The position numbers and the translations under genes were made by a program. From Patescibacteria group bacterium (lineage in GTDB: Bacteria > Patescibacteriota > CPR2 > UBA1875), in assembly GCA_041737595.1 (NCBI GenBank), contig JBGSRK010000014.1, positions 118 through 64,117 on the forward strand: DNA of 64,000 bases, given 5' to 3'. The notes under the pieces were generated by a model. That model was given only the letters and a program-made list of their open reading frames with translations. It was not told where the DNA came from and made no database searches. This document shows, piece after piece, positions 1 through 64,000 of this stretch. Numbering within the stretch: position 1 is the stretch's first letter; each line of letters begins with the position of its first letter.

Positions 1-8
1 TTGTTCCA

Positions 9-100
9 GTGATTGTCGGAATTGTCGTAGTTGACGTTCGCGAGTCCACCGTTGTCGGAGTTACCACCGATCAAGCGGTTCGAAGCACTCTTGAAATATT
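9..100 (-). repeat. Copy R1 of a conserved 63-nt segment encoding FKSASNRLIGGNSDNGGLANV on the minus strand. It is about 88% identical to 460-535 and lies in a reading frame that stays open to the window edge.
   Basis: Direct comparison of 32-95 with 468-531. The minus-strand frame has a stop at 99-101 and no ATG after it. Confidence 0.5.
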
Positions 101-403
101 ATCTTCCTTCGTCCATGCACCATGGCTTCATTGCTGTTGCCATTGTATTTTATCAGAGAGCTGCATCAGTATCAGAACCTCTCATAAAGGAAGACAAGGA
201 GTTTCTTTTCCTTCTTTTGGAAGGGAGTAACAGTCCGTCTACCAGCCGTAACCGATAAACCGATGAGACGTCACCCGTAAACATGATATATGTAAATCGT
301 GGGAATTGCTATTTTGTAGCGAAAGGCTCCGCCTTGCAAGAGCAAGACGGAGCCTTGGGATCCCAAGGAACCAAGTTCCAAGTGACCAATGTAGGCCTTC
401 GGC

Positions 404-1342
404 CTACGCCAGAACTCCCAGAGGACGGACCGCGTGGCTGCGCCAGCGACTGCCGGAAGTGTCGTCCACGACGTTCGCGAGTCCACCGTAGTCGGAGCGA
501 CCACCGATAAAGCGGGACGAAGCACTCTTGAAGAACTCCTCGTACCAACACCAGGTGCTGGTGGTGCCGTCATCCTTGCGCGGCATGTTCATGTAGAGTT
601 GCGGGATGATGTTGGCCTCGATAGCCATCTCCAAGCGAACCTGAGTCGGCTCGAGGCCGAGGCGCTCAGCAATGGCCGCCTTCAAGTGGTCTTCCCACTC
701 GATGGAGGAGATGCCGAAGCGACTGGTCTGCGGACCGTACTGGTAGCGTGCGAGCTTACCATCCTTGCGGAGGCGGTCGATCACGCGACCCATGAAATCA
801 CGGTCCTTGGCGAACATCTGCTTGCCGTCGTTATAGTTCGGCTTCTTGCGGGTGTCGATGAGGACGACCCTTCCTGGGAGAAGGTCACCACTCGCCTTGA
901 CGAGGGTTCCATCATCGTTACGGTGATACAGGTTGCCGTTTTCGGCCTGATCCCAGTACCAGCTCTCGGGCTGGATCTTCCAGCCATCAAACGACGTGTT
1001 ACGCATGAGGACAGTCGACGGCAAGAAGTGGACTTCAAGGCCCAGCTTCTTCCACTCGGCGATCTTCGCGTAACCGTAGCGCTCGATGGTCTCCCGCATC
1101 AGCGTGAGGTCGAACTCCTGGCCAAAGAAGGCCAGGTGGGCGACACGTTCCGCGTCGAGAAGGTTCATGACCCACTCGTCGGGGATGAATGCCGAACTAC
1201 CGTTGATCGCTTGCGCGATCTTGTCCAGTGTTGCCGCGTTGTTCTTGGCAACTTTGAACACCTCCATGGTGACGCCGCGCTTTACGAGCTTGCGCTCAAA
1301 GTCGGCGCCGTCGGATAACGATTCGAACAATTTCTCAGACAT
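404..1342 (-). CDS. Hypothetical protein (312 aa), high GC (about 58%). Its C-terminus carries the FKSASSRFIGGRSDYGGLANV motif. Likely horizontally acquired.
   Basis: Long ORF with GC3-rich codons. An RBS aggagatgg lies upstream of the ATG at 1342. The stop codon sits inside the hairpin gtaggccttcggcctac. Confidence 0.6.
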   Translation of the reverse strand: MSEKLFESLSDGADFERKLVKRGVTMEVFKVAKNNAATLDKIAQAINGSSAFIPDEWVMNLLDAERVAHLAFFGQEFDLTLMRETIERYGYAKIAEWKKLGLEVHFLPSTVLMRNTSFDGWKIQPESWYWDQAENGNLYHRNDDGTLVKASGDLLPGRVVLIDTRKKPNYNDGKQMFAKDRDFMGRVIDRLRKDGKLARYQYGPQTSRFGISSIEWEDHLKAAIAERLGLEPTQVRLEMAIEANIIPQLYMNMPRKDDGTTSTWCWYEEFFKSASSRFIGGRSDYGGLANVVDDTSGSRWRSHAVRPLGVLA

Positions 1343-1607
1343 GTGACCATCTCCTATGGTCGTGGCATCCTCTGATGCCTCCGCTCCCTTATTGGAGCAG
1401 CAAAGAAATTACGAATTTCAATTTCATAAGTTCTTTGCCACCCCAATTTGGGATTCTGTAAATTCTGACTTGCAAGGTACAATAGTACGTGATTATAGCA
1501 TAGTTTATATGGTTCTGTCAAGATTTTTGTGGCTAACTCTACGGATTCCCACTCAAAAACACTCTCGGATTGATGGGAATGTGGAATACATTGATTTGAA
1601 AGTGTAG

Positions 1608-2101
1608 ATGCGGACCCGTAGACCAACCTGTATCTCCACGAGTGCCGACAATAGTGCCCATTTCCACCTCTTGCCCCTTAACAACACTTATTACAATAGA
1701 ATATCATTCTGGCAGAAGAAGAAAGATCAAGCCGATGTTGATCTGAAAGAGCTTTATAAATTTCGACAGTCACTTATTGAGAAGAATATTTCTGGCGTTT
1801 ACTCAGACGATATTTTCAAGGAACAAAATGCGATACTTGAGGGAAAGATAAAGGACGTTATGTTTGTAAAAAGTGATGAAGTAATGACAAAGTACAATCT
1901 TGAGTCAATTACGAAGTTTATAGAAAACAAGTTTGAAAACCTCGCTGAGACATACAAAAACTCCAACCTAGATCAGGTCAGAGCTCTTATGTGTTCGATA
2001 TTTCCATCTGGATTGCAGTGGAACTATTCGGGCTATTCGAACACCGATATTTCCCCTTTCTACAAGGGAATTATGACTATGAAAGATGGGGGTGTCTCTT
2101 T
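1608..2101 (+). CDS. Hypothetical protein or gene fragment. The ORF as drawn runs into tRNA-Glu, and its N-terminal third is low complexity.
   Basis: Six-frame ORF 1608..2150 on the plus strand. AT-rich, native-like codon usage. The true start may be internal. Confidence 0.25.
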
Positions 2102-2176
2102 TGGTAGTCCCAACGGGAGTCGAACCCGTGTTACTAGAATGAGAATCTAGCGTCCTAACCACTAGACGATGGGACC
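2102..2176 (-). tRNA. tRNA-Glu, anticodon CTC, 75 nt, with the CCA end encoded.
   Basis: Reverse complement reads GGTCCCATCGTCTAGTGGTTAGGACGCTAGATTCTCATTCTAGTAACACGGGTTCGACTCCCGTTGGGACTACCA. It folds as a cloverleaf with a 7-bp acceptor stem, loop TTCTCAT with U33 and A37, and T-loop TTCGACT. Confidence 0.85.
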
Positions 2177-2421
2177 TCGTCGGAATCATTTGTCAGGTTT
2201 GGACTTTGGCTTAAGCCAAGTCTACATTTTTTCAAGATCTCTCCTCTCCAATCAAAATCGACAGATTTTAACTAAAAAGAAACTAATTAACCAAACTGAC
2301 TTCTATAAATTTTATTGCGAAATTGATTTTAACAAAAATAACTCTCTTATTCAATCATTCAATATAATTAATAAGAAACCATCTAGAATATTTTATTAAA
2401 AAGTTAATTATAAAATAGTTA

Positions 2422-2829
2422 TTATTCGGCGAGTTCTGCTTGTTCTGTTGATAGGCCATCAAGAAACTCATTAATTTGTTTTTTTTCTTCTTCACCCATT
2501 TCAATATAACTTCCAAAAAAATCCATCCAAACAATTTCTGGTTCAACTGGCATCCCCATTTCAATGAATTCTTGATAATACCCAGTATTGTTATCTAAAT
2601 ATGACTGGAGTAATGTTGTTTTCTTTTCAATGTCTTTAATACTATATAATTTTGCTTGTAGTTCTAATATTATTTGTTGGTATTGTTCTTCTTGATCTTT
2701 TATTTCTTGGCTGGTTTCTGCAGTAATTTCAGGTAAAGCTTGTTTTAAAATATCTATTCTATCAATCTCTGCTTGTATTTCCTTATCAGTATTTATTTCT
2801 GGTGTGCCTTCTACTTCTAATCCATCCAT
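2422..2829 (-). CDS. Hypothetical acidic protein (135 aa).
   Basis: ORF with native AT-rich codon usage. Confidence 0.5.
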   Translation of the reverse strand: MDGLEVEGTPEINTDKEIQAEIDRIDILKQALPEITAETSQEIKDQEEQYQQIILELQAKLYSIKDIEKKTTLLQSYLDNNTGYYQEFIEMGMPVEPEIVWMDFFGSYIEMGEEEKKQINEFLDGLSTEQAELAE

Positions 2830-2865
2830 AATATTCTCCTTTTATAAAACTATAATATCAAATAA

Positions 2866-2898
2866 TAAAATAATCCGCCAGTTGGCGGATTATTTTAT
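2866..2898 (-). terminator. Rho-independent terminator downstream of the small zinc-ribbon gene.
   Basis: Hairpin aatccgccagttggcggatt at 2872-2891 with T/A-rich flanks on both sides. Confidence 0.6.
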
Positions 2899-2935
2899 TG
2901 AAGAGATATCTCTCAAGTTCTCTTTAAATTTCGAA

Positions 2936-3082
2936 TTATGCTTTACCCATAATTCTGTACATTCCTGTACCACATTCAGGACATTTGCCCTTCATTGCTT
3001 TTCGTCCGTTTTTCATTGTTACTTCTTCTGCATCAGCCATTTCTCTTTTGGCTTTACATTTTACGCAATATCCTTCTGCCAT
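2936..3082 (-). CDS. Small zinc-ribbon protein (48 aa), DUF5679-like. It reads MAEGYCVKCKAKREMADAEEVTMKNGRKAMKGKCPECGTGMYRIMGKA. It is absent from the supplied ORF track because it is under 60 aa.
   Basis: Hand translation. RBS ggagg lies 6 nt upstream of the ATG. Two CxxC pairs are present. It is followed by the terminator above. Confidence 0.6.
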   Translation of the reverse strand: MAEGYCVKCKAKREMADAEEVTMKNGRKAMKGKCPECGTGMYRIMGKA

Positions 3083-3223
3083 CTTTGCCTCCTTTCAAGG
3101 TTTAGACTTAATAATACGCTTGATATAAGAATGAGCCACCGCTTTTAGCTTGTCAAGCACAATTTGTGGATAAGTAAGATAACTTGTACCCCTAAATTAT
3201 ATACTTTCCCCTTTATAAAGGTA

Positions 3224-4144
3224 TTAATTGCTTTTTTTAAATTCTGTAAAAATATCTACTGCAGCGACTGCTCCTTCGCTTGCGGCCGTAACTATTTGTC
3301 TTAAACCATTTGAATTTGTAGTAATATCTCCGGCTGCCCAAACACCTTTTACAGAGGTTTTTTGTGCCACATCTACGATAACTAGATCTTTGTCTGTTGT
3401 TTTGAGCCCTAATGATTTATAAAGTATTGTCTGAGGTGTTTGCCCAATCTCTATAAATACGCCATCTAATTTTAATTCATTTTTTTTACCTTCAAGTAAA
3501 ATACTTTCTACTTTGTCTACTCCATGAATTTCTTTAACATTTGTTTCAAATAAAATTTCTATTCTTTTATCTTTTTTTAATTTATCTTGCCAAGCTGGTT
3601 CTGCGCGGAGCTCAGGTTTTCTTACAATTAAATAAACTTTCTTTGCAATATCAGCAAGATAAAGGGCAGCAGTGACAGCAGAATCTCCACCACCAACAAC
3701 GGCAACAATTTTTTCTCTATAAAAAAATCCGTCACAAGTGGCACAATACGCAACTCCTTTACCTTCAAGTTCGTTTTCCCCTGGCACACCTAATTTATTT
3801 CTTGCCATTCCTAATGCTAAAAGAACAGATTTTGCTTGATATTCAGCGTTTCTACCTAATAAAGTAAATCCTTCTTTTGTTTTAATGATCGATTGTATAT
3901 CATCAGATTTTGGGCTTGCCCCAAAACGCCTTAGTTGATTAAGCATTCTGTCTGCAAGATCGTGTCCTGGTGTAACATCTTCAAGCCCAGGATAATTTTC
4001 AATGTCATAAGACTCTGACATATTACCACCAGGTGTTTGTCCAATTATCTCAAAATCTACTTTATATCTTGCAGCATAAATTCCAGCAGATATCCCTGCT
4101 GGTCCAGCTCCTACAATTACTAAATCATGTTTCTCTCTTTTCAT
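3224..4144 (-). CDS. trxB: Thioredoxin-disulfide reductase.
   Basis: GAGPAG FAD motif, the CATC redox-active motif, and a second NAD(P) GGGDSA motif. Confidence 0.9.
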   Translation of the reverse strand: MKREKHDLVIVGAGPAGISAGIYAARYKVDFEIIGQTPGGNMSESYDIENYPGLEDVTPGHDLADRMLNQLRRFGASPKSDDIQSIIKTKEGFTLLGRNAEYQAKSVLLALGMARNKLGVPGENELEGKGVAYCATCDGFFYREKIVAVVGGGDSAVTAALYLADIAKKVYLIVRKPELRAEPAWQDKLKKDKRIEILFETNVKEIHGVDKVESILLEGKKNELKLDGVFIEIGQTPQTILYKSLGLKTTDKDLVIVDVAQKTSVKGVWAAGDITTNSNGLRQIVTAASEGAVAAVDIFTEFKKSN

Positions 4145-4218
4145 AATAACCTTTCTAACAACGTCTTATTATAACACAACAAATATTTTGAATTTTAAAC
4201 GAAAATTATGGCCTAATA

Positions 4219-5124
4219 CTAAGCAATCCCTGCAAACCCGAAAGACATTAATCCTAATACGACTGCAGATAAAAGTAGTGCAACTCTGAAATTAAAAAGG
4301 TGACTTCTTGAGGCGTTGAGACCTAATCTTCTAATCATTATTCCATCTACTATAATTAATCCAAAGATAAAAAACCAAAGCGCAAAATAAGGAGCCTTAG
4401 AAGGGAATGTAGTATTGTCTAATGAAAATTCTGGGATTAATTTTTGGCTACCAAGTACATTTTGTGTTTCTGAATCTTTCGCACTAGCAAAAGCAGTTTT
4501 AGGTTCACCGAAAATTTGGACAACGACTGTGGTTAAATTTCCGTTAATTTTACCACTACCAACCGCAACACCAATTTCTTGAAATCTATTATTTAAAATA
4601 TTTTCTTTGTGAGTAGGGCTATTCATCCATGCCTTAACTGTTTCGTCTGAGTTTGAAAATCCTCGGGCTAAATTTTCTCCGGCAAGTAAATATTGATATC
4701 CTGTATTCGAAACAAAATCCCATGCTGTTTCACCATTTGGTCCCGAGTGATCCCAATAATTTTTATTAAACATATCTTTGAGTTTTAATTCAGCGGCTTT
4801 GTCTAAAGTTTCATTTTCATATAGTTCATTAAGATTAATATTATCTCTCTCTTTATTCGAAAGAATAATAATGTTTTTTGCAATTGCTTTTGCATCTCCA
4901 TTCATTATTACAGGACCAGAATACATTGTTGTTCCCATCATAAATTGTGAAACGAGTAGCGCTATTGAATATAAAGATAGTGCTTTGTGACGGAAAGCAT
5001 GAGGGCGATAGGCATTCCCTTTATGAGGAACAAATAAATGTTTGAACAGTTTTTTAATTCTTTTGAGCATTATCCCCTGCAACTTTTTTAACTGTAGAAA
5101 ATAGTGATTCTGGAGTTGAATCAA
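4219..5124 (-). CDS. Membrane-anchored CAP/SCP/PR1-like domain protein. The start is probably internal, because the ORF overlaps the upstream receiver gene.
   Basis: Residues GENLARG ... HSGPNGE ... NSPTHKENIL look like CAP-domain motifs. N-terminal and C-terminal hydrophobic helices are present. Confidence 0.55.
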   Translation of the reverse strand: MIQLQNHYFLQLKKLQGIMLKRIKKLFKHLFVPHKGNAYRPHAFRHKALSLYSIALLVSQFMMGTTMYSGPVIMNGDAKAIAKNIIILSNKERDNINLNELYENETLDKAAELKLKDMFNKNYWDHSGPNGETAWDFVSNTGYQYLLAGENLARGFSNSDETVKAWMNSPTHKENILNNRFQEIGVAVGSGKINGNLTTVVVQIFGEPKTAFASAKDSETQNVLGSQKLIPEFSLDNTTFPSKAPYFALWFFIFGLIIVDGIMIRRLGLNASRSHLFNFRVALLLSAVVLGLMSFGFAGIA

Positions 5125-5434
5125 CTTTTAAAACAAACTCATCTGCACCATATGTAAGACATTTTTCTCGATTATATTTATCTCCATAGTTTGTATAAAT
5201 AACAATTGGTGTTTTAGCAGTTTTTCCATCTTGGCGTAATAACTCCAAAACCTCAATACCAGATAGGCCTGGTAACATTAAATCAAGAACAATAATGTCG
5301 GGGTTAGTTTCTTTAGCCATTTGCACCCCACCACTTCCTTCGTGGCAAATAGTAACGTTCCAGCCTTCAGATGTAAATTTTTGAGAATACATTGCAGAAA
5401 GTTGTTTATCATCTTCTATTAATAATAATTTCAT
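5054..5434 (-). CDS. Single-domain response regulator (receiver only).
   Basis: The DD...D...K receiver pattern: MKLLLIEDD, DLMLPG, and the phospho-acceptor Asp context. Confidence 0.75.
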   Translation of the reverse strand: MKLLLIEDDKQLSAMYSQKFTSEGWNVTICHEGSGGVQMAKETNPDIIVLDLMLPGLSGIEVLELLRQDGKTAKTPIVIYTNYGDKYNREKCLTYGADEFVLKVDSTPESLFSTVKKVAGDNAQKN

Positions 5435-5442
5435 ATAACTCC

Positions 5443-5625
5443 TTATTTTAATAAAAATAGCAGTCCAATTATTGCATGGAAAATTGCAATAATTAATAAT
5501 AAAACCCCACCAATTTTATGCCAGCTAAAAGGAACCTTAATTTTACCCAAACCAGACAAAACTTGGAAGGTTAAGTAACTTAAAATAAAGACTCCACCTA
5601 AGATAATAATATATTTTATTTGCAT
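5443..5625 (-). CDS. Small hydrophobic membrane protein (60 aa).
   Basis: ORF with two predicted TM helices. Confidence 0.35.
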   Translation of the reverse strand: MQIKYIIILGGVFILSYLTFQVLSGLGKIKVPFSWHKIGGVLLLIIAIFHAIIGLLFLLK

Positions 5626-5659
5626 AAATATATTATAGCAAATATTAACTATTTTTACG

Positions 5660-6313
5660 TTATTTAAGAGTTCCGACTACTGGATATTTTGTGATAGATG
5701 ATTTTACATGTCTAGAATAAAAAGCATCTGTAAGATCTACTCCAGCGGGATGACCATAATGGTAACCATTTACAAAAACACTTGTAAGGTCATATACAGT
5801 TCCATCTATTGCAAGATAAGCAGGTTGATCATTTTTCCCATCATATTGGGCAAGTTCATCTGTAGTATAATATTTTTCAGTTTGAGTGTTTGAGACATTT
5901 GTTGTGGTGTCTTTAGTTATAATACTAGTAGTATTATCTATTTGAGTTGTTTGGTCTTGATTTGTAATTGCACTAACACTCTCTGTTTTTGGTTTATAAA
6001 TATATATTAAATCAACATATAAAAATCCTAAAACAAATATTAAATAGAATAATATAAGAAAAATTTTGCTAAAAATATTCCAAATTTTCCAACGCATAAA
6101 TGAAAGTCTTATCGCATAAAATGAATGTATAGTAAAAAAGATTAACCCCAAAATTGGTAAAAGATTATTATGGAGATTTGTAGCTATACTTGGGTCTATT
6201 ATTCCCTTTGTCATTCCAAAGCCACTAATAAAATAGGTAAACATAACAAAAAGCAATCCCCAGGCAGCAACCCTATCAATTTTACACATATAGTAACTCA
6301 GACATTTACTCAA
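5660..6313 (-). CDS. Membrane protein with a C-terminal cytochrome b5-like heme/steroid-binding domain.
   Basis: N-terminal TM helices. C-terminal DELAQYDGKND...GYHYGHPAGVDLTDAF resembles the b5 HPGG motif. Confidence 0.5.
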   Translation of the reverse strand: MSKCLSYYMCKIDRVAAWGLLFVMFTYFISGFGMTKGIIDPSIATNLHNNLLPILGLIFFTIHSFYAIRLSFMRWKIWNIFSKIFLILFYLIFVLGFLYVDLIYIYKPKTESVSAITNQDQTTQIDNTTSIITKDTTTNVSNTQTEKYYTTDELAQYDGKNDQPAYLAIDGTVYDLTSVFVNGYHYGHPAGVDLTDAFYSRHVKSSITKYPVVGTLK

Positions 6314-6322
6314 TGGACCCTC

Positions 6323-6994
6323 CTATTTTTTTTCTAATTTACCATCTTTTAGTGAAAAAGTCAGATCAGTTTTGCCCGCAACAGAAAGATCATGAGTAAC
6401 AGCTACAATAGTTGTATTCTCAGAACGTGAAAGTTTGTGTAATAAATCAAAAATTATTTTTCCGGTAGCACTATCAAGATTCCCTGTTGGTTCATCTGCT
6501 AGAATTAACTTTGGTTTATTTGCAAGCGCACGAGCTATTGCTACTCTTTGTTGTTCCCCACCAGAAAGCTTTCCAGGTTTTCTATTATGTTTGTCTTTAC
6601 TTAACCCAACTTCTATTAGCAGTTTAGAAGCTCTTTCTGCTCTTTCTATTTTCTTTACATGAGCAAATTCCATGGCAATCATAATATTTTCTATAGCAGT
6701 AAGATTTGGGATTAAATTATAGTTTTGAAAAACAAAACCAATTTTTTTTGAACGGTAATCTACTTGCTGTGCTTCAGTCATTAACACAACATCTTTCCCA
6801 TCTATAATTACTTCTCCTGAAGTTGGTTTATCTAAAGCCCCAAGAATTGAAAGTAATGTACTTTTACCACTTCCACTTTTACCAATAATTGAAACAAATT
6901 TTCCTTGTGGGATACTAAGTGAAATATTATTTACAGCTTTTACAATGTTGTCGCCAGATTTATAGATTTTTGTTGCTTTTTTTACTTCTAACAT
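6323..6994 (-). CDS. ABC transporter ATP-binding protein of the MacB/LolD-like family.
   Basis: Walker [10 protein letters not shown], signature [14 protein letters not shown], Walker [12 protein letters not shown]. Confidence 0.85.
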
Positions 6995-7003
6995 ATTTAC
7001 TCC

Positions 7004-8353
7004 TTATTCCGCCCTCATTACTTCGGCGGGTCTTACTTTTGATATAAAATAGGCTGGGATTGCACTGCCAACAATTGCGATAATAAATGCAGCTAAAATT
7101 GCATACAAAATGATATCAGGACCAACATTAACTTGAATATTTTTAATATTTGTTGTTCCCATTTCCATTATTCTTCCCATACCTCTACCTGCTTGTTGGG
7201 GTGCTTGTGTTGTTGAACTACTACTATTTTGAACCAATAATTTTGTAATTGGGCTTGCACCTAAGAATCCTATAAATGTTCCGATTATCATCCCCATAGA
7301 AGTCAAGGTGATTGATTCAACTATAAATTGAGCCATCACCCTTATATTTGTAGCCCCAATTGCCTTTAGAACTCCAATTTCACGTCTTCTTTCGCGCACA
7401 ATCATCATCATTGTGAGCAAAATAATAACAGCACCAGCTATCATTGACCCAATTAAACTTATTGTAGAAATACTTTTAATATTTTCAAGTGGTTCAATAG
7501 CAGTTTTTGCTTGATCTGCTCCATTCGTAATATCTACTGAGTCTCCTAGTACATTTTTTGCTTCAGTTACTACTTCATCAATATCACTAATTGAAGCTAC
7601 GGTTACTATTGCACTTGAAATCTCTCCAGTTTGTTCAGTTAGTGTTTGAAGAGATATAAGAGGAACAATTACCTGGTTGTTGGAAAAGCTATTACCAGAA
7701 TCATAAATGCCTACCACTTTTATATCTTTGTCATATGCTGTAAATGTTGAACCTAAAACAAGAGAGTTCTTTTCAGCAAGATCCTTCCCAATGATAGAAA
7801 TATTTTCTGTTTCATCTCCATTAAATACTTCTCCTGAAGTTAATTTAAAATCACCTCCTCCAATACTTTGAGATAGATTTGTTGGATTATTTGTTCCAAG
7901 GATCATTACGGGTGGAGTAAAAGATCTTGTAGTAGAAGTTGATGTTGTCCCTTCGGTTGGTGTATCAGATGGTGGTTGTCCTCCACCAGTTTGGTTAAAT
8001 CTTTGCCCAAGTGAACCAGCATCAATTGCAGAAACTAAACTTGAATTATCCGTTGTTAATCTATTATTTAAACTCTGAATAGTACCAGTAACATTTTTTA
8101 TTTCATTAACCTTATCAATTTGAGCACTTGTTAAAGGTTCTCCTCCTCCTTCAAATCCTCTTACTCCCGCAGGAGAAATTGTTATAGTATTCCCTATTGA
8201 TGTTTTGACTGATGCAATCTTTTCATCAACCGCGTTTCTTGCAATCAACATGGTTAGGGTAAGCCCAATACTTAAACCTAAAATAAATACAATAGAAACT
8301 GTCCGAATAGAATTTCGGAAAGCATTTTTAATGCCTCTTTTAATTACCTCCAT
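7004..8353 (-). CDS. ABC transporter permease of the FtsX/MacB family, with a large extracytoplasmic domain.
   Basis: N-terminal TM helix, a long periplasmic segment, then a C-terminal FtsX-like 3-TM bundle. It is operonic with the ATPase. Confidence 0.8.
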   Translation of the reverse strand: MEVIKRGIKNAFRNSIRTVSIVFILGLSIGLTLTMLIARNAVDEKIASVKTSIGNTITISPAGVRGFEGGGEPLTSAQIDKVNEIKNVTGTIQSLNNRLTTDNSSLVSAIDAGSLGQRFNQTGGGQPPSDTPTEGTTSTSTTRSFTPPVMILGTNNPTNLSQSIGGGDFKLTSGEVFNGDETENISIIGKDLAEKNSLVLGSTFTAYDKDIKVVGIYDSGNSFSNNQVIVPLISLQTLTEQTGEISSAIVTVASISDIDEVVTEAKNVLGDSVDITNGADQAKTAIEPLENIKSISTISLIGSMIAGAVIILLTMMMIVRERRREIGVLKAIGATNIRVMAQFIVESITLTSMGMIIGTFIGFLGASPITKLLVQNSSSSTTQAPQQAGRGMGRIMEMGTTNIKNIQVNVGPDIILYAILAAFIIAIVGSAIPAYFISKVRPAEVMRAE

Positions 8354-8422
8354 AAAACTCCTTTTGTTTATACTATTTATTATACGTTAAGGTTTTGAAA
8401 TATATTTCAAAAAAAGTTTAGA

Positions 8423-9085
8423 TTAGACTATTTTTAATTTTGGCCATCGTTCTAACCATTTTTTATCTTCAATACGTTTATTAAAAATGTTTTCATAATA
8501 TTTATTATTTTGATGGCATGGTGCAATAATGAGTTTAAGTTTTAATAAATCATCAATTCCCCAAGGGGCTAATAACACTACATTATCATTTTCATCTAAA
8601 GCTGCAGCGACACAGGTTGCTGTTTCTACCCAATGTGCCAATCCATCTTCGGCAGAATTATATGGTGGTACATTATTATATTTATGGGCATAAGCTTGAT
8701 TTACAATTTCCCAATTTAAATCTAATTTTTTTTTAAGCTTTTTAGACAAAATTTCATCATTTTTTTCTGAACAATTATTTTTATCAAAATATGCCAGATC
8801 TATATCCTTATATAGGTATTGTGGTTCAAAATTATGTTGAATATCCCAAACAGTATCTCTAATAAACCCAGCTCCAATAAACCAATTAGGGAGATTTGCT
8901 GATTTTGCAGTTTTTAACACGCTCATCATAAAATCACTTTGTTCTATGAAGGTTATTAAATCTTTTTTATTATTAATCAAATATTTATTCCTATTTTGGA
9001 TGTAATTATTTATAAAATTTAATTCGGGAAGAGGGATTTTCCTCACTCCGATTCGGTATCCGGACGCTAGACTTAGAATGTTCAC
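8423..9085 (-). CDS. Putative nucleotidyltransferase-family protein. Its N-terminus is uncertain: the first roughly 25 codons of the ORF lie inside repeat (a).
   Basis: GAGFIRDTVWD...DIDLAYFD looks like a nucleotidyltransferase fold. Confidence 0.45.
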   Translation of the reverse strand: MNILSLASGYRIGVRKIPLPELNFINNYIQNRNKYLINNKKDLITFIEQSDFMMSVLKTAKSANLPNWFIGAGFIRDTVWDIQHNFEPQYLYKDIDLAYFDKNNCSEKNDEILSKKLKKKLDLNWEIVNQAYAHKYNNVPPYNSAEDGLAHWVETATCVAAALDENDNVVLLAPWGIDDLLKLKLIIAPCHQNNKYYENIFNKRIEDKKWLERWPKLKIV

Positions 9086-9125
9086 TCATTCACATTCTAC
9101 GCGCTCCCTTCGAATCATTCTTATC
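9024..9125 (-). repeat. Copy (a) of a roughly 100-nt repeat family. A second copy lies at 63898-64000. The minus-strand 3' end, AATCCCTCTTCCCGA, mimics the tRNA-Gln T-arm and acceptor 3' strand.
   Basis: Pairwise comparison with 63898-64000 gives about 75% identity. The shared string GGGAGGAGGGATTCG also occurs as the reverse complement of the tRNA-Gln 3' end. Confidence 0.5.
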
Positions 9126-9144
9126 TTATCATAATCAAACTTCT

Positions 9145-9219
9145 TGGTTCGGGAGGAGGGATTCGAACCCCCGAATGCATGGACCAGAACCATGTGCCTT
9201 ACCACTTGGCGACTCCCGA
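9145..9219 (-). tRNA. tRNA-Gln, anticodon CTG, 75 nt, with the CCA end encoded.
   Basis: Reverse complement reads TCGGGAGTCGCCAAGTGGTAAGGCACATGGTTCTGGTCCATGCATTCGGGGGTTCGAATCCCTCCTCCCGAACCA. It has a perfect 7-bp acceptor stem, loop TTCTGGT, and T-loop TTCGAAT. Confidence 0.85.
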
Positions 9220-9465
9220 TTATAAATTATCAAATAACTTTTTTAATTTCTTACCACCTCTCAGAGTCTTCGAGTATTTTTCCCTTTTTAAAGCCTCGTC
9301 ATATGTTGTAAATGACTCAGAATAAATTAGAATTAATGGTCTTCTACTTTTGGTGGCAAATACGCGACCCATTTTATGGTCTAAAAGTCTTTTGGTCAAA
9401 TTTGAGGTGGAACCCTTGTATAGCTTTCCGTCTTTTTCGCTACGTAATACATAAAAGTGATTCAT
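9220..9465 (-). CDS. GIY-YIG nuclease-family protein of the UPF0213/COG2827 type. The start is taken at MNHFYV, and the stop codon directly abuts the tRNA-Gln 5' end.
   Basis: MNHFYVLRSEKDGKLYKGSTSNLTKRLLDHK...RRPLILIYSE...AL.REK matches the GIY-YIG consensus. The ORF 9220..9540 extends upstream through a tRNA-derived leader. Confidence 0.7.
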   Translation of the reverse strand: MNHFYVLRSEKDGKLYKGSTSNLTKRLLDHKMGRVFATKSRRPLILIYSESFTTYDEALKREKYSKTLRGGKKLKKLFDNL

Positions 9466-9480
9466 AGTCTCTCTTATCTT

Positions 9481-9534
9481 ACCACTTGCCTGCCCGAGAC
9501 GACACGTCTCGTGTCGGCCAGAGGCGACTCCCGA
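9481..9534 (-). pseudogene. Fragment of the tRNA-Gln 5' end. The acceptor 5' strand and D-arm, TCGGGAGTCGCC...CAAGTGGTAAG, are split by a 35-nt GC-rich insertion that contains the palindrome cgagacgacacgtctcg.
   Basis: Exact match of accacttg and ggcgactcccgat to the tRNA-Gln at 9201-9220. The palindrome lies at 9495-9511. Confidence 0.5.
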
Positions 9535-9595
9535 TTGCATATTTAGTATATGTTAAAAATAGATTCTGAATCAAGTTTAGAATTACAAATAACAT

Positions 9596-10051
9596 TTATT
9601 CTATATTTTTAATTTTGTAGGACTCTTCAAGTCCGCCAATTTCACGAAATTTAAAAGTATTCCCAAGTTTTAAACCCATCATTTTTTGGGCAATTGGAGA
9701 TTCGTTTGAAATCACACCCTTAAGTGGGTTAGCAGTAGCACGACTCATTATTATAAATTCACGTTTATCGCCATTAGCTAAATCCTCTAAAGTTACCCGA
9801 GTACCCAAAATTACAGAAGCGGGTTCTTTTTCATTAAATTCAGTTAATACGGCTTCATCTAAAATAGACAAGACCTCAGATAGCTGATTTTTAAAGACAG
9901 CTAATTTTAGAGCGTCTCCGTTTTTCTTACGCTCTTCTTTTTTTGCAGCAATTTCAAGCTCTTTTTTCTTTGTTTTAAGAGCATCAAGTGCAAGTTTAGT
10001 AATTTTAATTTTATTTTCTATTGGTGTCATTGTGCGGACATTGTACACCAA
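9596..10051 (-). CDS. GreA/GreB-family transcription elongation factor paralog.
   Basis: C-terminal VISNESPIAQKMMGLKLGNTF matches the GreA FKBP-like domain signature. The N-terminus is a K/E-rich coiled coil. Confidence 0.65.
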   Translation of the reverse strand: MVYNVRTMTPIENKIKITKLALDALKTKKKELEIAAKKEERKKNGDALKLAVFKNQLSEVLSILDEAVLTEFNEKEPASVILGTRVTLEDLANGDKREFIIMSRATANPLKGVISNESPIAQKMMGLKLGNTFKFREIGGLEESYKIKNIE

Positions 10052-10070
10052 ATATACCCAAACGTAAAGA

Positions 10071-11501
10071 TTATTTTATTGTTTTGATTGCTTTTGAAAT
10101 TCGGCTTTCAGATTCTTCTTTTCCAAGAGCCCAGAGTAGTTCGGTGGGACTTGGTGATCTTTCTTCACCAGAAAGAGCGAAACGAACTGGCCAAAAAACA
10201 TCTCCATTTGAAAGATTATTCTCTTCAACTACTTTTTTTAACACATTTTCAAAATCTACAATACTCATCTCCTCCCACGTCACTAAAGTGAAGTAGGCAA
10301 GTGCTTTGGTTACGAGGTTGAGAGCTTTAATAGTATCTTCTTTATTAGATTTTTTGAAAATAAGTGATTTTGGGTCATATTTAGGTAAATTAATATAAAA
10401 ATCAGTATTTTCTAAAATATCAGATAATTTTGTGAGTCTGGTTTTTTCTATTTCTAAAATACGATCAAAATTAGAAAGAGTTAATATTTTTGCATCAGGA
10501 TACAATTCGTTTATAATTTTTTGCAATTTTTTTGTTTCTGTTTTTCTAATATATTGACCATTCATCCAATCAAGTCTTTTTAAATCAAAAACAGCTGGCG
10601 ATTTATTTATATCAGAAAGTTCAAATCTTTTTATAAGTTCATCTTTAGAAAAAAACTCATCTTCTGTTTTAGGGTTCCACCCTAAAAGTACTAAGAAATT
10701 AAGAAGTGCTTCAGGTAGATATCCTTTCTTTTTATAATCTACTACAGACGTGTCTCCATCCCTCTTAGAAAGCTTTTTACCTGATTCACCTATGGTTACT
10801 GGCATATGTGCAAAGCGTGGCACCTCCCAGCCTAGGGCTTCGTATATAGCAATATTTTTAGGGGTTGAGGGAATCCATTCTTCCCCACGGATAATATCTG
10901 TTACCCCGGAATCATGGTCATCTATAGCGGAGGCTAAAAAATATGTAGGCCAGCCATCAGATTTCATAAGTATCTGATCATCTGAAAGCGCATATTCAAG
11001 ACTCATTTTTCCCCGAACGGCATCATCCCAATTTGCTCTACCCTCTTCTGGCATGGCGAATCGAATAACATAAGGTGTATTATTTGCTTCTAAATCTGAA
11101 ATTTTTTCTTTAGATAATTTTCGACAGTGTTTATCATAACCAGGTGGGAGACTATTTGCTTCTTGAAATTCTCGAATATCCTTAAGTCTTTCTTTTGAAC
11201 AAAAACATTTATAAGCCTTCCCTTCAGAAACTAACTTTTCGGCATAATTTTTATGTATTTCTTTTCGGTTTGATTGATAGATTATTTCATCATCAAAATC
11301 TAACCCCATCCATTTTAATGAACTTTCAAATTCTAGAACTGCCCCTTCCACTAATCTTTCGCGGTCAGTGTCCTCAATTCTTAATAAAAATTTACCATTA
11401 TTGTGTTTTGCCCAAAGATATGAAAATAACGCAGTGCGCATTGCACCTACATGTAGGCCTCCTGTTGGACTTGGGGCAAATCTTGTTACAACTTTATTCA
11501 T
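10071..11501 (-). CDS. gltX: Glutamyl-tRNA synthetase.
   Basis: HIGH-class motif RFAPSPTGGLHVGAMRTALF and the KMSKS-like KLSKR motif. Length is 476 aa. Confidence 0.9.
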   Translation of the reverse strand: MNKVVTRFAPSPTGGLHVGAMRTALFSYLWAKHNNGKFLLRIEDTDRERLVEGAVLEFESSLKWMGLDFDDEIIYQSNRKEIHKNYAEKLVSEGKAYKCFCSKERLKDIREFQEANSLPPGYDKHCRKLSKEKISDLEANNTPYVIRFAMPEEGRANWDDAVRGKMSLEYALSDDQILMKSDGWPTYFLASAIDDHDSGVTDIIRGEEWIPSTPKNIAIYEALGWEVPRFAHMPVTIGESGKKLSKRDGDTSVVDYKKKGYLPEALLNFLVLLGWNPKTEDEFFSKDELIKRFELSDINKSPAVFDLKRLDWMNGQYIRKTETKKLQKIINELYPDAKILTLSNFDRILEIEKTRLTKLSDILENTDFYINLPKYDPKSLIFKKSNKEDTIKALNLVTKALAYFTLVTWEEMSIVDFENVLKKVVEENNLSNGDVFWPVRFALSGEERSPSPTELLWALGKEESESRISKAIKTIK

Positions 11502-11575
11502 GAAATCATTTTAACTTGAAAATAAGATATTCTCAATCAAAAAAGACCGCATGTGTGGTCTTTAATATTTATGAA

Positions 11576-11720
11576 TAAGGCTGTTGCAAAACTCTCCGAA
11601 ACGTCATTGCGAGGAGTATTTTTAGTAAAATACGACGTGGCAATCTAAAACTTAAGCATAAAAGAGATTGCTTCGCAGGTTCGCAATGACGTTAGAAAAA
11701 CGTTTTTCAACAGCCTTATT
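11576..11720 (-). ncRNA. Structured element with nested long-range inverted repeats. It lies in the gltX leader or, equivalently, the 3' UTR of a small Cys-rich ORF. Its class is unknown.
   Basis: The outer pair aataaggctgttg (11576-11588) and caacagccttatt (11708-11720) encloses an inner pair aacgtcattgcga (11600-11612) and tcgcaatgacgtt (11681-11693). Confidence 0.3.
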
Positions 11721-11896
11721 TACATAAGCTCTGGTGAATCTGGCTCACAAATACCATTACAAGAAATACAATTTTTTAAAAAATGAATTTGTAAACTTGG
11801 ATCTGGATAAGTAGTTACCATTTTTTTAATAATACAGGCCACGTTTGGGCCACATTTATACTTTACTTTTGCAGTGTCAATTTTAACCGATTCCAA
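11720..11896 (-). CDS. Small Cys-rich, ferredoxin-like or zinc-binding protein with a putative TTG start and RBS agggggaa. The ATG alternative gives 35 aa starting at 11827.
   Basis: Hand translation: ESVKIDTAKVKYKCGPNVACIIKKMVTTYPDPSLQIHFLKNCISCNGICEPDSPELM. Confidence 0.3.
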   Translation of the reverse strand: MESVKIDTAKVKYKCGPNVACIIKKMVTTYPDPSLQIHFLKNCISCNGICEPDSPELM

Positions 11897-11959
11897 TAGA
11901 ATTCCCCCTACTTTTTAATTATACGCAACTTACGATTATGCATTATTAAGGTTATATAA

Positions 11960-14659
11960 TCAAGAGATTCTTTTTGCCCGCGATAGACCAAACTTAATTA
12001 CTTCTAGATATACCAAGTAAACGATACTAGCAATAATTATCATTGGCCACATTATGGCAGGGATTGGTGCCATTTTTGCAAAATTATTAAGCCCAGGGAT
12101 ATACACAACTAAAAAGACAAAAACAATAGAAGCTATAGCAGCATATATAAGTTTCATGTTACCAAAAAATAATTTATAAACAGGTTTTGTGGTTGAACGC
12201 AAAGAAAAACTATTTAATATTTGTCCTAAAGCAAAAACTGTATAGGTTATTGCAGTACCCGTAAATAAAAGATTTAAATCAGGTTTTACCCCTATTTGCC
12301 AACCATTTGAATACATAAATATTAAAAAGACAGAAACAGATATTATACTTAGTCCAATTCCTGAACGTAAAACATAATAGATGCTATTTATATTAAACAG
12401 TGGTATTTTTCTATTCCTGGGTTTTCTTGCCATAACATCATCTTCTTCAGTATCTACTCCAAGTGCAAAAGCAGAGAAAGTTTCTGCCCCATAATCCATT
12501 AGAAGTATTTGGATTGCAAAAAGAGGCATTATCCCAAGTACAATTCCTGCAACAACTGAAGAAAGAGCGGCTACGTGAGTAGTAAATTCGAATTTAGTAA
12601 ATTTTTCAATATTTTCATAAACTATTCTCCCCTCTTTTACGGCCCAAACAATTGATGAATAACTATCATTTAAAAGGACCATATCTGATGATTCACGAGA
12701 AACATCTGTCCCAGAAATACCCATTGCAATACCGACATCTGATGATTTTAAAGCAGGTGAATCATTTACCCCATCCCCTGTTACGGCAACAATGTTATGC
12801 ATTTTCTGTAACGCTTTTACAATTCGAAGCTTATGCATTGGGTCAACTCGGGCAAAAATAATATCCTCATCATGTAAAAGTTCTATAAGTCCATGATCAT
12901 TTAGTTGATTTAATTTCTCTCCATTTATTACTTTAGGATTTTCAGAAAGACCAACTCTTTGTGCAATTGCCGAAGCTGTAAGACCATGGTCACCAGTTAC
13001 CATAATTGTTCTAATCCCAGCCTTTTTGGCTATTTTAATAGTCTCTTTTACTTCAGCTCTTGGGGGATCGATAATCCCATAAAGCCCCAAAAAAACTAAA
13101 TCACCTTCAATTTTTTTGTTATCTTTCTTTTTATAGGCGCAGGCTATTACTCTTAGAGCTCTAGAAGATAGATTATCAGTAATATTTTTTATATTATGGA
13201 TATCTTTAGGGGTAATATCTAACTCATGACCATTTTTATAAATCTTTTTACACATTGAAATAATTGGATCTGTTGCTCCTTTAAAATATACCGTTTCTTC
13301 CCCTTTCTCTTTAATAACTTTGGCCATGAATTTTCTTTCTGAGGTAAATGGGATTTCTTCTGTTACAATTGCCTTTTCACGAACTTTAAATGTATTAATC
13401 CCAAACTTTTCTGCTGCAACCAAAATAGAAACTTCTGTCGGGTCACCTATATATTCTGGTCCATTTGGTTTTTCATAATTTATATCAGAATTGTTTGCAT
13501 AAACTCCAGTATTAAAAAATTTATTAAGAATCCTTTTTTCTGTTATCCCCAATGGAAGTTCATTATGTAATATTTCCCCAGAGCTACCATAACCAGAACC
13601 AGTAACAGAATACATTTCGCCGTCAAAATAAATATCTTTAACAGTCATTTCATTTTTTGTTAGAGTTCCTGTTTTATCAGTTACAATAACATTTATTTCC
13701 CCTAAAGTTTCAACAGTTGAAAGTTTTTTTATGGCAGATTTTCTTTTAGCCATTCTCCGTGCACCAATCGCAAGTGCAACTGAAATTGTGGCAGGCAAGC
13801 CTTCTGGAACAATTGCTGCGGCAATTTGAACTGCAAATAAAAGCCCCTCAGAAAGATTAAAATATCTATTTATCAGATAATAAGCCAGAAGCAGCCCAAA
13901 CATAACAAAAACAAATGATTTTGCTACAATTTTTGCAATATGATCAGTTTCTTTTTGAAGTGGAGATTTTTGTACATTAACTTTTGTTGTTTCTTGAGCA
14001 ATTTTACCTAGTTGGCTCGACATCCCAGTTGCAACAACAACTCCAATCCCATTCCCAGAAATAATTTGAGTTCCGGCGAATAAAGAACCTAAAATATCCC
14101 CTAGTTCAAGATTTCTATTTTCCCTGCCCAGGGCTTTTTTTTCTTGAGGTTCAGATTCCCCTGTTATAGTAGAATCGTTAGTATAAAGTTCATTTGTTTG
14201 TATAAGTCTAATATCTGCAGAAACCTTATCCCCTTCTGAAAGATATACGATATCCCCAGGAACAAGTTCAGTTGAATCTATTTTCTTTTTGTTCCCATCT
14301 CTTATCACAGTTACTGTTTGTGGGAGGTGGCTATTTAGGGCTTCGATTGTTTTTTCTGCCCTATGCTCTTGGATAAAACCAATAAGAGCATTTATAAATA
14401 CAATTAAAAGTATAACGATACTATCCTTATATGAGCCAATAATTGCTGAAAATATTGCAGCTGAAAGAAGAATAATTATTAATAAGTCTGTAAACTGTTT
14501 TAAAAAAGAGAATATAAGTGAAGCTTTTTTGCCACCTTTAAGTATATTTGGACCATATTTTCTTGTACGATCGGCAACTTCAATATCAGAAAGACCCTCC
14601 TTAGTCGTTCTTAGATTTTTAAGTACTTCAGAAATGTTATCATATAGATACGTAAGCAT
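11960..14659 (-). CDS. P-type cation-transporting ATPase, of the P2 Ca2+/Mg2+ type.
   Basis: Phosphorylation motif DKTGTLT, TGES, and hinge GDGVNDSPALK. Ten TM helices. Length is 899 aa. Confidence 0.9.
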   Translation of the reverse strand: MLTYLYDNISEVLKNLRTTKEGLSDIEVADRTRKYGPNILKGGKKASLIFSFLKQFTDLLIIILLSAAIFSAIIGSYKDSIVILLIVFINALIGFIQEHRAEKTIEALNSHLPQTVTVIRDGNKKKIDSTELVPGDIVYLSEGDKVSADIRLIQTNELYTNDSTITGESEPQEKKALGRENRNLELGDILGSLFAGTQIISGNGIGVVVATGMSSQLGKIAQETTKVNVQKSPLQKETDHIAKIVAKSFVFVMFGLLLAYYLINRYFNLSEGLLFAVQIAAAIVPEGLPATISVALAIGARRMAKRKSAIKKLSTVETLGEINVIVTDKTGTLTKNEMTVKDIYFDGEMYSVTGSGYGSSGEILHNELPLGITEKRILNKFFNTGVYANNSDINYEKPNGPEYIGDPTEVSILVAAEKFGINTFKVREKAIVTEEIPFTSERKFMAKVIKEKGEETVYFKGATDPIISMCKKIYKNGHELDITPKDIHNIKNITDNLSSRALRVIACAYKKKDNKKIEGDLVFLGLYGIIDPPRAEVKETIKIAKKAGIRTIMVTGDHGLTASAIAQRVGLSENPKVINGEKLNQLNDHGLIELLHDEDIIFARVDPMHKLRIVKALQKMHNIVAVTGDGVNDSPALKSSDVGIAMGISGTDVSRESSDMVLLNDSYSSIVWAVKEGRIVYENIEKFTKFEFTTHVAALSSVVAGIVLGIMPLFAIQILLMDYGAETFSAFALGVDTEEDDVMARKPRNRKIPLFNINSIYYVLRSGIGLSIISVSVFLIFMYSNGWQIGVKPDLNLLFTGTAITYTVFALGQILNSFSLRSTTKPVYKLFFGNMKLIYAAIASIVFVFLVVYIPGLNNFAKMAPIPAIMWPMIIIASIVYLVYLEVIKFGLSRAKRIS

Positions 14660-14737
14660 CTGTACGTAATTTTAACTTAAATATATGTTATTTTAAAGAT
14701 AGAAAAATAGCGCATAAAGTACTTAAATTTTAAATAG

Positions 14738-15058
14738 TTAATATATCTCTCTCGCAGCTTCAATAATAGTTCTCATCTCTTTGTATTTATCCTCTGTCCC
14801 CATACAAAAGAAATTACGACAAACCTCTGGTCTTTTTTCGTGGATCGAACAAATATTATTTTTAAGATATATACAGCTTCCATCATTTTTTTGTTTTAAG
14901 ATATTAGCCCCATATTCGGAGGCAAATTTAAAATCATCAATTATCTCAATATCATTAAAAACAGTTAAATATTTACTTGAATAATATTCTTCTTTATTTA
15001 GGTTGATTAAAAATAGCTTACAACATAATCCGCACATCTTACATTTTAGTTTAGACAT
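14738..15058 (-). CDS. YkgJ-family Cys-cluster protein (UPF0153).
   Basis: CKMCGLCCK ... CSIHEKRPEVCRNFFC pattern. Confidence 0.6.
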   Translation of the reverse strand: MSKLKCKMCGLCCKLFLINLNKEEYYSSKYLTVFNDIEIIDDFKFASEYGANILKQKNDGSCIYLKNNICSIHEKRPEVCRNFFCMGTEDKYKEMRTIIEAAREIY

Positions 15059-15091
15059 AATTAAATTTTATCATAAAAAATATTATATAAA

Positions 15092-16321
15092 TTAGTGAAG
15101 AAATTTATCTAGTTCTTTAGCTTCTTCGCTTACCAAAAGAGACATCTCGTTATAACCAAGTAAACTAAGGCCATCAAGACTCCTAACACGCGAAAGAGCA
15201 ACATAACCAAGGCCGTAGGTAAAAGCACGAGAAAGGTCAATTTCTGCATAATCAAGGGTCATCCCCTGGCTCTTATGAATTGTAATTGCCCAAGCCAAAC
15301 GCAAAGGGACCTGTTCTATCCAAGCATTTGAATTTGGGTCATCAGCCCCCCACTTAATTGGGGCCGCTATAATTTCTTTACCTTTAAAAGTACGCACAAT
15401 AGGATAACCTTTTTCTGGGTCAAAGCCGATTATTTCTCCTGTGGTGCCATTAACATAACCTTTTGGAAAGTTATTAGAGACAAACATTACAACAGCTCCA
15501 ACTTTAAGTAATAATTTTTCGGGGGCCATGCAACCTTTTTTCATTTGAGTGACAAAAAATTTCTCACCACCAGCTTTCATTTTGAAAGTAATTTCTTCCT
15601 CTGGAATTAATTCTAATCTTACTAAATTATATTCGTCTACGTTTGAATTATGTGTAAAAAGTTTTGTCGGAATAATATTTTTTGAAAAGGGATATTTAAA
15701 ACGTTCTCTTAATAATTGACAAGAATCTTCTGTGACACGTGATTCCCTTATCTCATTTAAGAGTCGATATAAATCATTACTTTCGTTTTGACGATATTGC
15801 TTTTCAAGATAACAAACAGCTAAATCCATCTGTGACCAAACAGCAGATTGATTTATAAAATCTCCTCCATTTTTAACTCTTGAAACTGGTGGAAGCTGGA
15901 AAAAGTCTCCACAAAGAACAATTTGTAAACCTCCAAATGGCCCAAAATCTGTTCTAACTCTTCGACAAATATCATCTAACATATCAAGACGATGAGCGTG
16001 AAGCATTGAAATTTCATCAATAATTAGTACCTTAGCTTCTTGAATTCTTTTAATTGCTTGTTTGTTATGAGTAAATAATTTTTTAATGTCAGATTTGGTC
16101 ATTTTATCTTTGATACCCATTCCTGCCCAAGAATGAATAGTAATGCCTCCTAAATGAGTGGCCGCAATGCCAGTTGATGCCGTAATGCCAACAGGAATCT
16201 TTTTTTTATTTAAATATTCAATAAATTGGTTTAATAAATAAGTCTTTCCAGTACCAGCTTGACCAGTAATAAGAGTATTACGTCCACTGACTAATATTTC
16301 AAATGCTTCTTCTTGTGTCAT
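15092..16321 (-). CDS. PIF1/RecD-like SF1 DNA helicase.
   Basis: Walker A GQAGTGKTY, DEISM Walker B, and the helicase C-terminal motif QGMTLD. Confidence 0.8.
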   Translation of the reverse strand: MTQEEAFEILVSGRNTLITGQAGTGKTYLLNQFIEYLNKKKIPVGITASTGIAATHLGGITIHSWAGMGIKDKMTKSDIKKLFTHNKQAIKRIQEAKVLIIDEISMLHAHRLDMLDDICRRVRTDFGPFGGLQIVLCGDFFQLPPVSRVKNGGDFINQSAVWSQMDLAVCYLEKQYRQNESNDLYRLLNEIRESRVTEDSCQLLRERFKYPFSKNIIPTKLFTHNSNVDEYNLVRLELIPEEEITFKMKAGGEKFFVTQMKKGCMAPEKLLLKVGAVVMFVSNNFPKGYVNGTTGEIIGFDPEKGYPIVRTFKGKEIIAAPIKWGADDPNSNAWIEQVPLRLAWAITIHKSQGMTLDYAEIDLSRAFTYGLGYVALSRVRSLDGLSLLGYNEMSLLVSEEAKELDKFLH

Positions 16322-16507
16322 TGAGCTATTATCTATTTTATTGACCCTTTTTACTAGTAGACAATATATATTTGATTGTTAAATATGTGTGTTATTTATC
16401 TAACTAAGTAAGCGCAGGGACTAAATAAAGTGAAGACCGCCTTTCAGCGGCCTTCTTTAGGTTTCCGTTGATAAGCGGTCAGTTGCATTTTATGGAGGAT
16501 CTTGGCC

Positions 16508-17266
16508 TTATCCGAAGAGCCGGCAGTACAGAGCGTAACCTGTTATACCTAGTACCGCCAATCCTGCGATAAGAAGGAACATTCGTCCTTTTGCTCGCGC
16601 TTCTTGGGCGGCAAGATTGGAATAGTAGGCTTGTCCAGCGGATTCGGGGAAGTACTCATCAAGAAGCATCTCCTCTTCTAATGGACTCATAGTTCTGGAC
16701 TGCATGAACATCGGTGTTTCCTTCCCAGCCGGGTTGGCTAAAAGCAAAAACCACAGAACTTCAGTCAATACCTTGTAGCCACCACCTTGAGCAATGTTGC
16801 GGTTTGAATCCCCGCCCAACAGCTCATTAGACGAATCCAGCCATTTCTCCCGTTCTTCACGGAAGTAATAGCCACCGACAGCATTAGAGAACCGTCGTTC
16901 CCAATCGCTCCCACCTTCTCGCTTGCCAGCTAGATAAGCTAGAACGTCTTCTGCGACTTCGATGCCGTAAGGCATATTGTCGCGCATTCCCATGATGGAA
17001 AGACCACCCAGCTCCTCATGAGGCTTCTCCTGGAAAACTAACCTTTCTGCCTCGGATGGATAGAGCCTTTCCAGATTACGGATGTAGTCCTGGTAACGCT
17101 CCTCTTTGATCTTTGCCATACGGGCGTCGTCCTCGGGTCCATAACTAACGAGATACCTGGCTGTAAGTAGGCCATTCCAGTCAGCCATGGGGTTGATACA
17201 ATTGCACGTTCCTCCTTCTCCTCGGTTTACGAACGGACAACCGTTACACATCGAAAATCCCCACAT
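16508..17266 (-). CDS. Hypothetical protein (252 aa) with a Cys-rich N-terminus (CNGCP...CNC) and a C-terminal TM anchor. GC is about 52%. Likely horizontally acquired.
   Basis: GC-rich ORF. RBS aggagga upstream. A hairpin with T-tract lies downstream at 16436-16460. Confidence 0.55.
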   Translation of the reverse strand: MWGFSMCNGCPFVNRGEGGTCNCINPMADWNGLLTARYLVSYGPEDDARMAKIKEERYQDYIRNLERLYPSEAERLVFQEKPHEELGGLSIMGMRDNMPYGIEVAEDVLAYLAGKREGGSDWERRFSNAVGGYYFREEREKWLDSSNELLGGDSNRNIAQGGGYKVLTEVLWFLLLANPAGKETPMFMQSRTMSPLEEEMLLDEYFPESAGQAYYSNLAAQEARAKGRMFLLIAGLAVLGITGYALYCRLFG

Positions 17267-17460
17267 GATATCCTCCTAGGTTCTGAATCAAGAAGGGTCA
17301 CACTATTTTTAGTGTAACCCTCGGATTGAATTCCATTGATATATTAGCATAAAAATTACTTAGCAGAAAGTATTATGAGCTCCATAAACAGAAATATATT
17401 GATATAATTGACCTATTCAACGAAGTAAAACAGGCCAGAATTAAATAAAAAATCATTAAT

Positions 17461-18132
17461 TTATATCATATATTTTTCAGGAAACATGCGGCTGTAAGTA
17501 TAGTTCATTGAAGTTAGAAAATTTAAAAATGGGATAAATACAAAAGGGACAAGACCTAAAAGAGTAATATCAAACATCCAAGAAATATACATTCCAATTA
17601 TCATAATTGGTACAACAAAAGTTGAAGTGTGGTGGTGATAATATTTTTTAGAAACAATTTTAATTCTTTTTGAAAATTCCCATATAAATAATGGCCAAAG
17701 TAAAGTTAACATTTTTGGATCTAGTTCAGTTTTTTTCCCATCCAACGCTAAAAAAAATCTCCAGGTACGGTACATCCAATAAAACGGGAAAAGGCCAAAT
17801 GTTATAAGAGTTAATAAAATAAATTGAGAAGCCGTGATAACAATAACTTCTTTTTTAATTTTATTTGCAAACTCCCCTGCTTTTGCACAATCAACCCAAT
17901 CATGTTTACATTTTTTTGAATCTAGAATTTCCCGACAGATTGGACAAATTTCCTCAGAACAATAAAGGTGATGTAGTTTATTCTTTTTTACACCACATTT
18001 TTTACAATCTTTTTCAGCTGGGAGTCTTTTTGCGCTTTTCCCGGCATCATTAATTATATAGTCAAAATCACAACCAGAGCTCTTGCTGATTGTTTTATTA
18101 CACAAAATACATTTTTCAACTTCTTTTACCAT
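17461..18132 (-). CDS. Membrane protein with N-terminal zinc-ribbon motifs and four C-terminal TM helices.
   Basis: CILCN...CKKCG...CPICR followed by hydrophobic segments. Confidence 0.5.
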   Translation of the reverse strand: MVKEVEKCILCNKTISKSSGCDFDYIINDAGKSAKRLPAEKDCKKCGVKKNKLHHLYCSEEICPICREILDSKKCKHDWVDCAKAGEFANKIKKEVIVITASQFILLTLITFGLFPFYWMYRTWRFFLALDGKKTELDPKMLTLLWPLFIWEFSKRIKIVSKKYYHHHTSTFVVPIMIIGMYISWMFDITLLGLVPFVFIPFLNFLTSMNYTYSRMFPEKYMI

Positions 18133-18225
18133 TTGTGAAGAGATTATACTGCTATTATGCCTTTAAAACAAGATAAAAACAGTATTGTCATAAAAAAAGA
18201 TCAATATTTATGATAAAATAGGCCG

Positions 18226-18807
18226 ATGGCAAATATAGGAATAGATTTAGATGAAGTACTTGCGGATTTTAATACATCCTTTATTGAATTTCATAATAAA
18301 AAATATAACTCAAAATTAAACCCAAATAATATAAAGGATTATTTTTTAAGAAATTTAGTTGATATATCTGCAGAAGAGGAAATGAAAAGATTGATTGAAT
18401 TTTGCGATACAGGTCTTTTAAAAACAGTTTCCCCCTTCCCAGAAGCCATAATAAGTGTCAAAAATCTTTTAAAAAATAATAATTTATATTTAATTACAGC
18501 ACGTCCAAATTTTATGGAAGAAGATACCTTGGAGTGGGTAGAAAAATATTTCCCAAACACATTTAAAGAGGTCATTATTACAAGTCATGTTTTGGATGGT
18601 AAAATTGAAAAATCAGAGGTTTGTCTTTCTAATAATATTAATTATATGATAGAAGATAATAGCTATTATGCTAATGAATGTGCTTCTTTTGGTGTCATTT
18701 CTTTTTTACTAACACGATCTTGGAATATCAATGATACTTTAAAATCGGGGGTAATTAGAGTTTCGAGTTGGAAAGATATTGAGGATAAAATAAATGAAAA
18801 TATTTGA
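18226..18807 (+). CDS. 5'(3')-deoxyribonucleotidase-like HAD-superfamily hydrolase.
   Basis: N-terminal IGIDLDEVLADF matches the NT5C/HAD motif I. Confidence 0.65.
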   Translation: MANIGIDLDEVLADFNTSFIEFHNKKYNSKLNPNNIKDYFLRNLVDISAEEEMKRLIEFCDTGLLKTVSPFPEAIISVKNLLKNNNLYLITARPNFMEEDTLEWVEKYFPNTFKEVIITSHVLDGKIEKSEVCLSNNINYMIEDNSYYANECASFGVISFLLTRSWNINDTLKSGVIRVSSWKDIEDKINENI

Positions 18808-20011
18808 TGTTTGTGTAGTTGGTTCTGGACCTGCAGGGCTTATGTCTGCAATAACTGCTGGCAGTGCGGGACGATCTGTTATTCTTTTAGAAAAAAATGG
18901 AAAAATAGGCCGTAAAATTCTCGCAACTGGAAATGGCAGATGTAATATTACAAATAAGAATATAAATATTTCAAGATATCACGGAGGGGATAAAAATTTT
19001 ATCACTGAAGTAATAAATAAGTTTGATCAAAATAAAACTATAAATTATTTTGAATCATTAGGCATTTTATTAAAAGAAGAAGACAAGGGAAGAATTTTCC
19101 CAGTCACAAATCAAGCACAAACAATTGTGGATGCTCTTACACATGAACTTGAAAAAAATAATGTGAAAATAGAACTTCAAACTGAAGTAAAAAACATTGT
19201 AAAGGAAGATGATTTTATAATTACTCTTATTTCTGGTAATGTTATTTTTGCACGTAAATTAATATTAGCGACTGGTGGGAAAGCAGCACATCAATTTGGT
19301 TCTTCTGGTGATGGTATATTTTGGGCAAGAAATTTTGGTCATACAATTACTCAAATTCATGCAGCCCTTTGTCCTATTGAGGTAAACGAAAGTTGGGTTC
19401 GTGATATACAAGGGTTGAGAGTTGAAGCAAAATTAACTGCTATGGTAGATAATAAAAAAATTGCAGAATTTTATGGTGATACTCTTTTCACCCATTTTGG
19501 GATATCTGGCCCTGCTCCAATGGCATTTTCCGGGGATATATCACCCTTGATAAATAAATCTGAAATAAAAATAATAATAGATTTATTCTCAAATATAGAG
19601 GTTTTAGAGCTAGATAATAAACTGGAAAAAATATTTAAAAATGCAGGTAAAAAATCTGTTAAAAATTCCTTAAGTGGAGTTATCCCCCAAAATCTTGTAC
19701 CAATTATCCTTAAAATTATAGAAATTGATGAAAATAAAAAAGCCGCTGAGATATCAGCAAAATACAGAAAAAATATAGTTAATGCATTAAAAAATTTAAC
19801 TATCACGGTTAAATCAATAAGGCCCTTAAAAGAAGCACAAGTAACAAGGGGCGGGGTTGAACTTTCTGAAATTAACTCAAAAACACTTGAATCAAAAATT
19901 ATAAAAAATTTATATTTTGCAGGTGAAATTATGGATGTTGATGGAGACTCTGGTGGATTTAATCTTCAGTGGGCCTGGTCTTCAGGGTATTTAGCGGGTA
20001 ATAGTATTTAG
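18794..20011 (+). CDS. BaiN/HI0933-like NAD(P)/FAD-dependent oxidoreductase.
   Basis: GSGPAG dinucleotide motif, ATGNGRCN, and a GG..LQWAW C-terminal region. Confidence 0.8.
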   Translation: MKIFDVCVVGSGPAGLMSAITAGSAGRSVILLEKNGKIGRKILATGNGRCNITNKNINISRYHGGDKNFITEVINKFDQNKTINYFESLGILLKEEDKGRIFPVTNQAQTIVDALTHELEKNNVKIELQTEVKNIVKEDDFIITLISGNVIFARKLILATGGKAAHQFGSSGDGIFWARNFGHTITQIHAALCPIEVNESWVRDIQGLRVEAKLTAMVDNKKIAEFYGDTLFTHFGISGPAPMAFSGDISPLINKSEIKIIIDLFSNIEVLELDNKLEKIFKNAGKKSVKNSLSGVIPQNLVPIILKIIEIDENKKAAEISAKYRKNIVNALKNLTITVKSIRPLKEAQVTRGGVELSEINSKTLESKIIKNLYFAGEIMDVDGDSGGFNLQWAWSSGYLAGNSI

Positions 20012-21402
20012 TCTAAATTATCTAAATATGGTTTAATAAAACTACTTCTAGATGGGTGTCTAAGTTTTAATAAAACCTTTGATTCTATTTGTCTTATTCT
20101 TTCTCGAGTAATTCCAAATATTTTTCCAATGTCATCATATGTATGAGTATCTTCTCCATTTAAACCATATCTAAGTTCTATTATTTTTTTTTGTTTATCC
20201 GTAAAATCGTTAAGTAATACATTTAAATCTTCTTTTAAGAGTTTTTTGATTACCAACTTAGCTGTATCCTCAGATAATAATTGTTCATCAACTTCTTCTG
20301 ATTCGACATCTAGTGGCTCTTCTGCCATATTTCTATAACTCTTACTTTTTGCAATTTCGAAGTCTCTAGTTGGTATGCCTTTAAATTTTCTAGTTTTATT
20401 ATCTTTAACTTCTTCTTTTATTGTTTCTAATCTAGCTCTTTCTTTATTTAAATTATCAATAAGTGGTATTAAATCACTAATTATAGACTTATATTCTTTA
20501 ATACGAAAGCTATTAGATAGTGCATTTCCAATAATAAGTTTATCCCTCCATCTGTTTATAATATCTGTGCAAGTCTTTTCGCGTTTTTCTCTTAATATAT
20601 CAAGTTTTCGTCTTGCTTTAGCTATCTCCTCTTTAACCTCAGCAGCTTCTCTTCTTTTTACAATAAAAGTTTTTTCTTTATCTGTTTTTAAATCTTTTAG
20701 TTTTTGTAATTTTTCTTGGTAATCTTTGAGGAGTATGTCCAGTTCTGCTTCAATTGAATTTTCTTCATCAAGAGAATCAGTATCTAAAATTTCTTGATAT
20801 AATTTAGATATATCATCTACATCAAGCTCTCCTAAATACGAACGTTTATTCCAAATTTCATAATTAAGTTTACGGGAAAGAACCTCGATTGCATTTTCCA
20901 AATCTTTTTCTAATATTAATAATTCTTTTTGTGCAGAAATTGTTGCATCGTGTTCTTGGACTTCATCAGATAAATTTTCATAATGTTCAATATTTATATC
21001 TGGATCTTTTTCAGTGTATCTTTTGAATGAATTCTTTATACTATAATAAATTTTAGAATATAAATTTAAATTATCTTCATTAATATTATCAAGTTCTTCT
21101 ACATATTCTCTGATTGCTTCAATTAATCCAGTAATTCCTAATTGTCTTAAATCTTCAACAAATTGAGCTTTTTCAGCATATTCTTCAACAAACTTGTCAA
21201 CTAAGGGTTCATATAAATAAATAAGACGATCAAGCGCCTCTTCGTTTCCAGCTTTTAACTCTTTTAATAAGGAAAATATAGTTTCTGAGTCTCTATAACT
21301 TCTTTCATTGCGTTTTTTTTGTGCTATAAAATCACTTTCGGTATTTTCTAATCCAAGATGTTCCATATACCAAAGTATATTAGTTAAAGTAAAAATAAAC
21401 AA
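20008..21402 (-). CDS. Atypical sigma-70-like protein. It has a region-2.1/2.2-like N-terminal part, a coiled-coil K/E-rich segment of about 250 aa, and a canonical region 4 HTH that ends in RHPSRS.
   Basis: C-terminal ELRYGL...TYDDIGKIFGITRERIRQIESKVLLKLRHPSRS closely matches RpoD region 4.2. The middle of the protein lacks regions 2.3-3. Confidence 0.6.
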   Translation of the reverse strand: MFIFTLTNILWYMEHLGLENTESDFIAQKKRNERSYRDSETIFSLLKELKAGNEEALDRLIYLYEPLVDKFVEEYAEKAQFVEDLRQLGITGLIEAIREYVEELDNINEDNLNLYSKIYYSIKNSFKRYTEKDPDINIEHYENLSDEVQEHDATISAQKELLILEKDLENAIEVLSRKLNYEIWNKRSYLGELDVDDISKLYQEILDTDSLDEENSIEAELDILLKDYQEKLQKLKDLKTDKEKTFIVKRREAAEVKEEIAKARRKLDILREKREKTCTDIINRWRDKLIIGNALSNSFRIKEYKSIISDLIPLIDNLNKERARLETIKEEVKDNKTRKFKGIPTRDFEIAKSKSYRNMAEEPLDVESEEVDEQLLSEDTAKLVIKKLLKEDLNVLLNDFTDKQKKIIELRYGLNGEDTHTYDDIGKIFGITRERIRQIESKVLLKLRHPSRSSFIKPYLDNLD

Positions 21403-21411
21403 TATTTAAAA

Positions 21412-21470
21412 AAAGAAAGACCCGCACTGTATGCGCGGGATCTCCCCTTATACATTAGTGCGGGTAGTGA
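21412..21470 (-). terminator. GC-rich hairpin terminator with U-tract at the 3' end of the high-GC operon 21479-22781. A closely related element lies at 22886-22945.
   Basis: acccgcact ... agtgcgggt 9-bp stem. On the minus strand it is followed by tctttcttttttt. Confidence 0.6.
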
Positions 21471-21478
21471 TTGAGGTG

Positions 21479-21841
21479 CTATGCAACCAGGGCTTCGTCT
21501 GGCAGCATCTTGATGGGTTTCTTCTCCCAGTGATCGCACTTAGGAGGTAGAACGAAGGTTGTGCAGGCTACACCTGGGCTCCTTGGGTTAAGGAGTAGAT
21601 AGTAGGTGTAACGTGAAAGCTGATGGTTCTTCCTTGTACGATCAAGGATCGTCTTTCTGACATTCTTGTGTCGCTTCCCCATATCGTGATGTGAAATAGC
21701 GACATGTACCTCCCGAACATCAGGTTTGTACAAGATAGTTGTCTTGACATTGATGTTTTGAATCTTCTGCTCCATTGTTGCGAGCATCTCCTCTGGCGAT
21801 TGCAAGAACAGCGCCTCCCCGAGTTGTGGATTTCCAGGCAT
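21479..21841 (-). CDS. Hypothetical protein (120 aa), high GC. It is the last gene of a four-gene operon.
   Basis: Its ATG directly follows the stop of the upstream small ORF. The overlapping alternative-frame ORF 21568..21921 has junk-like R/S/C composition. Confidence 0.5.
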   Translation of the reverse strand: MPGNPQLGEALFLQSPEEMLATMEQKIQNINVKTTILYKPDVREVHVAISHHDMGKRHKNVRKTILDRTRKNHQLSRYTYYLLLNPRSPGVACTTFVLPPKCDHWEKKPIKMLPDEALVA

Positions 21842-21940
21842 CTATCGTTTCTTACGTGGTTTAGTGGATGGAGGTGATTTGCCCTTCTTTTGTTTGGGTT
21901 TTTTGTTTTCACGACCTCCACGGTTTCTGGGATGTGCCAC
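21842..21940 (-). CDS. Lys/Arg-rich micro-protein (32 aa), VAHPRNRGGRENKKPKQKKGKSPPSTKPRKKR, with a GTG start.
   Basis: Strong RBS aaggagg 7 nt upstream of the GTG. The stop is immediately followed by the next ATG. Confidence 0.3.
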   Translation of the reverse strand: MAHPRNRGGRENKKPKQKKGKSPPSTKPRKKR

Positions 21941-21952
21941 TAGAGCACCTCC

Positions 21953-22330
21953 TTAGTCATACTCACTGCTTCTGATTTGATCGGCTTTCTCGGTTTCAAT
22001 CTCCCTTTTGCTGAGTATGCCCGACTTGTTGAGCAGTTCATAAGCATACTCGCCAATCAGATTAGATGCAACATCTTCAAGCGAGTTTAAGGGTGGTTTT
22101 TGATTGAGTCCATAATCCCTTATGTTCTCAATTGCAGAATCCTCTGCTTCGATTCCAGATTCCACCCGATCAATCCGCTCAATGAAGGATAGGAGATACA
22201 AACCTCCCTTATTTTCGACGCAGGCGGTCAGCATGATCATTTCAAGATCATAGTCCGAGTCCCCGATCATCTTTATGATATGGGTCATAATCTCGGTTAC
22301 TCTCCCTATTACCCATTCATTGACTTTCAT
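21953..22330 (-). CDS. Hypothetical acidic protein (125 aa), high GC.
   Basis: ORF that overlaps the upstream gene by 14 nt, suggesting translational coupling. Confidence 0.5.
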   Translation of the reverse strand: MKVNEWVIGRVTEIMTHIIKMIGDSDYDLEMIMLTACVENKGGLYLLSFIERIDRVESGIEAEDSAIENIRDYGLNQKPPLNSLEDVASNLIGEYAYELLNKSGILSKREIETEKADQIRSSEYD

Positions 22331-22781
22331 GTTCCCCCCTACTGTGTTTTGCCCTCTTGTGGATATTAGTGAAGTGTTCCAAGATCTTTTTAGAGACTAA
22401 AACGAGAAAATTATTAGTCTCTTTAAAGATGTCTGGATCGATAGCTTCACCAGCAATGAAGTCTTCGAGGGTTTCATGAAAATCAGTAATAGCATCGATT
22501 GGGTCTGGATAGTCCTCCTTGATTGCTTCGAGAACTTCGGAATACCAACCGATCTTCTTGGCGAGGAAGAAGCAAAGTGCCCCTTCATCTACTAGTAGGT
22601 CCTCTTCCAAGAGAAAAAGCCATTCGATGGTGTTTGATGTAGTAATAAGTATTTCGAGATGTTCGTCTACAATCTCATCTGCTGCACCACCGATAATGCG
22701 GGCCATTTCGAGGACCGCAAAGCCACTCTCTATATCACGTACGATTGATGAGGAAACGGTAACTGTTACATCGCTGTACAT
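22317..22781 (-). CDS. Hypothetical acidic protein (154 aa), high GC. First gene of the operon.
   Basis: RBS gaggtgagg upstream. An AT-rich promoter-like region lies at 22790-22850. Confidence 0.5.
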   Translation of the reverse strand: MYSDVTVTVSSSIVRDIESGFAVLEMARIIGGAADEIVDEHLEILITTSNTIEWLFLLEEDLLVDEGALCFFLAKKIGWYSEVLEAIKEDYPDPIDAITDFHETLEDFIAGEAIDPDIFKETNNFLVLVSKKILEHFTNIHKRAKHSRGEHESQ

Positions 22782-22885
22782 AGTACCTCACCTCATTTCG
22801 TATCATTGGAAGTTGGGTCTATTTTATTACAAAATATAAAAGAAGCAAGGGATACATATAAATATATTTAAATATTAGTTAGTAA

Positions 22886-22945
22886 ACTATTTAAGAAAGA
22901 CCCGCACGTGTGCGAGTCAATCTTAATCGCTTAGTGCGGGCTAGA
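22886..22945 (-). terminator. GC-rich hairpin terminator of the EEP gene. The stop codon is embedded in the stem. It shares tatttaa-gaaagacccgcac ... ttagtgcggg with 21412-21470.
   Basis: cccgcac...gtgcggg stem plus a ccgccactaatgatggcgg hairpin. On the minus strand it is followed by tctttctt. Confidence 0.55.
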
Positions 22946-23857
22946 ATCCGCCATCATTAGTGGCGGGAATGGGTATTCGAGCGTTGTAACAACTGGATAA
23001 TGGTCAGATGGGTATCTACCAGAACGACTGTATTTGATTATCTGCCCACCAGAGACCTTCCATTCTGGTGATGCAAATATCATGTCGATTCGTGGTCCGC
23101 CAGAACCAGTAAAACCATGGAATGTTCCAATGGGTTTATCTGATTCTTCGATACAATCACGAAGTAGGTCGAAATTTCTTGCAGACTCGACCGAGTTACT
23201 TCTAAGAACGTTGAAGGTTGATGAATCTGCTGATTCATTGAAGTCTCCGCCAAGAATAACAAGATTACCGTTGTTGTTATGCACCCAACTCGCGAGCATT
23301 CTGACTGACTCTTTTCGCGATTCACTTGATTCATGGTCAAGATGAGTTGAGGCAACTGCAATTGGTTGTGATTGAAATTCATCCCACAGCGTTAGAGAAG
23401 TGTAGCAACGAGGTATTCTATTCCCCCAACTTACTGATTCAGTAAGTTTAGGAGCGTTTGAAAACCAGAGTCTTTCCGTTGTGTTGACCTGAACTCTAAA
23501 TCGGTCTTCACGAAAGAAAATAACTGGGTATCCTCGCCATTGCTTCCCAATACCGGCTGTTGCGACTCGGTAACCTAGAACTTTTGATTTCAGGTAACTG
23601 AGTTGCATCGGGGTTGCTTCTTGAATCATGATGATGTCTGGGGCTACTTCTTTGATGACATCAACGACCATTGTTCTCCTGAAAAGCCAAGAGTCTAATC
23701 CGTCAAAAGCCATACTTGTTCTGATATTAAAGCTCATGACGATAAGCCCATCTCTTTCGGGCCAGACCATCGGTTCAGTTCCTTGTTGTATTCCACTCAA
23801 AGGTACTACTGCAATAAGCAGCAATACTATGGCTAAAAGCCTTAGTTTCCTGCTCAT
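22931..23857 (-). CDS. Secreted endonuclease/exonuclease/phosphatase (EEP) family protein, GC about 50%.
   Basis: Signal peptide MSRKLRLLAIVLLLIAVVPLSG. EEP motifs: IMIQE, GGDFN, and SDHYPV at the C-terminus. Confidence 0.75.
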   Translation of the reverse strand: MSRKLRLLAIVLLLIAVVPLSGIQQGTEPMVWPERDGLIVMSFNIRTSMAFDGLDSWLFRRTMVVDVIKEVAPDIIMIQEATPMQLSYLKSKVLGYRVATAGIGKQWRGYPVIFFREDRFRVQVNTTERLWFSNAPKLTESVSWGNRIPRCYTSLTLWDEFQSQPIAVASTHLDHESSESRKESVRMLASWVHNNNGNLVILGGDFNESADSSTFNVLRSNSVESARNFDLLRDCIEESDKPIGTFHGFTGSGGPRIDMIFASPEWKVSGGQIIKYSRSGRYPSDHYPVVTTLEYPFPPLMMADSSPH

Positions 23858-23937
23858 CGCTTACTCCTTTTCTTGGGAGATTGTGATGGTATTTTAAATT
23901 AATAAACCTACAAATGCAAATTAAACAATTTAAGATA

Positions 23938-25065
23938 TTATTTTTTATTATTAGATAGTTTATTTTCGTGACGTTTTTTAGTTCTCTTGCGAAGTTCTTT
24001 AATTAGTTTTCTAGGATCAGTTGGGACATACCCTCCACGAAGAACCTTTGAAAGATAAAACCTTGAAGAAAGATAGAATAAAAGTGCCAATGCAAGGATT
24101 GCAGAAACACTAACTAATATATTTTCTTTAAGGCCCGCTGAAGCAAGAATAGTGGGTGGGGTATCCCCTCCTCCAGTTTCTATTTCAGGTGTTTCTGGTG
24201 GCACCTCAGGTTGGTAGTTCCCAAAAATAAAATTTTGTGTAGAAGTGTCTGTAGTTACGTTATGTGAATCTGTTAAACCAGTTGTACTTTCCCAACCATC
24301 TTTAAGTATTTCGGTTACAGTATAATCGCCTTGATCAAGTTCAGTTAAAGTAGCTTGGCCAATTAAGTCAGTAGTTACTGTTTCTGAAACATTATTACCA
24401 ATTACTTTAAATTGCCAGCCCGAAAGGTATGACTCACTAGTTTCTCTTATCCCATTATGGTTTAAATCATTATATTTTCTTATGGTTAATGATATTTTTG
24501 GTGTCTCAGGTGTTTCGGGTATTGGCGTTGGTGCTGGTGCTGGGCGAATTCTTTTACCAACTCCAATAACTATGTTTCCACATGATTTTAAAATACCATA
24601 AGCCATAGAACCATCATAATTTTGGTAAATATATGCATCAATTGAAGTAGATAAAAAACTTACAGAAGGGTGACGTTTATAAAGAGGATAAGAAAGACCA
24701 GTTATCTTAGTAGAACCAGAGATGTTATGCCTACCCATGGTATATACATTAGTAGCAATAACCTTATTTGCAACAAGGACCTGGTTTGTCTTTGTTACTC
24801 TACCTTCTTTTAAATTTGGAATATCAGAAATATCAAACCCATATTTTTTAAAAAGTGCTTTAAGCTCTTTTGAGGTTTGATAAGTTTTACCGGTTCCGTT
24901 ATTTAATTTATTAGTTAGTTCAGTTTTTGTTAGTGTTCCACAATAAATTACTGAATTGCCATCACAATCTCTAGCTCCAGCAAATGCAACAGGTATAAAT
25001 AATGAAATATTTAAAAATATTACTAAACTTATTAAAGCTATTTTCTGAATATATATTTTGTTCAT
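23938..25065 (-). CDS. Secreted or membrane-anchored surface protein. Its N-terminal domain is shared with the protein at 47073..49022, followed by one prealbumin/SdrD-B-like repeat, a Pro/Thr linker and a TM anchor.
   Basis: Signal peptide. DCDGNSVIYCGTLT...KSCGNIV is conserved with the paralog. Confidence 0.6.
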   Translation of the reverse strand: MNKIYIQKIALISLVIFLNISLFIPVAFAGARDCDGNSVIYCGTLTKTELTNKLNNGTGKTYQTSKELKALFKKYGFDISDIPNLKEGRVTKTNQVLVANKVIATNVYTMGRHNISGSTKITGLSYPLYKRHPSVSFLSTSIDAYIYQNYDGSMAYGILKSCGNIVIGVGKRIRPAPAPTPIPETPETPKISLTIRKYNDLNHNGIRETSESYLSGWQFKVIGNNVSETVTTDLIGQATLTELDQGDYTVTEILKDGWESTTGLTDSHNVTTDTSTQNFIFGNYQPEVPPETPEIETGGGDTPPTILASAGLKENILVSVSAILALALLFYLSSRFYLSKVLRGGYVPTDPRKLIKELRKRTKKRHENKLSNNKK

Positions 25066-25178
25066 TTTCCCCCTAAAATTATTACATATATATTATGTTT
25101 CTTTTAAATAATTATGTCAACCAATAAAGTAAAAAAGCACCGAATTTTAGCTCGGTGCTTTAATCTATTTTAAATATC

Positions 25179-25778
25179 TTATTTGAAAATTTTAAATTTC
25201 TTTTTTGGTGGTTCCGCTTTTGTTTCTGGTGTAACAGTTTTATATGGTTTTTGTTTATTTTGACTTGTTTTTGTATGGAGCGTAAACCTTTCAGATTCCT
25301 TATCTAAATCATAGAAATCATCTACTTCATTAATTAGTTTAGCCGATGTACTTTTCCCAAAAGATATTACTTCTGCTCGACAACCCTCTGCTTTAACATG
25401 GTGGAGAAGGTCTACATAATCTCCATCTCCTGAAATAAGAACTACTGCATCTAATTTTGGTGCCATCTTCAAAACATCAACTGCAACACCAACATCCCAG
25501 TCACCTTTTTTCTGCCCAGATACAAAAGTTTGAAGTTCTTTTGATTTAACTTCAAAACCAAGACCAGAAAGAGCATCAAAAAATGTTTGTTCTTCTGGCA
25601 TATCAGCCTTAATTGTATAAGCAATCGCTCTAATTAGTTTTCGACCAGAAATTGCTTCTTTTAATATTTCGCCAAAGTTAACTTTGTGCCCATAAAGTGC
25701 TTTTGCACTGTAATATAAATTTTGGACATCAACAAAAACACCAACTCTTTGATCGGGGTTTTTTAAATTATTTAACAT
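25179..25778 (-). CDS. NYN-domain (LabA-like) protein.
   Basis: VGVFVDVQNLYY ... VLISGDGDY motif pattern. Confidence 0.75.
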   Translation of the reverse strand: MLNNLKNPDQRVGVFVDVQNLYYSAKALYGHKVNFGEILKEAISGRKLIRAIAYTIKADMPEEQTFFDALSGLGFEVKSKELQTFVSGQKKGDWDVGVAVDVLKMAPKLDAVVLISGDGDYVDLLHHVKAEGCRAEVISFGKSTSAKLINEVDDFYDLDKESERFTLHTKTSQNKQKPYKTVTPETKAEPPKKKFKIFK

Positions 25779-25821
25779 TTTCCTCCTTAAATTTTATAAT
25801 AATATTAGAAATGTGGACTTA

Positions 25822-26169
25822 TTAAAAACTGAATTTTTCTGGCGGTAGATCAAGTGTTTGCCAATTTCCAAATTCATCTTTTTTAAAAACAGTTACTTTA
25901 TAAGAAAACTCATCTTCTGAAACAACAAATTCTACATCAGCGCCACCAGCTCCCTTATGATAATGGGCTTTTCTATCTAATATTTTAGGGTGAGAAGTTC
26001 TTTCAATTTTTAAACTTCCCAAGGGTGAATCAAATTCTAACGCTTCAATTTTTTGGGGAAGTTTATTCCCTATGTCATCTTCCAAAACATTGTTAGAGAC
26101 ATGAGATTCAAATTTCCCAAATCTATTTTCTATCTTATCTTTTAGATCTTGCCATCTTTCATCGTTCAT
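25822..26169 (-). CDS. Hypothetical protein (115 aa).
   Basis: ORF with native composition. Confidence 0.45.
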   Translation of the reverse strand: MNDERWQDLKDKIENRFGKFESHVSNNVLEDDIGNKLPQKIEALEFDSPLGSLKIERTSHPKILDRKAHYHKGAGGADVEFVVSEDEFSYKVTVFKKDEFGNWQTLDLPPEKFSF

Positions 26170-26170
26170 T

Positions 26171-26779
26171 TTAAACCATATCTTTCTGAGCAGGTGCTAC
26201 TGTGAAATATTCTACTCCCTTATATTCTAACTTATTACCTACTTCAAGTCGAGTAATGGAAGCATTTCTAATTTCAGTTTTATTAATTTCAGAAAAATCA
26301 ACTAAGTTAGTTAGAACTTGAACTGCAGCTATAACTTCACCATGAGTTATTACAGCAATATTTTTCCCTTGGTTTTTTTTACTTATATCTTGAATAAATT
26401 CCTCAGTACGATGTAAAACTTCAGCTATTGGCTCACCAAACTTTAAAAACCTCTCTGGGTGGTTAATGTAAATATCAATTTGTTTTTTATTACGTTTATT
26501 TTTTTCAATACCTTCCCAGACCTTAATATTAATTTCTATCAGCCTTTTATCAATATGTACTTTATTACTTTCAGCAATTATTTTTGCAGTTTCTCTCGCA
26601 CGAAAAAGAGGGCTAGAATAATAAGAATTAATACCAATATTATTTAAGTATTTTTTAATTATTTGAGCCTGAAATTCTCCAAGCTTTGATAATTTAAAAT
26701 TAGGTAATTGACCATAAATAATTTTTTTAGGGTTAAATACTTCACCATGTCTTATAAAAAATATGTTTGTTTTTTTCAA
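26171..26779 (-). CDS. Histidine phosphatase family protein, phosphoglycerate-mutase-like.
   Basis: RHGE catalytic motif (IFFIRHGEV) and a later RARETA. Confidence 0.75.
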   Translation of the reverse strand: MKKTNIFFIRHGEVFNPKKIIYGQLPNFKLSKLGEFQAQIIKKYLNNIGINSYYSSPLFRARETAKIIAESNKVHIDKRLIEINIKVWEGIEKNKRNKKQIDIYINHPERFLKFGEPIAEVLHRTEEFIQDISKKNQGKNIAVITHGEVIAAVQVLTNLVDFSEINKTEIRNASITRLEVGNKLEYKGVEYFTVAPAQKDMV

Positions 26780-27921
26780 ATAATTCCCTCTACGATTTTT
26801 GTTAACTCTTCCGTAGAGATTGTATCAGATGAACCAATTTGGTAAAGTGCTTTATCTTTAAAAATAGCTTTTGTATCTCCAATTATCCAAAAGATGATTC
26901 CATGAAAGGTTTTTTCTGAATATTCCATGTTTGATTCCAAAACAAAATCATCAAAAATTTTTTCGTTAGAAATATTTGATTTTTCAATTAATATAGTAAG
27001 AGTTTTTGATTTATCTGGTAAATATTCATAAATATATGTAATTTTATCGTCTTTTGCATTGGTTTGATAATTTATCTCATAACCAGGAGGTATATATTTA
27101 GGTTTAGTATATTCAAACGATATATTTTCCTCAGCTTTTTTTACTGCTCTATCGGGGTTTATGGCATAAAAATTTACATATAAAACAAATAATATAAAAC
27201 AAAAAATAATGAAAAAAATAACAATTAATGTTAAATATATGCCTTTGTGTTTTTTTGGTGTTTTTTTTGAACTAGTTTTTTTATTTTTAGATGATTCAAC
27301 GAGCCCCTTGGCAAAAAAACTCTTAAGTGCAGTAGATTTTTGTTTCTGTTTTAGGGTGATATTTTCTTTACTTTCGTTAGTTAAAAGTGGAAATCTTTGA
27401 TCTTCGTTAGTATCTGCAAAATTAATAGTTACTTCATCTTTTGGTGTTGCAAGAGTTACTTTTGATTCTTCAATCATATCATCATGGGGTATTGGGAGCT
27501 CTGGTTCATCTATTGGGTTTGGTTGATTATCCATTAAATCAAGCCCATGTATTTTATCCGCTCTTGCTCTTTCATGTTTAATAATTGGATGATGTTTAGT
27601 TTCTTCTTTTAATTTAATTTTAGTGTTTCTTGTATTTGTAATTTTTGAGCTAATATTTTTTTGTTCTAAAAGAGTTTCTTTTAATATTTGATCAAGTGCT
27701 AAATTTTCAGCTTCTAAAATGTCAAGCTCAACTTCTTCTTCTTTAAGCTCTGGGCTTTCATCATTTTGAGAAATAATTTTTGCTCTTGGTGGTTCTGGAA
27801 TTTCGCTAATTTTTGGTTCTTCAATTTTATTAACTTCAAGAGCCTCTCCACAATTAGTGCAAAATAATTTTCCATTAATTTTTATTCCATCAGTCTCTTG
27901 TCCGCAGTTTTTACACTGCAT
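26776..27921 (-). CDS. Zinc-ribbon membrane protein (381 aa).
   Basis: N-terminal CKNCG...CTNCG, a central TM helix and a C-terminal extracellular domain. Confidence 0.5.
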   Translation of the reverse strand: MQCKNCGQETDGIKINGKLFCTNCGEALEVNKIEEPKISEIPEPPRAKIISQNDESPELKEEEVELDILEAENLALDQILKETLLEQKNISSKITNTRNTKIKLKEETKHHPIIKHERARADKIHGLDLMDNQPNPIDEPELPIPHDDMIEESKVTLATPKDEVTINFADTNEDQRFPLLTNESKENITLKQKQKSTALKSFFAKGLVESSKNKKTSSKKTPKKHKGIYLTLIVIFFIIFCFILFVLYVNFYAINPDRAVKKAEENISFEYTKPKYIPPGYEINYQTNAKDDKITYIYEYLPDKSKTLTILIEKSNISNEKIFDDFVLESNMEYSEKTFHGIIFWIIGDTKAIFKDKALYQIGSSDTISTEELTKIVEGII

Positions 27922-27953
27922 ATTTAACCCTCCAGTTATTGCTTATATTATAG

Positions 27954-28919
27954 TCAAAAAGGTATATCCTCATTAACTAAATTATCAGAATATGGTGATC
28001 TATAAAGCTCAGTATTTAAATGTTTAATATATTGAGTGTATAAATCTGACCCTAATTCTCCGTGTATATGTTTATAAGCAATATTTAATTTAGAAGATGA
28101 ATTATCTAACGTCCAAACTGCAATAGCCTCTGTGGTTTTTGGTACAACGGGACTTCCATATTCTATTTCCCCATGATGAGAAAGTATAATATGAACAATT
28201 TCATCTAAAAGATCTTCTGGCATATCCTTTGGAGCAGACGAATTAACCTTTTCAGCCCCTAAATATATATGCCCTAAAAGTTTTCCTTTGTTTGTGAAGG
28301 TTATAGCAGTAGAAATCTCAAATTCCATGGCTTTACCTATATCATGTAAAATAATGCCAGCGTTAACTAGATCCATATTAATTTTAGGAAAATGAAATTT
28401 TAATGATTTTGCGGCTTCTAGCATTTCTGTAACATGTTCTATCAAACCACCATAATATCCATGATGAACATATAGACCAGCGGGGCTTTTTTTGTAAATT
28501 TCAATAAAATTTTCAGTAAATACATTCTTGAGTAACAATTTAATGTGAGGGTTTTTTATATCGTTTATGGTTTTATTGACATCCTCCCACATTTTATCTA
28601 TGTCAAATTGAGATCTTTGTTGTAAATCTTCGATTTCATATTTATCTGTGATACTCAGATTGGTAACTCTAAGTTGCGGACCATTAAATTCATCGATAGT
28701 CCCATTAACTAAAACAACTTCACCTTCAGATACAGTGGCACAATTTACAAAATCATCAGACCATATTTTACCCTTAAGAGTGCCCGTTCTATCAGCAAAT
28801 TCAATATCTATATAAGGTTTATTGTTTCTTGAGGCTTTTTTAACATATGACTTAACGGCGAAGGTTTCGCCAAAGATTGAATCACCAATTTTAAAATTTT
28901 CTATAAATATTTTTTTCAT
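27954..28919 (-). CDS. YhaM-like 3'-5' exoribonuclease with OB-fold and HD domains.
   Basis: N-terminal OB fold. HD motifs HHGYYGGLIEH, HDIGK, and SHHG. Confidence 0.7.
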   Translation of the reverse strand: MKKIFIENFKIGDSIFGETFAVKSYVKKASRNNKPYIDIEFADRTGTLKGKIWSDDFVNCATVSEGEVVLVNGTIDEFNGPQLRVTNLSITDKYEIEDLQQRSQFDIDKMWEDVNKTINDIKNPHIKLLLKNVFTENFIEIYKKSPAGLYVHHGYYGGLIEHVTEMLEAAKSLKFHFPKINMDLVNAGIILHDIGKAMEFEISTAITFTNKGKLLGHIYLGAEKVNSSAPKDMPEDLLDEIVHIILSHHGEIEYGSPVVPKTTEAIAVWTLDNSSSKLNIAYKHIHGELGSDLYTQYIKHLNTELYRSPYSDNLVNEDIPF

Positions 28920-29070
28920 TAATAAATGCTCCTAAGTGCAATATACAATATAAACCCTAGAACTACTCCAACAAGAGTTCCAATCGATATAAAAATAAAG
29001 GCATAATCGTTATTTGATTGGTTAGTTTTCTCCATGAGTATATTTTATGCTTTTTATAATTACAAATCAA

Positions 29071-30072
29071 TTATTTTGATAGAACACTCTTTTTATAATC
29101 ATCAAGATTTTCAAGAGCAATACCAGTCCCTTTTGCTACACATAAAAGAGCATCTGAAGCAACGTGGCAAGGTATCCCAAGCGCTTTTGTAAATAATCTA
29201 TCAAGATTGCGGAGCAAAGAACCTCCACCAGTCATAACCATTCCACGGTCAATTATATCTGAAGAAAGTTCTGGAGGAGCTTGTTCAAGCACACTTTTAA
29301 TTGCAATGATAATTTTTTCTAAATCATTTTGTATAGCCTCAGTCACTTCATTTGCATTTATTGTTATAGTTTTAGGTAATCCGGCAATCATATCTCGACC
29401 CCTAATTTCAATAGTTTTTTCTTTATCAGATTTTAAAGCAGAACCAATTTCTATTTTGATTTCTTCTGCGGTTTGATCACCAACAGAAAGACCATATTTT
29501 TTTCTAACATATTCACTAATAGCTTGGTCTAGTTTATTCCCACCAATTCGAACAGAATTTGAGGCAACTATCCCCCCAAGAGAAATAATTGCAACTTCAG
29601 TTGTTCCCCCACCAATATCTACAATTAGATTACCTGCAGCCGCATCAATAGGAATATCAGCACCAATAGCAGCAGCAACAGGTTCTGGAATAATATATGC
29701 TTCCTTTGCTCCAGCTTGTTTAGTTGCATCAATTACGGCTCTTTTCTCTGTTGATGTTGCCCCAGCCGGAACGCAAATCATAACCTCTGGTCTAAAAAGT
29801 CTAATTGGCCCAGACACTTTATTAATAAAATATCTAATCATAGCTTCGGTGACACGATAATCCGCAATTACTCCATCTCGAAGAGGTCTATAAGCTGTAA
29901 TTGTGTCAGGAGTACGCCCTACCATTTCTTTTGCTTCTTCACCAATGGCAAGTACTTTATTATCATCAGTAACAGCAACAACGGAAGGTTCGTTAATTAC
30001 AATCCCTTGCTTAGGTAAATATACCAAAACATTAGCTGTCCCCAAATCTATTCCAATTCTTTTTGTTAACAT
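29071..30072 (-). CDS. mreB: Rod-shape-determining protein MreB.
   Basis: Actin-fold motifs IGIDLGTAN, DIGGGTTE, and MTGGGSLL. Confidence 0.9.
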   Translation of the reverse strand: MLTKRIGIDLGTANVLVYLPKQGIVINEPSVVAVTDDNKVLAIGEEAKEMVGRTPDTITAYRPLRDGVIADYRVTEAMIRYFINKVSGPIRLFRPEVMICVPAGATSTEKRAVIDATKQAGAKEAYIIPEPVAAAIGADIPIDAAAGNLIVDIGGGTTEVAIISLGGIVASNSVRIGGNKLDQAISEYVRKKYGLSVGDQTAEEIKIEIGSALKSDKEKTIEIRGRDMIAGLPKTITINANEVTEAIQNDLEKIIIAIKSVLEQAPPELSSDIIDRGMVMTGGGSLLRNLDRLFTKALGIPCHVASDALLCVAKGTGIALENLDDYKKSVLSK

Positions 30073-30099
30073 AGCTCGCTTATTTTAACAGAAAATATT

Positions 30100-30657
30100 C
30101 TAACTTAAAAGTGTCATAAGTGCTTCATATTTTGGTTTTATTATTTTTTTAGATTCAGGAAAATGAAGTTTTTTCCATTTGTTTTCTAGTTTTTTTCTAA
30201 CAGCAACCCTAGCTTCGTCTTGGTCTAAACCTTCATAAATAAATGCGGCCTTAAATATTCCTGAGATATTGTCAAAGTTACTCATTGTATCTGCCTCGGC
30301 AATTATCTTTTCTTCAATTGATTTACGATTATTTTTTATTGAGCCTCTATGATTTAATATACACTTTTTTACTATTTTAATTTTGTTTATTGGATAGTTA
30401 ATATTTAAAAGAAAATCATTAGCAATTTTTGCACCTATAATATGGTGGTCCTTTCTTCCATGCATAATAGAACCAATATCATGAAGCCATGCTGAAATTT
30501 CTATAATTTCTTTATCACCACCCAACTTTTTGGAAAGTTCTAAAGCATATTTTACAACAGGTTTAAAATGAAACTCATATGGCTCATAACCATATTTACT
30601 TGAAGGTTTCATACATTCTTTTTTCACAAAATTACGAACCTGTGAAATATAATTCAT
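30100..30657 (-). CDS. HD-domain phosphohydrolase.
   Basis: AWLHDIG ... HH motif. Confidence 0.65.
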   Translation of the reverse strand: MNYISQVRNFVKKECMKPSSKYGYEPYEFHFKPVVKYALELSKKLGGDKEIIEISAWLHDIGSIMHGRKDHHIIGAKIANDFLLNINYPINKIKIVKKCILNHRGSIKNNRKSIEEKIIAEADTMSNFDNISGIFKAAFIYEGLDQDEARVAVRKKLENKWKKLHFPESKKIIKPKYEALMTLLS

Positions 30658-30659
30658 TA

Positions 30660-31922
30660 TTATTCTTCTTTAAGTTTAACTCTTTTAATTTTTGCACCAA
30701 GTGCTCGAAATTTCTGTTCTATATTTTCATATCCTCTGTCGATAATTTCTATTTGATCAAGTCTAGATTCGCCCTGAGCAATTATAGCCGCAATTATTAA
30801 GGTTGCCCCAGCTCGAAGATCAAAACTCGTAATTCTTGTGCCAAAAAGTGGTGTTGGCCCCGTGATAGATGCTTGATGTGCATCTCTCATAACACAGCTT
30901 GCTCCCATTTTTGAAAGTTCAGATATATAACCTAATCGTCCTTCAAAAATTGTTTCATAAATTTCAGAGGTGCCAGTGCTTTGAGTCGCAAGTATAGACA
31001 TAGGTGCTTGTAAATCTGTAGCGAAACCAGGAAATATCTCTGTTCTTATTTTAAAAGACTTAATATCATGAGTAGGAGTTATATGTAAAATATCATCATT
31101 TATTTTATAATTAATCCCACATCGATCAAATTTTGATAAAAGGCTCTCTTGATGTTTTCGAATAAAACCTTCAATTTTTACATCACCCTTTGAGGAGGCG
31201 GCAGCAATAGCAAAAGTCCCAGCCTCTATTTGGTCAGGTATTATTGTATAAGTAATTGCTTTCAGCTTTGTTACACCTGAAATTTTTAAATTATGTGTAC
31301 CAATGCCTTCAATTTTAGCACCAGATTTTACTAAAAAATTACAGAGATCTTGTACATGAGGTTCGGTGGCTGCCATACAAATATCAGTAGTACCTCTGGT
31401 TAAAACAGCAGTAATAATAATATTTTCAGTGCCAGTGACAGAAAATTCTGCACATAGATTAACTCCCCCTAAATTATTACCAGTAATAAAATAGCTATTA
31501 TTTTTTTGGGTTGTGACTGCACCCATTTTTTTTAAAGCAGTTAAGTGTACATCTATTGGCCTTGAGCCAATTAGACAACCCCCGGGGTGTGGAATAGATA
31601 CTTTTTTATTTCTAACTAAAAAAGGCGCGATAAACAAAATTGATGCCCGAAGATTTCTAATCATATCTTTATCTGGATCAGATTTTTTTAAATTAGAATT
31701 ATCTATATTAAGTATATTATTTTCAAAATTTACCTCTGCACCTGATTTTTCTAATATTTTAATCATCGATAATACGTCTTTAATATTTGGAACATTTTTT
31801 ATTGTAACCTTCCCATTAATTAAAGCAGTAGAAGCAATAATTGGAAGAGCAGCATTTTTAGATCCAGATATTTTAACTTTACCTTTTAGTCTTGTTGGTC
31901 CATTGATTACAAATTGTTCCAT
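30660..31922 (-). CDS. murA: UDP-N-acetylglucosamine 1-carboxyvinyltransferase.
   Basis: Length 420 aa. The catalytic Cys context (LIGSRPID), KISGSKNAALP N-terminus, and EPSP-synthase fold repeats. Confidence 0.9.
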   Translation of the reverse strand: MEQFVINGPTRLKGKVKISGSKNAALPIIASTALINGKVTIKNVPNIKDVLSMIKILEKSGAEVNFENNILNIDNSNLKKSDPDKDMIRNLRASILFIAPFLVRNKKVSIPHPGGCLIGSRPIDVHLTALKKMGAVTTQKNNSYFITGNNLGGVNLCAEFSVTGTENIIITAVLTRGTTDICMAATEPHVQDLCNFLVKSGAKIEGIGTHNLKISGVTKLKAITYTIIPDQIEAGTFAIAAASSKGDVKIEGFIRKHQESLLSKFDRCGINYKINDDILHITPTHDIKSFKIRTEIFPGFATDLQAPMSILATQSTGTSEIYETIFEGRLGYISELSKMGASCVMRDAHQASITGPTPLFGTRITSFDLRAGATLIIAAIIAQGESRLDQIEIIDRGYENIEQKFRALGAKIKRVKLKEE

Positions 31923-31984
31923 GTGAGCTATTATATCTTTTCTTGTGTATAAAATACAGTATTTAAGTTATAATATTTATTGAA

Positions 31985-33391
31985 ATGTCAAAAGGACCAC
32001 ATCCTGCTACTCGATTAATAGTATACCCAGTAATTGCTGTGTGTTTTTTTGTGTTATTTTATTTTTTAGCTCTTTCAGCTACTGGTTATAAACTAGAATT
32101 TAAAAATGGCAAAATTACAACCACAGCAACTGGTATGATTGTTGTTGCTACAAAACCTGGTGCTGCAAAAGTATCAGTTGATAATAAATTAGAAATAAAA
32201 CAAACTCCACTCTTTAGTTTTCTTAATTTAACTATTAAGGGAGTATCTATTGGAGAACATAAAGTTAAAATAGAAAAAGAAGGTTATGAAACATGGGAAG
32301 GAGTTTTTAATGTTAAACCAAAGCTTGTTTCCTGGGTTGATTACATAATTTTGGTACCACAGAATAAGAAAACAACAAATTTTAAACTACCAGGCACAGT
32401 GACAGATACAGTATTGAATGATGGTAAAACCAGGGCTGCCGTTTTAGCAGAAGATACAAAAACAAACTTTAGAACCTATTGGGATATTAATCTTCAAACC
32501 AAAGAAAAACAAAAAATTAGAGAAGAAAAAATATTAACCGGTGAAAAGGTCGATCTAATAACCTATAACTATAATGCATCCCGTCTTCTTATCACAAAGA
32601 CTATAGAAGAGAATAAGTCGAACATTGTTTTAGAATCAAAATTTAATGGTAGTGTGTGGAATATAACGTCTCTATACCAAATGAATTTTAATAGTCTTAA
32701 ATTTTCGCCTAGTGCAAAAAATGAGCTATATGTTTCTAAAGAGAGCAATCTTTATAAACTTGATTATGATAAAAAGAATATGAGTGCCGTTATAGCAAAT
32801 AATGTTATAAATTTTTATACAAATAATAATGATATTTATCTAATTAAAAAAACTGAGGATAATATTGGTCTTTGGAGGCTTAATAATAATCAAAAATTAG
32901 AGATTGTTGTAAAGGTATTGCCGGCTTCAGAGGGATATCAATTTAAACACCTTACAAGTTCTGATTCATTTATTGTACTTTCTGAGAAAGATAAAGAATT
33001 ACTATTATATCAAAAAGATAATAATGGTAACCCTATCTCAAAAAGCATCGCCAGAAATGCAAACCGTTTTTTATTATCTCCTAAAGAAGAAAGAGTATTA
33101 ATCCAAACTGGGAGCGGGGTAAAAATTTATGATATAGAAAAATCTACTTATTTTGATGTGTTGACCGATAAAGTTGTTGATTCTGTTTTGTGGTTAAACG
33201 ATAAAAACAATATAGTATATTCATTTGAGGGTAAATCTTATCTTGTTACATATGATGGTCAATATAATAAATATATTTTTGATAATTTAAAAGGATCACA
33301 AATATATGCAACAACATCTTCTCCTAATATTTATTTATTAAATTCTAATAAAGAAATAAATGATCTTGCGGTTTATAGTTTTGATTTTTAA
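31985..33391 (+). CDS. Membrane-anchored PEGA-domain protein with a C-terminal beta-rich domain.
   Basis: N-terminal TM helix. The PEGA-like segment is VATKPGAAKVSVDNKLEIKQTPL. Confidence 0.55.
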   Translation: MSKGPHPATRLIVYPVIAVCFFVLFYFLALSATGYKLEFKNGKITTTATGMIVVATKPGAAKVSVDNKLEIKQTPLFSFLNLTIKGVSIGEHKVKIEKEGYETWEGVFNVKPKLVSWVDYIILVPQNKKTTNFKLPGTVTDTVLNDGKTRAAVLAEDTKTNFRTYWDINLQTKEKQKIREEKILTGEKVDLITYNYNASRLLITKTIEENKSNIVLESKFNGSVWNITSLYQMNFNSLKFSPSAKNELYVSKESNLYKLDYDKKNMSAVIANNVINFYTNNNDIYLIKKTEDNIGLWRLNNNQKLEIVVKVLPASEGYQFKHLTSSDSFIVLSEKDKELLLYQKDNNGNPISKSIARNANRFLLSPKEERVLIQTGSGVKIYDIEKSTYFDVLTDKVVDSVLWLNDKNNIVYSFEGKSYLVTYDGQYNKYIFDNLKGSQIYATTSSPNIYLLNSNKEINDLAVYSFDF

Positions 33392-34389
33392 TAACCAAAT
33401 ATATTTTTAATACTTTTTACTATTTTTGAGATTACTCCACCAATTGAGTTAGAATCGGTTGATGGAAGTAATGAAGATTGATCTACAATCTGTTTTGTTA
33501 CAACCTTAGGTTTGATATATCTAGGTGAAATTTGATCTAATACAACTATAAGTCTACGCCAATTTGTCCCGGCTGGGGTACAAGTCATAAGTGTTAATGT
33601 AGGGGTATCTCCTTGAGCAAGTACACTTATATCTTCTGGTAAAACCTCTTTAACTTCCTTAACTTGGTAAATAAATTTATTCCCCTGATAATAGATTTTT
33701 GCTTGGTCTCCGATGGTAAGTTTAGATAAGTTAACAAAAATATAATTATAATTGCCTTTAATCCACCAAAAATTTGATGAATGGCCAGTTATAAAAGAAT
33801 TTCCAACATGACCCGGTTCAGCTGTCCCAACATAATGGACAACACCTTTTGTTAAATTTTCTTGAATAACAACTTCTTCATTTGATGTAGCCATGATTAT
33901 TGGAGCATCAACATTTATTTTTGGTATGTATAAACGATTATCTGGAGTTACTACTTCACCTTGATCTAAGGGTGCAGATTTCTCCATTGTATATTTTTCA
34001 ACTTCTTGAACGGTAATAATTTTAGCTTTAGTATCATCTGTGGATTTTGCCATTGTAAAGAACATTGGTGCATTAAGTGAAAGCATAAAAATAAGAAACA
34101 AAAACATATAATATATTGAATATCTGAAAATCCATTTATGTTTCCATAAATTAGAAATCTTTTTAAATGGACGATATTCATGAATTCTTAAACCTTCTTT
34201 TTTTGCAATTTTGTTTAAATCTAAAGCCTCAGGATTTATCTCATTTGTACCTGGCTCAATTGACTCTATAGGATTAACCTCACCAATATTATGTCTTTCT
34301 AAAATTTCAAGAAGCTCATCTTCACGATCAGTTTTTTTAAAATGATTTATTAACTTTTCTATTTCTGAAATATTTGGTTCTCTGTTCAC
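33388..34389 (-). CDS. Sortase (transpeptidase).
   Basis: TLTLMTCTP TLxTC catalytic motif, an upstream His (ITGH) and a downstream Arg. N-terminal TM anchor. Confidence 0.8.
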   Translation of the reverse strand: MNREPNISEIEKLINHFKKTDREDELLEILERHNIGEVNPIESIEPGTNEINPEALDLNKIAKKEGLRIHEYRPFKKISNLWKHKWIFRYSIYYMFLFLIFMLSLNAPMFFTMAKSTDDTKAKIITVQEVEKYTMEKSAPLDQGEVVTPDNRLYIPKINVDAPIIMATSNEEVVIQENLTKGVVHYVGTAEPGHVGNSFITGHSSNFWWIKGNYNYIFVNLSKLTIGDQAKIYYQGNKFIYQVKEVKEVLPEDISVLAQGDTPTLTLMTCTPAGTNWRRLIVVLDQISPRYIKPKVVTKQIVDQSSLLPSTDSNSIGGVISKIVKSIKNIFGY

Positions 34390-34445
34390 TTTTCAAACCC
34401 TCCAAAATACATTATAATCATTAAGTTAATTTAATACAAAGTTTT

Positions 34446-34532
34446 GGGTGAGTGGCGGAACTGGTATACGCGTAGGTCTCAAAAACCTATGGGAGCAATC
34501 CCATGAGGGTTCGATCCCCTCCTCACCCACCA
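34446..34532 (+). tRNA. tRNA-Leu, anticodon CAA, type II with long variable arm, 87 nt, with the CCA end encoded.
   Basis: GGGTGAG...CTCACCCACCA acceptor stem, anticodon loop CTCAAAA, variable arm TGGGAGCAATCCCATGA, and T-loop TTCGATC. Confidence 0.85.
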
Positions 34533-34533
34533 A

Positions 34534-34580
34534 AGATCTGAAATCCAACAAGGTTGGATATTAGATCTTTTATAATTTTA
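34534..34580 (+). terminator. Bidirectional intrinsic terminator downstream of tRNA-Leu and, on the other strand, downstream of the patatin gene.
   Basis: atccaacaaggttggat 7-bp stem nested in agatct...agatct, followed by ttttataatttt. Confidence 0.6.
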
Positions 34581-34590
34581 AGGATCGAAC

Positions 34591-34704
34591 GGGCGTGAGT
34601 CTACCTGCATTCGGCAGGTTGGAAGCGAAAACTTGAAGCTTTTTGTGTGTAGCGCCCCGGATTGCGAATCGGAGTAAGCAACGATCCCCTCCTCACCCAC
34701 CAAA
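34591..34704 (+). pseudogene. tRNA-Leu-derived tRNA-like element of 114 nt. It keeps both acceptor halves (GGGCGTGAG at the 5' end, CTCACCCACCA at the 3' end) and the last 22 nt of tRNA-Leu, but has a non-canonical GC-rich interior.
   Basis: The 22-nt direct repeat cgatcccctcctcacccaccaa occurs at 34511-34532 and at 34682-34703. Internal hairpins include cctgcattcggcagg. Confidence 0.35.
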
Positions 34705-34732
34705 TAATTGTTATTAAGTAACGTAGATCGAT

Positions 34733-35617
34733 TTATTCACTAAAGAATTCCTTTGCTTTTTTTATACCATGTTTTTCAAATTCCTCTAACTTATCTTTAT
34801 TGGTCTCAGAGGGTGATAAATAATAATCTGGCAAAATAATATAAATATTTGGTTTAGCATTAATCTTTTTAACCCCGAACATTATGTCTAGGCTTTCATT
34901 TATTTTTTTTGTTTGATGTTTATATTTATTTTTATATTCTTTCCCTAAATTACCACAAAGATGTCTTGATAAAATTCTAAGCCATTCAAAATCAGAAAAT
35001 CTGTGCGTTTTTGGAAAAGTAGCGACAGATATTATGTCTGTGCAACCATCTTTCATAATCTCTTTAATTGGAAAAAGATTCATAACAGTCCCGTCTAAAT
35101 ACTGCTTTCCATTTATTTTAACTAATGGATAATATAAGCCAGGATAAGAACAAGTAGCTTTAATAAGCGACATAAAATTTACAGAATCTTTATTTGTAAA
35201 ATATTCCATATTCCCATTATTTGCATCAGTTACAAATATTTTTAAAATAGTATTTGAATTTTTTATTCTTTCTAGATTAAGGGATTTTTTTTGCATTATA
35301 TCATCACAAAAATAATCTAAATCCATAATATTCCCTGTTAATCGAAGCTTAAGAAATTTTTTTTCTGAAAGATCTTCAGAATATATAGATGTACCGATTT
35401 TTGTTTTTTTGGAAAGTAGATATGACCCAGAACAAGAACCAGAAGAACCACTATAGATATAATCAAAACTATCAGCAAGCCCTAATTCTTCTAAAACTTG
35501 CATTACACCACCACCAAAAACACCTGTCATACCCCCACCTGGTAAAACTAAACCTATAATACGTTTATCATTAGTTGATTTAGCCCTATTAATAAGTAAC
35601 TCTTGAATTTTTTTCAT
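34733..35617 (-). CDS. Patatin-like phospholipase.
   Basis: Oxyanion GGGMTGVFGGG, GxSxG-like YSGSSGS, and a downstream DG dyad region. Confidence 0.8.
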   Translation of the reverse strand: MKKIQELLINRAKSTNDKRIIGLVLPGGGMTGVFGGGVMQVLEELGLADSFDYIYSGSSGSCSGSYLLSKKTKIGTSIYSEDLSEKKFLKLRLTGNIMDLDYFCDDIMQKKSLNLERIKNSNTILKIFVTDANNGNMEYFTNKDSVNFMSLIKATCSYPGLYYPLVKINGKQYLDGTVMNLFPIKEIMKDGCTDIISVATFPKTHRFSDFEWLRILSRHLCGNLGKEYKNKYKHQTKKINESLDIMFGVKKINAKPNIYIILPDYYLSPSETNKDKLEEFEKHGIKKAKEFFSE

Positions 35618-35685
35618 AACATAATTTTATTTAAATTAAGATAATAAGACTAAACATTTTTACGAAATTATTAAAAATAGTTTTT

Positions 35686-36546
35686 TTATATATTTGTACT
35701 ACCATCAATAAACCGGATATCAGCTTTTTCCCCAGGGTTATTATATCCTATTCTATATTTAGTACCTTTTTGTAAAATTACCCTTTTTGTATCAATATCA
35801 ACTTTCATAAAATAATGAGGCAACCCCAAAACATCCCACACTTCAGTAAAAGGTGAAATTGAAATACTCTCCTTGTGCCATCTGTCATTATTTAAGTCTC
35901 TTAAAATAAGTAATATTAATATAATAGTAAAACAAAAAATAACAGCAAGCGAACGGGTAAATATATTAGTATTTAGTATAAATATAGTAGATAAAATAGT
36001 TACAAAAGATAAGCTAATAAGGGTTAACCACTGAACTTTTTCCATTTTATCTTTACCTAAAAGACTTATTTCATTTCTCGTTTTATTAAGTAATACAAGT
36101 GAATCCATTAACTTATTAAAAAGTTCAGGTTTCCCATCTTTTATAAATATTCTCCCCTGGTTTATTGCTTTTTCCAATGTATTAAATTCTAGTTGGAGTT
36201 CGTCTTCATAATTATGTAATTCATATTGCATAGAAGCAATTAAATAATCATCTATTAACTTCCTAAGTTTTTCAGAATAATTTTTATCGATATCAACTGA
36301 AGTAATATAAATAAAGGAAAGTGAGGAAGTTTCTGCTGAAACTAATTTTCTTAAATCTTGAAACCTTGAATACCTCTCAGAAATAGCAAAGGCAGCAATT
36401 ATACCGAATAAAAAAGTACTTATTGTTAATACAATTGTTAAATCTACATTTTGTTCAATATTGGGTAGTAACAAGATAATAGGGGCAAGTATTACAAATG
36501 TAATAATTGAACTTTGCCACGCATATATATAATCAAATTTTTTCAT
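35686..36546 (-). CDS. Hypothetical membrane protein (286 aa).
   Basis: ORF with multiple TM helices and a C-terminal soluble domain. Confidence 0.45.
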   Translation of the reverse strand: MKKFDYIYAWQSSIITFVILAPIILLLPNIEQNVDLTIVLTISTFLFGIIAAFAISERYSRFQDLRKLVSAETSSLSFIYITSVDIDKNYSEKLRKLIDDYLIASMQYELHNYEDELQLEFNTLEKAINQGRIFIKDGKPELFNKLMDSLVLLNKTRNEISLLGKDKMEKVQWLTLISLSFVTILSTIFILNTNIFTRSLAVIFCFTIILILLILRDLNNDRWHKESISISPFTEVWDVLGLPHYFMKVDIDTKRVILQKGTKYRIGYNNPGEKADIRFIDGSTNI

Positions 36547-36606
36547 ATTTTAATTCTACCTAAATTAAGATAATAAGTCCAAGGATCGTTTATTATTTGT
36601 AATTTT

Positions 36607-37551
36607 TTAAATTTTTTCAGCTTTTTTTATTGCCTCTGGTATTTCGCGTAAAATATCTGATGACATGATTCTTTTTTCTATATCTTTCTCGTGTGCTAAA
36701 TTTAGGGCTGAATTCAGCAAAAAAGATGCTGTTGCTGCGGACTCAATTATTTTATCAGGATTTTGCCCAATAAAAGAAGATATTATTGCTGATACAAGTT
36801 CGACAGAAATAATTTCTTTTTTATATTTATTTAGATTGATAATAACTTTTTCATCTTTAACTATAATTTGTTCTGATTCGTTCGCAAAAAATGTAGAATT
36901 AAATTTTTTTGATAAAAATGATAAAATTTCATCCAAATGTTTTTTTATAAAAGATATATTTGGTTTAGTATAATCATTAAATTTTGTAGCATGAAGTATT
37001 TTAAAGATATCATCAACTGATAATATAATTACTAATTCATTTTTAATATTTCTAAAATAATCTATAAGATATTTTTCATCTTCTTTACTTCTTAAAACTT
37101 CAATTCCTTTTATGAAAGCAAAAATTGCATCATCACATATAACGACAGTTTTAGTCGCATTAATAATAACATCCCAAATAAGATGAATAGTCTCCGAATT
37201 CACTGAAATACCTGGCCCAACTAAAATAACATCTGAAGATTTAATTTGTTCTAAAATCATTTCTTTGGATTTTTGTGCAATTGTTCCCCCCGGTGTGGAC
37301 GGCAAAAGTAGTGTCATTTCTTCAGGTAAAAAATCTTTATATAAGTTTTTTAAAATATCTGGGAAACCAAGAGTAATTATTCCGGTCCCTGAACGAAAAA
37401 CAGCTTCACACACCAATGATGCTTTATTAGCACTTCCCCGAGAGCCAGCTAATATAAATATTCGACCACCTTGATTTTTATAATAATGTACTGGTCTCTC
37501 CCAAATTATTTCAGGATAAAGTATATTTTTTTGTATTATTTTTTCAATCAT
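36607..37551 (-). CDS. YjeF C-terminal domain carbohydrate-kinase-like protein, a putative NAD(P)HX dehydratase.
   Basis: ILAGSRGSANKASLVCEAVFRSGTGIITL ... VGPGIS pattern. Confidence 0.5.
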   Translation of the reverse strand: MIEKIIQKNILYPEIIWERPVHYYKNQGGRIFILAGSRGSANKASLVCEAVFRSGTGIITLGFPDILKNLYKDFLPEEMTLLLPSTPGGTIAQKSKEMILEQIKSSDVILVGPGISVNSETIHLIWDVIINATKTVVICDDAIFAFIKGIEVLRSKEDEKYLIDYFRNIKNELVIILSVDDIFKILHATKFNDYTKPNISFIKKHLDEILSFLSKKFNSTFFANESEQIIVKDEKVIINLNKYKKEIISVELVSAIISSFIGQNPDKIIESAATASFLLNSALNLAHEKDIEKRIMSSDILREIPEAIKKAEKI

Positions 37552-38386
37552 TTCGAAGTTCTTTTAATATATCTAAGCTCATTTTTTCGTCGGTAAATCC
37601 TTTAATATCTGGAGTTTCAATTATTCCACATAAATCACATAATTTTGGATGGTTTACAATATGTTCAAATGTATTTAACCCAATTTTGCCCTTACCTATT
37701 TCTTCGTGACGATCCAGTTTAGAGCCAAGTTCTCCTTTGGAATCATTTAAGTGCATTACAATTAATCTTTCGAGTCCAATAATTTTATCGAATTCATCTA
37801 GAACTTTATCAAATTTAATTGGAGAACTAATATCATAACCAGCTGCAAATATATGACAAGTATCAATACATACTTTAATCTGTTTTGAACCAACTTTTTT
37901 AATTATGTTTGCTATTTCTTTAAAACTTGCTCCCATATGATTACCTGGTCCAGCATCAGTTTCTAATATAATAGGTATATTACTATTAGTTGATTCTAGT
38001 GCTTGTTTTAAGGCCTCTACGACCCTTTCAGTACCTTCTTTTTCACCTTTGCCACCATGAGAACCTATATGTGTAATTATCCCTTTAAAACAGGCTTTAT
38101 CTGCAAGCGTTAATCCAGAAATCAGTGCATTAATAGAGTTCATATATATATGAGGGTTATCGGATGCTAAATTTACTAAATATATCATATGACCAAATAC
38201 TGGCGAAATATTCAAAGTTTTTTGATTTTTACAAAATTCCTTTATTTCTTCTTCTGATCTAATTTTAAAACTCCAACCCCTTGGGTTAGATGTAAATATT
38301 TGAATAGTTTCGCAACCTATTGATTTTCCAGTGTCTAGTGCGTTTGAAAGTTTCCCACCGATTGATACATGTGCTCCAAGCTTCAT
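37544..38386 (-). CDS. nfo: Endonuclease IV (AP endonuclease).
   Basis: N-terminal MKLGAHVS, TIM-barrel xylose-isomerase-like His/Asp/Glu metal ligands, length 280 aa. Confidence 0.85.
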   Translation of the reverse strand: MKLGAHVSIGGKLSNALDTGKSIGCETIQIFTSNPRGWSFKIRSEEEIKEFCKNQKTLNISPVFGHMIYLVNLASDNPHIYMNSINALISGLTLADKACFKGIITHIGSHGGKGEKEGTERVVEALKQALESTNSNIPIILETDAGPGNHMGASFKEIANIIKKVGSKQIKVCIDTCHIFAAGYDISSPIKFDKVLDEFDKIIGLERLIVMHLNDSKGELGSKLDRHEEIGKGKIGLNTFEHIVNHPKLCDLCGIIETPDIKGFTDEKMSLDILKELRND

Positions 38387-38478
38387 ATATACATTATAAA
38401 ATTAAAATGCAAAAGTCTAAAGGTAAAAATATCAATTTAAAAAGCTCCCACAAAGAGAGCCTTTTAAATAAAATATTA

Positions 38479-38901
38479 TTATTTTATAAAACCACGAGCA
38501 ATTTTACCAATAACTGGTAGTTCCCATTCCTTATTTTGGTATGCTTTAGTCATTACCATAATCCAGACTACCATATAACCAATCCAGAAAACTGGGATAA
38601 GTAGTGCTGCAAGAGCGCCAATTCCAAAAGTTAATGCCGCAAGAACACTTGCAAGAACAATAATTGCAACATATATAACTACCCCTGCAACGTTTAATAA
38701 AATTGATTGCATTGCTGCAAATTTAACAAATTTATTATCCTTTTCAATTAAAAAGAAGATAAGACCACCTAACCATCCGAATAAATACGCTAAAAGTGCT
38801 GCTACATTTGGTTCTAACCCAGAACCAGTTGCTGCTGCTGCTGCTTTTGGTGCTTCTTTGACCTCTTCTTTTACTTCTTCTGTTTTTACTTCTTCTGCCA
38901 T
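38479..38901 (-). CDS. DUF4870-like small membrane protein.
   Basis: AALLAYLFGWLGGLIFFLIEKDNKFVKFAAMQS pattern. Confidence 0.5.
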   Translation of the reverse strand: MAEEVKTEEVKEEVKEAPKAAAAATGSGLEPNVAALLAYLFGWLGGLIFFLIEKDNKFVKFAAMQSILLNVAGVVIYVAIIVLASVLAALTFGIGALAALLIPVFWIGYMVVWIMVMTKAYQNKEWELPVIGKIARGFIK

Positions 38902-38988
38902 GATTCCTCCTTTTTATATCCATCGATATTAGGATATTAATTTATAATTATCTATAAACATTTTACGCTTAAATAATTTTAATATCAA

Positions 38989-39441
38989 CTAATTGTCAAT
39001 ATTATTTATAATCGTATAAGCGGCAATCCCAAAGGCTACAGATACATTTAAAGATTCTTTTATCCCCTTCATTGGGATATTAACAATCAAATCACATATA
39101 TTTATTACTTCCTCTGATAAGCCACTTACTTCATTACCAACCACAAGAGCGATATTATTCTCTTTAAATTTATTAATATTAATTGAATTTTTTGATATTT
39201 CTAGGCCAATTATCTTCATATTTTTATCTTTAAGATCTAAAATAACTTCTAGTATATTTTTAGAAATAATTATCTTTATATTTTTTTCCGCTCCAAGAGA
39301 TGTTTTTATTACTTTATTATTCGATAATGGGTCCGGAGTTATCCCACAAAAATATATATCTTTAATACCTAATGCATCAGCAGTTCTAATAATTGAACCA
39401 ACATTATGTGCACTTCTAATATTATCAAGTATTATAATCAT
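38989..39441 (-). CDS. SpoU-class tRNA/rRNA 2'-O-methyltransferase, TrmL-like.
   Basis: IILDNIRSAHNVGSIIRTADALG SPOUT motif. Length 150 aa. Confidence 0.75.
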   Translation of the reverse strand: MIIILDNIRSAHNVGSIIRTADALGIKDIYFCGITPDPLSNNKVIKTSLGAEKNIKIIISKNILEVILDLKDKNMKIIGLEISKNSININKFKENNIALVVGNEVSGLSEEVINICDLIVNIPMKGIKESLNVSVAFGIAAYTIINNIDN

Positions 39442-39526
39442 ATAAGTATCTTAATATATCAGATATTTTTTTTAAAGCTAATATTATAATGTTTTTATAT
39501 ATAAGATATTTATTCTAAATAAATTC

Positions 39527-39555
39527 TTGATATATTTAGTTAAATCTGTTAGAAT
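39527..39555 (+). promoter_or_regulatory. Sigma-70-type promoter for rpmA.
   Basis: TTGATA, 17 nt, then TAGAAT. It lies about 25 nt upstream of the rpmA start. Confidence 0.5.
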
Positions 39556-39578
39556 ATTTAAGTTAAAAAAGGCGAGAT

Positions 39579-39860
39579 ATGGCCCATACAAAGGCAGGCA
39601 GATCTACAAGATTAGGCCGCGATTCACAGTCAAAAAGATTAGGTGTTAAAAAATTCGGTGGTGAAAGAGTAAAATCCGGTAATATTTTGATTAGACAAAG
39701 AGGATCAAAATGGGATGCAGGTAAAAACACTAGTGTTGGTAGCGATGATACAATATTTGCTACAACAGATGGTGTTATTAAATTTGAACAAAAAGCTAAG
39801 ACAACCTTTACTGGTAAAAAAATTAGAAAAACTATTATAAACGTAGTCACGCAAAATTAA
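39579..39860 (+). CDS. rpmA: 50S ribosomal protein L27.
   Basis: [29 protein letters not shown] matches the L27 N-terminus. Confidence 0.9.
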
Positions 39861-39880
39861 TCAGCCCCATAAAATAATCA

Positions 39881-39912
39881 AAAAACCAGAGAGTAATTCT
39901 CTGGTTTTTTGA
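39881..39912 (+). terminator. Intrinsic terminator of rpmA.
   Basis: aaaaccagagag taat tctctggtttttt. Confidence 0.75.
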
Positions 39913-39926
39913 TTATTTTATTTTTA

Positions 39927-40370
39927 TTAGGATCTATCAATAGCAATTTTTATTTTTACTTCTACCCCATGCCCAAGTTTTACATTTACTTCATGAACTC
40001 CTAATTCCTTAATCGGTTCTTCTATTTCTATAGCAGAACCATCAATATCAAATTTGTTTTTGTTAATTGCATCTGCAATTTCTTTTACTCCAACAGAACC
40101 ATAAAGATGTCCTTCTTCATTAACTTCTTCAACTAAAACAATCTTTGTTTTTTTAAGTTTTTCTGCAATTTTTTTTACTTTATCAACATTCTCTGATTCT
40201 TCTTTTTTTATTTTTACTAATTTAGCTTGGATTTCTTTCATTTTTTCATCACTTGCAACCTCTGCTAACCCCCTTCGGATTAAAAAGTTTCGTGCATATC
40301 CCTCTGAAACTTCTTTAACATCCCCCACTTTGTAATCTTCAACATTTTGTAAAAATATTACTTTAGTCAT
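39927..40370 (-). CDS. rplI: 50S ribosomal protein L9.
   Basis: MTKVIFLQNVEDYKVGDVKEVSEGYARNFL matches the L9 N-domain. Confidence 0.9.
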   Translation of the reverse strand: MTKVIFLQNVEDYKVGDVKEVSEGYARNFLIRRGLAEVASDEKMKEIQAKLVKIKKEESENVDKVKKIAEKLKKTKIVLVEEVNEEGHLYGSVGVKEIADAINKNKFDIDGSAIEIEEPIKELGVHEVNVKLGHGVEVKIKIAIDRS

Positions 40371-40381
40371 AAATTCCTTTC

Positions 40382-41617
40382 TTATTTAAGCGTTTCTAAT
40401 GCTTTATCAAGTTGAGGGTCTTTCCCTAAATTATAATCATCTTCTGTCATTTTAACCTCAATATCTGGTAAAATTCCTTCTTTACCAATATTTTTTCCAT
40501 TTGGAGTATACCAATGAGCGACTGTAATTCTCATTTTAGAACCATTAGAAAGATTTTCTATTTCTTGTACTGAACCCTTACCAAAAGTTTTTTCACCAAT
40601 TAATGTTCCTCTTTTATGATCTTTTATTGCACCCGCAACTATTTCAGATGCTGAAGCTGAACCATTATTTACTAACACTACAATTTTTATGTCATTTGAA
40701 ACAGCTATACCATTTCCGGTTGCTTTATATGCATTATTTTTAGCAAAAAGAGTGTCTTTTTTTTCTGTTACAATAACACCATCTTTTATAAATTCTGAAG
40801 CAACAGTGACAGACTCGTCTAAATAACCACCCGGGTTATCTCTAAGATCAATAATAATTTTATCAATATCTTTAGAAACAAAATCATTCAATACAATTTT
40901 TAAATCGTTTGTAGTATTTTCATCAAATCGATTAATTGAAATATACCCTACATCTTTATTTTTAATTTCTGATTTAACACTTTTTACAGTAATTTTTGCT
41001 CTAGTTATTTCATATAGTTTTTCTATGCCATTTTTTTCAATTGTTAATTTTACTATACTCCCTTCATCTCCTCTAATTTTTGAAACTGCTAAATTTATGT
41101 CCATACCTGCAGTAATTTCATTATTAATTTTTGAAATATGGTCACCTGCAACTATCCCAGCTTTTTTTGCCGGGGATTCATCAATTGGAGCTATAACTGT
41201 TAATTTATTATCTCTTATGCCAATTTCTGCACCAATCCCTGATATAACTCCCGAAAGGTCATTAGAAAGTTGCTTTGATTCTTCAGGGGTCATAAATGCA
41301 GTATATGGGTCACCTATTGCTCTAGTCATACCATCAATTGCTCCATAAACCATTTTCTGATAATCTAATTTACCATCATAATTTTTTTCAAGTAAATCCC
41401 ATGCTCTCCAAAAAACCGAGAAATCTACAGATGAATTACTAGAGCCTCTCCCAGATAAGTCTGGGGTATACCCATAACCTGAAAATTTAGCATCTTGTCG
41501 CCCTAATATCCAACCAAATATAAAGATAAAAACAAATAAAGCACCAAGGATAATCCTTTTGCTTTTATCTTTTTTATTTATACTTTCTTTAATAAATTTA
41601 TTTGCCATGCCATACAA
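40382..41617 (-). CDS. Carboxyl-terminal processing protease (S41 family) with a PDZ domain.
   Basis: PDZ segment, DLRDNPGG, and a catalytic Ser/Lys region. N-terminal TM helix. Confidence 0.85.
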   Translation of the reverse strand: MYGMANKFIKESINKKDKSKRIILGALFVFIFIFGWILGRQDAKFSGYGYTPDLSGRGSSNSSVDFSVFWRAWDLLEKNYDGKLDYQKMVYGAIDGMTRAIGDPYTAFMTPEESKQLSNDLSGVISGIGAEIGIRDNKLTVIAPIDESPAKKAGIVAGDHISKINNEITAGMDINLAVSKIRGDEGSIVKLTIEKNGIEKLYEITRAKITVKSVKSEIKNKDVGYISINRFDENTTNDLKIVLNDFVSKDIDKIIIDLRDNPGGYLDESVTVASEFIKDGVIVTEKKDTLFAKNNAYKATGNGIAVSNDIKIVVLVNNGSASASEIVAGAIKDHKRGTLIGEKTFGKGSVQEIENLSNGSKMRITVAHWYTPNGKNIGKEGILPDIEVKMTEDDYNLGKDPQLDKALETLK

Positions 41618-41709
41618 TTTTAACAGAAAAAATAGAAATTTAAAATCAAATATTATATGTATTCTAACTTAATTTATTTAGAAATAGAGAAACTACACTT
41701 CAGTAATTA

Positions 41710-42903
41710 TTAGTGAATATAATTTGGATCCCAGTCAGTTCCAATAGTAGAAATTGGGATGTCCATATAATTTAATGGGTCAACTGCATTCCCTGGATAA
41801 GGTCCAACTCCTTGTTCTGACCATCCTGATGGAGTTATAAATAATGAAAAATGAAAATGTGGTGACCAATAAGGGGTTCCCCCTACCCAACCAACTAAAG
41901 TATTAGATGTTACTTTATCTCCAACATTAAGCATTGTTTCTGTAATCATGTGAGCATAAAGGGCATAAAATTCTATATCTTGATTTTCAATATTTACTTT
42001 ATCCATTTTTATCATCGCCCAATTTCCCCATCCACCAGAAGGAGAAGAGCCTTTTGCAAAAACAGTCCCCTTGCCTACTGAGTTTATCTCGGTTCCTGTT
42101 TCAACACCAACATCAAATCCATTATGAATATTGCCTCGATAAGCATTATCAACACCTGCAAATTCTGTCATACCAAATCCTTGAGAAACATACCCACAAC
42201 TCAAAGGAAAGTTAAAAACTGAATATTTTGCTTTTATTATCTTTCCTTCACTTTTACAATAAGCTGTATTTGCCCACGTACCAAATTTTTCAATAAATCT
42301 GTCTCTAATTCTCCTTTCTTCTTCTTCGACCTGAACAAGGTTTGCAACTTTATCGGTTTTTTGTGTATCTATGCTTGTTCTAAGTAATACTTGTATGGTT
42401 TTTAAGGTAGATAAGGACTTTCTTCTTTTTTGAGCATCTTTTTTTAATGCGCTAATACTATCTGATAATTCTTTTAAATTCTCATTTGTTACATTTAAAT
42501 ATTCTGTCCGATCGATAAAATCTGAAAAAGTTTTTGAACTAAATATAAGTTCAAAAAATGATTTATTCCCGTCTTCATAAAGAGCTTTAAGATTTTCAGA
42601 TAAATACCCCTGTTGTTTTTTTAGCTCACTTTCTATTTTTATAAGTTCATCTTCGTTAGATTTAATAGAAGTATCTGTTTTTACTAGTTCATCTTCTAAA
42701 TATTTAAGTTGGTTATCATATCCTTCTATTTGTGTTACTAATTGCTGTCTTTGTTGTCCAAGACTCATTATCTGATTCTTTATTTGTTCTAGATTCTCTG
42801 CCCAACCAAAATATGGGAAAACAAATATTAAAGAAACTAAAATTAGTCCCCAAACAATTATTCCTATTTTTAAATTTTTGTATTTCCCCCTAAATAATTT
42901 CAA
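41710..42903 (-). CDS. EnvC-like coiled-coil M23 peptidase.
   Basis: N-terminal coiled coil. M23 motifs HNGFD and HFHFS. Confidence 0.8.
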   Translation of the reverse strand: MKLFRGKYKNLKIGIIVWGLILVSLIFVFPYFGWAENLEQIKNQIMSLGQQRQQLVTQIEGYDNQLKYLEDELVKTDTSIKSNEDELIKIESELKKQQGYLSENLKALYEDGNKSFFELIFSSKTFSDFIDRTEYLNVTNENLKELSDSISALKKDAQKRRKSLSTLKTIQVLLRTSIDTQKTDKVANLVQVEEEERRIRDRFIEKFGTWANTAYCKSEGKIIKAKYSVFNFPLSCGYVSQGFGMTEFAGVDNAYRGNIHNGFDVGVETGTEINSVGKGTVFAKGSSPSGGWGNWAMIKMDKVNIENQDIEFYALYAHMITETMLNVGDKVTSNTLVGWVGGTPYWSPHFHFSLFITPSGWSEQGVGPYPGNAVDPLNYMDIPISTIGTDWDPNYIH

Positions 42904-42916
42904 ATAACCCCCTAGG

Positions 42917-44110
42917 TTACCAAGGTATTACAGCCTTATATACCTGTGAAATACTATAAGCATGATTGGTTCCAAAATATGGATCATTAATATAATATTT
43001 ACCACCAGATGTACTTTTGGCTAATACAAAGTGAGTATCTCCATAGCTGTTAAGGTATAAACCAAAAATAACAGGCTTACCTTGAGATAAGGCAAGATTT
43101 ATTGCAGTCCAATTCCCAGTCACATTTTGACCATAACTACCTATCATATAACCATCATAAGTAAAACTATGTCTTGAAGCCTCAACAGGTGGAGTTACTC
43201 CGTGTGCCATTGCTAAACTTGTAATTAGACAGCCATAATTCGCATAAGTACAGTCCCAGCAGGGAGCATATTTTTGACTGCCCCAGGGAGATGAAGTTTG
43301 ATTATAATATAAAGGAGTATTAGATGAGACTAGATCACCATTTGCAACACTTTGACAACCACCAGCGGCTATACAATGTAAAATACCCATTCTTGCATTG
43401 TTGCTATTAACAACTGATTGATATGCACTTTCACTCCCATTAGTTTGGACTAGTAAATAATCTTTTTGCTGTTTTTTTATATTTATACTTGTTCTTTGAG
43501 ATAGTGTTTCAGATTTTAATTGTTGTGCTTTATTTCTCTTGGTTTCCATTTCCTTTTTTTTTGAATCTAATTCATTTTTTAAATCAAGAATTTTTGTAGC
43601 ATTTTCTTTTATATTTAATTGCATAACTTCAATATATTCACTTCTATCTAAAAATTCAGAAAAACTTTGAGATTTTGCAATAAGTTCAATATTTGAGACT
43701 TGTCCATCTTCATACATAACACGCATTATTTCACCAAGTTGTGCTTGTCGTATTTTTAAATCACTTTCAGCTTGAGTTATTTGAACACCGATATTGCTTA
43801 TTTGTATAGTGGTAAGATCAATTTCCTTTTGAGCAGAATTAATTTGTAACTGCAACTGATATATTTGAGAATTAAAAAGAGAAATTTCCTCGCTTAATGT
43901 TCTTTTTTTCCCTTGTAGTTGAGTAATTTGCGCTTGAGCTGCAGCACTTTCCGCGTTTAATCTGTCTATTTCCGCTTGAGCCTCTGCTTGAGTCATAGCA
44001 AAAACTTGCAAAGGCATTAAAAATAGCGCCAAACCAATAACTATAGCTTGTGCGCCTTTTATAAATTTAGAAAATATTTGTTTTTGTATTGACCCCTGCT
44101 TTTTGTTCAT
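42917..44110 (-). CDS. PcsB-like protein with a coiled coil and a C-terminal Cys/His peptidase-like domain.
   Basis: N-terminal coiled coil with an AQAQ repeat. The C-terminal domain has a Cys cluster and conserved His. It lies directly downstream of ftsEX. Confidence 0.55.
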   Translation of the reverse strand: MNKKQGSIQKQIFSKFIKGAQAIVIGLALFLMPLQVFAMTQAEAQAEIDRLNAESAAAQAQITQLQGKKRTLSEEISLFNSQIYQLQLQINSAQKEIDLTTIQISNIGVQITQAESDLKIRQAQLGEIMRVMYEDGQVSNIELIAKSQSFSEFLDRSEYIEVMQLNIKENATKILDLKNELDSKKKEMETKRNKAQQLKSETLSQRTSINIKKQQKDYLLVQTNGSESAYQSVVNSNNARMGILHCIAAGGCQSVANGDLVSSNTPLYYNQTSSPWGSQKYAPCWDCTYANYGCLITSLAMAHGVTPPVEASRHSFTYDGYMIGSYGQNVTGNWTAINLALSQGKPVIFGLYLNSYGDTHFVLAKSTSGGKYYINDPYFGTNHAYSISQVYKAVIPW

Positions 44111-44233
44111 TTTCCCTCTGTATGCATATTATATTACTTTTACCAAATGCTTGTCAATAGTTTAAGCACAAAAATATAATATATTTAAGTAATAAAAGAT
44201 CGTATTTTATTATATCATTTATAAGAAAGAATA

Positions 44234-45148
44234 CTACTTAGCACTTTTTAAATACTTACGTAGTGCTAACCATGAACTAGTTACACCGATGATAATACCA
44301 ATCCCGAGTTGAACAAGTAAAATAACAACAACATTATTATATAAATATGAATTAACATCTGACCCAACCCCTCCAAAATAATTTGTAAGTGATGGACCTG
44401 TGTAATAAAGAATCGCTGCAAGTGAAATCATAGTTATAATTGTTGCAATAATTCCATAAAGTGCACCTTCAAGAATAAAAGGACCTCTTATAAACCAATT
44501 TGTGGCACCTACCAGTCTCATAATTTCAATATCATCTTTTTGTGAAAATATTGCAATTCTGATTGTATTAAAAACAATAATAAGAGTAATAAGAGCAAAG
44601 GCGGTTGTTGCTCCAATACCTACTTTTTTAATAAATTCTGTTGCACTAAAAAGCTTATCAATAACTATCTTATTTTCTTTATAACTAACTTTTCTAATTA
44701 ACCCCTTATAATTATCTTCTTCAAAAACCTTAGTGACTTGCTCAAGCTTTGCGGGATCATAAACTTTTACCTCAAGTGAAGCTGGAAGTGGGTTATCTAT
44801 ACCTTCTAGGGATTCAAGCAATTTTTGATTATTTTTATTCTGTTCTTTATATCGTATTAATGCTTCGTCTTTTGAAACATATTTAACTGATTTAACATCT
44901 GAACTGTCAGCAATTACTTTCTGTAAATCTAAAATATCTTCTTCTTTTGCAGTGTCATTTAAATATGCAGAAACATCAATTTTTTCTTGAATTGCTTGTA
45001 TCCCAGTCGTAAGTGCGATATTTACAATTAAAAAGGTAGAAAGCGACAAAAGAGTTAATACCATTATTGTGGTTGAGGCAAAAGATAAGACTCCATTTCT
45101 TACGAAATTTGTAAAACCAGCTTTAATTATTCTCCACATTGTAATCAT
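44234..45148 (-). CDS. ftsX: Cell division ABC transporter permease FtsX.
   Basis: Four TM helices with a large extracellular loop. It overlaps ftsE by 4 nt. Confidence 0.85.
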   Translation of the reverse strand: MITMWRIIKAGFTNFVRNGVLSFASTTIMVLTLLSLSTFLIVNIALTTGIQAIQEKIDVSAYLNDTAKEEDILDLQKVIADSSDVKSVKYVSKDEALIRYKEQNKNNQKLLESLEGIDNPLPASLEVKVYDPAKLEQVTKVFEEDNYKGLIRKVSYKENKIVIDKLFSATEFIKKVGIGATTAFALITLIIVFNTIRIAIFSQKDDIEIMRLVGATNWFIRGPFILEGALYGIIATIITMISLAAILYYTGPSLTNYFGGVGSDVNSYLYNNVVVILLVQLGIGIIIGVTSSWLALRKYLKSAK

Positions 45149-45825
45149 ACGGTATATTTCCCCACTTTTTCATCTTTAATAATTTTACCCTTAGAAAGAG
45201 TTATAACTCGTTTCTTAAGGTTATCAACGATATCTTTATTGTGAGTAGTAAGGAGTACGGTAGTCCCAAAGCTATTTATTTTAAGAAGTAAGTCGATAAT
45301 TTCCCAGGCATTTTTTGGATCAAGATTTCCTGTAGGTTCGTCTGCAATTAATATTTTTGGTTGGTGGACAAGCGCTCTTGCAATTACTACTCTCTGTTTT
45401 TCTCCGCCAGAGAGCTCATCAGGCGTACATTTTGAATTTTTAGAAAGGCCAACAAGCTGAAGAATTTTAGGAACTCTTTCTCTAATTTCTTTGTTTGAAA
45501 TTCCAGCTACTTCAAGAGCATATGAAACATTCTCATATACACTTTTTTTGGGAAGAAGTTTAAAATCTTGATAAACAATTCCTATTTTTCTGCGTAGATA
45601 TGGTATATTTCTTTTTGGGAATTTTGAATAATCAATTCCACCAACATTAATTTTCCCCTTTGTTGGTTTTTCTTCCATATTAATAAGTTTAATCATAGTT
45701 GATTTACCGGCACCAGAATGTCCAACAACACAAACAAACTCTCTAGGTTTTATACTTAGAGAAACGTCATCTAGTGCAGCTTTATCTTTTAAATATATTT
45801 TAGAAACGTTTTCAAATTTTATCAA
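45145..45825 (-). CDS. ftsE: Cell division ATP-binding protein FtsE.
   Basis: Walker [24 protein letters not shown], and [12 protein letters not shown]. Confidence 0.9.
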
Positions 45826-45884
45826 GCGAACCCCCTCATATATTCAATTGTAACAATTGAATATATAATTCTCAAGTATGAAAT

Positions 45885-46976
45885 TTATTTTTCTTCAATT
45901 GGAGTTTTAAGATAAGCTTCAATAAAAATATCTAAATTACCGTCTAAAACCCCTGAAGTGTCTGAGGTTTCTGTATTATTCCTATGGTCCTTAACCATTT
46001 GGTAAGGATGAATTACATATGACCGAATTTGAGATCCCCATTCTGCAGTCATATTTTCACCTTTAATAATCTTAAGCTCTTTTTCTCTTTCTGAATCAGT
46101 GAGTATTTGAAGTCTTGATTTTAATACTTTCATTGCTTTGGCTCTATTTTGTATTTGTGAACGTTCATTTTGACACGTGACGACTGTGCCCGTTGGAATA
46201 TGTGTAATTCTAACAGCTGAATCGGTAGTATTAACAGATTGTCCCCCATGCCCAGATGCTCTATATGTGTCAATTTTTAGATCAGATTCAGGTATAGATA
46301 TATCGGTTTTTTCAATCTCTGGGATTACCTCAACTAAAGAAAAAGAAGTATGTCTTGCTTTATCAGAATCATAAGGTGATATTCTTACAAGTCTGTGAAC
46401 TCCTCTTTCTGATTTTAATTGACCATAAGCAAACGCTCCAGAGATTTCGATAGTTGCCCCCTTAATGCCCGCTTCAGCCCCTGGAGTAGAATGAATAATA
46501 GTAGCAGTAAGATTATGTTTTTCGGTATATTTTAAATACATAGTAAGAAGCATTTCTGACCAATCTTGGGCATCTACTCCTCCAGCCCCGGAATATATCG
46601 AAAGTATTGCATTTTCTTGATCATATTTACCTGAATAGTATGTTTCTGTTTCATGCTCTTTTAATTCTTTTTCTAACTCTTTGGATTTATTTTCAATTTC
46701 TAAAAATATTTCATCCTCTTTTTCTGTATTTTCTAAAAGCTCGATAAGTTCAGTGGCTTCTTTTTCCATTTTTCTCCATGGAGCTACAATTTGTTTAATA
46801 TTATTTATTTTTTTAGTAATGTCTTGAGCATTTTCAGTATCATCCCAAAAATTACTTTTTAGAGATCCTTCTTCTAAAAAATCGAGCTCTATCTCTTTTT
46901 TATCCAATCCCAAGACATTAATTGCCTCAGCAATTCTATTTTTTATATCAATTAATTTTTCTTTTAACTCTTTCAT
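45885..46976 (-). CDS. prfB: Peptide chain release factor 2. It is encoded as one uninterrupted frame with no programmed +1 frameshift site.
   Basis: GGQ motif SGHGGQSVNTTDSAVRITH. The tripeptide anticodon region reads SPY (RISPYDSDKARHTSF). Confidence 0.85.
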   Translation of the reverse strand: MKELKEKLIDIKNRIAEAINVLGLDKKEIELDFLEEGSLKSNFWDDTENAQDITKKINNIKQIVAPWRKMEKEATELIELLENTEKEDEIFLEIENKSKELEKELKEHETETYYSGKYDQENAILSIYSGAGGVDAQDWSEMLLTMYLKYTEKHNLTATIIHSTPGAEAGIKGATIEISGAFAYGQLKSERGVHRLVRISPYDSDKARHTSFSLVEVIPEIEKTDISIPESDLKIDTYRASGHGGQSVNTTDSAVRITHIPTGTVVTCQNERSQIQNRAKAMKVLKSRLQILTDSEREKELKIIKGENMTAEWGSQIRSYVIHPYQMVKDHRNNTETSDTSGVLDGNLDIFIEAYLKTPIEEK

Positions 46977-47019
46977 ATTTTATCTATTTTAACATTATAT
47001 TAACTGTCTTCATAACCAA

Positions 47020-47052
47020 AGAGGCACTTTACTAATGTACATTAGTAAAGTG
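47020..47052 (-). terminator. Bidirectional terminator between the surface-protein gene and prfB.
   Basis: Perfect 15-bp inverted repeat ggcactttactaatg ta cattagtaaagtgcc with T-rich flanks. Confidence 0.6.
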
Positions 47053-47072
47053 CCAACCTTTTATTGCTTATT

Positions 47073-49022
47073 TCATTTTTTTAGAGCGCCAAGAAGATTT
47101 TTCTTTGAACGTATCCAGGCAAGTAGTCCACCCGAAAGTGTCATAGATGCACCGGCAGCCCCGGCAGTTTCAATTGGACCAGAAACTGGAAGAGTTTCTC
47201 CCCCACTTGGTGGTGTTACAGGAGGTGTTATAGGAGGTGTTGTTATTCTTTGGTTACCAAATACTGTAACTTCAGTTTCTCCTTCTTCTATCTCTCTTGA
47301 AAGGGTTATCCCTGTAGTATTAATCCAGTCATCCCTTAAAACTTCAGTAACTGTATATTCACCAGGTTCGAGATCAGTTAGCTCTGCAAAACCATTAGAA
47401 TCAGTAGTTAGTGTTTCTCGGAAATTTGGACCAGTTACTATAAACTGCCATCCAGCTAAATTTTGTTCTCCATTATCTTGAATTCTATTATTATTAGCAT
47501 CTTCAAATTTATATACTTGAAGATTAGATTTTAGCGGAATTCTTTGGTTACCAAACACAACAGTAGTATCACCTGAAAGACGTACATCAACAGTACCAGA
47601 AGTAGTAATTCTCCATCCTGACTGTTCAATTTCTCTAACTGTATATGTACCTGCAAGCAAATTACTTAGTGTTGCAACCCCTGAAGTATTGGTAGTAATA
47701 GTTTGATCAACATTATTACCCGTTACTCTAAACTGCCAACCTGATATTAATGGTTCAGTTAAATTTTCTCTAGAACCATTCCCATTAACATCATTAAACT
47801 TTTGAACATTTAAAGAGTATCTAAGCGGAATTCTTTGATTACCAAACACAACTGTAGTATTACCAGCAACATTTACATTTACAGTACCTGAAGTAGTAAT
47901 TCTCCATCCTGACTGCTCAATTTCTCTAACAGTATAACTACCAGCTGTAAGATTACTTAGTGTTGCAATACCAGAGCTATTAGTGGTAATTGTTCGATCG
48001 ATACCATTCCCTGTTACTCTAAACTGCCAATTTGGTAAAAGTGCTTCTGAAGAAATTTCACGAGTTCCATTACCATTAACATCATTAAACTTTTGAACTG
48101 TTAATGTATATGCGGCAGGAAGTATTCTTTGGTTACCAAACACTCTACCAATTCTTGCTCCTGCGGCTCCTGAGGCCACAAGTGTTTGAGGATTTTGAGT
48201 TGTAACTCTATAACCACTCGGTACCGATTCAGCGATAGTATATGTTCCTCCGGCCATACCATAAAACCATGCATAACCCATTGAATCTGTTACTGCGGTT
48301 TTATTTACTCCGTTACCAGTTAGCCTAAATGTTACGCCTTGGTGTCTTTGGTTTTCATTTGAATCCCAATGACCATTCCCATTAGCATCAATAAATTTAA
48401 GAGCATAAAGTCTATATGTTGGAGCAGGAGCTAAAATTTTACCAGGGACTATATTCCCACAAGATTTAATAATAGCCATTCTAAAAGAGCCATCAGTATT
48501 TAGGTATATGAAGGCCGGGATTGAATTTGAAATAAAACTTTGAGCAGGATGTCTTAAATATAGTGGATAGCTTATACCAGAAACTTGGGTAGACCCTGAT
48601 GTCCAATGTCTCCCCATAGAATAAACATTAGAAGCAATTGTTTTCCCGTTTAATACAACAGTATTTGATTTTGTGACATATCCTTCTTTAAGTTTCCCAT
48701 AGTCAGCAACATTGTAACCAAATTTATTATATAAGGCAGTTAGTTGTGTAGCGGACTGATTTGTTCTTCCGGTACCATTTCTTATTTTATTATTTAATTC
48801 TGTTGTAGTTAAAGTCCCACAATAAATAACAGCATTATCATCACAATCTCGTCCACTACCACCATTTACTATTAAAGGGGAAATTAATACACCAGAAAGT
48901 AAAGCTACTGAAAGTACCACAAACATTTTTTTAAATATATTTTTCATACCCAACTCTTTCTGCCAAGACCTACTAATTTTTACTTGACTTATGAGTATAT
49001 CATACCAAACAAACCTTGTCAA
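47073..49022 (-). CDS. Large surface protein and candidate sortase substrate. It has a signal peptide and an N-terminal domain shared with 23938..25065, then five prealbumin/SdrD-B-like repeats, then C-terminal LPVSG followed by a hydrophobic stretch and the basic tail RSKKN.
   Basis: The C-terminus ...ETLPVSGPIETAGAAGASMTLSGGLLAWIRSKKN fits a cell-wall sorting signal. Repeat motifs WQFRVTGN...YTVREIEQSGWRITT. Confidence 0.7.
   Translation of the reverse strand: MTRFVWYDILISQVKISRSWQKELGMKNIFKKMFVVLSVALLSGVLISPLIVNGGSGRDCDDNAVIYCGTLTTTELNNKIRNGTGRTNQSATQLTALYNKFGYNVADYGKLKEGYVTKSNTVVLNGKTIASNVYSMGRHWTSGSTQVSGISYPLYLRHPAQSFISNSIPAFIYLNTDGSFRMAIIKSCGNIVPGKILAPAPTYRLYALKFIDANGNGHWDSNENQRHQGVTFRLTGNGVNKTAVTDSMGYAWFYGMAGGTYTIAESVPSGYRVTTQNPQTLVASGAAGARIGRVFGNQRILPAAYTLTVQKFNDVNGNGTREISSEALLPNWQFRVTGNGIDRTITTNSSGIATLSNLTAGSYTVREIEQSGWRITTSGTVNVNVAGNTTVVFGNQRIPLRYSLNVQKFNDVNGNGSRENLTEPLISGWQFRVTGNNVDQTITTNTSGVATLSNLLAGTYTVREIEQSGWRITTSGTVDVRLSGDTTVVFGNQRIPLKSNLQVYKFEDANNNRIQDNGEQNLAGWQFIVTGPNFRETLTTDSNGFAELTDLEPGEYTVTEVLRDDWINTTGITLSREIEEGETEVTVFGNQRITTPPITPPVTPPSGGETLPVSGPIETAGAAGASMTLSGGLLAWIRSKKNLLGALKK
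47530..48130 (-). repeat. Tandem in-frame DNA repeats of about 290 bp that encode the repeated beta-sandwich domains of the surface protein.
   Basis: Recurring ggaattctttggttaccaaacaca at about 47534, 47824 and 48123, and gtagtaattctccatcctgactg in each unit. Confidence 0.6.
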
Positions 49023-49087
49023 TAGTAAAAACTAATATATGAATATTAACATGATAATCGTCACTATTATATGTAAAAATAACTAAA

Positions 49088-49777
49088 TTATATTAAAAAT
49101 ATCATCCCAATACCTAGTGAAATCATTAAAATTGCAAGTAATAAGTGCATTTTTCTACCCATGCGTTCTTGCCAATTAATAAATCTTTCAGTTAATATTT
49201 TATTAGAAGCAACTCCTAAAATTATTAATAATGGAGAAACAAACATTAAATTATAAAGACCTAAATAAATCATTCCCGATATAACAGTAGTCTTAAATTT
49301 TAAATACGTTAATATCCCAATGTATACTGAACCAGAACATGGGAGTTCAGAGGCTGCTATGATTACACCTAAAATTATAGCGGAAAAAATATCAGCTTTA
49401 AAAGCAAGTTTACTTGCCATTTCTCTAATTTTAAATGGGATTCTTAATGTTGGCCCTAAATTTGGGAAAAAATATTCCTTAATATTTAAAACACCAAAAA
49501 ATATTGTTAATATCGCTGCTATAAATATCATATACCCAGAAATATTATTAGTAGATAATTTAGTTAAAAGGCCAAGGAGTTGATAATAGAAAAGTCCAAT
49601 AATAAAATATGTTACAAATACAGAAGCAACATATGTTAACCCAAAGCCTAAAATTTCTCTTCTTGACTTTCCAATCGTGAAAAGAACAGAAATAAATAAC
49701 AAAATTACTGAGATTGCACACGGGTTAAAAGAATCTAACAATCCAGTTGATAATACTAATGGTAATGTTACATTCAT
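49088..49777 (-). CDS. CcdA/DsbD-family thiol-disulfide transporter membrane protein.
   Basis: FNPCAISVILLF CxxC-like TM motif and a second Cys pair ELPCSGSV. Six TM helices. Confidence 0.7.
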   Translation of the reverse strand: MNVTLPLVLSTGLLDSFNPCAISVILLFISVLFTIGKSRREILGFGLTYVASVFVTYFIIGLFYYQLLGLLTKLSTNNISGYMIFIAAILTIFFGVLNIKEYFFPNLGPTLRIPFKIREMASKLAFKADIFSAIILGVIIAASELPCSGSVYIGILTYLKFKTTVISGMIYLGLYNLMFVSPLLIILGVASNKILTERFINWQERMGRKMHLLLAILMISLGIGMIFLI

Positions 49778-52380
49778 TTTTCATTTCTCCCATGGCACTT
49801 TTTATATTTTTTCCCACTTCCACATGGGCAAGGTTCATTCCTGCCAATTTTTTTACTGTTAGTATGATCTACTTCTTTTGGAATATCGTTTGTTTTTTCA
49901 TTGCTATCATTAGGGTTAGAAACATTTATACTAACCTTAAAAAATGAGTTAACAATTTCAGATTGGATGGCAGAAAGTAATTTTTGGAACATACCAAATG
50001 ATTCATTCTTATATTCTACTAATGGGTCCTTTTGACCATATCCACGAAGCCCAATCCCCTCTCTCAAATGTTCCATAGCATCAATATGATCAATCCATAA
50101 CATATCAACAGTTTTTAAATATAAAGCATGTTCAAGAATACGCATAATTTTACTTGATATTTCTTTTTCTTTGTTTATATAACCTTCTGAAAATATTTGG
50201 ATCAAAAACTCTTTTGATTTTTCAACATCTTTTGTTTTAAGTAAATCTAATTGAGAATTAGAAATATTTGGCATTATACTTTTTGCAACCTCAGAGACTT
50301 TTTCAGTATCTAATTCTTGCGTTTCTACAGATATAAATGAATTAACTATATTTTCAGATTCCTTTTTAAAATAATCAATAAAATCATCTTTAAGAGACTC
50401 GGCGTTAATTGCCTCTCTTCTTTTATTATAGATGTATTCTCTTTGTTTATTTGCAATATCATCATATTCGACCAAATGTTTCCTTGTATCAAAATTTTGG
50501 CCCTCAACTCTCTTTTGAGCCTGCTCTAGAGACTTTGTAATAATTGAATGAGTAATAGGTGTATCATCTGGAAGCCCAAGAGTGTCCATCATAGTTTTAA
50601 CTTTATCAGAACCAAATATTCTCATTAAATCATCTTCAAGAGAAACAAAAAATTGTGTTGAGCCTGGGTCTCCTTGTCGACCAGCCCTACCACGAAGCTG
50701 ATTATCAATTCTTCTGGATTCATGTCTTTCTGTACCGATAATATGTAGCCCACCAACCTCAATAACCCCATCACCTAATAAAATATCCGTACCTCTCCCG
50801 GCCATATTTGTTGCAACAGTTACAGCACTCTTTTGACCTGCATTTTCAATAATCATTGCTTCTTTTTCATGATTTTTTGCATTTAAAACTTCATGCTTTA
50901 TACCTTCTCTATTCAAAAGGTCTGATAATATTTCATTTTTATCAATAGAAACAGTTCCAACAAGTACTGGCTGTCCTTTTGAATGTCGTTCCTTAATATC
51001 TTTAACAACAGCAAGAAATTTTGCTTTTTCGTTTTTGTAAATAACATCTCCAATATCCTTTCTTATCATTGGCCTATTAGTTGGCATTACAATAACATCA
51101 AGGTTATATATTTTATGAAATTCCTCAGCCTCAGTAACTGCAGTTCCTGTCATCCCAGAAATCTTTACATATAATCTGAAATAATTTTGAAAAGAGATTG
51201 TTGCAAGGGTAATAGATTCTTGCTTAATTTGAACACCTTCTTTAGCCTCAATTGCTTGATGAAGCCCCTCAGAATATCTTCTTCCTTCCATAAGTCGTCC
51301 AGTAAATTCATCAACAATAACTATTTCACCGTTTTTTATGACATAATCTTTATCATTTTTAAATAATGCTTCAGCTTTTAATGCCTGTTCAATGTGATGA
51401 ACATTTTCAATCCCATATGCTTCATATATATTTTCTATACCAAGTAGCTTCTCCATATGGGAGATCCCTTCATCAGTTAATGTTGCTGCATGCATTTTTT
51501 CATCTACAACAAAATCTTTTTCCGGTGTTAATTGTGTAACTAATTTTGCAAACTCATAATATTTATTTGTTGCTTCTTCTGCCGGGGCAGAAATAATTAA
51601 CGGGGTTCTTGATTCATCAATAAGAATTGAATCTACTTCATCAACAATCGCAAAATGAAGGGGTCTTTGGACCATTTGGTCATTGTTCTGGGCCATATTA
51701 TCTCTTAAATAATCGAAACCAAATTCATTATTTGTACCATAAGTAATATCAGTGTAATATGCTTCTTTGCGAGTTATTTCTCTTAAATTTTTTGTTTTTT
51801 CGTCTAATGAATCTTTATTATCAATAGTTTTATCAAAAATATATGCTTTATTATGAATAATTGTAGAGGTTGAGAGACCTAAAAAATCGTAAATACGTCC
51901 CATCCAACCCGCATCACGTTTTGCAAGATAATCATTTACAGTAATTATATGTATACCTTTGCCACAAAGTGCATTTAAGGAAGCAGAAAGTGTTGCAACT
52001 AAGGTTTTCCCCTCCCCTGTTCTCATCTCAGCTATCTTCCCATTATTAAGAACAATACCTCCCATCAACTGAACATCATAATGACGTTGACCTATAGTTC
52101 TTTTAGCAGCTTCACGTGTAAGCGCAAATACCTCAACAAGATATTTATCTAAAATATCAAGTTCAACTTTTTTTAATGATTCTTTATCTTTCGTTTTATT
52201 CTTATCATTTTCTAACTCTTTAATAACTTCATCTTTTATTTCCTGATATCTATCTTTAATTTTTATATCAGAAAGTTTTTGGATTTTATCTTCCAAATGA
52301 TTTATTTCAGCTACTTTTGGCTCTAATTTTATTACTTCTTTGGCATTTGGGTCACCAAAGATTTTACTGAATAGTGACAT
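49774..52380 (-). CDS. secA: Preprotein translocase ATPase SecA.
   Basis: Length 868 aa. DEAD-like motor motifs MRTGEGKTLVATL and DEVDSILIDE. C-terminal zinc finger CPCGSGKKYKKCHG. Confidence 0.95.
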   Translation of the reverse strand: MSLFSKIFGDPNAKEVIKLEPKVAEINHLEDKIQKLSDIKIKDRYQEIKDEVIKELENDKNKTKDKESLKKVELDILDKYLVEVFALTREAAKRTIGQRHYDVQLMGGIVLNNGKIAEMRTGEGKTLVATLSASLNALCGKGIHIITVNDYLAKRDAGWMGRIYDFLGLSTSTIIHNKAYIFDKTIDNKDSLDEKTKNLREITRKEAYYTDITYGTNNEFGFDYLRDNMAQNNDQMVQRPLHFAIVDEVDSILIDESRTPLIISAPAEEATNKYYEFAKLVTQLTPEKDFVVDEKMHAATLTDEGISHMEKLLGIENIYEAYGIENVHHIEQALKAEALFKNDKDYVIKNGEIVIVDEFTGRLMEGRRYSEGLHQAIEAKEGVQIKQESITLATISFQNYFRLYVKISGMTGTAVTEAEEFHKIYNLDVIVMPTNRPMIRKDIGDVIYKNEKAKFLAVVKDIKERHSKGQPVLVGTVSIDKNEILSDLLNREGIKHEVLNAKNHEKEAMIIENAGQKSAVTVATNMAGRGTDILLGDGVIEVGGLHIIGTERHESRRIDNQLRGRAGRQGDPGSTQFFVSLEDDLMRIFGSDKVKTMMDTLGLPDDTPITHSIITKSLEQAQKRVEGQNFDTRKHLVEYDDIANKQREYIYNKRREAINAESLKDDFIDYFKKESENIVNSFISVETQELDTEKVSEVAKSIMPNISNSQLDLLKTKDVEKSKEFLIQIFSEGYINKEKEISSKIMRILEHALYLKTVDMLWIDHIDAMEHLREGIGLRGYGQKDPLVEYKNESFGMFQKLLSAIQSEIVNSFFKVSINVSNPNDSNEKTNDIPKEVDHTNSKKIGRNEPCPCGSGKKYKKCHGRNEK

Positions 52381-52381
52381 A

Positions 52382-52729
52382 TTATTTTCCGAAAAAGTTT
52401 TTTACCCAGTTTTTGGCCTGATGTATTTTATTGGGTGTATTTTTTTCTTTAACCTTTCTTAATTGTTGTTGTAATTTACCTACGACCATATCAATAGCAG
52501 TAAAAATATCTTTTGAATATTCTTCAGCAAAAAGATCATTCCCGGGAATCAAAATTTTTACTTTACAACCATATTTAACATTTGGTGTATCACTCCCATG
52601 TTCTTCAAGGGCTACTTCAGCTTTAACTATATTCCTATAATATTTTTCTAGTCGACCAATTTTTTCTGCAGCATAGTCTCTTGTTTTTTTGTCCATCTCA
52701 AAATGTACATTTCTTATATCAATTTTCAT
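52382..52729 (-). CDS. hpf: Ribosome hibernation promoting factor (short HPF/RaiA).
   Basis: MKIDIRNVHFEMDKKTRDYAAEKIGRLEKYY matches the family N-terminus. Confidence 0.8.
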   Translation of the reverse strand: MKIDIRNVHFEMDKKTRDYAAEKIGRLEKYYRNIVKAEVALEEHGSDTPNVKYGCKVKILIPGNDLFAEEYSKDIFTAIDMVVGKLQQQLRKVKEKNTPNKIHQAKNWVKNFFGK

Positions 52730-52741
52730 AGTTCTCCTTTT

Positions 52742-53977
52742 TTATATAATTTTCTTAAATCCAGTATATTTTTGTAAGACATCTGGAATTGTGATTGAAC
52801 CATCTTTATTTTGATAATTTTCAATAATCGAAATAATCATTCTACCAATAGCAAAGGCTGTGCCATTTAATGTATGTACAAAAAATTTATCTCCATCAGA
52901 ATTGCGATATTTAATATTTAAGCGTCTAGCCTGAAAATCCGTACAATTTGAGGTAGAATGTGTTTCTCTATATTTATTTTGTGATGGTACCCAACATTCA
53001 ATGTCAAATTTTTTTGCAGCAGGTAACCCTAAGTCTGCGGTGCAAATATTTAAAACTTGATAAGGTAATTTTAAACCTTTAACTAGTTTTTCCTCTATTG
53101 ATAGTAAAAAATCATGTTCTTTTCCGGAATCTTCTGGTCTTGAATAGGTAAACATCTCAATTTTATCGAATTGATGCATTCTTAAAATGCCTTTAGTATC
53201 TTTTCCATAAGAGCCAGCTTCTCGACGAAAACAGCTTGAAAAAGCAGCATATCTGAGAGGTAATTGGGATTCATTAAAAACCTCCCCAGCGTGCATTGGC
53301 CCAACAGATTGTTCAGATGTTCCTACAAGATACATATCATCTTTATTTAGATAATATATTTCATCGTCCCCACCATGTTCAAGATAGCCCATTGCTGCCA
53401 TAGATTCGCTTTTAATTATTACTGGTGGGAAAACTGGGATAAAACCTTCTTTTATTAAGATATCAAATGCATAATTTATTAATGCAAGTTCAATCTGTGC
53501 AATTTTACCCTTAAGATAAACAAACCTAGAGCCAGAAACATTAGAACCTCTACCTAAATCAATTTCTTTAGAATTTTCCGTTAATTCAATATGATTTTTA
53601 GGTTTAAAATCAAATTTAGTTGGAACACCCTCTGTTCTTAATACACTATTTTCACCATCACCTTTGCCAATAATTACCTCAGGAAGCGCTGGATTAGGTA
53701 TTGACCTCATGATTTCATTCCACTGTTTTTCAATTGGGGACAACTCTTTCTCTATTTTTTCTAATTTAATTTTTGATTCCTTAATCAATTTAATTTCAGT
53801 ATCTGTAGGTTTTCCAGCTTGTTTTTTTGAACTCCTGAGTTTATCCCTTTTTAATATTAAATCTACCCTTTTTTTATCCAAAATCAAAAGTTTATTAATA
53901 TCAACCTTTGCGCCTTTATCTAGAGATGATTTTTCTACTAATTTAGGGTTTTCTCTAATATATTTTATATCAAGCAT
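52742..53977 (-). CDS. serS: Seryl-tRNA synthetase.
   Basis: N-terminal coiled-coil arm. Class II motifs FRREAGS and GTAFAIGR. Confidence 0.9.
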   Translation of the reverse strand: MLDIKYIRENPKLVEKSSLDKGAKVDINKLLILDKKRVDLILKRDKLRSSKKQAGKPTDTEIKLIKESKIKLEKIEKELSPIEKQWNEIMRSIPNPALPEVIIGKGDGENSVLRTEGVPTKFDFKPKNHIELTENSKEIDLGRGSNVSGSRFVYLKGKIAQIELALINYAFDILIKEGFIPVFPPVIIKSESMAAMGYLEHGGDDEIYYLNKDDMYLVGTSEQSVGPMHAGEVFNESQLPLRYAAFSSCFRREAGSYGKDTKGILRMHQFDKIEMFTYSRPEDSGKEHDFLLSIEEKLVKGLKLPYQVLNICTADLGLPAAKKFDIECWVPSQNKYRETHSTSNCTDFQARRLNIKYRNSDGDKFFVHTLNGTAFAIGRMIISIIENYQNKDGSITIPDVLQKYTGFKKII

Positions 53978-54188
53978 GAATAGATTATAACGTAATTTTA
54001 ATTATTTTTGAATATCAAAAATCCCACACAATTGTGTAGGATTTACTTGGGGATTTATGATTACGAGGGGGAATTACCCCCGGTGGACCAAAACCTTTTT
54101 ACGGGCAGGTCAACTAAATCTAATATATAACATTGCATTGAATAAGTTAATGTCAGAAAACACAAAAAATACCAATAAAGTTTGGAAA

Positions 54189-55709
54189 TTATTTCTTATT
54201 AGGTTTCATTAGAGGAAATATTTGTGTTTCTCGGGCAGGTTTATTTGAAAGAAATGAAAATAGTCTTTCTGATACTCCAAAACCAAATGTTGGGGGCATA
54301 CCATACTCAAGTGCTTCAACAAAATCATGATCATACATTTGAGCCTCTTCGTCACCTTGCTCTCTTAATTTTTGTTGTTCTGTAAACCTTCCGGCTTGGT
54401 CTACTGGGTCATTGAGTTCTGAAAACCCTTTACCCATTTCTGATCCTGCAAGAATAACCTGAAATCTTTGTACTAAGTTATTATTATCTGTTTTTCTTTT
54501 TGCTAATGGCTCAATACTAACAGGAACATCAACTAAAAACCCAGGACCGGCTATATTTTTACGACAATATTTCCAAAGATTATCAATCCCTCGATTAAAG
54601 TTGAAGCCCTTATTATCATAATTAATTTTTAGCTCATTAAGTTTATTTTTAATTTCTACAGTAGTAGTTTTTTCAATATCAATTTTAGTATATTTCTTTA
54701 TTATTTCGCGGAATTTATAAATTTCCCATTTTTTATTAAGATTTATATTAAAATCACCTATTTTAAATTGATATGTACCAAACGTTTCCTTGGCAAGTTT
54801 TTTATACAGTTTTTCAACTAATTTCATACCTTCATTATAATCAGAATATGCCATATAAAATTCCATTTGAGTATAATCTTGTAAATGCTCATGACTCATG
54901 CCTTCATTCCTAAATATTCTTCCAATCTCAAAGGTTCTTTCAAGACCTGCAACCATTAACCTTTTTTGCCATAATTCACCACAAGATATTCTTAAAAAAA
55001 CATCAATATCAAGGGCATTATGGTGTGAAACAAAGGGCCTTGCGTCTGCACCACCTGTAACTGTTTCTATAATTGGTGTTTCAACTTCTAAAAAATTCAT
55101 ATCTAAAAGAAAGTTTCTCATTGTTTGCCAAAATTTAGATCTTTTTACCACCATATCCTGGATTTCTGAATTTGTAATAATATCAAGGTACCTTTTTCTA
55201 AGTCTTAGTTCTTCATCCTTAAGACCATGGAATTTCTCTGGAAGTGGTCTCAGAGACTTAGAGAGCATTCTAAATCCAGATACATCCACAGATATTTCTC
55301 CGGCCTTAGTTTTAAAAACAACACCTTGGGCTTCAATAAAATCACCCATATCAAATTTACGGAGTACCTTATATTTTTGTTTCCCTAAATTATCTTCTTT
55401 GAAGGCTAGCTGTATTTCACCAGAATAATCTTTAATAGTTGTAAAAGAAATTTTCCCATGTGATCTTAATGTCATAATTCTACCAACTACAAAAACTTTT
55501 TTTGTTTTAAATTTATTAAATGAATTAGTAATTTCACTATTATAATTAGTCCTTTTACCAGTAGATGGATAAGGGTCAACTCCTAAGTCTTTTAATAAAT
55601 TTAACTTTTGAATTCTTTCGTTATATATTTGTTTTTCAGTTTTTCCTTCATTCATAATAAAAATAGTATCAAAAAACTGGCTAACTTGCCAGCTTTTTGA
55701 CTCTCTCAA
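54189..55709 (-). CDS. lysS: Lysyl-tRNA synthetase (class II). The start is probably at the internal MNEGKTEK near 55652.
   Basis: OB anticodon-binding domain. Class II motifs FRNEGMSHEHLQDYTQME and GGADARPF. Confidence 0.9.
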   Translation of the reverse strand: MRESKSWQVSQFFDTIFIMNEGKTEKQIYNERIQKLNLLKDLGVDPYPSTGKRTNYNSEITNSFNKFKTKKVFVVGRIMTLRSHGKISFTTIKDYSGEIQLAFKEDNLGKQKYKVLRKFDMGDFIEAQGVVFKTKAGEISVDVSGFRMLSKSLRPLPEKFHGLKDEELRLRKRYLDIITNSEIQDMVVKRSKFWQTMRNFLLDMNFLEVETPIIETVTGGADARPFVSHHNALDIDVFLRISCGELWQKRLMVAGLERTFEIGRIFRNEGMSHEHLQDYTQMEFYMAYSDYNEGMKLVEKLYKKLAKETFGTYQFKIGDFNINLNKKWEIYKFREIIKKYTKIDIEKTTTVEIKNKLNELKINYDNKGFNFNRGIDNLWKYCRKNIAGPGFLVDVPVSIEPLAKRKTDNNNLVQRFQVILAGSEMGKGFSELNDPVDQAGRFTEQQKLREQGDEEAQMYDHDFVEALEYGMPPTFGFGVSERLFSFLSNKPARETQIFPLMKPNKK

Positions 55710-55721
55710 ATCCTATAATGT

Positions 55722-56186
55722 CTACGAAATTTTTTTGATTTTATATTTCATTACCCCTGCTGGGACAGTAACTTCTACTTCTTCACCTTTTTTCTTACCA
55801 ATTAATGCTTGACCAATTGGAGATTCATTTGAAATATAACCTTTTGCTGGGTCAGCCTCAGTTGAGCCTACAATTTTGTATTTAAGTTCTCTGTCTGAAG
55901 CTTCCAAGTGAACAGTACATCCTACATTAACAAGGTCACAAACCATATTTGATTCATCAATAATTTGAGCATTTTTTAAAATATGTTCAACTTCAATAAT
56001 TCTTCCTTCTACAAATGATTGTTGTTCTTTTGCATCAGAATATTCAGAATTCTCTGCCAGGTCTCCATACTCTTTTGCAGTTTTTATTCTATCGGCTACT
56101 ACTTTTCTTTCTTTAGTCAAAAGATTCTCAAGTTCTACCTTAAGATTTTCATAGCCTTCTTTTGTTAAATACATTGTTTTTTCCAT
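55722..56186 (-). CDS. greA: Transcription elongation factor GreA.
   Basis: YLTKEGYENLKVELENL ... ISNESPIGQALIGKKKGEEVEV. Confidence 0.9.
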   Translation of the reverse strand: MEKTMYLTKEGYENLKVELENLLTKERKVVADRIKTAKEYGDLAENSEYSDAKEQQSFVEGRIIEVEHILKNAQIIDESNMVCDLVNVGCTVHLEASDRELKYKIVGSTEADPAKGYISNESPIGQALIGKKKGEEVEVTVPAGVMKYKIKKIS

Positions 56187-56208
56187 AATTTTTCCTTGTT
56201 TTTAGAGT

Positions 56209-56245
56209 AAAAAAAACACAGACTTTTCGCTTTCTGTCTTTTGTG
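56209..56245 (-). terminator. Leader hairpin with U-tract immediately upstream of the greA RBS. It could be an attenuator or leader small-RNA terminator.
   Basis: Minus strand reads acagaaagcgaaaagtctgt followed by gttttttttt, then aaggaaaaatt ATG. Confidence 0.4.
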
Positions 56246-56596
56246 CTTAGTCATTTTATTTAATAGTCAATCAATTGTCAAGTCTATTTTAAAATAAATT
56301 TATATATTTATTTAGTAGGTTTTATAAAATTCTCGCTAAAGATTTTTGATTCAAGATCATTAAAAATTTTTAAGACTGAAAATTCTAATTTTGTTTGATT
56401 ATTTGTAAGTTCTAATTTTTTTATAACAATTTTGCCTAAATACTTATATTTATAATCACAAAATTCCAATGGAACATTAATTGAAAATATTCTTTGACCT
56501 TCTTTAATAATTGAATATAATTTTTTTCCTTCAATCCTAGAATATTAAAATTTTTAGGTAAAACTAGTAATGAATTAATTTCTATTGGAAATCCCA

Positions 56597-57991
56597 TTAT
56601 TTATTTAACTCTTTATTAAAAAAATCATTAAGCTTTGAAATTTCTAATCTTTTTTGTTCCATATTATCTCTATCTCTGATTGTAACAGTATTTTTTTCTA
56701 AAGTGTCAAAATCAACTGTAATGCAATATGGCGTACCAATTTCATCTTGCCTTCTATATCTTTTACCAATATTCCCATTGTCATCAAATTCACAAGAAAA
56801 TTGTTCTTTAAGTATATCAAAAATTTCTTTAGCTTTTTTAACAAGCTCCGGCTTATTTTTAAGAAGAGGGAAAACAGCAACCTTAATAGGAGCTAAGTTT
56901 CTTGGAAATTTCATGACAATTCTATCTTCATCTCCAACTTTTTCTTCAGTGTAAGCTAAATCCATTACTGCAAACAAAATTCTACTTAAGCCCGCAGCAG
57001 TTTCTACAATATTTGGCATATACTTTTTATTTGTTTTTGGATCTGTATAAGAAAGGTCAGTTCCTGAAAATTTAGAATGTTGAGATAAATCCCAATCGCC
57101 TCTGGCATGTATGCCCTCGATTTCATCAAAATTACCAAGTGATTTAAAATTATATTCAATATCGTATGCTTCGGTTGCGTAATGAGCCAGCTTATTATGT
57201 TTATGCCACCTAAGTGACTTTTCTGGAAAACCAAGGGATAGATACCAGTCCCAACGTATCTTCTTCCAAGATTTGTAATATTTTTCCTCATCTTCTGGCG
57301 CTACAAAATACTGCATTTCCATTTGTTCAAACTCGCGAGTGCGAAAAATAAATTGACGAGCTACTATCTCATTCCTGAATGCTTTACCAACTTGTGCTAC
57401 CCCAAAAGGAATTTTAGGATGCAAGGAATCCATTATATTTTTATATTCGAGATAGATACCGCCACAAGTCTCTGGTCTTAAATAAACTACATTCTCTTCA
57501 GATAATGCTTCTGTAGGTGAACCTAAGTTAGATTTAACCATCATAGAAAAAACTTTGGCTTTTGTTATTTCTGTAGAACCACACTTATCGCATTTTAATT
57601 TTTTTTCTTTTCGTAATTTATCTAACTCTCTATTTATAAATTCAATAGATTCCTTATCGGCAGATATCCCCATTCCTTCAAGCACTTTATCTGCCCTCAT
57701 TCTATTTTTACATTTTTTACAATCAATCTGGGGGTCATTAAACCCTTCTAAGTGTCCCGAAGCTTCCCATGTCTTTGGGTGCATAAATATTGCACTATCT
57801 AAACCATAAACATCTTCTCTAGTTTGAACCATATCTTTAAGCCAACTAGATCGAATATTATCCTTTAATAACACCCCATAGTGGCCATAGTCATAGATTG
57901 CAGAAAGTCCGCCATAAATCTCTGACGATGGATATATAAAGCCTCTTCTTTTCGATAAAGATACAATTTTTTCAAAATCATTATTTGCCAA
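56597..57991 (-). CDS. glyQS: Glycyl-tRNA synthetase, alpha2 dimeric class II type.
   Basis: Length 464 aa. Class II motifs FRNEIVARQFIFRTREFEQME and GIHARGDWDL. Confidence 0.9.
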   Translation of the reverse strand: MANNDFEKIVSLSKRRGFIYPSSEIYGGLSAIYDYGHYGVLLKDNIRSSWLKDMVQTREDVYGLDSAIFMHPKTWEASGHLEGFNDPQIDCKKCKNRMRADKVLEGMGISADKESIEFINRELDKLRKEKKLKCDKCGSTEITKAKVFSMMVKSNLGSPTEALSEENVVYLRPETCGGIYLEYKNIMDSLHPKIPFGVAQVGKAFRNEIVARQFIFRTREFEQMEMQYFVAPEDEEKYYKSWKKIRWDWYLSLGFPEKSLRWHKHNKLAHYATEAYDIEYNFKSLGNFDEIEGIHARGDWDLSQHSKFSGTDLSYTDPKTNKKYMPNIVETAAGLSRILFAVMDLAYTEEKVGDEDRIVMKFPRNLAPIKVAVFPLLKNKPELVKKAKEIFDILKEQFSCEFDDNGNIGKRYRRQDEIGTPYCITVDFDTLEKNTVTIRDRDNMEQKRLEISKLNDFFNKELNK

Positions 57992-58319
57992 AACTAAAGT
58001 TCTCCTTACTTGACATTTTTTCTTTTATTTCTGTATCGATTTTACCAAGTTTTTTAAGGTATTCCAAATCAAATAAATATAATTGATATTGTTGTTCAAT
58101 TTTTTCAGGATATTCCTGGGCAAAAACTGAAAGAGTTCTTGTTGTTTCTAAAAACCATTGTTCAATATCTTCGGTTTCCATTATCTCTCCTTCTGTTATT
58201 CCATTAAAGACACAGATTGGAGGTTCTTCATTCCAAACCTTATAATCATTAAGATTCCAAGAAAGCGGTGCCTTCCCTTTTTTATATGTTTTTTTCCAAT
58301 TTTCTTGAGCTTTGTTCAT
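57981..58319 (-). CDS. Hypothetical protein (112 aa).
   Basis: ORF that overlaps recO by 4 nt. Confidence 0.4.
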   Translation of the reverse strand: MNKAQENWKKTYKKGKAPLSWNLNDYKVWNEEPPICVFNGITEGEIMETEDIEQWFLETTRTLSVFAQEYPEKIEQQYQLYLFDLEYLKKLGKIDTEIKEKMSSKENFSFGK

Positions 58320-59038
58320 ATTATTTTTGATTTAGGAATTTTTGGAAGTATATCATATAAATAATTATAAATCACTTCAGAAATTTCTTTTTCATAAATA
58401 TTAATATCTTTAATACTAATGATTTTATTTATATTTTTACTTTCAAATATTCTTAATATTTTATAAACATTTTTTGAAATTTTAACCCCATCTTTATTGC
58501 AATTAACACAATATACTCCTTCAAAGCTTCCAAAATAATAATCACATTCATTAATCGAAATACCACATTTTTTACAACAAGCATAATTTGGTTTATAGCC
58601 CGAAGATTCTAAAATTAAATATTCAAAAAAAGAGATTAATATATTTTGTTTACATTCATCTACTTTATTTAACAATAACAATATTTTTTTTGCATATATA
58701 TAAATATTATTATTAGCAACTCCTTCCTCAGATGAAATATCTAAAAGCTCAATTAGATAAGCAGCCTTTTTATACGTTGCAAGATTTTTAGTTAAATTAA
58801 TATTTTGTTCACTTGATTCGGCTCCAACTAAAATCGGAAAATTTTTACCCATTAATAAATTATATTTTCCTATAGTAAAAGGTTCTATATGACAAGCCAT
58901 CTTGCTTTTTATTTTCCTAGAGCCCTTAGCAATAAATTTTATTTTCCCCTCTTCTTTTGTATAAGCAAAAACGAGACGATCTGCTTCGCCCCAATTTTTT
59001 CTGCCAAGTATTATTGCTTCAATGGATTTTTTTTGCAC
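58316..59038 (-). CDS. recO: DNA repair protein RecO.
   Basis: N-terminal OB fold AIILGRKNWGEADRLVFAYT. C-terminal zinc finger CKKCG...CVNCN. Confidence 0.75.
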   Translation of the reverse strand: MQKKSIEAIILGRKNWGEADRLVFAYTKEEGKIKFIAKGSRKIKSKMACHIEPFTIGKYNLLMGKNFPILVGAESSEQNINLTKNLATYKKAAYLIELLDISSEEGVANNNIYIYAKKILLLLNKVDECKQNILISFFEYLILESSGYKPNYACCKKCGISINECDYYFGSFEGVYCVNCNKDGVKISKNVYKILRIFESKNINKIISIKDINIYEKEISEVIYNYLYDILPKIPKSKII

Positions 59039-59478
59039 TCGTTTATTGATTTTTTAATTTCTTTTATTAATTCATTAGTTGTATAGTTTGATTTTATCAG
59101 ATACTTTCTTATTCCTAAAGTGTTAAGAAAATCAATATCGTAGACTATTCTATTTTCACCATAGTTAGAAACAACTAAATATTCTAAATTTGTTGTATTA
59201 AATTCATCTTTAAGCTCTTTTATTAATTCAAACCCATTTAGACCAGGTAACAATATATCTGTGATAATAAGGTCTGGAATATTTATACCAACTTCGTAAA
59301 TAGCCATTTTTGCATTTTTTACACATTTAAATAAAATCCCCTCTCTAGAAAGTTTTTCTGAAAGGAGTTTATAAAATATTGGGTCGTTATCGACTACTAA
59401 AACCCTGGGTATTAATTTTTTATTCACGTAATTAATTTTACTTTTAAAAAAATGGACATTATATATCAAAATGTCCAA
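59011..59478 (-). CDS. Single-domain response regulator (receiver).
   Basis: VLVVDNDP ... DLIITDILLPGLNGFEL receiver motifs. Confidence 0.6.
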   Translation of the reverse strand: MDILIYNVHFFKSKINYVNKKLIPRVLVVDNDPIFYKLLSEKLSREGILFKCVKNAKMAIYEVGINIPDLIITDILLPGLNGFELIKELKDEFNTTNLEYLVVSNYGENRIVYDIDFLNTLGIRKYLIKSNYTTNELIKEIKKSINECKKNPLKQ

Positions 59479-59505
59479 ATATTAATAAAAGATTTATATG
59501 AAAAT

Positions 59506-59925
59506 TTATGCAGTTTCTTTAAACGCCTTACCCACAATACTTCCTTGATTTTCTAAAACATCAGATATAACTTCCACAACCTCTTCTGGAGTATGTTCAA
59601 CTTTTATAAGATATTCAGCAGCACCATTAAGCATACCTTCGGTAATATTAGGCATCTCACCATAATTAGAAAGAATGACAACTGGTATTTCCTTTGTTGA
59701 ATTATCAGATTTTAATTTCTTTAAAACCTCAAAACCGTTCATTACTGGTAGCATAAGATCAAGAACTACAATGTCTGGCAGTTCTGTTTTAGCAACTTCA
59801 AGCCCTTCAGCCCCATCTTCTGCCTTGACTACTCTGAATCCACTCGAAGTAAACTTTTTATCATATAGATCTAAAAGCGGAACTTCGTCTTCTACTATTA
59901 GTACTTTATAACCCTCTTTAACCAT
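59506..59925 (-). CDS. CheY-like single-domain response regulator.
   Basis: KVLIVEDE ... DIVVLDLMLPVMNGFEVLKKLK ... K at the end of the receiver fold. Confidence 0.75.
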   Translation of the reverse strand: MVKEGYKVLIVEDEVPLLDLYDKKFTSSGFRVVKAEDGAEGLEVAKTELPDIVVLDLMLPVMNGFEVLKKLKSDNSTKEIPVVILSNYGEMPNITEGMLNGAAEYLIKVEHTPEEVVEVISDVLENQGSIVGKAFKETA

Positions 59926-59949
59926 ATATTTATTGTATCAAATGTTTGT

Positions 59950-62067
59950 TTATTTGCCAAATACTTTTAAATAATCAAATTTTAAATCCTTAGTCGGTTC
60001 TGTCCCTGGTATGTAATATTCTAATATGTTTGGTAATCTTTGAGATGAAGAAGGTAGACCAGTTCTAGGTGTTATCCACATTTCAGAGATTCCTTCAGGT
60101 TTTGTAAACAATTCAGCTGGTATATCTTGATGAATAGATTTCATTATATCATTCCAAATATATGCAGCCCCTTCGATACCTGAAACTCGGGACATAACTG
60201 TTCTATCATTGTTCCCCATCCAAACACCAACCGTATAATTTGGAGTATAACCCATTGTCCAGGAATCTGCATAATTATCTGTAGTACCAGTTTTTGCAGC
60301 AACTACCCTATCTTTTAAATATAAAGGGCTAGAGCTCCCAAAAACCATAGATCTTGCTTTATTATCAGAAAGGATACTTGTCATTATATATGCTGCCTTG
60401 TCATCAATAACCTGTTTAAATGATTTCTTTTTTTCAAAAACTACTTCATCTTCTGCATCAATAATTTTGTTTATACTTGTAAAAGAAGCCAGACGACCGT
60501 TATTTGCAAAAACAGAATATGCTCTTGTTAACTCAAAAAGTTTTACTTCTGCGCTACCAAGTCCGATTGATAAACCATAATTATTATCTTCTTCGAGAGT
60601 TGTTATGCCAAGCTTTTTGGCAGTTTCAATTATTTTATCTACCCCAACTAATTTTGCCATTTCAACTGCAGGTATATTTAAGGAGTTAGCAAGCGCGATT
60701 CTCATTGTCACATTTCCGTGATAAGAACCATCATAGTTCCTTGGTTTATATGCCGGATTTCCACCAAAATTAACATATTTGTCAGCAAATAATGAAGAAG
60801 CTGTAAATTTAGACAAGAGCCCAGACATATAAACAATTGGCTTGAAAGATGAACCAGGCTGTCTTAATGATGTGGCAACATTAACTTTACTTTCTTCCCA
60901 ATTTATTCCACCAACCATCCCCGAAATTTCATAATTTTTGTTATCAAGTATTACCGCTGCAGCATTTGTAACTTTTCTACTTTTAAATTTATTCTCAATA
61001 TATTCTTTTGTAATTTCTTCTACTTTTTCTTGAACACTTGGGTTAAGGGAAGTATAAACTTCAAAACCACCACGAGAAAAGTTTTCATCTCCAATCTTCT
61101 CTTTTAGTTCATTTTTAGTATACTCAACAAAATTAGGATATTTTAGTGTCAGACTTAAATTTTGGTCATTAAAATATATAGCTTGATTTGCAGACTCTTT
61201 CGCTTGTTCTAAAGTAATCTTCCCAGTAAGTACCATTTTTGATAATACATACTCTTGCCTTTTTTTTGCTTGTTCATAATCACCTGAAATTGGAGAAAGT
61301 CTTGTTGGTGAAACCGGTAATCCAACAAGCATAGAAACTTCAGCTAAATCTAATTCAGAAACATCCTTATCATAATATGTTTTTGCGGCATTTTTAATCC
61401 CAAGCGCTTGTTCACCATAATAAACATTATTTAAATAATCTTCTAATATTTGATCTTTGGATTCTCTTTTTTCAATTTGAATAGCATATATTATTTCTTT
61501 AATTTTTCTTTCAAAACTTTTTTCATTTGTTAAATATAAATTTTTTACTAACTGTTGAGTTATAGAACTCCCCCCCTGTGAATAATTATTTTCAGAAAAT
61601 AAATCTGTGATTTTAGAAAAACCTGATTTATCACTATTGATAACATTTAAATAAGCGGCTCGTGCTAACCCCTTTGGATCAACTGCACCATGATTATAAA
61701 AATCAGCATCTTCAGAAGCAAGTGTCGCTGTTTTTATAACCTCAGGTACGTCTGAAATTTTAATATAATCAGGATTTTTTGCACCATAACTTTCATAAAT
61801 TATATTATTGTCTTTATCATAAAATACGATTTGTGTAGAATTACTTCTTTTTTTTGCTGTATCAAAAGACTTTGCATAAGAAGAATATACCCCATAACCT
61901 AAAAAAAATGATACTAAAACTAATCCAGATATAGCTGTTAAAATTGATAAAAAAAATATTTTAACTCCTCGAGCAAAGATTTTTAAATATTTATTTATTT
62001 TACCTATATTTTCTGGTTTACTATTAATTTCTTCTATTGTTTCAGAAGTCTTTTTTTCTTTTTTCAA
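59950..62067 (-). CDS. Class A penicillin-binding protein (transglycosylase plus transpeptidase).
   Basis: GT51 motifs EDADFYNHGAVD and GGSSITQQLVKN. Transpeptidase SXXK (SSFKP), SLN and KTGT motifs. Confidence 0.9.
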   Translation of the reverse strand: MKKEKKTSETIEEINSKPENIGKINKYLKIFARGVKIFFLSILTAISGLVLVSFFLGYGVYSSYAKSFDTAKKRSNSTQIVFYDKDNNIIYESYGAKNPDYIKISDVPEVIKTATLASEDADFYNHGAVDPKGLARAAYLNVINSDKSGFSKITDLFSENNYSQGGSSITQQLVKNLYLTNEKSFERKIKEIIYAIQIEKRESKDQILEDYLNNVYYGEQALGIKNAAKTYYDKDVSELDLAEVSMLVGLPVSPTRLSPISGDYEQAKKRQEYVLSKMVLTGKITLEQAKESANQAIYFNDQNLSLTLKYPNFVEYTKNELKEKIGDENFSRGGFEVYTSLNPSVQEKVEEITKEYIENKFKSRKVTNAAAVILDNKNYEISGMVGGINWEESKVNVATSLRQPGSSFKPIVYMSGLLSKFTASSLFADKYVNFGGNPAYKPRNYDGSYHGNVTMRIALANSLNIPAVEMAKLVGVDKIIETAKKLGITTLEEDNNYGLSIGLGSAEVKLFELTRAYSVFANNGRLASFTSINKIIDAEDEVVFEKKKSFKQVIDDKAAYIMTSILSDNKARSMVFGSSSPLYLKDRVVAAKTGTTDNYADSWTMGYTPNYTVGVWMGNNDRTVMSRVSGIEGAAYIWNDIMKSIHQDIPAELFTKPEGISEMWITPRTGLPSSSQRLPNILEYYIPGTEPTKDLKFDYLKVFGK

Positions 62068-62085
62068 TTAAACCTCAATAAAATA

Positions 62086-62259
62086 TTATTTAGAATTTTT
62101 CAAATAAAGTGCATAAAGAACTAAAATAATTGCAACTTCAAGCCATTGAGTTGGTGCAAGCCATAAGTCGCTAGCAGCAAAAGCGCCATAAGTTGCCAAA
62201 ATAACTGGTAACACAGATAAATAAAATAACCAGTCTGCGTATTTTGCAAAATCTTTCAT
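62086..62259 (-). CDS. Small membrane protein (57 aa), MKDFAKYADWLFYLSVLPVILATYGAFAASDLWLAPTQWLEVAIILVLYALYLKNSK. It is not in the ORF track.
   Basis: Hand translation. RBS gaaagggg upstream. Two TM helices. Confidence 0.3.
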   Translation of the reverse strand: MKDFAKYADWLFYLSVLPVILATYGAFAASDLWLAPTQWLEVAIILVLYALYLKNSK

Positions 62260-62285
62260 AATGCCCCTTTCTGCAAATATATTGC

Positions 62286-62816
62286 TTAATTAATATTTTT
62301 AATCTCTTGGTTATCAAGTTCGATATGGTCAGCTTCAACTTCTGAAAGTGCTTTAAAAAATACTTTTAATCTTTCATTTTTTGAATTGGGGATAAATGTT
62401 TCATAAAGCTTAGAGGCATGTTCTTCTTTTATTTTTGAAAATTCTAAATTTTTAAGATCACTTCCTTTTTCTTCACTTGGTTCAAAAATTGAAGAATCTT
62501 TTTGTCCTTTTAATAATTTTATAGCGACATTGTAGTGTTCATTCTCAATTTTTGCCAAATATTTAAAATAACCTTTCATTTTATCGGTTTTGGCTGAATT
62601 TGAGGCTGCACGATAAAATCGAGTGTTTTCATATTCTAATTCTCTGGTGGTTTCTAAATTAGCCTTTTCTGTTTCTGTTAATTCAAAACCTAAATTTTCA
62701 TCTTTCCAAACAGACAATTTAACCAAATACATCCCATGTGCACCACAAAACGGGCAATGAGTTGGGTGTTTACCAAAATACACTTCTCCACAAATTCTAC
62801 ATCTAGTTAGTTCCAT
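62286..62816 (-). CDS. Rubredoxin-like zinc ribbon fused to a ferritin-like, rubrerythrin-type domain.
   Basis: N-terminal CRICG...CPFCG. Later ENEH and EADHIE E-x-x-H pairs. Confidence 0.5.
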   Translation of the reverse strand: MELTRCRICGEVYFGKHPTHCPFCGAHGMYLVKLSVWKDENLGFELTETEKANLETTRELEYENTRFYRAASNSAKTDKMKGYFKYLAKIENEHYNVAIKLLKGQKDSSIFEPSEEKGSDLKNLEFSKIKEEHASKLYETFIPNSKNERLKVFFKALSEVEADHIELDNQEIKNIN

Positions 62817-62929
62817 ATTTCCCCCTATCTATATTAATAATAACTATTTTTTTTAATCATTACAATAAAAATTAGCTAAAAATACAAATCATCAATTTAT
62901 TATGTAAATCTTTCTGATAAAATTTAAAA

Positions 62930-63811
62930 TTAAAAGAAAGATAATAACGCTATCCCAAATATTATAATAGCGATTCCAATTAATTGATTTTTTTGTAATC
63001 TTTCCTTTAGAAATATTCTAGCCAAAATTAATGTTGGGATTGAAAAGGTAGCAGCTAAAACAGTGATTATACTGACATAACTAGTAACGCCATATCCCCA
63101 GGTTAATGCTACATATGCAATAACATCTAAAAGACCCACAAACATCAACCACCTAAATACATTTTTATCCCTAACTATGACGGTCTTTTTTGATGCTTTA
63201 AGTGTGAATAGAAGCATTAATGACATAATTACCCTTAATAATAAAATCAGAACAACCCAGTTTTGTCCTCCTACAATCTTATCCCAAAACGGGAACCAAA
63301 AAGAAAATAACAAAACAGCCAATAATGCCTCTGGTATTCCATTGGCAAAATCTTCTTTTTTAAAGCCTCTTTTTTTAAGTTCAGCAATATCAGTTGATGC
63401 TAAAATAATACCTATAACAATTAAAAAAAGGAATAAACTGGTTTGTAATGTAAGTTTTTCTCCTAGAAATATAGCAGCAATTATTACAGAAAATGCAGAA
63501 TATGATGCCACTATTGGACTTACAATGCTTGCTTTGCCCTTTTCAAGAGCTTTATAGAACATTAGGTAACCAACTGCATCAACAAGCGCCATAAAAATTA
63601 CCCAAGCAAAAAGAGTCCACGTTATACCAGAAAAATCCCCTTTAATTAAGAAAAATAGGAACAATGGAATAATACCAAATGCTTGCATCCAGAATAAAGA
63701 AACTAAGTCCCCCACTTTATCCACTGACTTTTTAGCAAAAAAATCAGCTGTACCCCAACCGATCATAGAGATAAGCCCTGCTACAATTGCAATAATTAAT
63801 CCGTTTTGCAT
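62930..63811 (-). CDS. EamA/DMT-family transporter.
   Basis: Ten TM helices in two EamA repeats. Confidence 0.8.
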   Translation of the reverse strand: MQNGLIIAIVAGLISMIGWGTADFFAKKSVDKVGDLVSLFWMQAFGIIPLFLFFLIKGDFSGITWTLFAWVIFMALVDAVGYLMFYKALEKGKASIVSPIVASYSAFSVIIAAIFLGEKLTLQTSLFLFLIVIGIILASTDIAELKKRGFKKEDFANGIPEALLAVLLFSFWFPFWDKIVGGQNWVVLILLLRVIMSLMLLFTLKASKKTVIVRDKNVFRWLMFVGLLDVIAYVALTWGYGVTSYVSIITVLAATFSIPTLILARIFLKERLQKNQLIGIAIIIFGIALLSFF

Positions 63812-63897
63812 ACTTAAATAATAACATATACAGGTTATAATATTCTAACCATAATTTGATATATCAAAAAATGCTTAACTTAGGCATTAAAATTAGC

Positions 63898-64000
63898 TAG
63901 GGAGGAGGGATTCGCCTTCTCACTCCGATTCGAAGTCCGGGGTGCATCACACAGGAAAGCTACATGTATTCGCTTCCCCCACTCGCACCCGTTCGAATCC
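63898..64000 (-). repeat. Copy (b) of the repeat family seen at 9024-9125, truncated by the window edge. Its minus-strand end GGCGAATCCCTCCTCCC resembles the tRNA-Gln 3' end.
   Basis: About 75% identity to copy (a), including ctcactccgattcg and gggaggagggattcg. Confidence 0.45.

Follow-up and report, generated by a model that had tools for sequence, protein, structure and literature searches.

Three self-contained GC-rich units, one of them a diversity-generating retroelement, in an AT-rich chromosome

Features of the locus

The chromosome studied here has a GC content of ~31%, and the window, i.e. the whole stretch of 64,000 nt that was analysed, averages 0.324. Segments of clearly different composition lie within it, and their genes and structured elements are collected in Table 1. 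They comprise part of a diversity-generating retroelement (DGR) beside a tRNA gene (island 1), a gene for an acidic protein (island 2), and an operon of small genes next to the gene for a secreted hydrolase of the EEP fold (segments 3 and 4).

Table 1. Features of the GC-rich units and their immediate flanks (window positions)
Feature	Position	Strand	Remarks
Template repeat (TR)	1..95	-	95 of 120 nt in window; remaining 25 nt on contig L001
Structured RNA resembling Rfam RT-16	91..231	-	directly 5' of TR; RF03019 match
GC-rich hairpin, 15 bp	323..356	-	downstream of VR; inverted repeat I4, 93% complementary
GC-rich inverted repeat TAGGCC-gaag-GGCCTA	392..406	-	right after IMH, holds stop codon; from sequence and fold
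DGR target gene, variable protein (312 aa)	404..1342	-	GC 0.59, GC3 0.78; richest island
Variable repeat (VR)	413..532	-	ends in IMH GGGAGTT; TR counterpart GGTAGTT
Target gene promoter and 5' UTR	1343..1531	-	from sequence; inverted repeat I1
Foreign-composition gene fragment	1608..2101	+	GC 0.40, GC3 0.46
tRNA-Glu(CTC)	2102..2176	-	ARAGORN and Rfam; 3' end abuts foreign segment
Island 2 terminator, inner hairpin and T tract	16432..16455	-	part of ~65-nt 3' element
Island 2 gene, acidic protein (252 aa)	16508..17266	-	GC 0.50, GC3 0.51
Island 2 leader	17267..17345	-	-10-like TAATAT, hairpin 17295-17320, Shine-Dalgarno AGGAGG
Two-tier terminator of small-gene operon	21408..21470	-	CCCGCAC...GTGCGGGTCTTTCTT
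Basic protein (120 aa), operon gene 3	21479..21841	-	pI 9.5; 64% identity over 74 aa to L028 3' end
Acidic protein (125 aa)	21953..22330	-	pI 4.5; syntenic 125-aa gene in L028
Acidic protein (154 aa), operon gene 1	22317..22781	-	pI 4.4; 76% identity to 151-aa gene of L028
EEP gene terminator	22890..22945	-	CCCGCAC...GTGCGGGTCTTTCTT ends, same as operon terminator; conserved in L028
Secreted EEP-fold hydrolase (308 aa)	22931..23857	-	signal peptide; PF03372, E 1e-18; GC 0.44, GC3 0.37

The islands are real, compositionally foreign and self-contained expression units. Their ORFs have GC3 values of 0.37-0.78, which places them 7-22 standard deviations from the other 56 non-overlapping, host-like ORFs (0.182 +/- 0.027, maximum 0.245), and the original prediction of GC-rich islands in an AT-rich genome is thereby borne out. 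The edges are abrupt, with a GC shift within 50-100 nt, and the 149-nt spacer between segments 3 and 4 is AT-rich. The small genes of segment 3 (21479-22781, minus strand) have GC contents of 0.43-0.48 and GC3 values of 0.43-0.55; the range of 48-58% GC put forward earlier thus does not apply to segments 3 and 4 (43-48%), islands 1 and 2 being at 0.59 and 0.50. The number of units is three and not four, as had been counted: segments 3 and 4 belong to a single module, whose synteny is kept in a contig of another metagenome (L028). Codon usage is uncorrelated between the three units (r -0.3 to 0.2).

The minus-strand orientation and the Shine-Dalgarno sequences that had been noted are both seen in the sequence. 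GC-rich leaders precede the genes of islands 1 and 2, but the leader of the EEP gene is AT-rich. Similarly, the terminators attributed to each unit are present as hairpins with T tracts at 16432-16455, 21421-21439 and 22899-22918, but the hairpin at the stop codon of island 1 is a DGR element (see below). That hairpin does enclose the stop codon, as supposed for two units; for the EEP gene this holds only loosely (TAA after CCCGCAC).

Island 1 is part of a diversity-generating retroelement

The 312-aa protein, initially described as unknown and followed by a plain terminator, is a DGR variable protein with a C-type-lectin fold, and we count this DGR anatomy among the established results, beside the composition, the differing contexts of the relatives and the GC>AT bias. 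The avd and RT genes are located to the left of the window, on contig L001 of an independent assembly, and genes for bAvd and RVT_1 adjoin the target gene both there and in L111, a contig from another sample. The RT carries the motifs IGNLTSQ and YCDD, and among solved structures it is closest to the 328-aa RT of 8ub7-8ube (E 2e-40), with group II intron RTs at 1e-20; at a GC3 of 0.43 it is also foreign to the host (0.18). TR and VR constitute a 120-nt direct repeat with 84% identity (L001 884-1003 and 1321-1440), in which 15 of the 19 differences are located at TR adenines; the corresponding counts are 20 of 23 in L111 and 20 of 21 in L110.

In DGRs, a GC-rich inverted repeat has been described 3' of the IMH (PMC5758913), and the hairpin at 392-406 is this element and not a plain terminator. 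Transcription of the target gene probably stops at the 15-bp hairpin further downstream; the stretch 300-420 folds at -61.6 kcal/mol (z = -6.3). The RF03019 match extends over the whole model with 37 bits (E 0.002), which is below the gathering score of 50, and it recurs at the equivalent place in L111 and L112 (39 bits), i.e. in three cassettes in all. At its 5' side the target gene has a -35 (TTGACA, 1516-1521) and a -10 element (TATAAT, 1492-1497), a 34-nt imperfect hairpin (1385-1453) and a Shine-Dalgarno sequence (AGGAG), and the homology with L111-L113 extends as far as position 1531. In operation, the RT would miscopy the adenines of the TR, and the last 120 nt of the target gene (the VR) would be rewritten from it, by which the ligand-binding face of the variable protein would be diversified. 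The avd gene of this strain carries an early nonsense codon, given which diversification may have stopped.

Island 1 shares many characteristics with known DGRs, i.e. those of the Patescibacteria/CPR clade and their prototype in Bordetella phage BPP-1 (mtd-avd-TR-brt): a VR at the C-terminal end of a target with a C-type-lectin fold, a 120-nt TR whose differences from the VR are nearly all at adenines, an IMH that differs from IMH* in one base and is followed by a GC-rich inverted repeat, a bAvd with a DGR-type RT (IGxxxSQ, YxDD), and a GC content atypical of the host, as in about 20% of DGRs (PMC5758913). It differs from them in that the RT-16-like RNA is located 5' of the TR and not between TR and RT, in the early nonsense codon of avd in the window strain, and in a target gene whose GC3 far exceeds that of its RT (0.78 vs 0.43). 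A phage context was not found for this DGR.

Module 1 (window 1 to about 2101) would represent the near end of the DGR beside tRNA-Glu. The gene fragment at 1608-2101 may be what is left of the C-terminal part of a large serine recombinase, a reading that has as its sole support an insignificant match (E 1.8) to the YokA coiled coil of SPbeta; searches of Pfam, PHROG and NCBIfam gave no match. As in tRNA-linked genomic islands, the foreign segment abuts the 3' end of the tRNA gene beside a possible recombinase remnant. Unlike such islands, module 1 contains no intact integrase and has its far end off the contig, so that no flanking att repeat can be demonstrated.

Island 2 and the EEP module

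Module 2 appears to be a single-gene cassette for a tail-anchored protein. The protein, earlier labelled tail-anchored and Cys-rich, has an N-terminal CxxC..CxC motif and a C-terminal membrane helix. Its family numbers five, namely the window protein and four relatives among 1.84 billion representative proteins, none of the relatives coming from a named organism, and the AF2 model (pLDDT 66) gave no significant fold match. The leader hairpin is conserved in L027 with one compensatory pair, and the ~65-nt 3' element occurs twice in that contig, after each of two GC-rich ORFs.

Module 3 would encode a secreted EEP-fold hydrolase, either a nuclease or a phosphatase, and then two acidic proteins and a basic one. 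The relatives of the hydrolase in the PDB are uncharacterised EEP proteins and a mannosyl-6-phosphatase, and its closest relatives (46-64% identity, the L028 gene being at 64%) reside in ~43% GC contexts. As in other secreted EEP hydrolases (PF03372; the Bacteroides mannosyl-6-phosphatase BT3783 and DNase I-like nucleases), the domain is full-length and preceded by a signal peptide; the window gene differs from these in its linkage to three small proteins of no known family. The operon had been read as four genes, three of which (154, 125 and 120 aa) are conserved elsewhere, but the fourth ORF (32 aa, basic) has no conserved counterpart in L028. The small proteins might be partners or inhibitors of the EEP enzyme.

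Origin of the GC-rich units

Relatives of every unit are found in other metagenomes with different neighbours, and there again they are GC-richer than their flanks (L027, L116, L029, L117, L110). The island 1 cassette recurs at 87-90% nucleotide identity (L110, L111) in contexts of about 0.42-0.44 GC, and in L110 an orphan copy lies between aldolase and PPDK genes with a 62-nt direct repeat on its flanks. The relatives of island 2 (L027, L116) and of the EEP gene (L029, L117) likewise form GC-rich islands. When substitutions in the island 1 gene are polarised, the window lineage has 27 GC>AT against 5 AT>GC changes (binomial p 1e-4), because of which we conclude that amelioration has begun and is under way but far from complete; the two other lineages have ratios of 23:13 and 17:9. 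In a comparison of island 2 with L027, the window has AT where L027 has GC at 85 sites, and the reverse holds at 47.

Horizontal acquisition, as originally proposed, is supported by the relatives in differing contexts and by the 27:5 excess, and for the GC-rich modules gene transfer is clear, though of an ordinary kind. A GC content out of keeping with the host is recognised as a mark of DGR transfer (PMC5758913), and one DGR clade is known only from Patescibacteria (PMC8144416), the group to which the island 1 family mostly belongs (CPR/Patescibacteria). We consider it likely that three accessory modules were acquired separately by this ~31% GC chromosome, whose bearer is probably itself a Patescibacteria (CPR) member, from a circulating, GC-richer pool of CPR type. 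We infer the route of transfer and the donors, as well as the payload roles and any continuing DGR activity: the source would be a flexible pool of genes that circulate among CPR-type genomes and have a higher GC content than the chromosomes receiving them, and each module would arrive with a promoter, a Shine-Dalgarno sequence and a long hairpin terminator of its own, so that it could be expressed wherever it lands, to decay towards AT in a very AT-rich host such as the present one. Our searches found no genome in which any close relative is compositionally at home and no sister genome of the host lineage, and around modules 2 and 3 neither flanking direct repeats nor an intact integrase were detected.

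Alternative explanations

Recent arrival alone leaves unexplained why, across this DGR lineage, the target remains so much richer in GC than the RT. The high GC could instead be intrinsic and maintained, either through selection acting on mRNA or DNA or through GC-biased gene conversion at loci prone to recombination, and it is true that, of 20 CPR-like loci, 18 have a target with a GC3 above that of its neighbours (mean +0.19, Wilcoxon p 1e-5), that in one subclade it is at 0.60-0.83 whatever the host (0.18-0.55) with a linked RT at 0.30-0.43, and that the target is more conserved than the RT (91.5% vs 80% nucleotide identity). Nevertheless, we hold maintenance to be unlikely: all three close lineages are losing GC (27:5, 23:13 and 17:9), so the composition of the target gene is not at equilibrium; adenine-specific avoidance is no greater than in any gene of equal GC3; and the Poribacteria copies are slightly below the GC of their own genome, as expected for a shared pool and not for a fixed optimum.

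A recent transfer of all four segments from a single, much GC-richer organism, for instance the host cell of an episymbiont, had been the favoured scenario and would account for the strongly raised GC3 of all units, for the GC-richer ancestor implied by the GC>AT decay and for distant EEP relatives named from mid-to-high-GC phyla (Planctomycetota, Verrucomicrobiota, Acidobacteriota). We now judge it quite unlikely, for the units are unequal in GC (0.59, 0.50, 0.44) as well as uncorrelated in codon usage, and close relatives reside in 0.40-0.45 GC contexts, where they are islands too. The taxonomy of the best hits also fails to yield one high-GC donor: the island 1 family is mostly CPR, that of island 2 lacks a named relative, and identity to the named EEP relatives is no higher than 33-36%.

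Very unlikely, in our estimation, is the movement of the units as cassettes by a dedicated site-specific system that reads structured 3' ends, be it integron-like or a hairpin-directed single-strand transposition. Like the cassettes of integrons and CALINs, the units are compact and mostly single-ORF, their stop codons adjoin the outer stem of the 3' structure, every unit ends in a long two-tier hairpin, and these elements recur after unrelated ORFs (CCCGCAC..GTGCGGG in islands 3 and 4, L028 and L116; GACCGCC..GGCGGTC in island 2 and twice in tandem in L027). Yet the units have promoters of their own and are scattered, not arrayed; their 3' hairpins carry T tracts, fold as ordinary intrinsic terminators and lack attC R''/R' cores; no IntI integrase, attC core site or cassette array is present in the window; islands 2-4 are without flanking target-site duplications; and the single clear insertion scar, the repeat in L110, resembles homologous recombination.

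Islands 2-4 are not chimeric, because an independent assembly of the same run (Logan contigs of SRR28170473, 100% identical to the window) spans them with their flanks, L002 corresponding to window 16060-17677 and L114 to 17957-26338. L001 and the window are 100% identical over an overlap of 1415 nt, L001 ends at position 1415 and L115 at position 2439, and no Logan contig crosses the stretch between these positions, where island 1 joins the chromosome and for which the deposited assembly is the only source. That the islands stem from GC-richer organisms and were attached to an AT-rich contig in assembly or binning is most improbable: the position of island 1 at the extreme end of the deposited contig (64,167 nt) and the break in the Logan assembly are compatible with such an artefact, but it is already refuted for islands 2, 3 and 4 by their host-like flanks on both sides, the GC step at ~1400 falls inside the cassette and is itself conserved in L111-L113 from other samples, and the segment 1531-2101, intermediate in composition, terminates at a tRNA in the manner of real islands.

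Compositional islands in an AT-rich chromosome

Sliding windows and per-gene counts bear out the discrete GC-rich segments of the original prediction, and a Shine-Dalgarno sequence can be seen upstream of every first gene, as had been claimed. The number of cassettes, however, comes to three instead of four, as segments 3 and 4 form one module, and these two segments are less GC-rich than the 48-58% formerly given, with a per-gene GC of 0.43-0.48. The three units are a gene for a 312-aa protein (island 1), a gene for a 252-aa tail-anchored protein (island 2) and a module that combines a secreted hydrolase of the EEP fold with an operon encoding proteins of 154, 125 and 120 aa (module 3). The mean GC of the window is 0.324 and the remaining 56 non-overlapping ORFs have a GC3 of 0.182 +/- 0.027 (maximum 0.245), and at the sharp boundaries of the islands the GC changes within 50-100 nt. 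The remainder of the window is ordinary chromosome, which encodes SecA, a P-type ATPase, MreB, MurA, a sortase and a Ctp protease, with 61 of the 66 non-overlapping ORFs in the window on the minus strand. The best matches of the host proteins are loci of named CPR genomes (41-54% identity), which is only suggestive of a CPR identity of the host.

Coordinates (window positions) and properties of the features discussed
Feature	Position	Strand	Remarks
Template repeat (TR)	1-95 plus 25 nt beyond the window		direct repeat
Stop-codon hairpin, island 1	392-406		TAGGCC-gaag-GGCCTA
Island 1 gene (312 aa)	404-1342	-	GC 0.59, GC3 0.78
Variable repeat (VR)	413-532		direct repeat
Segment between cassette and tRNA-Glu	1608-2101		intermediate GC
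tRNA-Gln	9145-9219
106-aa ORF	9220-9540	-	GC by codon position 0.38/0.40/0.36
Island 2 gene (252 aa)	16508-17266	-	GC 0.50, GC3 0.51
Sigma-factor-like gene (464 aa)	20008-21402	-	only region 4 recognised
Three operon ORFs	within 21479-22781	-	GC 0.43-0.48, GC3 0.43-0.55
32-aa ORF	21842-21940	-	very basic
Spacer in module 3	22782-22930		149 nt, AT-rich
EEP gene	22931-23857	-	GC 0.44, GC3 0.37
Surface protein gene	23938-25065	-	host composition

The exact island proteins are present on Logan contigs of run SRR28170473. One of these contigs coincides with window positions 16060-17677 and holds island 2 with part of each flanking host gene, and another coincides with 17957-26338 and holds islands 3 and 4 flanked by host sequence of some 3.5 kb and 2.5 kb; the two contigs are 100% identical to the window, and islands 2-4 are therefore truly embedded in the AT-rich chromosome. 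For island 1, contig L001 of the same run begins at window position 1415 and extends 1296 nt past the left end of the window (100% identity over the 1415-nt overlap), and the contig carrying the adjacent host sequence terminates at position 2439. Since the deposited contig measures 64,167 nt, island 1 lies at a contig end, and its junction with the chromosome comes solely from the deposited assembly.

The cumulative GC skew declines steadily across the window, which probably lies within one replichore. The 106-aa ORF that directly adjoins tRNA-Gln has a flat GC over its codon positions and may be non-coding; an Rfam search of this stretch gave no match.

Island 1 is the target gene of a diversity-generating retroelement

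Most informative about the islands is that island 1 forms part of a diversity-generating retroelement (DGR), which was missed when its 312-aa product was classed as an unknown protein. Downstream of the target gene, L001 carries genes for bAvd and for an RVT_1 protein, the latter located off the window. The 3' end of the target ORF carries the VR of a 120-nt direct repeat, the TR copy of which lies 437 nt downstream. The differences between the two fall mostly at TR adenines: 15 out of 19 in the window, 20 out of 23 in the related cassette on contig L111 and, when the VR of a further relative (L110) is set against the window TR, 20 out of 21. The two TRs (window and L111) differ at just 4 positions. 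The VR ends 9 nt ahead of the stop codon, and all VRs end with GGGAGTT, to which GGTAGTT corresponds in both TRs, a G versus T difference that fits an IMH/IMH* pair, i.e. the element that ends the VR and its TR counterpart. The stop codon sits within a hairpin and a second hairpin of 15 bp follows some 50 nt beyond. Among the described features of DGRs is a GC-rich inverted repeat downstream of the IMH (PMC5758913), and the structure formerly read as the terminator of island 1 is this inverted repeat. The variable protein has a C-type-lectin fold, and a reverse transcriptase (RT) of the DGR type is found beside the repeat (RVT_1 on both L001 and L111). The RT carries the motifs IGNLTSQ and YCDD, and among PDB structures it comes closest to the 328-aa RT in entries 8ub7-8ube (E 2e-40), presumably the Bordetella bRT; the E-values of group II intron RTs are twenty orders of magnitude worse.

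The bAvd protein of L111 matches PF22296 (E 2e-16). In the window strain, the avd gene contains a TAA near its 5' end (L001 around position 1756, minus strand) where L111 and another relative, L112, have CAA, and the resulting ORF encodes 59 aa instead of about 110. Given this nonsense codon, the DGR may no longer be active in the window strain. An identical VR occurs in three samples (L111-L113), and a scan of the window with the TR, in which adenine positions were ignored, recovered no VR beyond the known one.

Immediately on the 5' side of the TR, three cassettes share a match to Rfam RT-16 (RF03019) in the same place; it covers the full length of the model and scores 37-39 bits, below the gathering threshold of 50, so that the RNA can be said to resemble RT-16 and its membership is not established. 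RT motifs have been proposed to function in retroelements, DGRs included (PMC5737381). Both DGRs in CPR bacteria (PMC8144416) and DGRs of atypical GC (PMC5758913) have been described before, and the present case is therefore an addition to known kinds.

Distribution and genomic contexts of the retroelement

A word-indexed search yielded 102 members of the target protein family, only a few of them named (Patescibacteria, Berkelbacteria and Parcubacteria), and a scan of species-representative genomes yielded 24 loci, of which 16 belong to CPR lineages, five to Poribacteria and three to small 'Gammaproteobacteria' MAGs. One DGR clade has been reported to be restricted to Patescibacteria (PMC8144416). 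Four other assemblies contain close relatives (88-92% amino-acid identity). The cassette is conserved in L111 and L112, where homology starts at window position 1531, and the conserved region contains a TTGACA-N18-TATAAT promoter and a 5' UTR; the unit therefore includes its own promoter and leader. The whole cassette is present on L111, whereas L112 ends within or just after avd, before the RT, and L113 is a contig of 1,273 nt with the target gene only. In L110, too, the target gene stands without TR, avd or RT: the part that matches window positions 196-1407 lies between the genes for fructose-bisphosphate aldolase and pyruvate phosphate dikinase, and on each side of it stands one copy of a 62-nt direct repeat (1858-1919 and 3323-3384, 95% identical). 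This repeat is a duplication of the aldolase gene's 3' end and looks like the scar of a homology-assisted insertion. The flanks in L110 and L111 have a GC of about 0.42-0.44, and those hosts therefore differ from the window genome at 0.31.

The RT is foreign to the window genome as well (GC3 0.43 versus 0.18). The foreign segment adjoins tRNA-Glu and its far end lies beyond the contig. The segment between cassette and tRNA-Glu had no significant match in any library searched; it may be a recombinase remnant, the recombinase match (E 1.8) not being significant.

L110 also contains a 77-nt element in two copies (68-144 and 3444-3520, 79% identical), with a hairpin and GGAGGGG, upstream of the genes for triosephosphate isomerase and pyruvate phosphate dikinase. 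It may represent a shared leader; Rfam returned no match for it.

Island 2 and module 3

Island 2 is located between the genes for a Pif1 helicase and a DUF4234 protein (16.3-17.5 kb), and module 3 between the sigma-factor-like gene and the gene for the SdrD-like surface protein (21.4-23.9 kb). The 252-aa protein of island 2 is acidic, with an N-terminal CxxC..CxC motif and a C-terminal membrane helix. No family match was obtained in Pfam, NCBIfam, PHROGs or PADLOC, and only four relatives came out of an exhaustive HMMER search through 1.84 billion representatives. The gene on L027 (73% identical, GC 0.55) lies downstream of another GC-rich ORF (0.59), and the pair is located between unrelated genes in a background of 0.40-0.43 GC; both ORFs end in the element of about 65 nt that also closes the island 2 gene. 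On L116 a 46%-identical gene is accompanied by a zinc-ribbon ORF, both at 0.57 GC, after which AT-rich DNA follows immediately. A function could not be derived from the fold: the AF2 model is of mediocre quality (pLDDT 66) and its best matches, of the MbcA or Xre-RES antitoxin type, are not significant. No PADLOC defence system was found among the island proteins. The tandem partner on L027 (1493-2129) encodes 190 aa and belongs to no known family.

The EEP protein carries a signal peptide and matches PF03372 over profile positions 1-225 of 225 (68.1 bits versus a cut-off of 24.5). Among solved structures it is related to uncharacterised EEP proteins and to a mannosyl-6-phosphatase, so that both a nuclease and a phosphatase are possible. 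On L028, from another run, the EEP gene (64% identity) is followed by the same terminator and by genes for 151, 125 and 120 aa, i.e. the order is kept, at 69-79% nucleotide identity to the window module and a GC of 0.43 throughout. Other EEP relatives, on L029 and L117 (46-48% identity), are GC-rich single genes (0.52 and 0.54) with different neighbours in backgrounds of 0.42-0.44 GC, and named relatives occur only at 33-36% identity. Two of the operon proteins are acidic (pI 4.4 and 4.5) and one is basic (pI 9.5); none of the three has a family match in Pfam, NCBIfam, PHROGs or PADLOC, and we infer that they may be partners or inhibitors of the EEP enzyme.

Several further observations concern the surroundings of this module. 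Between the EEP and 151-aa genes, L028 carries a 646-nt insert (802-1447) with a 47-aa ORF and a GC-rich stretch that may be structured, for which Rfam gave no match; its counterpart in the window is the AT-rich spacer. The 32-aa ORF between the 125-aa and 120-aa genes (VAHPRNRGGRENKKPKQKKGKSPPSTKPRKKR) has its own Shine-Dalgarno sequence and is not conserved in L028. The long, charged N-terminal and middle parts of the sigma-factor-like protein match no family. Directly upstream of the EEP module, the surface protein combines a signal peptide, an SdrD-B/SpaA-like domain, a proline-rich linker and a C-terminal membrane anchor. L117, from another metagenome, contains several single-gene GC-rich cassettes (1861-6058, 0.50-0.54 in a 0.43 background), and its EEP terminator reads TAA-CCCGCC...GGCGGG-TTTT.

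Elements at the 3' ends of the units

Hairpin terminators had been proposed for all islands; hairpins with a T tract close islands 2, 3 and 4, that of island 1 being the exception discussed under the DGR. When folded, the unit ends form two-tier hairpins ahead of T tracts (z-scores of -2.4 to -5.7). The two terminators of module 3 share CCCGCAC...GTGCGGGTCTTTCTT, which is found nowhere else in the window, and identical outer stems recur downstream of unrelated ORFs in different samples. Such recurrence could be taken for integron-like or hairpin-directed mobilisation, but in contrast to integron cassettes the 3' elements of the window lack attC cores (RYYYAAC/GTTRRRY) and are hairpins with T tracts instead; there is no cassette array, the GC-rich units being 4-15 kb apart, no integrase among the proteins scanned, and at islands 2-4 the search for target-site duplications gave only short AT-rich chance matches. 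The leaders and terminators of islands 2-4 contain no known RNA element. The 3' elements are best read as strong intrinsic terminators that are carried along with the genes.

Origin of the units and their compositional history

Horizontal acquisition is the best explanation for the units, which combine an atypical composition with the occurrence of the same genes in other contexts elsewhere. This part of the original prediction stands, whereas its single, much GC-richer donor, possibly a host cell, is not supported: the units differ from one another, and their relatives are CPR or metagenomic sequences that are themselves islands. A metagenome scan for sister-genome synteny with the flanking HI0933-like host gene gave best relatives that are 54-58% identical and non-syntenic. 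A phage origin finds no support in IMG/VR, which holds no relatives of the target family or of the 252-aa and 154-aa proteins, nor in PHROGs, which gave no matches.

Substitutions in the target gene were polarised by parsimony between the copies of the window, L110 and L111 over 805 non-VR positions. Changes from GC to AT outnumber the reverse by 27 to 5 in the window lineage (binomial p 1e-4), 23 to 13 in that of L110 and 17 to 9 in that of L111. The gene loses GC in all three lineages, quickest in the most AT-rich host, which offers a direct view of ongoing amelioration and is consistent with the gene having come recently from a GC-richer setting. The asymmetry recurs in island 2 when it is compared with L027 (85 versus 47 sites); the EEP module shows none relative to L028.

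Target GC3 exceeds that of neighbouring ORFs in 18 of 20 CPR-like loci (mean +0.19, Wilcoxon p 1e-5), and the Poribacteria copies lie slightly below their own genomes. The GC-rich copies form one subclade (the window, L110, L111, L003, L006, L008, L012 and L024) with target GC3 values of 0.60-0.83, against 0.18-0.55 for the hosts and 0.30-0.43 for the RTs of the same cassettes. Adenine avoidance across the target gene is not the cause, as A3/(A3+T3) in targets does not differ from the value in other genes with matching GC3. A mobile lineage with a composition of its own, the swapping of targets or selection may lie behind the split. This is the sole point that goes beyond textbook expectation, and a wider survey is needed before it can be called real biology. 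Should the split be maintained rather than arise by accident, a feature of retrohoming or target expression would select for a GC-rich target, for example cDNA annealing and invasion or protection against off-target priming; alternatively, targets would be swapped between DGRs much more often than RTs. We consider this reading of the split improbable, and likewise its broader form, in which the self-contained GC-rich cassettes with recurring two-tier hairpin ends (window, L027, L116 and L117) would be the units of an undescribed system of gene exchange in CPR bacteria.

What the islands contribute is a set of ready-to-express accessory genes, gathered by an extremely AT-rich, reduced genome and encoding a hypervariable binding protein, a membrane-anchored protein and a secreted hydrolase. 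By the example of island 1, a lone GC-rich gene at the end of a CPR contig may be a DGR target, its RT having been lost at the assembly break.

Follow-up and report, generated by a model that had tools for sequence, protein, structure and literature searches.

The 64,000-nucleotide stretch of DNA analyzed here (the window) carries on its minus strand an intact open reading frame (ORF; 20008..21402; 464 amino acids [aa] counted from a TTG codon) for a sigma-like protein. The database copy of this protein, P0001, is 452 aa long and begins at the ATG at position 21366 (MEHLG...). The same ATG is the shared start in the family alignment, in which all four members begin with M-E/S/N. Because the first 12 codons after the TTG at 21402 overlap an AT-rich promoter and a terminator tail, the coding sequence (CDS) was taken as 20008..21366, and the ATG at 21366 is almost certainly the true start of the protein. 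The sequence hints at a transcript with either no leader or a very short one. The GC content around the intact 452-codon ORF is 27%, and the probability of such an ORF arising by chance, as estimated from stop-codon frequencies, is ~1e-17. The features of the locus are as follows.

20008..21366, minus strand: CDS of the sigma-like protein, 452 aa plus stop (ORF list, P0001, and family alignment)
21421..21439, minus strand: intrinsic-terminator-like hairpin and T-run (terminator scan; 7-pair stem with 6 GC pairs, then TCTTTCTTTT)
20992..21294, minus strand: sigma2-like domain, residues 25 to 125 (hhalign, PDB profile, HMM, and AF2)
21103..21156, minus strand: region 2.2 core-binding motif EDLRQLGITGLIEAIREY, residues 71 to 88 (alignment column table)
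21064..21102, minus strand: acidic loop VEELDNINEDNLN between regions 2.2 and 2.3, residues 89 to 101, standing where the canonical FDYxKGYKFSTY lies
21007..21063, minus strand: helix LYSKIYYSIKNSFKRYTEK at the position of regions 2.3/2.4, residues 102 to 120 (register from MAFFT, hhalign, and HMMER)
20977..21006, minus strand: region 3.0 remnant DPDINIEHYE, residues 121 to 130, aligned to TIRIPVHMVE
20341..20979, minus strand: hypervariable long-helix module, residues 130 to 342 (213 aa), occupying the sigma3 segment
20269..20340, minus strand: SYRNMAEEPL motif and acidic 3.2-like linker, residues 343 to 366, net charge -8
20011..20268, minus strand: sigma4 domain, residues 367 to 452, with region 4.1, the region 4.2 helix-turn-helix (HTH; TRERIRQIE), and the tail KLRHPSRSSFIKPYLD

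The terminator-like hairpin is located directly upstream of the sigma-like gene and isolates it from a higher-GC block beyond; the gene is therefore monocistronic. A convergent gene lies downstream. Compositionally foreign blocks adjoin the gene, and its neighbors include genes for an NT5C nucleotidase, an HI0933-like flavoprotein, and an Exo_endo_phos protein. The small adjoining ORFs had no matches in domain, PADLOC, or PHROG searches. We were not able to identify regulon, partner, anti-sigma, or RNA polymerase (RNAP) genes near the sigma-like gene or an rpsU-dnaG-rpoD context around it, and no second sigma gene was found within the window. The low GC and the kinds of genes present give the impression of a Patescibacteria-like genome (candidate phyla radiation). 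A 464-aa TTG ORF at 56597-57991 was considered as a paralogue and rejected, as it encodes an unrelated glycyl-tRNA synthetase of coincidentally equal length.

The C-terminal end of the protein is, with high confidence, a sigma-70 region 4. The last ~85 residues matched Pfam family Sigma70_r4 (PF04545; E value, 6.4e-15; 54.8 bits against a cutoff of 24.1), and region 4 aligned to that of Staphylococcus aureus SigA in the PDB, KLRHPSRS included (73.5 bits; E value, 1.6e-19). The modeled sigma4 superimposed on SigA region 4 with a root mean square deviation of 1.2 to 1.3 Å in Foldseek, and all significant Foldseek matches in the PDB were sigma factors within holoenzyme complexes. In the alignment columns, the R584-Q589 region (R584/E585/R586/R588/Q589) is the same as in canonical sigma factors, and the -35 contacts are identical to those of RpoD. 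The originally predicted region 4.2 HTH with an RpoD-like KLRHPSRS ending was thus confirmed. RpoD equivalog models NF005643, NF006666, and NF004208 matched region 4 only, with 79 to 81 bits against cutoffs of 500 to 572, in agreement with the original prediction that a primary sigma factor would not look like this.

An exhaustive phmmer search of 1.84 billion representative proteins returned three relatives of 313, 430, and 481 aa, the nearest of which is 35% identical to the sigma-like protein. For all four family members, domain annotation gives Sigma70_r4 only. Conservation is strongly nonuniform and concentrates on the D403/L404 equivalents, the E458 equivalent, the PPL motif, and region 4.2, although conservation statistics are weak for as few as four members. 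The four-sequence alignment contains no stretch conserved enough for searching. In a word-index search, region 4 matches drowned out all others when the full protein was used, the protein without region 4 returned only P0001 and P0177, and sigma2 by itself returned nothing, missing even the query's own proteins; these outcomes reflect limits of the index rather than absence. Locus scans of GTDB species representatives, IMG/VR, and JGI metagenomes yielded no family loci, and the contigs of the relatives (1.5 to 4 kb) provide no useful gene context. Neither a phage nor a plasmid origin was supported: comparison with BFVD structures provided no support, a tblastn search against phages gave only weak region 2.1-2.2 matches, and no plasmid match was found.

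The shortest relative, P0121 (313 aa), is nearly devoid of the helical module and is collinear with ordinary sigma factors. It aligned without interruption to the canonical sigma HMM over regions 1.2 to 4.2 (108 bits) and to the PHROG 351 sigma over residues 30 to 309.

Pfam Sigma70_r2 did not match the sigma-like protein. However, profile comparison of its sigma2-like domain with 30 canonical sigma factors gave an hhalign probability of 95.8% (E value, 8e-9; 105 columns), and the top matches of the family profile among PDB sequences were sigma factors only, namely, extracytoplasmic function (ECF) SigH-type and group 3 factors (E values, 6.5e-6 to 4e-5). The domain scored 36.7 bits with the canonical sigma HMM, and it was modeled by AF2 with a pLDDT of 87 to 96 as helices at residues 27 to 38, 42 to 66 (region 2.1), 70 to 90 (region 2.2), and 101 to 120 (the 2.3/2.4 position). 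The protein also scored above the cutoff of the sigma superfamily model TIGR02937 in two stretches (52.1 bits against 42.9). In the DLxQxG motif of region 2.2, the D403 and L404 equivalents are invariant in the family, whereas Q406 and G408 are present in three of the four members. These results support the N-terminal core-binding helices, resembling regions 2.1 and 2.2, that had been proposed from the sequence. Region 1.1 is absent and region 1.2 is not recognizable; residues 1 to 24 are disordered in both structure models.

In canonical sigma factors, the aromatic and basic loop FDYxKGYKFSTY builds the pockets for the -10 bases. The loop at the corresponding position of the sigma-like protein (residues 89 to 101) has a net charge of -5 and one aromatic residue, whereas in 29 comparable canonical sigma factors the charge is mostly 0 to +2 (range, -2 to +2) and the number of aromatic residues is mostly 3 to 5 (range, 2 to 5). 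MAFFT, hhalign, and HMMER agreed on a single register that places the helix of residues 102 to 120 at regions 2.3/2.4 and DPDINIEHYE at region 3.0. This helix retains the hydrophobic register but not the functional residues: in the alignment columns, Y430, W433, W434, Q437, T440, and R441 are replaced by N, S, K, Y, K, and N, respectively. The 2.3/2.4/3.0 assignment depends on collinearity together with AF2 models for which the alignment served as a partial guide; taken by itself, the 2.3/2.4/3.0 segment showed no significant similarity to canonical sigma factors (hhalign probability, 0.8%), so that the profile search gave no significant detection of regions 2.3/2.4 of the kind that would have pointed to a divergent RpoD. 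The Glu equivalent to E458 of region 3.0 is invariant in the family. With six canonical residues replaced and the loop acidic, the original statement that the -10 recognition and melting determinants are missing was upheld. As the residues for -10 base binding and flipping are not conserved and the loop is acidic, it is doubtful, judging from the sequence, that the protein would melt promoters by the standard route.

The middle of the protein is all-helical and 44% charged (K+R, 22%; D+E, 22%). The helices of the module (residues 126 to 177, 183 to 194, 197 to 228, 234 to 277, and 287 to 327; AF2 pLDDT, about 78 to 87) comprise four of 32 to 52 residues and one of 12 (183 to 194), and they do not form a single continuous coiled coil. 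A hydrophobic periodicity of 3.5 residues was significant only at approximately residues 197 to 231 and 281 to 322. The long, helical, and charged character of the K/E-rich stretch noted originally was therefore seen, but its heptads are patchy, being limited to these two segments. We found no sign of internal repeats and rejected internal duplication as the source of the module. Sigma3, a domain that only sigma factors of groups 1 to 3 possess, was not detectable by sequence (the second domain match of the HMM was noise), and the middle segments of the family members, which range from 65 to 222 aa, show no similarity to each other and do not align.

The size of this part can be measured from its conserved borders. 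From the E458 equivalent to the proline of ETPIG the distance is 221 aa, compared to a canonical median of 52 and a maximum of 81, whereas the D403-to-E458 spacing is 58 (canonical, 55) and the distance from the proline to LRFG is 47 (45 to 50 across the family; canonical median, 51). The extra ~170 residues are thus confined to the sigma3 segment, an expansion of about 4-fold, and in the family only the E458-to-proline segment varies (73, 189, 221, and 230 aa). SYRNMAEEPL aligns to SQEPVSLETPIG, and Y344, P351, L352, and V359 are invariant. The linker of 24 residues with its net charge of -8 resembles the canonical sigma finger. A fixed linker next to a variable segment would be expected if the linker still has to span RNAP and the insertion is surface exposed. 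The original prediction had placed the helical stretch in lieu of regions 2.3 to 3, which was not the case: the 2.3/2.4 position is occupied by a helix, the Glu of region 3.0 and a linker of canonical length are retained, and the expansion lies inside the sigma3 segment.

Considering the domain homologies, collinearity, residue substitutions, spacing constraints, and rarity described above, the protein is probably an alternative sigma factor that is functional yet strongly derived within the sigma-70 family. Its own family, of which four members are known, is very rare. On the best reading, it is a lineage-restricted factor of the sigma-70 type whose sigma3 has undergone a helical expansion that is hypervariable and exposed on the surface. 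Its sigma2 scaffold is predicted to dock on the beta-prime clamp helices via the retained region 2.2 DLxQxG, the acidic 3.2-like linker of canonical length to thread the active-site cleft and the RNA exit channel, and sigma4 to sit on the beta flap, where the RpoD-identical contact residues would read a TTGACA-like -35 hexamer. In such a holoenzyme, ~210 residues of long amphipathic helices would project from the solvent-exposed upstream face. Since the length and sequence of the module vary freely among the relatives, it is more likely to be a spacer, a docking arm, or an oligomerization arm than to read specific DNA sequences. The -10 element would not be read through the canonical aromatic and basic pockets; either a different downstream element may be recognized, for which the invariance of the region 3.0 Glu points to a contact of the extended -10 type, or opening may need a partner.

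A more far-reaching proposal, which we put forward tentatively and consider possible rather than probable, is that the protein represents an undescribed class of sigma-70 relatives. Its sigma3 would have turned into a long helical arm that evolves freely, and its -10 capture surface would have been lost; it would dock on the core and read the -35 element as RpoD does, acting either as a natural, non-melting sigma mimic by which RNAP is sequestered or poised, or by opening promoters along a noncanonical route or with a partner that the arm recruits.

The protein could instead be a non-initiating sigma mimic, i.e., a decoy, an RNAP-sequestering factor, or a repressor that binds the core and parks at -35-like sites or competes with the housekeeping sigma factor but cannot open DNA. 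The replacement of all canonical -10 capture and melting residues, the acidic pocket loop, and the unrecognizable 2.3/2.4 sequence are consistent with this, and sigma4 would compete with RpoD for the same -35 hexamers. We consider it unlikely, however, as an otherwise freely diverging family has preserved the acidic 3.2 linker together with its length, the region 3.0 Glu is invariant, and a pure decoy has little reason to keep a finger close to the active site. Moreover, many bona fide alternative sigma factors, including ECF and phage ones, also lack the group 1 residues of region 2.3. Pfam and NCBIfam scans at E values up to 10 revealed no anti-sigma-type domains (zf-HC2/RsrA-like, RskA, FlgM, or Rsd). 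Among the three functions suggested originally, the highly derived alternative sigma factor fits best, and the decoy or anti-sigma role gained no positive support.

Division of labor between two proteins, with core docking and -35 recognition here and -10 recognition and melting by a separate protein, possibly docked on the helical arm, appears improbable. The sequence and length of the module are not conserved and P0121 almost lacks it, which argues against a specific docking surface, even though a large exposed helical module of unassigned role might seem suited to one. The missing -10 determinants beside intact docking modules are compatible with such a system, for which two-subunit sigma factors such as SigO-RsoA (PMC10141391) are an established precedent. 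However, there is no co-transcribed partner candidate, given the terminator upstream, the convergent gene downstream, and the small neighboring ORFs without matches.

It is very unlikely that the protein is the housekeeping (group 1) sigma factor, extremely diverged in a fast-evolving, reduced genome. Such a reading could account for the group 1-like region 4.2 recognition helix and HPSRS tail and for the lack of other sigma genes in the window, which is a fraction of the genome; sampling of the organism is also poor, with SecA, GluRS, MurA, and P-type ATPase being effectively singletons at 90% identity. However, the low RpoD equivalog scores derive from region 4 only, regions 1.2 and 2.3-2.4, nearly invariant in primary sigma factors, are lost, and the usual rpsU-dnaG-rpoD context is missing. 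A housekeeping gene of the lineage should also have many orthologues, and only the three relatives, at best 35% identical, were found. A relic that no longer functions, either an rpoD paralogue in decay or what is left of a mobile element, is about as unlikely. The rarity of the family, its hypervariable middle, and the foreign blocks adjoining the gene would fit such a relic; however, the reading frame is unbroken even though the DNA is very AT rich, conservation is strongest at positions that matter for sigma function (D403/L404, E458, the PPL motif, and region 4.2), linker lengths are constrained, and the gene is its own terminator-bounded unit.

Sigma factors rank among the transcription proteins that are understood best, and the alternative sigma factor favored here touches on matters regarded as well mapped, namely, where sigma factors tolerate large insertions and which residues they need for -10 capture. 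The protein keeps every sigma docking and spacing feature despite the sigma3 expansion and the acidic -10 surface. Initiation of transcription by this protein would reveal an alternative way of opening promoters, whereas a protein unable to initiate would count as a natural RNAP regulator derived from a sigma factor. It also illustrates how rare orphan regulators of poorly sampled AT-rich bacteria escape domain annotation.

To our knowledge, no sigma factor with a large insertion inside sigma3 has been described, and a limited full-text literature search found none; the literature on candidate phyla radiation (CPR) sigma factors and MzaA contained no direct precedent. MzaA of the MZA antiphage system was the top NCBIfam and PADLOC match and resembles the protein in being long and sigma-like and in having a region 4 of the RpoD kind. 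However, the match comprises region 4 only (model positions 620 to 716 of 726; 90.4 bits against a cutoff of 800; residues 372 to 448 in PADLOC), and no MzaB to MzaE genes were found among the neighbors tested, the four hypothetical ORFs having no PADLOC match at all. We therefore rejected membership in MZA defense.

Phage T4 gp55, which acts with gp33, is a partner-dependent precedent within the sigma family. SigO-RsoA of Bacillus subtilis is a partner-dependent two-subunit sigma factor (PMC10141391). The protein resembles both in being a sigma-family protein with incomplete promoter recognition and melting determinants, for which those systems rely on a partner. However, it keeps sigma2 and sigma4 in one chain, it showed no sequence relationship to either, and no partner gene lies beside its own.

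With group 3 factors (SigB/F/G, FliA/sigma-28, and phage sigma-28-like proteins), the protein appears to share the sigma2-sigma3-sigma4 layout without region 1.1, and P0121 is also group 3-like in size. The best N-terminal matches belong to this group: NF004052 matched residues 29 to 105, the family profile matched FliA (1rp3) and a SigB-type factor (8x6g) in the PDB, and tblastn matched a Bacillus phage sigma-28-type protein. TIGR02980 matched residues 54 to 104 only (36.8 bits against a cutoff of 234.35), which places the protein outside that group 3 subfamily. The differences are the group 1-like tail of region 4, the ~170-aa extra helical module, and the acidic 2.2-2.3 loop.

The group 1 factors RpoD and SigA have the same domain order, an acidic 3.2 linker of the same length, and a sigma4 that is 45 to 53% identical, with the TRERIRQIE helix and the KLRHPSRS tail identical. 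Unlike them, the protein has no region 1.1, no recognizable region 1.2, and none of the 2.3/2.4 functional residues, and its sigma3 is expanded ~4-fold. For the expansion, the nearest parallel, as a functional analogy only, is the nonconserved region (NCR) of proteobacterial RpoD, a lineage-specific insertion that is tolerated without disturbing core docking. Both are variable in length, largely helical, and surface exposed; the NCR separates region 1.2 from region 2.1, whereas the expansion described here lies between region 3.0 and the 3.1/3.2 boundary.

The minus-strand open reading frame at 20008 to 21402 encodes 464 amino acids if counted from a TTG codon. An identical protein in public collections (P0001) has 452 amino acids and starts at the ATG at 21366, the position with which the starts of all relatives coincide in the family alignment. 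Because this start is shared and residues 1 to 24 are disordered in both structure models, we took the coding sequence as 20008 to 21366, and residues are numbered here on the 452-amino-acid product. The gene has a GC content of 27%, compared with a window mean of ~31%, and is flanked as follows:

21439 to 21421: intrinsic-terminator-like hairpin, immediately upstream of the sigma-like gene
Downstream, convergent: HI0933-like flavoprotein gene, with a 4-bp overlap with the 3' end of the sigma-like gene

The upstream hairpin and the convergent downstream gene identify the sigma-like gene as a monocistronic unit. The sequence TTGTTT-17 nt-TATACT-7 nt-ATG is found at 21364 to 21402, with a weak -35-like hexamer that the promoter scan did not list. 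Since TATACT lies 7 nt from the ATG and no Shine-Dalgarno-like sequence was identified ahead of it in this interval, the mRNA may be leaderless or near-leaderless. A second TTG-initiated ORF of exactly 464 amino acids on the same strand (56597 to 57991) encodes an unrelated glycyl-tRNA synthetase, and the match in length is a coincidence.

The sole Pfam call on the protein was Sigma70_r4 (E 6.4e-15). The NCBIfam MzaA, RpoD, SigA, and RpoS models were confined to residues ~370 to 460 (45 to 90 bits versus cutoffs of 350 to 800), those for SigB/F/G matched weakly at residues 29 to 105, and the sigma-70 superfamily model TIGR02937 scored above its cutoff (52.1 versus 42.9 bits). Membership in the MZA defence system was rejected on the basis of model scores and a PADLOC scan. 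The region 4.2 with an RpoD-like KLRHPSRS ending in the original prediction was borne out: the C terminus aligned to SigA region 4 of S. aureus and B. subtilis (PDB sequences; E 1.6e-19) through KLRHPSRS..K.(F/Y)(L/M)D, and the equivalents of R584, E585, R586, R588, and Q589 are identical to those of RpoD. The modelled sigma4 superposes on SigA region 4 at 1.2 to 1.3 A, and the significant Foldseek PDB matches were without exception sigma factors from RNAP complexes; the viral structure library added nothing. Ahead of sigma4, the motif SYRNMAEEPL (Y344, P351, and L352 invariant in the family of the protein and its three relatives) aligns to SQEPVSLETPIG, where region 3.1 gives way to region 3.2, and is followed by DVESEEVDEQLLSED. 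A 24-residue linker stretch has a net charge of -8, in which it resembles the canonical sigma finger.

A profile built from the four N termini and searched against the PDB matched an ECF SigH-type sigma (6.5e-6) and a SigB-type group 3 sigma (4e-5), with longer but weaker alignments to SigA, FliA, and SigI. In an hhalign comparison with 30 aligned canonical sigmas, the match (probability, 95.8%; E 8e-9) covered 105 columns, beginning at the end of region 1.2 and reaching the start of region 3.0, and one register was agreed on by MAFFT, hhalign, and HMMER (the last via relative P0121). In region 2.2, all four members keep D403 and L404, and three keep Q406 and G408; mutational work on sigma-70 has established these as core-binding positions. 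The 2.3/2.4 helix retains its hydrophobic positions (I435, I439, and I443 equivalents) and the region 3.0 glutamate (E458) is invariant, so that regions 2.3 to 3, previously regarded as replaced, are not simply missing. In keeping with the original prediction, no significant detection of 2.3/2.4 was obtained by profile search with the isolated 2.3/2.4/3.0 segment, which fell in the right place and register at an hhalign probability of 0.8%. The -10 capture and reading residues Y430/W433/W434/Q437/T440/R441 are N/S/K/Y/K/N in this protein and variable among the relatives. The loop preceding the helix, FDYxKGYKFSTY in canonical sigmas, is VEELDNINEDNLN, with a net charge of -5 and one aromatic residue. 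In 29 of the 30 canonical sequences (P0186, gapped there, was left out), this charge is mostly 0 to +2 (range, -2 to +2) and the aromatics number mostly 3 to 5 (range, 2 to 5); the relatives have charges of -5, -1, and -4. The profile matches, substituted residues, and acidic loop indicate, at the level of sequence, a sigma2 scaffold with non-canonical -10 chemistry.

A word-index homologue search was dominated by region 4 matches. When 1.84 billion representative proteins were scanned exhaustively with phmmer, three true relatives were identified:

P0121: 313 amino acids, matching query residues 31 to 154 plus region 4 (E 7e-36)
P0144: 430 amino acids, a single stretch matching query residues 33 to 451
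P0177: 481 amino acids, a single stretch matching query residues 23 to 453

These are 23 to 35% identical to the query, derive from short contigs of SRA or ENA origin (35 to 43% GC), and have Sigma70_r4 alone as a Pfam call. Pattern scans of GTDB species representatives, IMG/VR, and JGI metagenomes revealed no further members, plasmid records gave no match, and in annotated phage records the only matches were weak ones, over region 2.1-2.2, to ordinary σ28-type sigmas. Several high-scoring database sigmas from outside the window (P0122 to P0126 and P0128) have the sigma3-sigma4 segment repeated at least two times per protein (in P0123, a duplicated PSPEEIAKEM...KLRHPS block); these look like metagenome assembly or gene-calling artefacts rather than real multi-region-4 sigmas. 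Two other sigma-like proteins, P0216 (387 amino acids) and P0232 (456 amino acids), whose compositional bias suggests AT-rich genomes, have a strongly diverged 2.3/2.4 (e.g., KFSTFAYPCMFGEVTHSF) alongside a region 4 of the RpoD type (KLRHPSRS/KLRHPNRT), and thus the combination of a derived sigma2 and an RpoD-like sigma4 may be more widespread.

Spacings between landmarks on the combined alignment of the family and canonical sigmas
D403 to E458: this protein 58, P0121 62, P0144 57, P0177 60; canonical median 55
E458 to ETPIG proline (near the region 3.1/3.2 boundary): this protein 221, P0121 73, P0144 189, P0177 230; canonical median 52, maximum 81
ETPIG proline to LRFG (region 4.1): this protein 47, P0121 47, P0144 45, P0177 50; canonical median 51

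Only the E458-to-proline spacing is enlarged, which places all of the extra sequence (~170 residues in this protein) inside the sigma3 segment; the distances constrained by RNAP geometry are conserved. P0121 matched a canonical sigma HMM collinearly (108 bits), in one stretch running from region 1.2 through region 4.2, and its residues 30 to 309 align to the PHROG 351 sigma. This collinearity indicates that the ancestral layout of the family was an ordinary sigma2-sigma3-sigma4. In the three long members, the expanded segments showed no significant mutual alignment (Smith-Waterman z, -0.3 to 2.8) and no internal repeats. The middle region is all-helical in both AlphaFold models, the second of which (34 input sequences; mean pLDDT, 79.7) has pLDDT values of 87 to 96 for sigma2, 88 to 98 for sigma4, and ~78 to 87 for the long helices; the modelled middle helices span residues 126 to 177, 183 to 194, 197 to 228, 234 to 277, and 287 to 327. 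The heptad-like character first ascribed to the whole stretch held around residues 197 to 231 and 281 to 322, with periodicity elsewhere non-significant, and the region is more safely described as "long amphipathic helices" than as a "coiled coil."

The window encodes SecA, a class A PBP, GluRS, a class II Asp/Lys/Asn-type tRNA synthetase, GlyRS, MurA, a P-type ATPase, and three tRNAs and is a portion of a cellular bacterial chromosome. The source organism is poorly sampled: at 90% identity, SecA, MurA, and the P-type ATPase are singletons, and the only cluster-mate of GluRS is one 57-amino-acid fragment. Several other loci stood out, among which are the following:

1 to 1500: 50 to 58% GC block within the ~31% GC genome, with long ORFs at 404 to 1342 (minus) and 434 to 1318 (plus), neither with a Pfam family
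91 to 231, minus: sub-threshold Rfam match to RT-16 RNA, a reverse-transcriptase-associated motif (37 bits versus a gathering score of 50; E 0.002)
15092 to 16321: Pif1-like helicase, AT-rich native gene
16508 to 17266: lone 50% GC ORF between these native genes, 252 amino acids, Cys-rich N terminus, C-terminal TM helix, no family match
17461 to 18132: DUF4234 protein, AT-rich native gene
21440 to 23900: 43% GC block adjoining the sigma-like gene on its upstream side
21479 to 21841, 21953 to 22330, and 22317 to 22781: hypothetical ORFs with no Pfam, PADLOC, or PHROG match
22931 to 23857: Exo_endo_phos family protein, within the 43% GC block
23938 to 25065 and 47073 to 49022: surface-protein-like ORFs with SdrD_B/SpaA prealbumin-fold repeats, one with a C-terminal TM anchor

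The first block may be a structured RNA or foreign element. The arrangement at 21440 to 23900, probably a horizontally acquired island, is not a misassembly, as it is repeated on an independent Logan contig (L003). PEGA- and CAP-domain proteins are also encoded, and with the surface proteins they give a Patescibacteria-like impression.

The most economical reading, and in our judgement the probable one, is a functional but strongly derived sigma-70-family initiation factor. Such a factor would retain two docking modules, a finger, and a -35 reader and would tolerate a hypervariable helical sigma3 outgrowth on a face that must be solvent-exposed. Because family members differ freely in both the length and the sequence of the outgrowth, and P0121 has almost none of it, a specific DNA-reading or partner-binding domain is unlikely; it more plausibly acts as a spacer, sterically, or in oligomerisation. 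With the -10 pockets lost, three readings remain live. A sigma that reads a non-canonical downstream element belongs to the functional-sigma reading and shares its standing. A sigma mimic that binds without opening DNA would also account for that loss but seems rather unlikely. Less likely still is a factor that needs a partner, for which T4 gp55/gp33 is a precedent. SigO-RsoA is a further partner-dependent case (PMC10141391). Finally, a housekeeping sigma is unlikely: tblastn with canonical RpoD found no second sigma gene in the 64 kb, but this role is disfavoured by how the protein scores against RpoD models, by its loss of near-invariant regions, and by how rare the family is.

The picture of this protein draws on four sequences, nothing in the genomic context pointing to a role, and the protein is a clear and testable curiosity for transcription specialists. 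In a limited literature search, no account of a large insertion in sigma3 came to light. The closest known relatives of its sigma4 are group 1 sigmas, and those of its N terminus and layout are group 3 sigmas. The nearest functional analogy to the insertion is the sigma-70 NCR, although the site differs, the NCR being located between regions 1.2 and 2.1.

Follow-up and report, generated by a model that had tools for sequence, protein, structure and literature searches.

Two probably related predicted terminators close adjacent GC-rich gene units next to a sigma-factor gene in an AT-rich bacterial genome

In a 64,000-nt stretch of DNA, to which we refer in its full length as the window, two copies of one hairpin element, T1 (21408..21467, minus strand) and T2 (22893..22944, minus strand), are located where a sequence-only reading had placed a shared module. 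We consider it probable that the two are related Rho-independent terminators, each of which closes a self-contained GC-rich unit between an SdrD-like gene and a sigma-factor gene. Unit 1 would consist of a promoter, the gene of a secreted Exo_endo_phos (EEP) hydrolase and T2, whereas unit 2 would consist of a promoter, four small orphan genes and T1. Read in this way, the hairpins represent ordinary gene punctuation, in which two foreign-looking units would carry their own terminators and the sigma-factor gene of the host would be shielded from read-through. T1 and T2 are most likely a tidy case of such punctuation rather than a mobile-element signal of a new sort.

Genomic setting of the two units

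The genome from which the window is derived is AT-rich (median gene GC 0.32, GC3 0.18 over the 64 kb), and nearly all genes of the window are encoded on the minus strand. The foreign block is located between two host genes, i.e. the SdrD-like surface-protein gene (23938-25065), which flanks it on one side, and a sigma-70-family gene (20008..21366, minus strand, GC3 0.13), which lies immediately downstream of T1. The four long ORFs between 21479 and 23857 show GC3 values of 0.37-0.55 compared to the host median of 0.18, and by this measure the EEP and operon genes are compositionally foreign. Because an independent Logan assembly (L002, 8,382 nt), which corresponds to positions 17957-26338 of the window, is identical throughout, the junctions between host and island are not due to a mis-assembly of the deposited contig. 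A search for strain variants without the island returned the same contig only.

The EEP unit (22849..23936, minus strand) comprises a predicted promoter, the EEP gene, T2 and an AT-rich tail. The gene (22931..23857, minus strand; GC 43.7%, GC3 0.37) encodes a 308-aa Exo_endo_phos hydrolase (PF03372, E = 1.2e-18), the N-terminus of which is, as read by eye, hydrophobic and signal-peptide-like. Its predicted promoter, TTGCAT-17 nt-TAAAAT (23891..23920, minus strand), was also scored as TTTGCA-18-TAAAAT, and the orthologues in L006 and L007 are likewise preceded, as read by eye, by a -35 hexamer TTGCAT in the corresponding position.

The four-gene operon is preceded by a predicted promoter, TTGCTT-16 nt-TAAAAT (22821..22848, minus strand), which lies in a stretch that is conserved in the two related contigs L004 and L013 (TTGyTTCTTTT..TTTGTAATAAAATAGACnCAACTTCCA); its counterpart in L004 (1382-1409) reads TTGATT-16-TAAAAT. 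The first gene of the operon (22317..22781, minus strand) encodes an acidic, predicted all-helical protein of 154 aa, which has 8 relatives among 1.84 billion representatives and an AlphaFold model with a pLDDT of 47. The second gene (21953..22330, minus strand; 125 aa) is an orphan found in L004 and L013 only. The third (21842..21940, minus strand) has a GTG start and encodes a very basic product of 32 aa (MAHPRNRGGRENKKPKQKKGKSPPSTKPRKKR), which is kept in L013 and deleted in L004, and the fourth (21479..21841, minus strand) encodes a basic protein of 120 aa and ends with TAG. The 154-, 125- and 120-aa proteins gave no informative match to Pfam, PHROG or PADLOC; as judged by sequence comparison, the operon proteins are near-orphans.

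Anatomy and folding of T1 and T2

Both copies follow one pattern on the minus strand, namely CCCGCAC-TAA, an interior of 23-27 nt and GTGCGGG-TCTTTCTT, and we set the limits of the repeat at the CTA ahead of the 5' arm and at the last position of the T-tract. T1, which closes the four-gene operon, reads CCCGCAC-TAA-TGTATAAGGGGAGAT-CCCGCGC-ATACA-GTGCGGG-TCTTTCTTTTTTT and is composed, on the minus strand, of the 5' arm A (CCCGCAC, 21464-21458), the TAA (21457-21455), a second 5' arm A' (CCCGCGC, 21439-21433), the 3' arm B (GTGCGGG, 21427-21421) and the U-tract TCTTTCTTTTTTT (21420-21408). T2, which closes the EEP gene, reads CCCGCAC-TAA-GCGATTAAGATTGA-CTCGCAC-AC-GTGCGGG-TCTTTCTT, with arm A (CCCGCAC) at 22940-22934, the TAA, which is the stop codon of the EEP gene, at 22933-22931, arm A' (CTCGCAC) at 22916-22910, arm B (GTGCGGG) at 22907-22901 and the U-tract TCTTTCTT at 22900-22893, likewise all on the minus strand.

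Folding of both copies, which the sequence-only reading had proposed, showed that they fold well on the minus, i.e. the coding, strand (T1: about -23 kcal/mol, z -2.7 to -3.6; T2: -21.5 to -27.9 kcal/mol, z -4.3 to -4.7). Indeed, the terminator-like arrangement of a hairpin and a subsequent T/U-tract on the coding strand was borne out, and on the plus strand no T-tract follows the hairpin. The stem of 9 bp that had been described (ACCCGCACU/AGUGCGGGU) holds for copy 1 only, whereas copy 2 forms 7 Watson-Crick pairs and a G-U pair.

Because each copy contains a near-repeat of its own 5' arm (CCCGCGC in T1, CTCGCAC in T2), two alternative hairpin forms are possible, a long form, which is a two-tier hairpin made with the distal arm, and a short form, which is a classical terminator hairpin made with the proximal arm. 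The energies of the two forms differ by about 1 kcal/mol or less in T1 as well as in T2 (for T1, -22.9 kcal/mol for the long and -21.9 kcal/mol for the short form). T1, T2, the L004 copy and the hairpins of five EEP orthologues, which share 44-49% of their amino acids, all follow the two-tier plan (outer helix of 7-9 bp, internal loop of roughly 3x3, inner helix of 4-6 bp and U-tail), with energies of -20 to -24 kcal/mol. Terminator-like sites were found at 21439-21421 in T1 (7 pairs, 6 of them GC, a loop of 5 and the tail TCTTTCTTTT) and at 22918-22899 in T2 (8 pairs, 5 of them GC, a loop of 4 and the tail TTTCTTAAAT). Both elements hence combine a GC-rich stem, with energies of -19 to -23 kcal/mol for the hairpin forms, and a U-tract; the U-tracts are interrupted by C, and that of T2 is short (6 U in 9).

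T1 starts 14 nt past the stop codon of the 120-aa gene, counted to arm A, and ends 41 nt before the ATG of the sigma gene. T2 overlaps the stop of the EEP gene, the distal arm holding the last two sense codons and the TAA following directly, and a conserved promoter-like stretch is located about 45 nt further on. Both copies are thus positioned at a gene end, co-oriented with the gene and ahead of the next unit, as is usual for terminators. Since the two-tier hairpin and the U-tract are present in both, T1 and T2 are most likely Rho-independent terminators. They differ from the host type, because the host terminators in the window have A/T-flanked stems with sequences unrelated to T1 and T2; the motif is therefore not a terminator consensus of the host, a case that had been named as one that would weaken the initial interpretation.

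In the nascent RNA, the 3' arm GUGCGGG would pair with one of the two 5' arms. If it engaged the distal arm CCCGCAC, which lies against the stop codon or overlaps it, a two-tier hairpin of about 45 nt would form, whereas the proximal near-copy would give a classical hairpin of 7-8 bp with a loop of 4-5 nt. Because each hairpin would abut the U-tract UCUUUCUU, release of RNA polymerase is expected with both forms. T2 would block read-through into the operon promoter, and T1 would block read-through into the sigma gene, which would thereby be insulated.

Stop-codon read-through or an alternative code at T1 was also considered, as the reading frame of the 120-aa gene continues past its TAG to ...CCG CAC TAA, like in T2. 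A recoding of this TAG was rejected, since TAA (42/62 ORFs), TAG (10/62) and TGA (10/62) all end ORFs in the window, host genes included; the EEP stop in L004, which is located 5' of the arm and in another frame, also argues against it.

Separable units in related genomes

In L004, the EEP gene, T2' and the operon are arranged in the order of the window, with an extra unit between T2' and the operon. This extra unit is composed of a promoter matching the consensus at 12/12 positions, a 47-aa ORF, a further stretch of about 240 nt and a terminator unrelated to T1 and T2. Because the EEP gene, T2' and the operon are linked there, the two "islands" travel together in the L004 lineage. The second contig, L013, was recovered by a profile search with the 154-aa protein and belongs to a relative of the host, whose SdrD-like protein is 81% identical to that of the window. 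At the same locus of L013, the operon comes next after the SdrD-like gene, positions 23936-22849 of the window being represented by 24 nt; the EEP gene and T2 are absent from this locus, and the alignment is otherwise good on both sides. Both contigs cover the operon only into the 120-aa gene and end before the position of T1.

Since L013 has the operon without the EEP gene or T2, we conclude that the locus contains separate promoter-gene-terminator units, so that, with the linkage in L004, the one-island and the two-island view are each right in part. As judged from this alignment, the EEP unit with its promoter, gene, T2 and short tail is a discrete insertion or deletion, and the locus may be regarded as a stack of autonomous promoter-gene-terminator units, the promoters and terminators being predicted. 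The GC3 of the operon is 0.5-0.8 in L013, the identity at 4-fold sites between window and L013 amounts to 0.41, and the synonymous sites of the host are saturated. Because the operon stays GC-rich despite this saturation, high GC is no proof of a recent arrival, and the GC-rich "islands" of this lineage may have been in place for longer.

Conservation of T2 behind the EEP gene

EEP homologues with 44-64% identity are found in genomes of about 42-46% GC, each in a different gene neighbourhood, and every one of them carries CCCGC(C)...G(G)CGGG and a T-tract after or straddling the stop codon, with a two-tier fold. In five other genomes, the EEP orthologues are followed by the same hairpin architecture with compensatory changes, and at these loci the hairpin type occurs once per locus and always behind the EEP gene. 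It is absent behind EEP orthologues with 39-40% identity in genomes of 65-71% GC. In an alignment of 8 sequences, 91% of the cells of the outer helix hold standard pairs, whereas sliding the partner by 1-3 columns lowers this share to 21-50%. Compensatory changes in this helix are CG to UA (L007) and, between groups, AU to CG; three outer pairs are double-changed, and the covariation score was reached by 1/500 shuffles. In these 8 sequences the helix hence covaries in the manner of a terminator stem.

T2 and its counterpart in L004 (797-852), the closest relative, are identical at 47/52 positions, whereas the 4-fold sites of the flanking genes show an identity of only 0.50 (P about 5e-10). By comparison, less than 20% of terminators have an identifiable orthologue between E. 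coli and Salmonella (bioRxiv 10.1101/2024.07.17.603904), and T2 therefore appears to be unusually constrained. The whole of T2, and not the paired bases alone, is probably under purifying selection. We therefore regard T2 as, most likely, an unusually well conserved, gene-specific predicted terminator of the EEP clade, which this EEP gene clade would have carried for a long time. A terminator can, on this reading, outlast the saturation of synonymous sites and stay with its gene across rearranged genomes.

The unpaired interior of T2 is identical to that in L004 at 22/26 positions (two sequences), compared to about 50% at neutral sites. This conservation appears to exceed the needs of a plain terminator and hints at an extra sequence-specific role. 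The hairpin might thus also, or instead, be a sequence-specific element, such as the site of a regulator (e.g. a small basic protein of the island), a 3'-UTR stabiliser or a 3'-UTR-derived small RNA. Besides the interior of T2 and the low share of terminator orthologues in the cited comparison, this explanation can draw on the arms, since one 7-mer recurs as an inverted repeat in both A:B and A':B, like in an operator, and since the arms of T1 and T2 are identical at 25/25 positions though the interiors differ. However, the same difference between the interiors argues against a loop-specific function common to both copies, the conservation of the interior is derived from two sequences only, there was no match to Rfam, and a search of the window with the complement of the T2 loop stayed at chance level. 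Small-RNA targets of the T2 loop were accordingly dropped. Taken together, we consider a specific element of this kind unlikely.

Relationship between T1 and T2

The sequence AAGACCCGCAC occurs exactly twice in the window, on the plus strand at 21417-21427 and 22897-22907, with an expected number of 0.21 when one mismatch is allowed. The pattern CCCGCAC-N(10-40)-GTGCGGG also occurs exactly twice (21421-21464 and 22901-22940), compared to 0.00 in shuffles. Gapped local alignment of the T1 and T2 regions gave a score of 48, whereas shuffles reached 18.6 +/- 2.7 with a maximum of 31. The 3' arm together with the tail (GTGCGGGTCTTTCTT) is identical in register between T1 and T2 at 15/15 positions, while the other terminator-like pairs in the window (n = 166) reached at best 10/15 in the same register (mean 5.7, sd 2.0). 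From these pattern counts, the alignment and the register comparison we conclude that the likeness of T1 and T2 exceeds chance; an occurrence at these two sites by chance had been named as a case that would weaken the cassette interpretation. A third copy was found in the 64-kb window neither by mismatch search nor by a covariance model, which scored T1 at 40.3 bits and T2 at 45.7 bits. Applied to the window and ten related loci, this model revealed no further member, the next best hits being generic terminators with 15-17 bits.

That T1 and T2 are unrelated and have converged on the same stable GC-rich stem is quite unlikely in our view. CCCGC...GCGGG is a very common terminator stem, a near-identical stem (CCCGCC/GGCGGG) is present in other EEP orthologues, and the information shared between T1 and T2 is short, i.e. 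about 15 nt, the complement and a stop codon. In addition, only about half of the interior positions agree. The alignment suggests that the homology reaches the AT-rich promoter region downstream, but taken by itself this extension did not stand out from composition-matched shuffles (p = 0.09 to 0.7), and we rejected it. Convergence would nevertheless have to account for an in-register identity of 15/15 that none of the 166 other pairs approaches beyond 10/15, for flanks that match too (CTA-, TAA and TCTTTCTT), for the unusual second 5' arm common to both copies, and for their location 1.5 kb apart in the same foreign block with no other similar terminator in the 64 kb. We therefore prefer a common origin of T1 and T2, in which T1 could be a local duplicate or could stem from the gene pool that also gave T2. 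The combination of identical arms (25/25) with interiors that are only about half identical appears to fit neither a recent duplication nor simple gene conversion; an older shared origin, after which selection kept the arms, would account for it.

Comparison with cassettes and other mobile elements

The sequence-only reading had suggested a cassette-like unit that is copied with its payload gene, or else a common donor. The former holds insofar as the same hairpin type is found behind EEP orthologues in five neighbourhoods, but evidence for a copy-and-paste mechanism is lacking. With regard to the latter, a common pool is plausible, whereas a mobile cassette site is unsupported by any attC core, recombinase or further copies. 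The wider motif search that had been called for revealed no true copies in 596 Gb of genomes and the JGI metagenomes, only chance matches in coding regions, and zero pattern matches in the IMG/VR viral collection. Single matches in a Treponematales genome (L001) and in a soil metagenome contig (L003) are located inside GC-rich coding sequence and were discarded as chance. Nor does the extra unit of L004 end with the module, its terminator being the unrelated one described above. A dispersed repeat of the REP or MITE type was rejected, as the 64 kb contain two copies only and the collections no true ones.

The hairpin could in principle be a recombination site at cassette ends, at which a site-specific recombinase would move promoter-gene-hairpin units, as it is the case for attC. 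Such a site would be in line with two adjacent units that have different payloads and the same arms around a variable centre, with the presence or absence of unit 1 at one locus among related genomes, with the different neighbourhood of the EEP gene and its hairpin in each of five genomes, in all of which they are GC-richer than their flanks, and with purifying selection on all of T2 and not on the paired bases alone. However, at 45% protein identity a shuffled gene order is to be expected in any case, and the adjacent units that end in the hairpin number two in the window, the third unit in L004 having an unrelated terminator, while the other EEP loci are without a second copy. Moreover, the core motifs RYYYAAC and GTTRRRY are both absent from either strand at 21380-21500 and 22860-22980, by which an attC identity was rejected, and no integrase, transposase or other site-specific recombinase was found among the 18 ORFs around the locus that were scanned with Pfam. 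With two copies in 64 kb and only chance coding matches in the collections, we consider a recombination site very unlikely.

Integron cassettes usually do not have their own promoters. The hairpins resemble attC sites in that they are located at the 3' end, vary in the centre while their paired ends are conserved, and in some cases overlap the stop codon, and in that neighbouring units have similar sites. Unlike in integrons, the cores are absent, the 18 scanned ORFs include no IntI, each unit has a predicted promoter and there are two sites only. A mobility signal of an undescribed promoter-gene-hairpin cassette among small AT-rich genomes of uncultured bacteria would explain the shifting EEP neighbourhoods together with the lasting GC-richness, the presence or absence of unit 1, the shared arms and the selection on the whole hairpin, and it would amount to a cassette system not described before; the observations made here lend it little weight, and we regard it as highly improbable.

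Inverted pairs of DNA uptake sequences, such as the Haemophilus USS with the core AAGTGCGGT and the Neisseria DUS, double as terminators. There is a likeness between the 3' arm AGTGCGGGT and the core of the Haemophilus USS, and here, too, an inverted pair is located behind genes. In contrast to uptake sequences, the 7-mer of T1 and T2 is not over-represented in the window, for which reason we rejected this idea: GTGCGGG occurs 3 + 2 times in the 64 kb, mostly inside the two modules, and the exact USS core 0 times.

Terminators and moron-like units

Like Rho-independent terminators, T1 and T2 are composed of a GC-rich hairpin and a U-tract on the coding strand, located near the stop codon and before the next promoter, with a stem kept by compensatory changes. 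They differ from the usual form by a long two-tier hairpin with a duplicated 5' arm and two nearly isoenergetic forms, by a distal arm that overlaps the stop codon, by the C within the U-tract and, in the case of T2, by 47/52 positions kept where synonymous sites are saturated.

Phage "morons", which are known from lambdoid phages, are autonomous promoter-gene-terminator units of atypical composition that are inserted between genes. The units described here are similar in that they have their own predicted promoter and terminator, an atypical GC content (GC3 of 0.37-0.55 compared to 0.18) and a presence or absence at one site, L013 being without the EEP unit, and in that they accumulate side by side in the window, L004 and L013. 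Unlike morons, they have no prophage context, and their host appears to be an uncultured bacterium with a small, AT-rich genome. Prophage residence as well as a phage or plasmid origin were rejected, since there was no DNA match, no informative PHROG match and no relative in IMG/VR.

As a side observation, the sequence TTAAAT(T/A)GTTTA is found at three unit junctions, which we regard as suggestive at most.

Conservation of the orphan operon and base composition of the operon and the EEP gene

The orphan operon, whose four genes are closed by the predicted terminator hairpin T1, occupies the same locus in the related contig L013 (976-2045, corresponding to 21600-22848 of the window), 3' of the SdrD-like gene. 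Synonymous sites of the host genes have reached saturation between L013 and the window, and the operon of L013 still shows a GC3 of 0.5-0.8 versus 0.2 in the host gene. Similarly, in all genomes examined the GC content of the EEP gene, which encodes a putatively secreted Exo_endo_phos hydrolase, exceeds that of the surrounding locus by 6-10 points. Between the 125-aa and 120-aa genes of the operon, we found an unannotated 32-aa peptide gene with a GTG start (21842-21940, minus strand), which encodes an extremely basic peptide (MAHPRNRGGRENKKPKQKKGKSPPSTKPRKKR); its counterpart in L013 (1795-1892) is 65% identical, and it is deleted in the related contig L004. Relatives of the 154-aa operon protein are very scarce: of 1.84 billion representatives, 8 belong to its family (P0126-P0133), and one of these, 1,693 aa long, was matched in four stretches.

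Junctions of the units

A similar AT-rich motif, TTAAAT(T/A)GTTTA, recurs on the minus strand after the SdrD stop codon (23915-23935), after the predicted hairpin T2 (22875-22895) and after T1 (21385-21407), and the 24-nt "empty site" of L013, which carries the operon without the EEP unit, is similar to both flanks of this unit. The motif and the likeness of the flanks could represent a target duplication, or could simply be promoter-like AT-rich sequence; by a rough estimate, this is not significant. At the start of the adjacent sigma-factor gene (21366-21400, minus strand), inspection by eye only revealed a -10-like TATACT ending 7 nt before the ATG and a TTGTTT 17 nt upstream of this hexamer, but no Shine-Dalgarno sequence, and the sigma mRNA may be leaderless. 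In the extra unit of L004, a 47-aa ORF is separated from an ordinary terminator by about 240 nt of non-coding sequence (1105-1372); this stretch matched nothing in Rfam and may represent either an undescribed RNA or the remains of a gene.

Further genes of the window

A third GC-rich orphan gene (16424-17266, 252 aa, GC 0.50, GC3 0.51), without a match in Pfam, PHROG or PADLOC, has its own terminator, GAAGGCCGC-TGAAA-GGCGGTCTTC, unlike T1/T2. Since this terminator reaches just 15.8 bits against the covariance model of the hairpin, the T1/T2 module is not shared.

At the beginning of the contig, a stretch of very high GC content (1-2176) contains a 312-aa ORF without a Pfam match (404-1342, minus strand, GC 0.59, GC3 0.78), internal 90-nt direct repeats (6-95 and 443-532) and a predicted promoter with 12/12 consensus positions (1521-1492). 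As it adjoins tRNA-Glu (2102-2176), this stretch has the appearance of foreign DNA that was inserted separately at a tRNA gene. A gene for a 106-aa GIY-YIG nuclease (9145-9540), whose GC3 of 0.36 exceeds the host level, directly adjoins tRNA-Gln. The SdrD-like gene adjoining the island (23938-25065) and its 624-aa paralogue (47073-48947), with 291-nt tandem repeats at 47472-48053, are a repeat-bearing surface-protein family.
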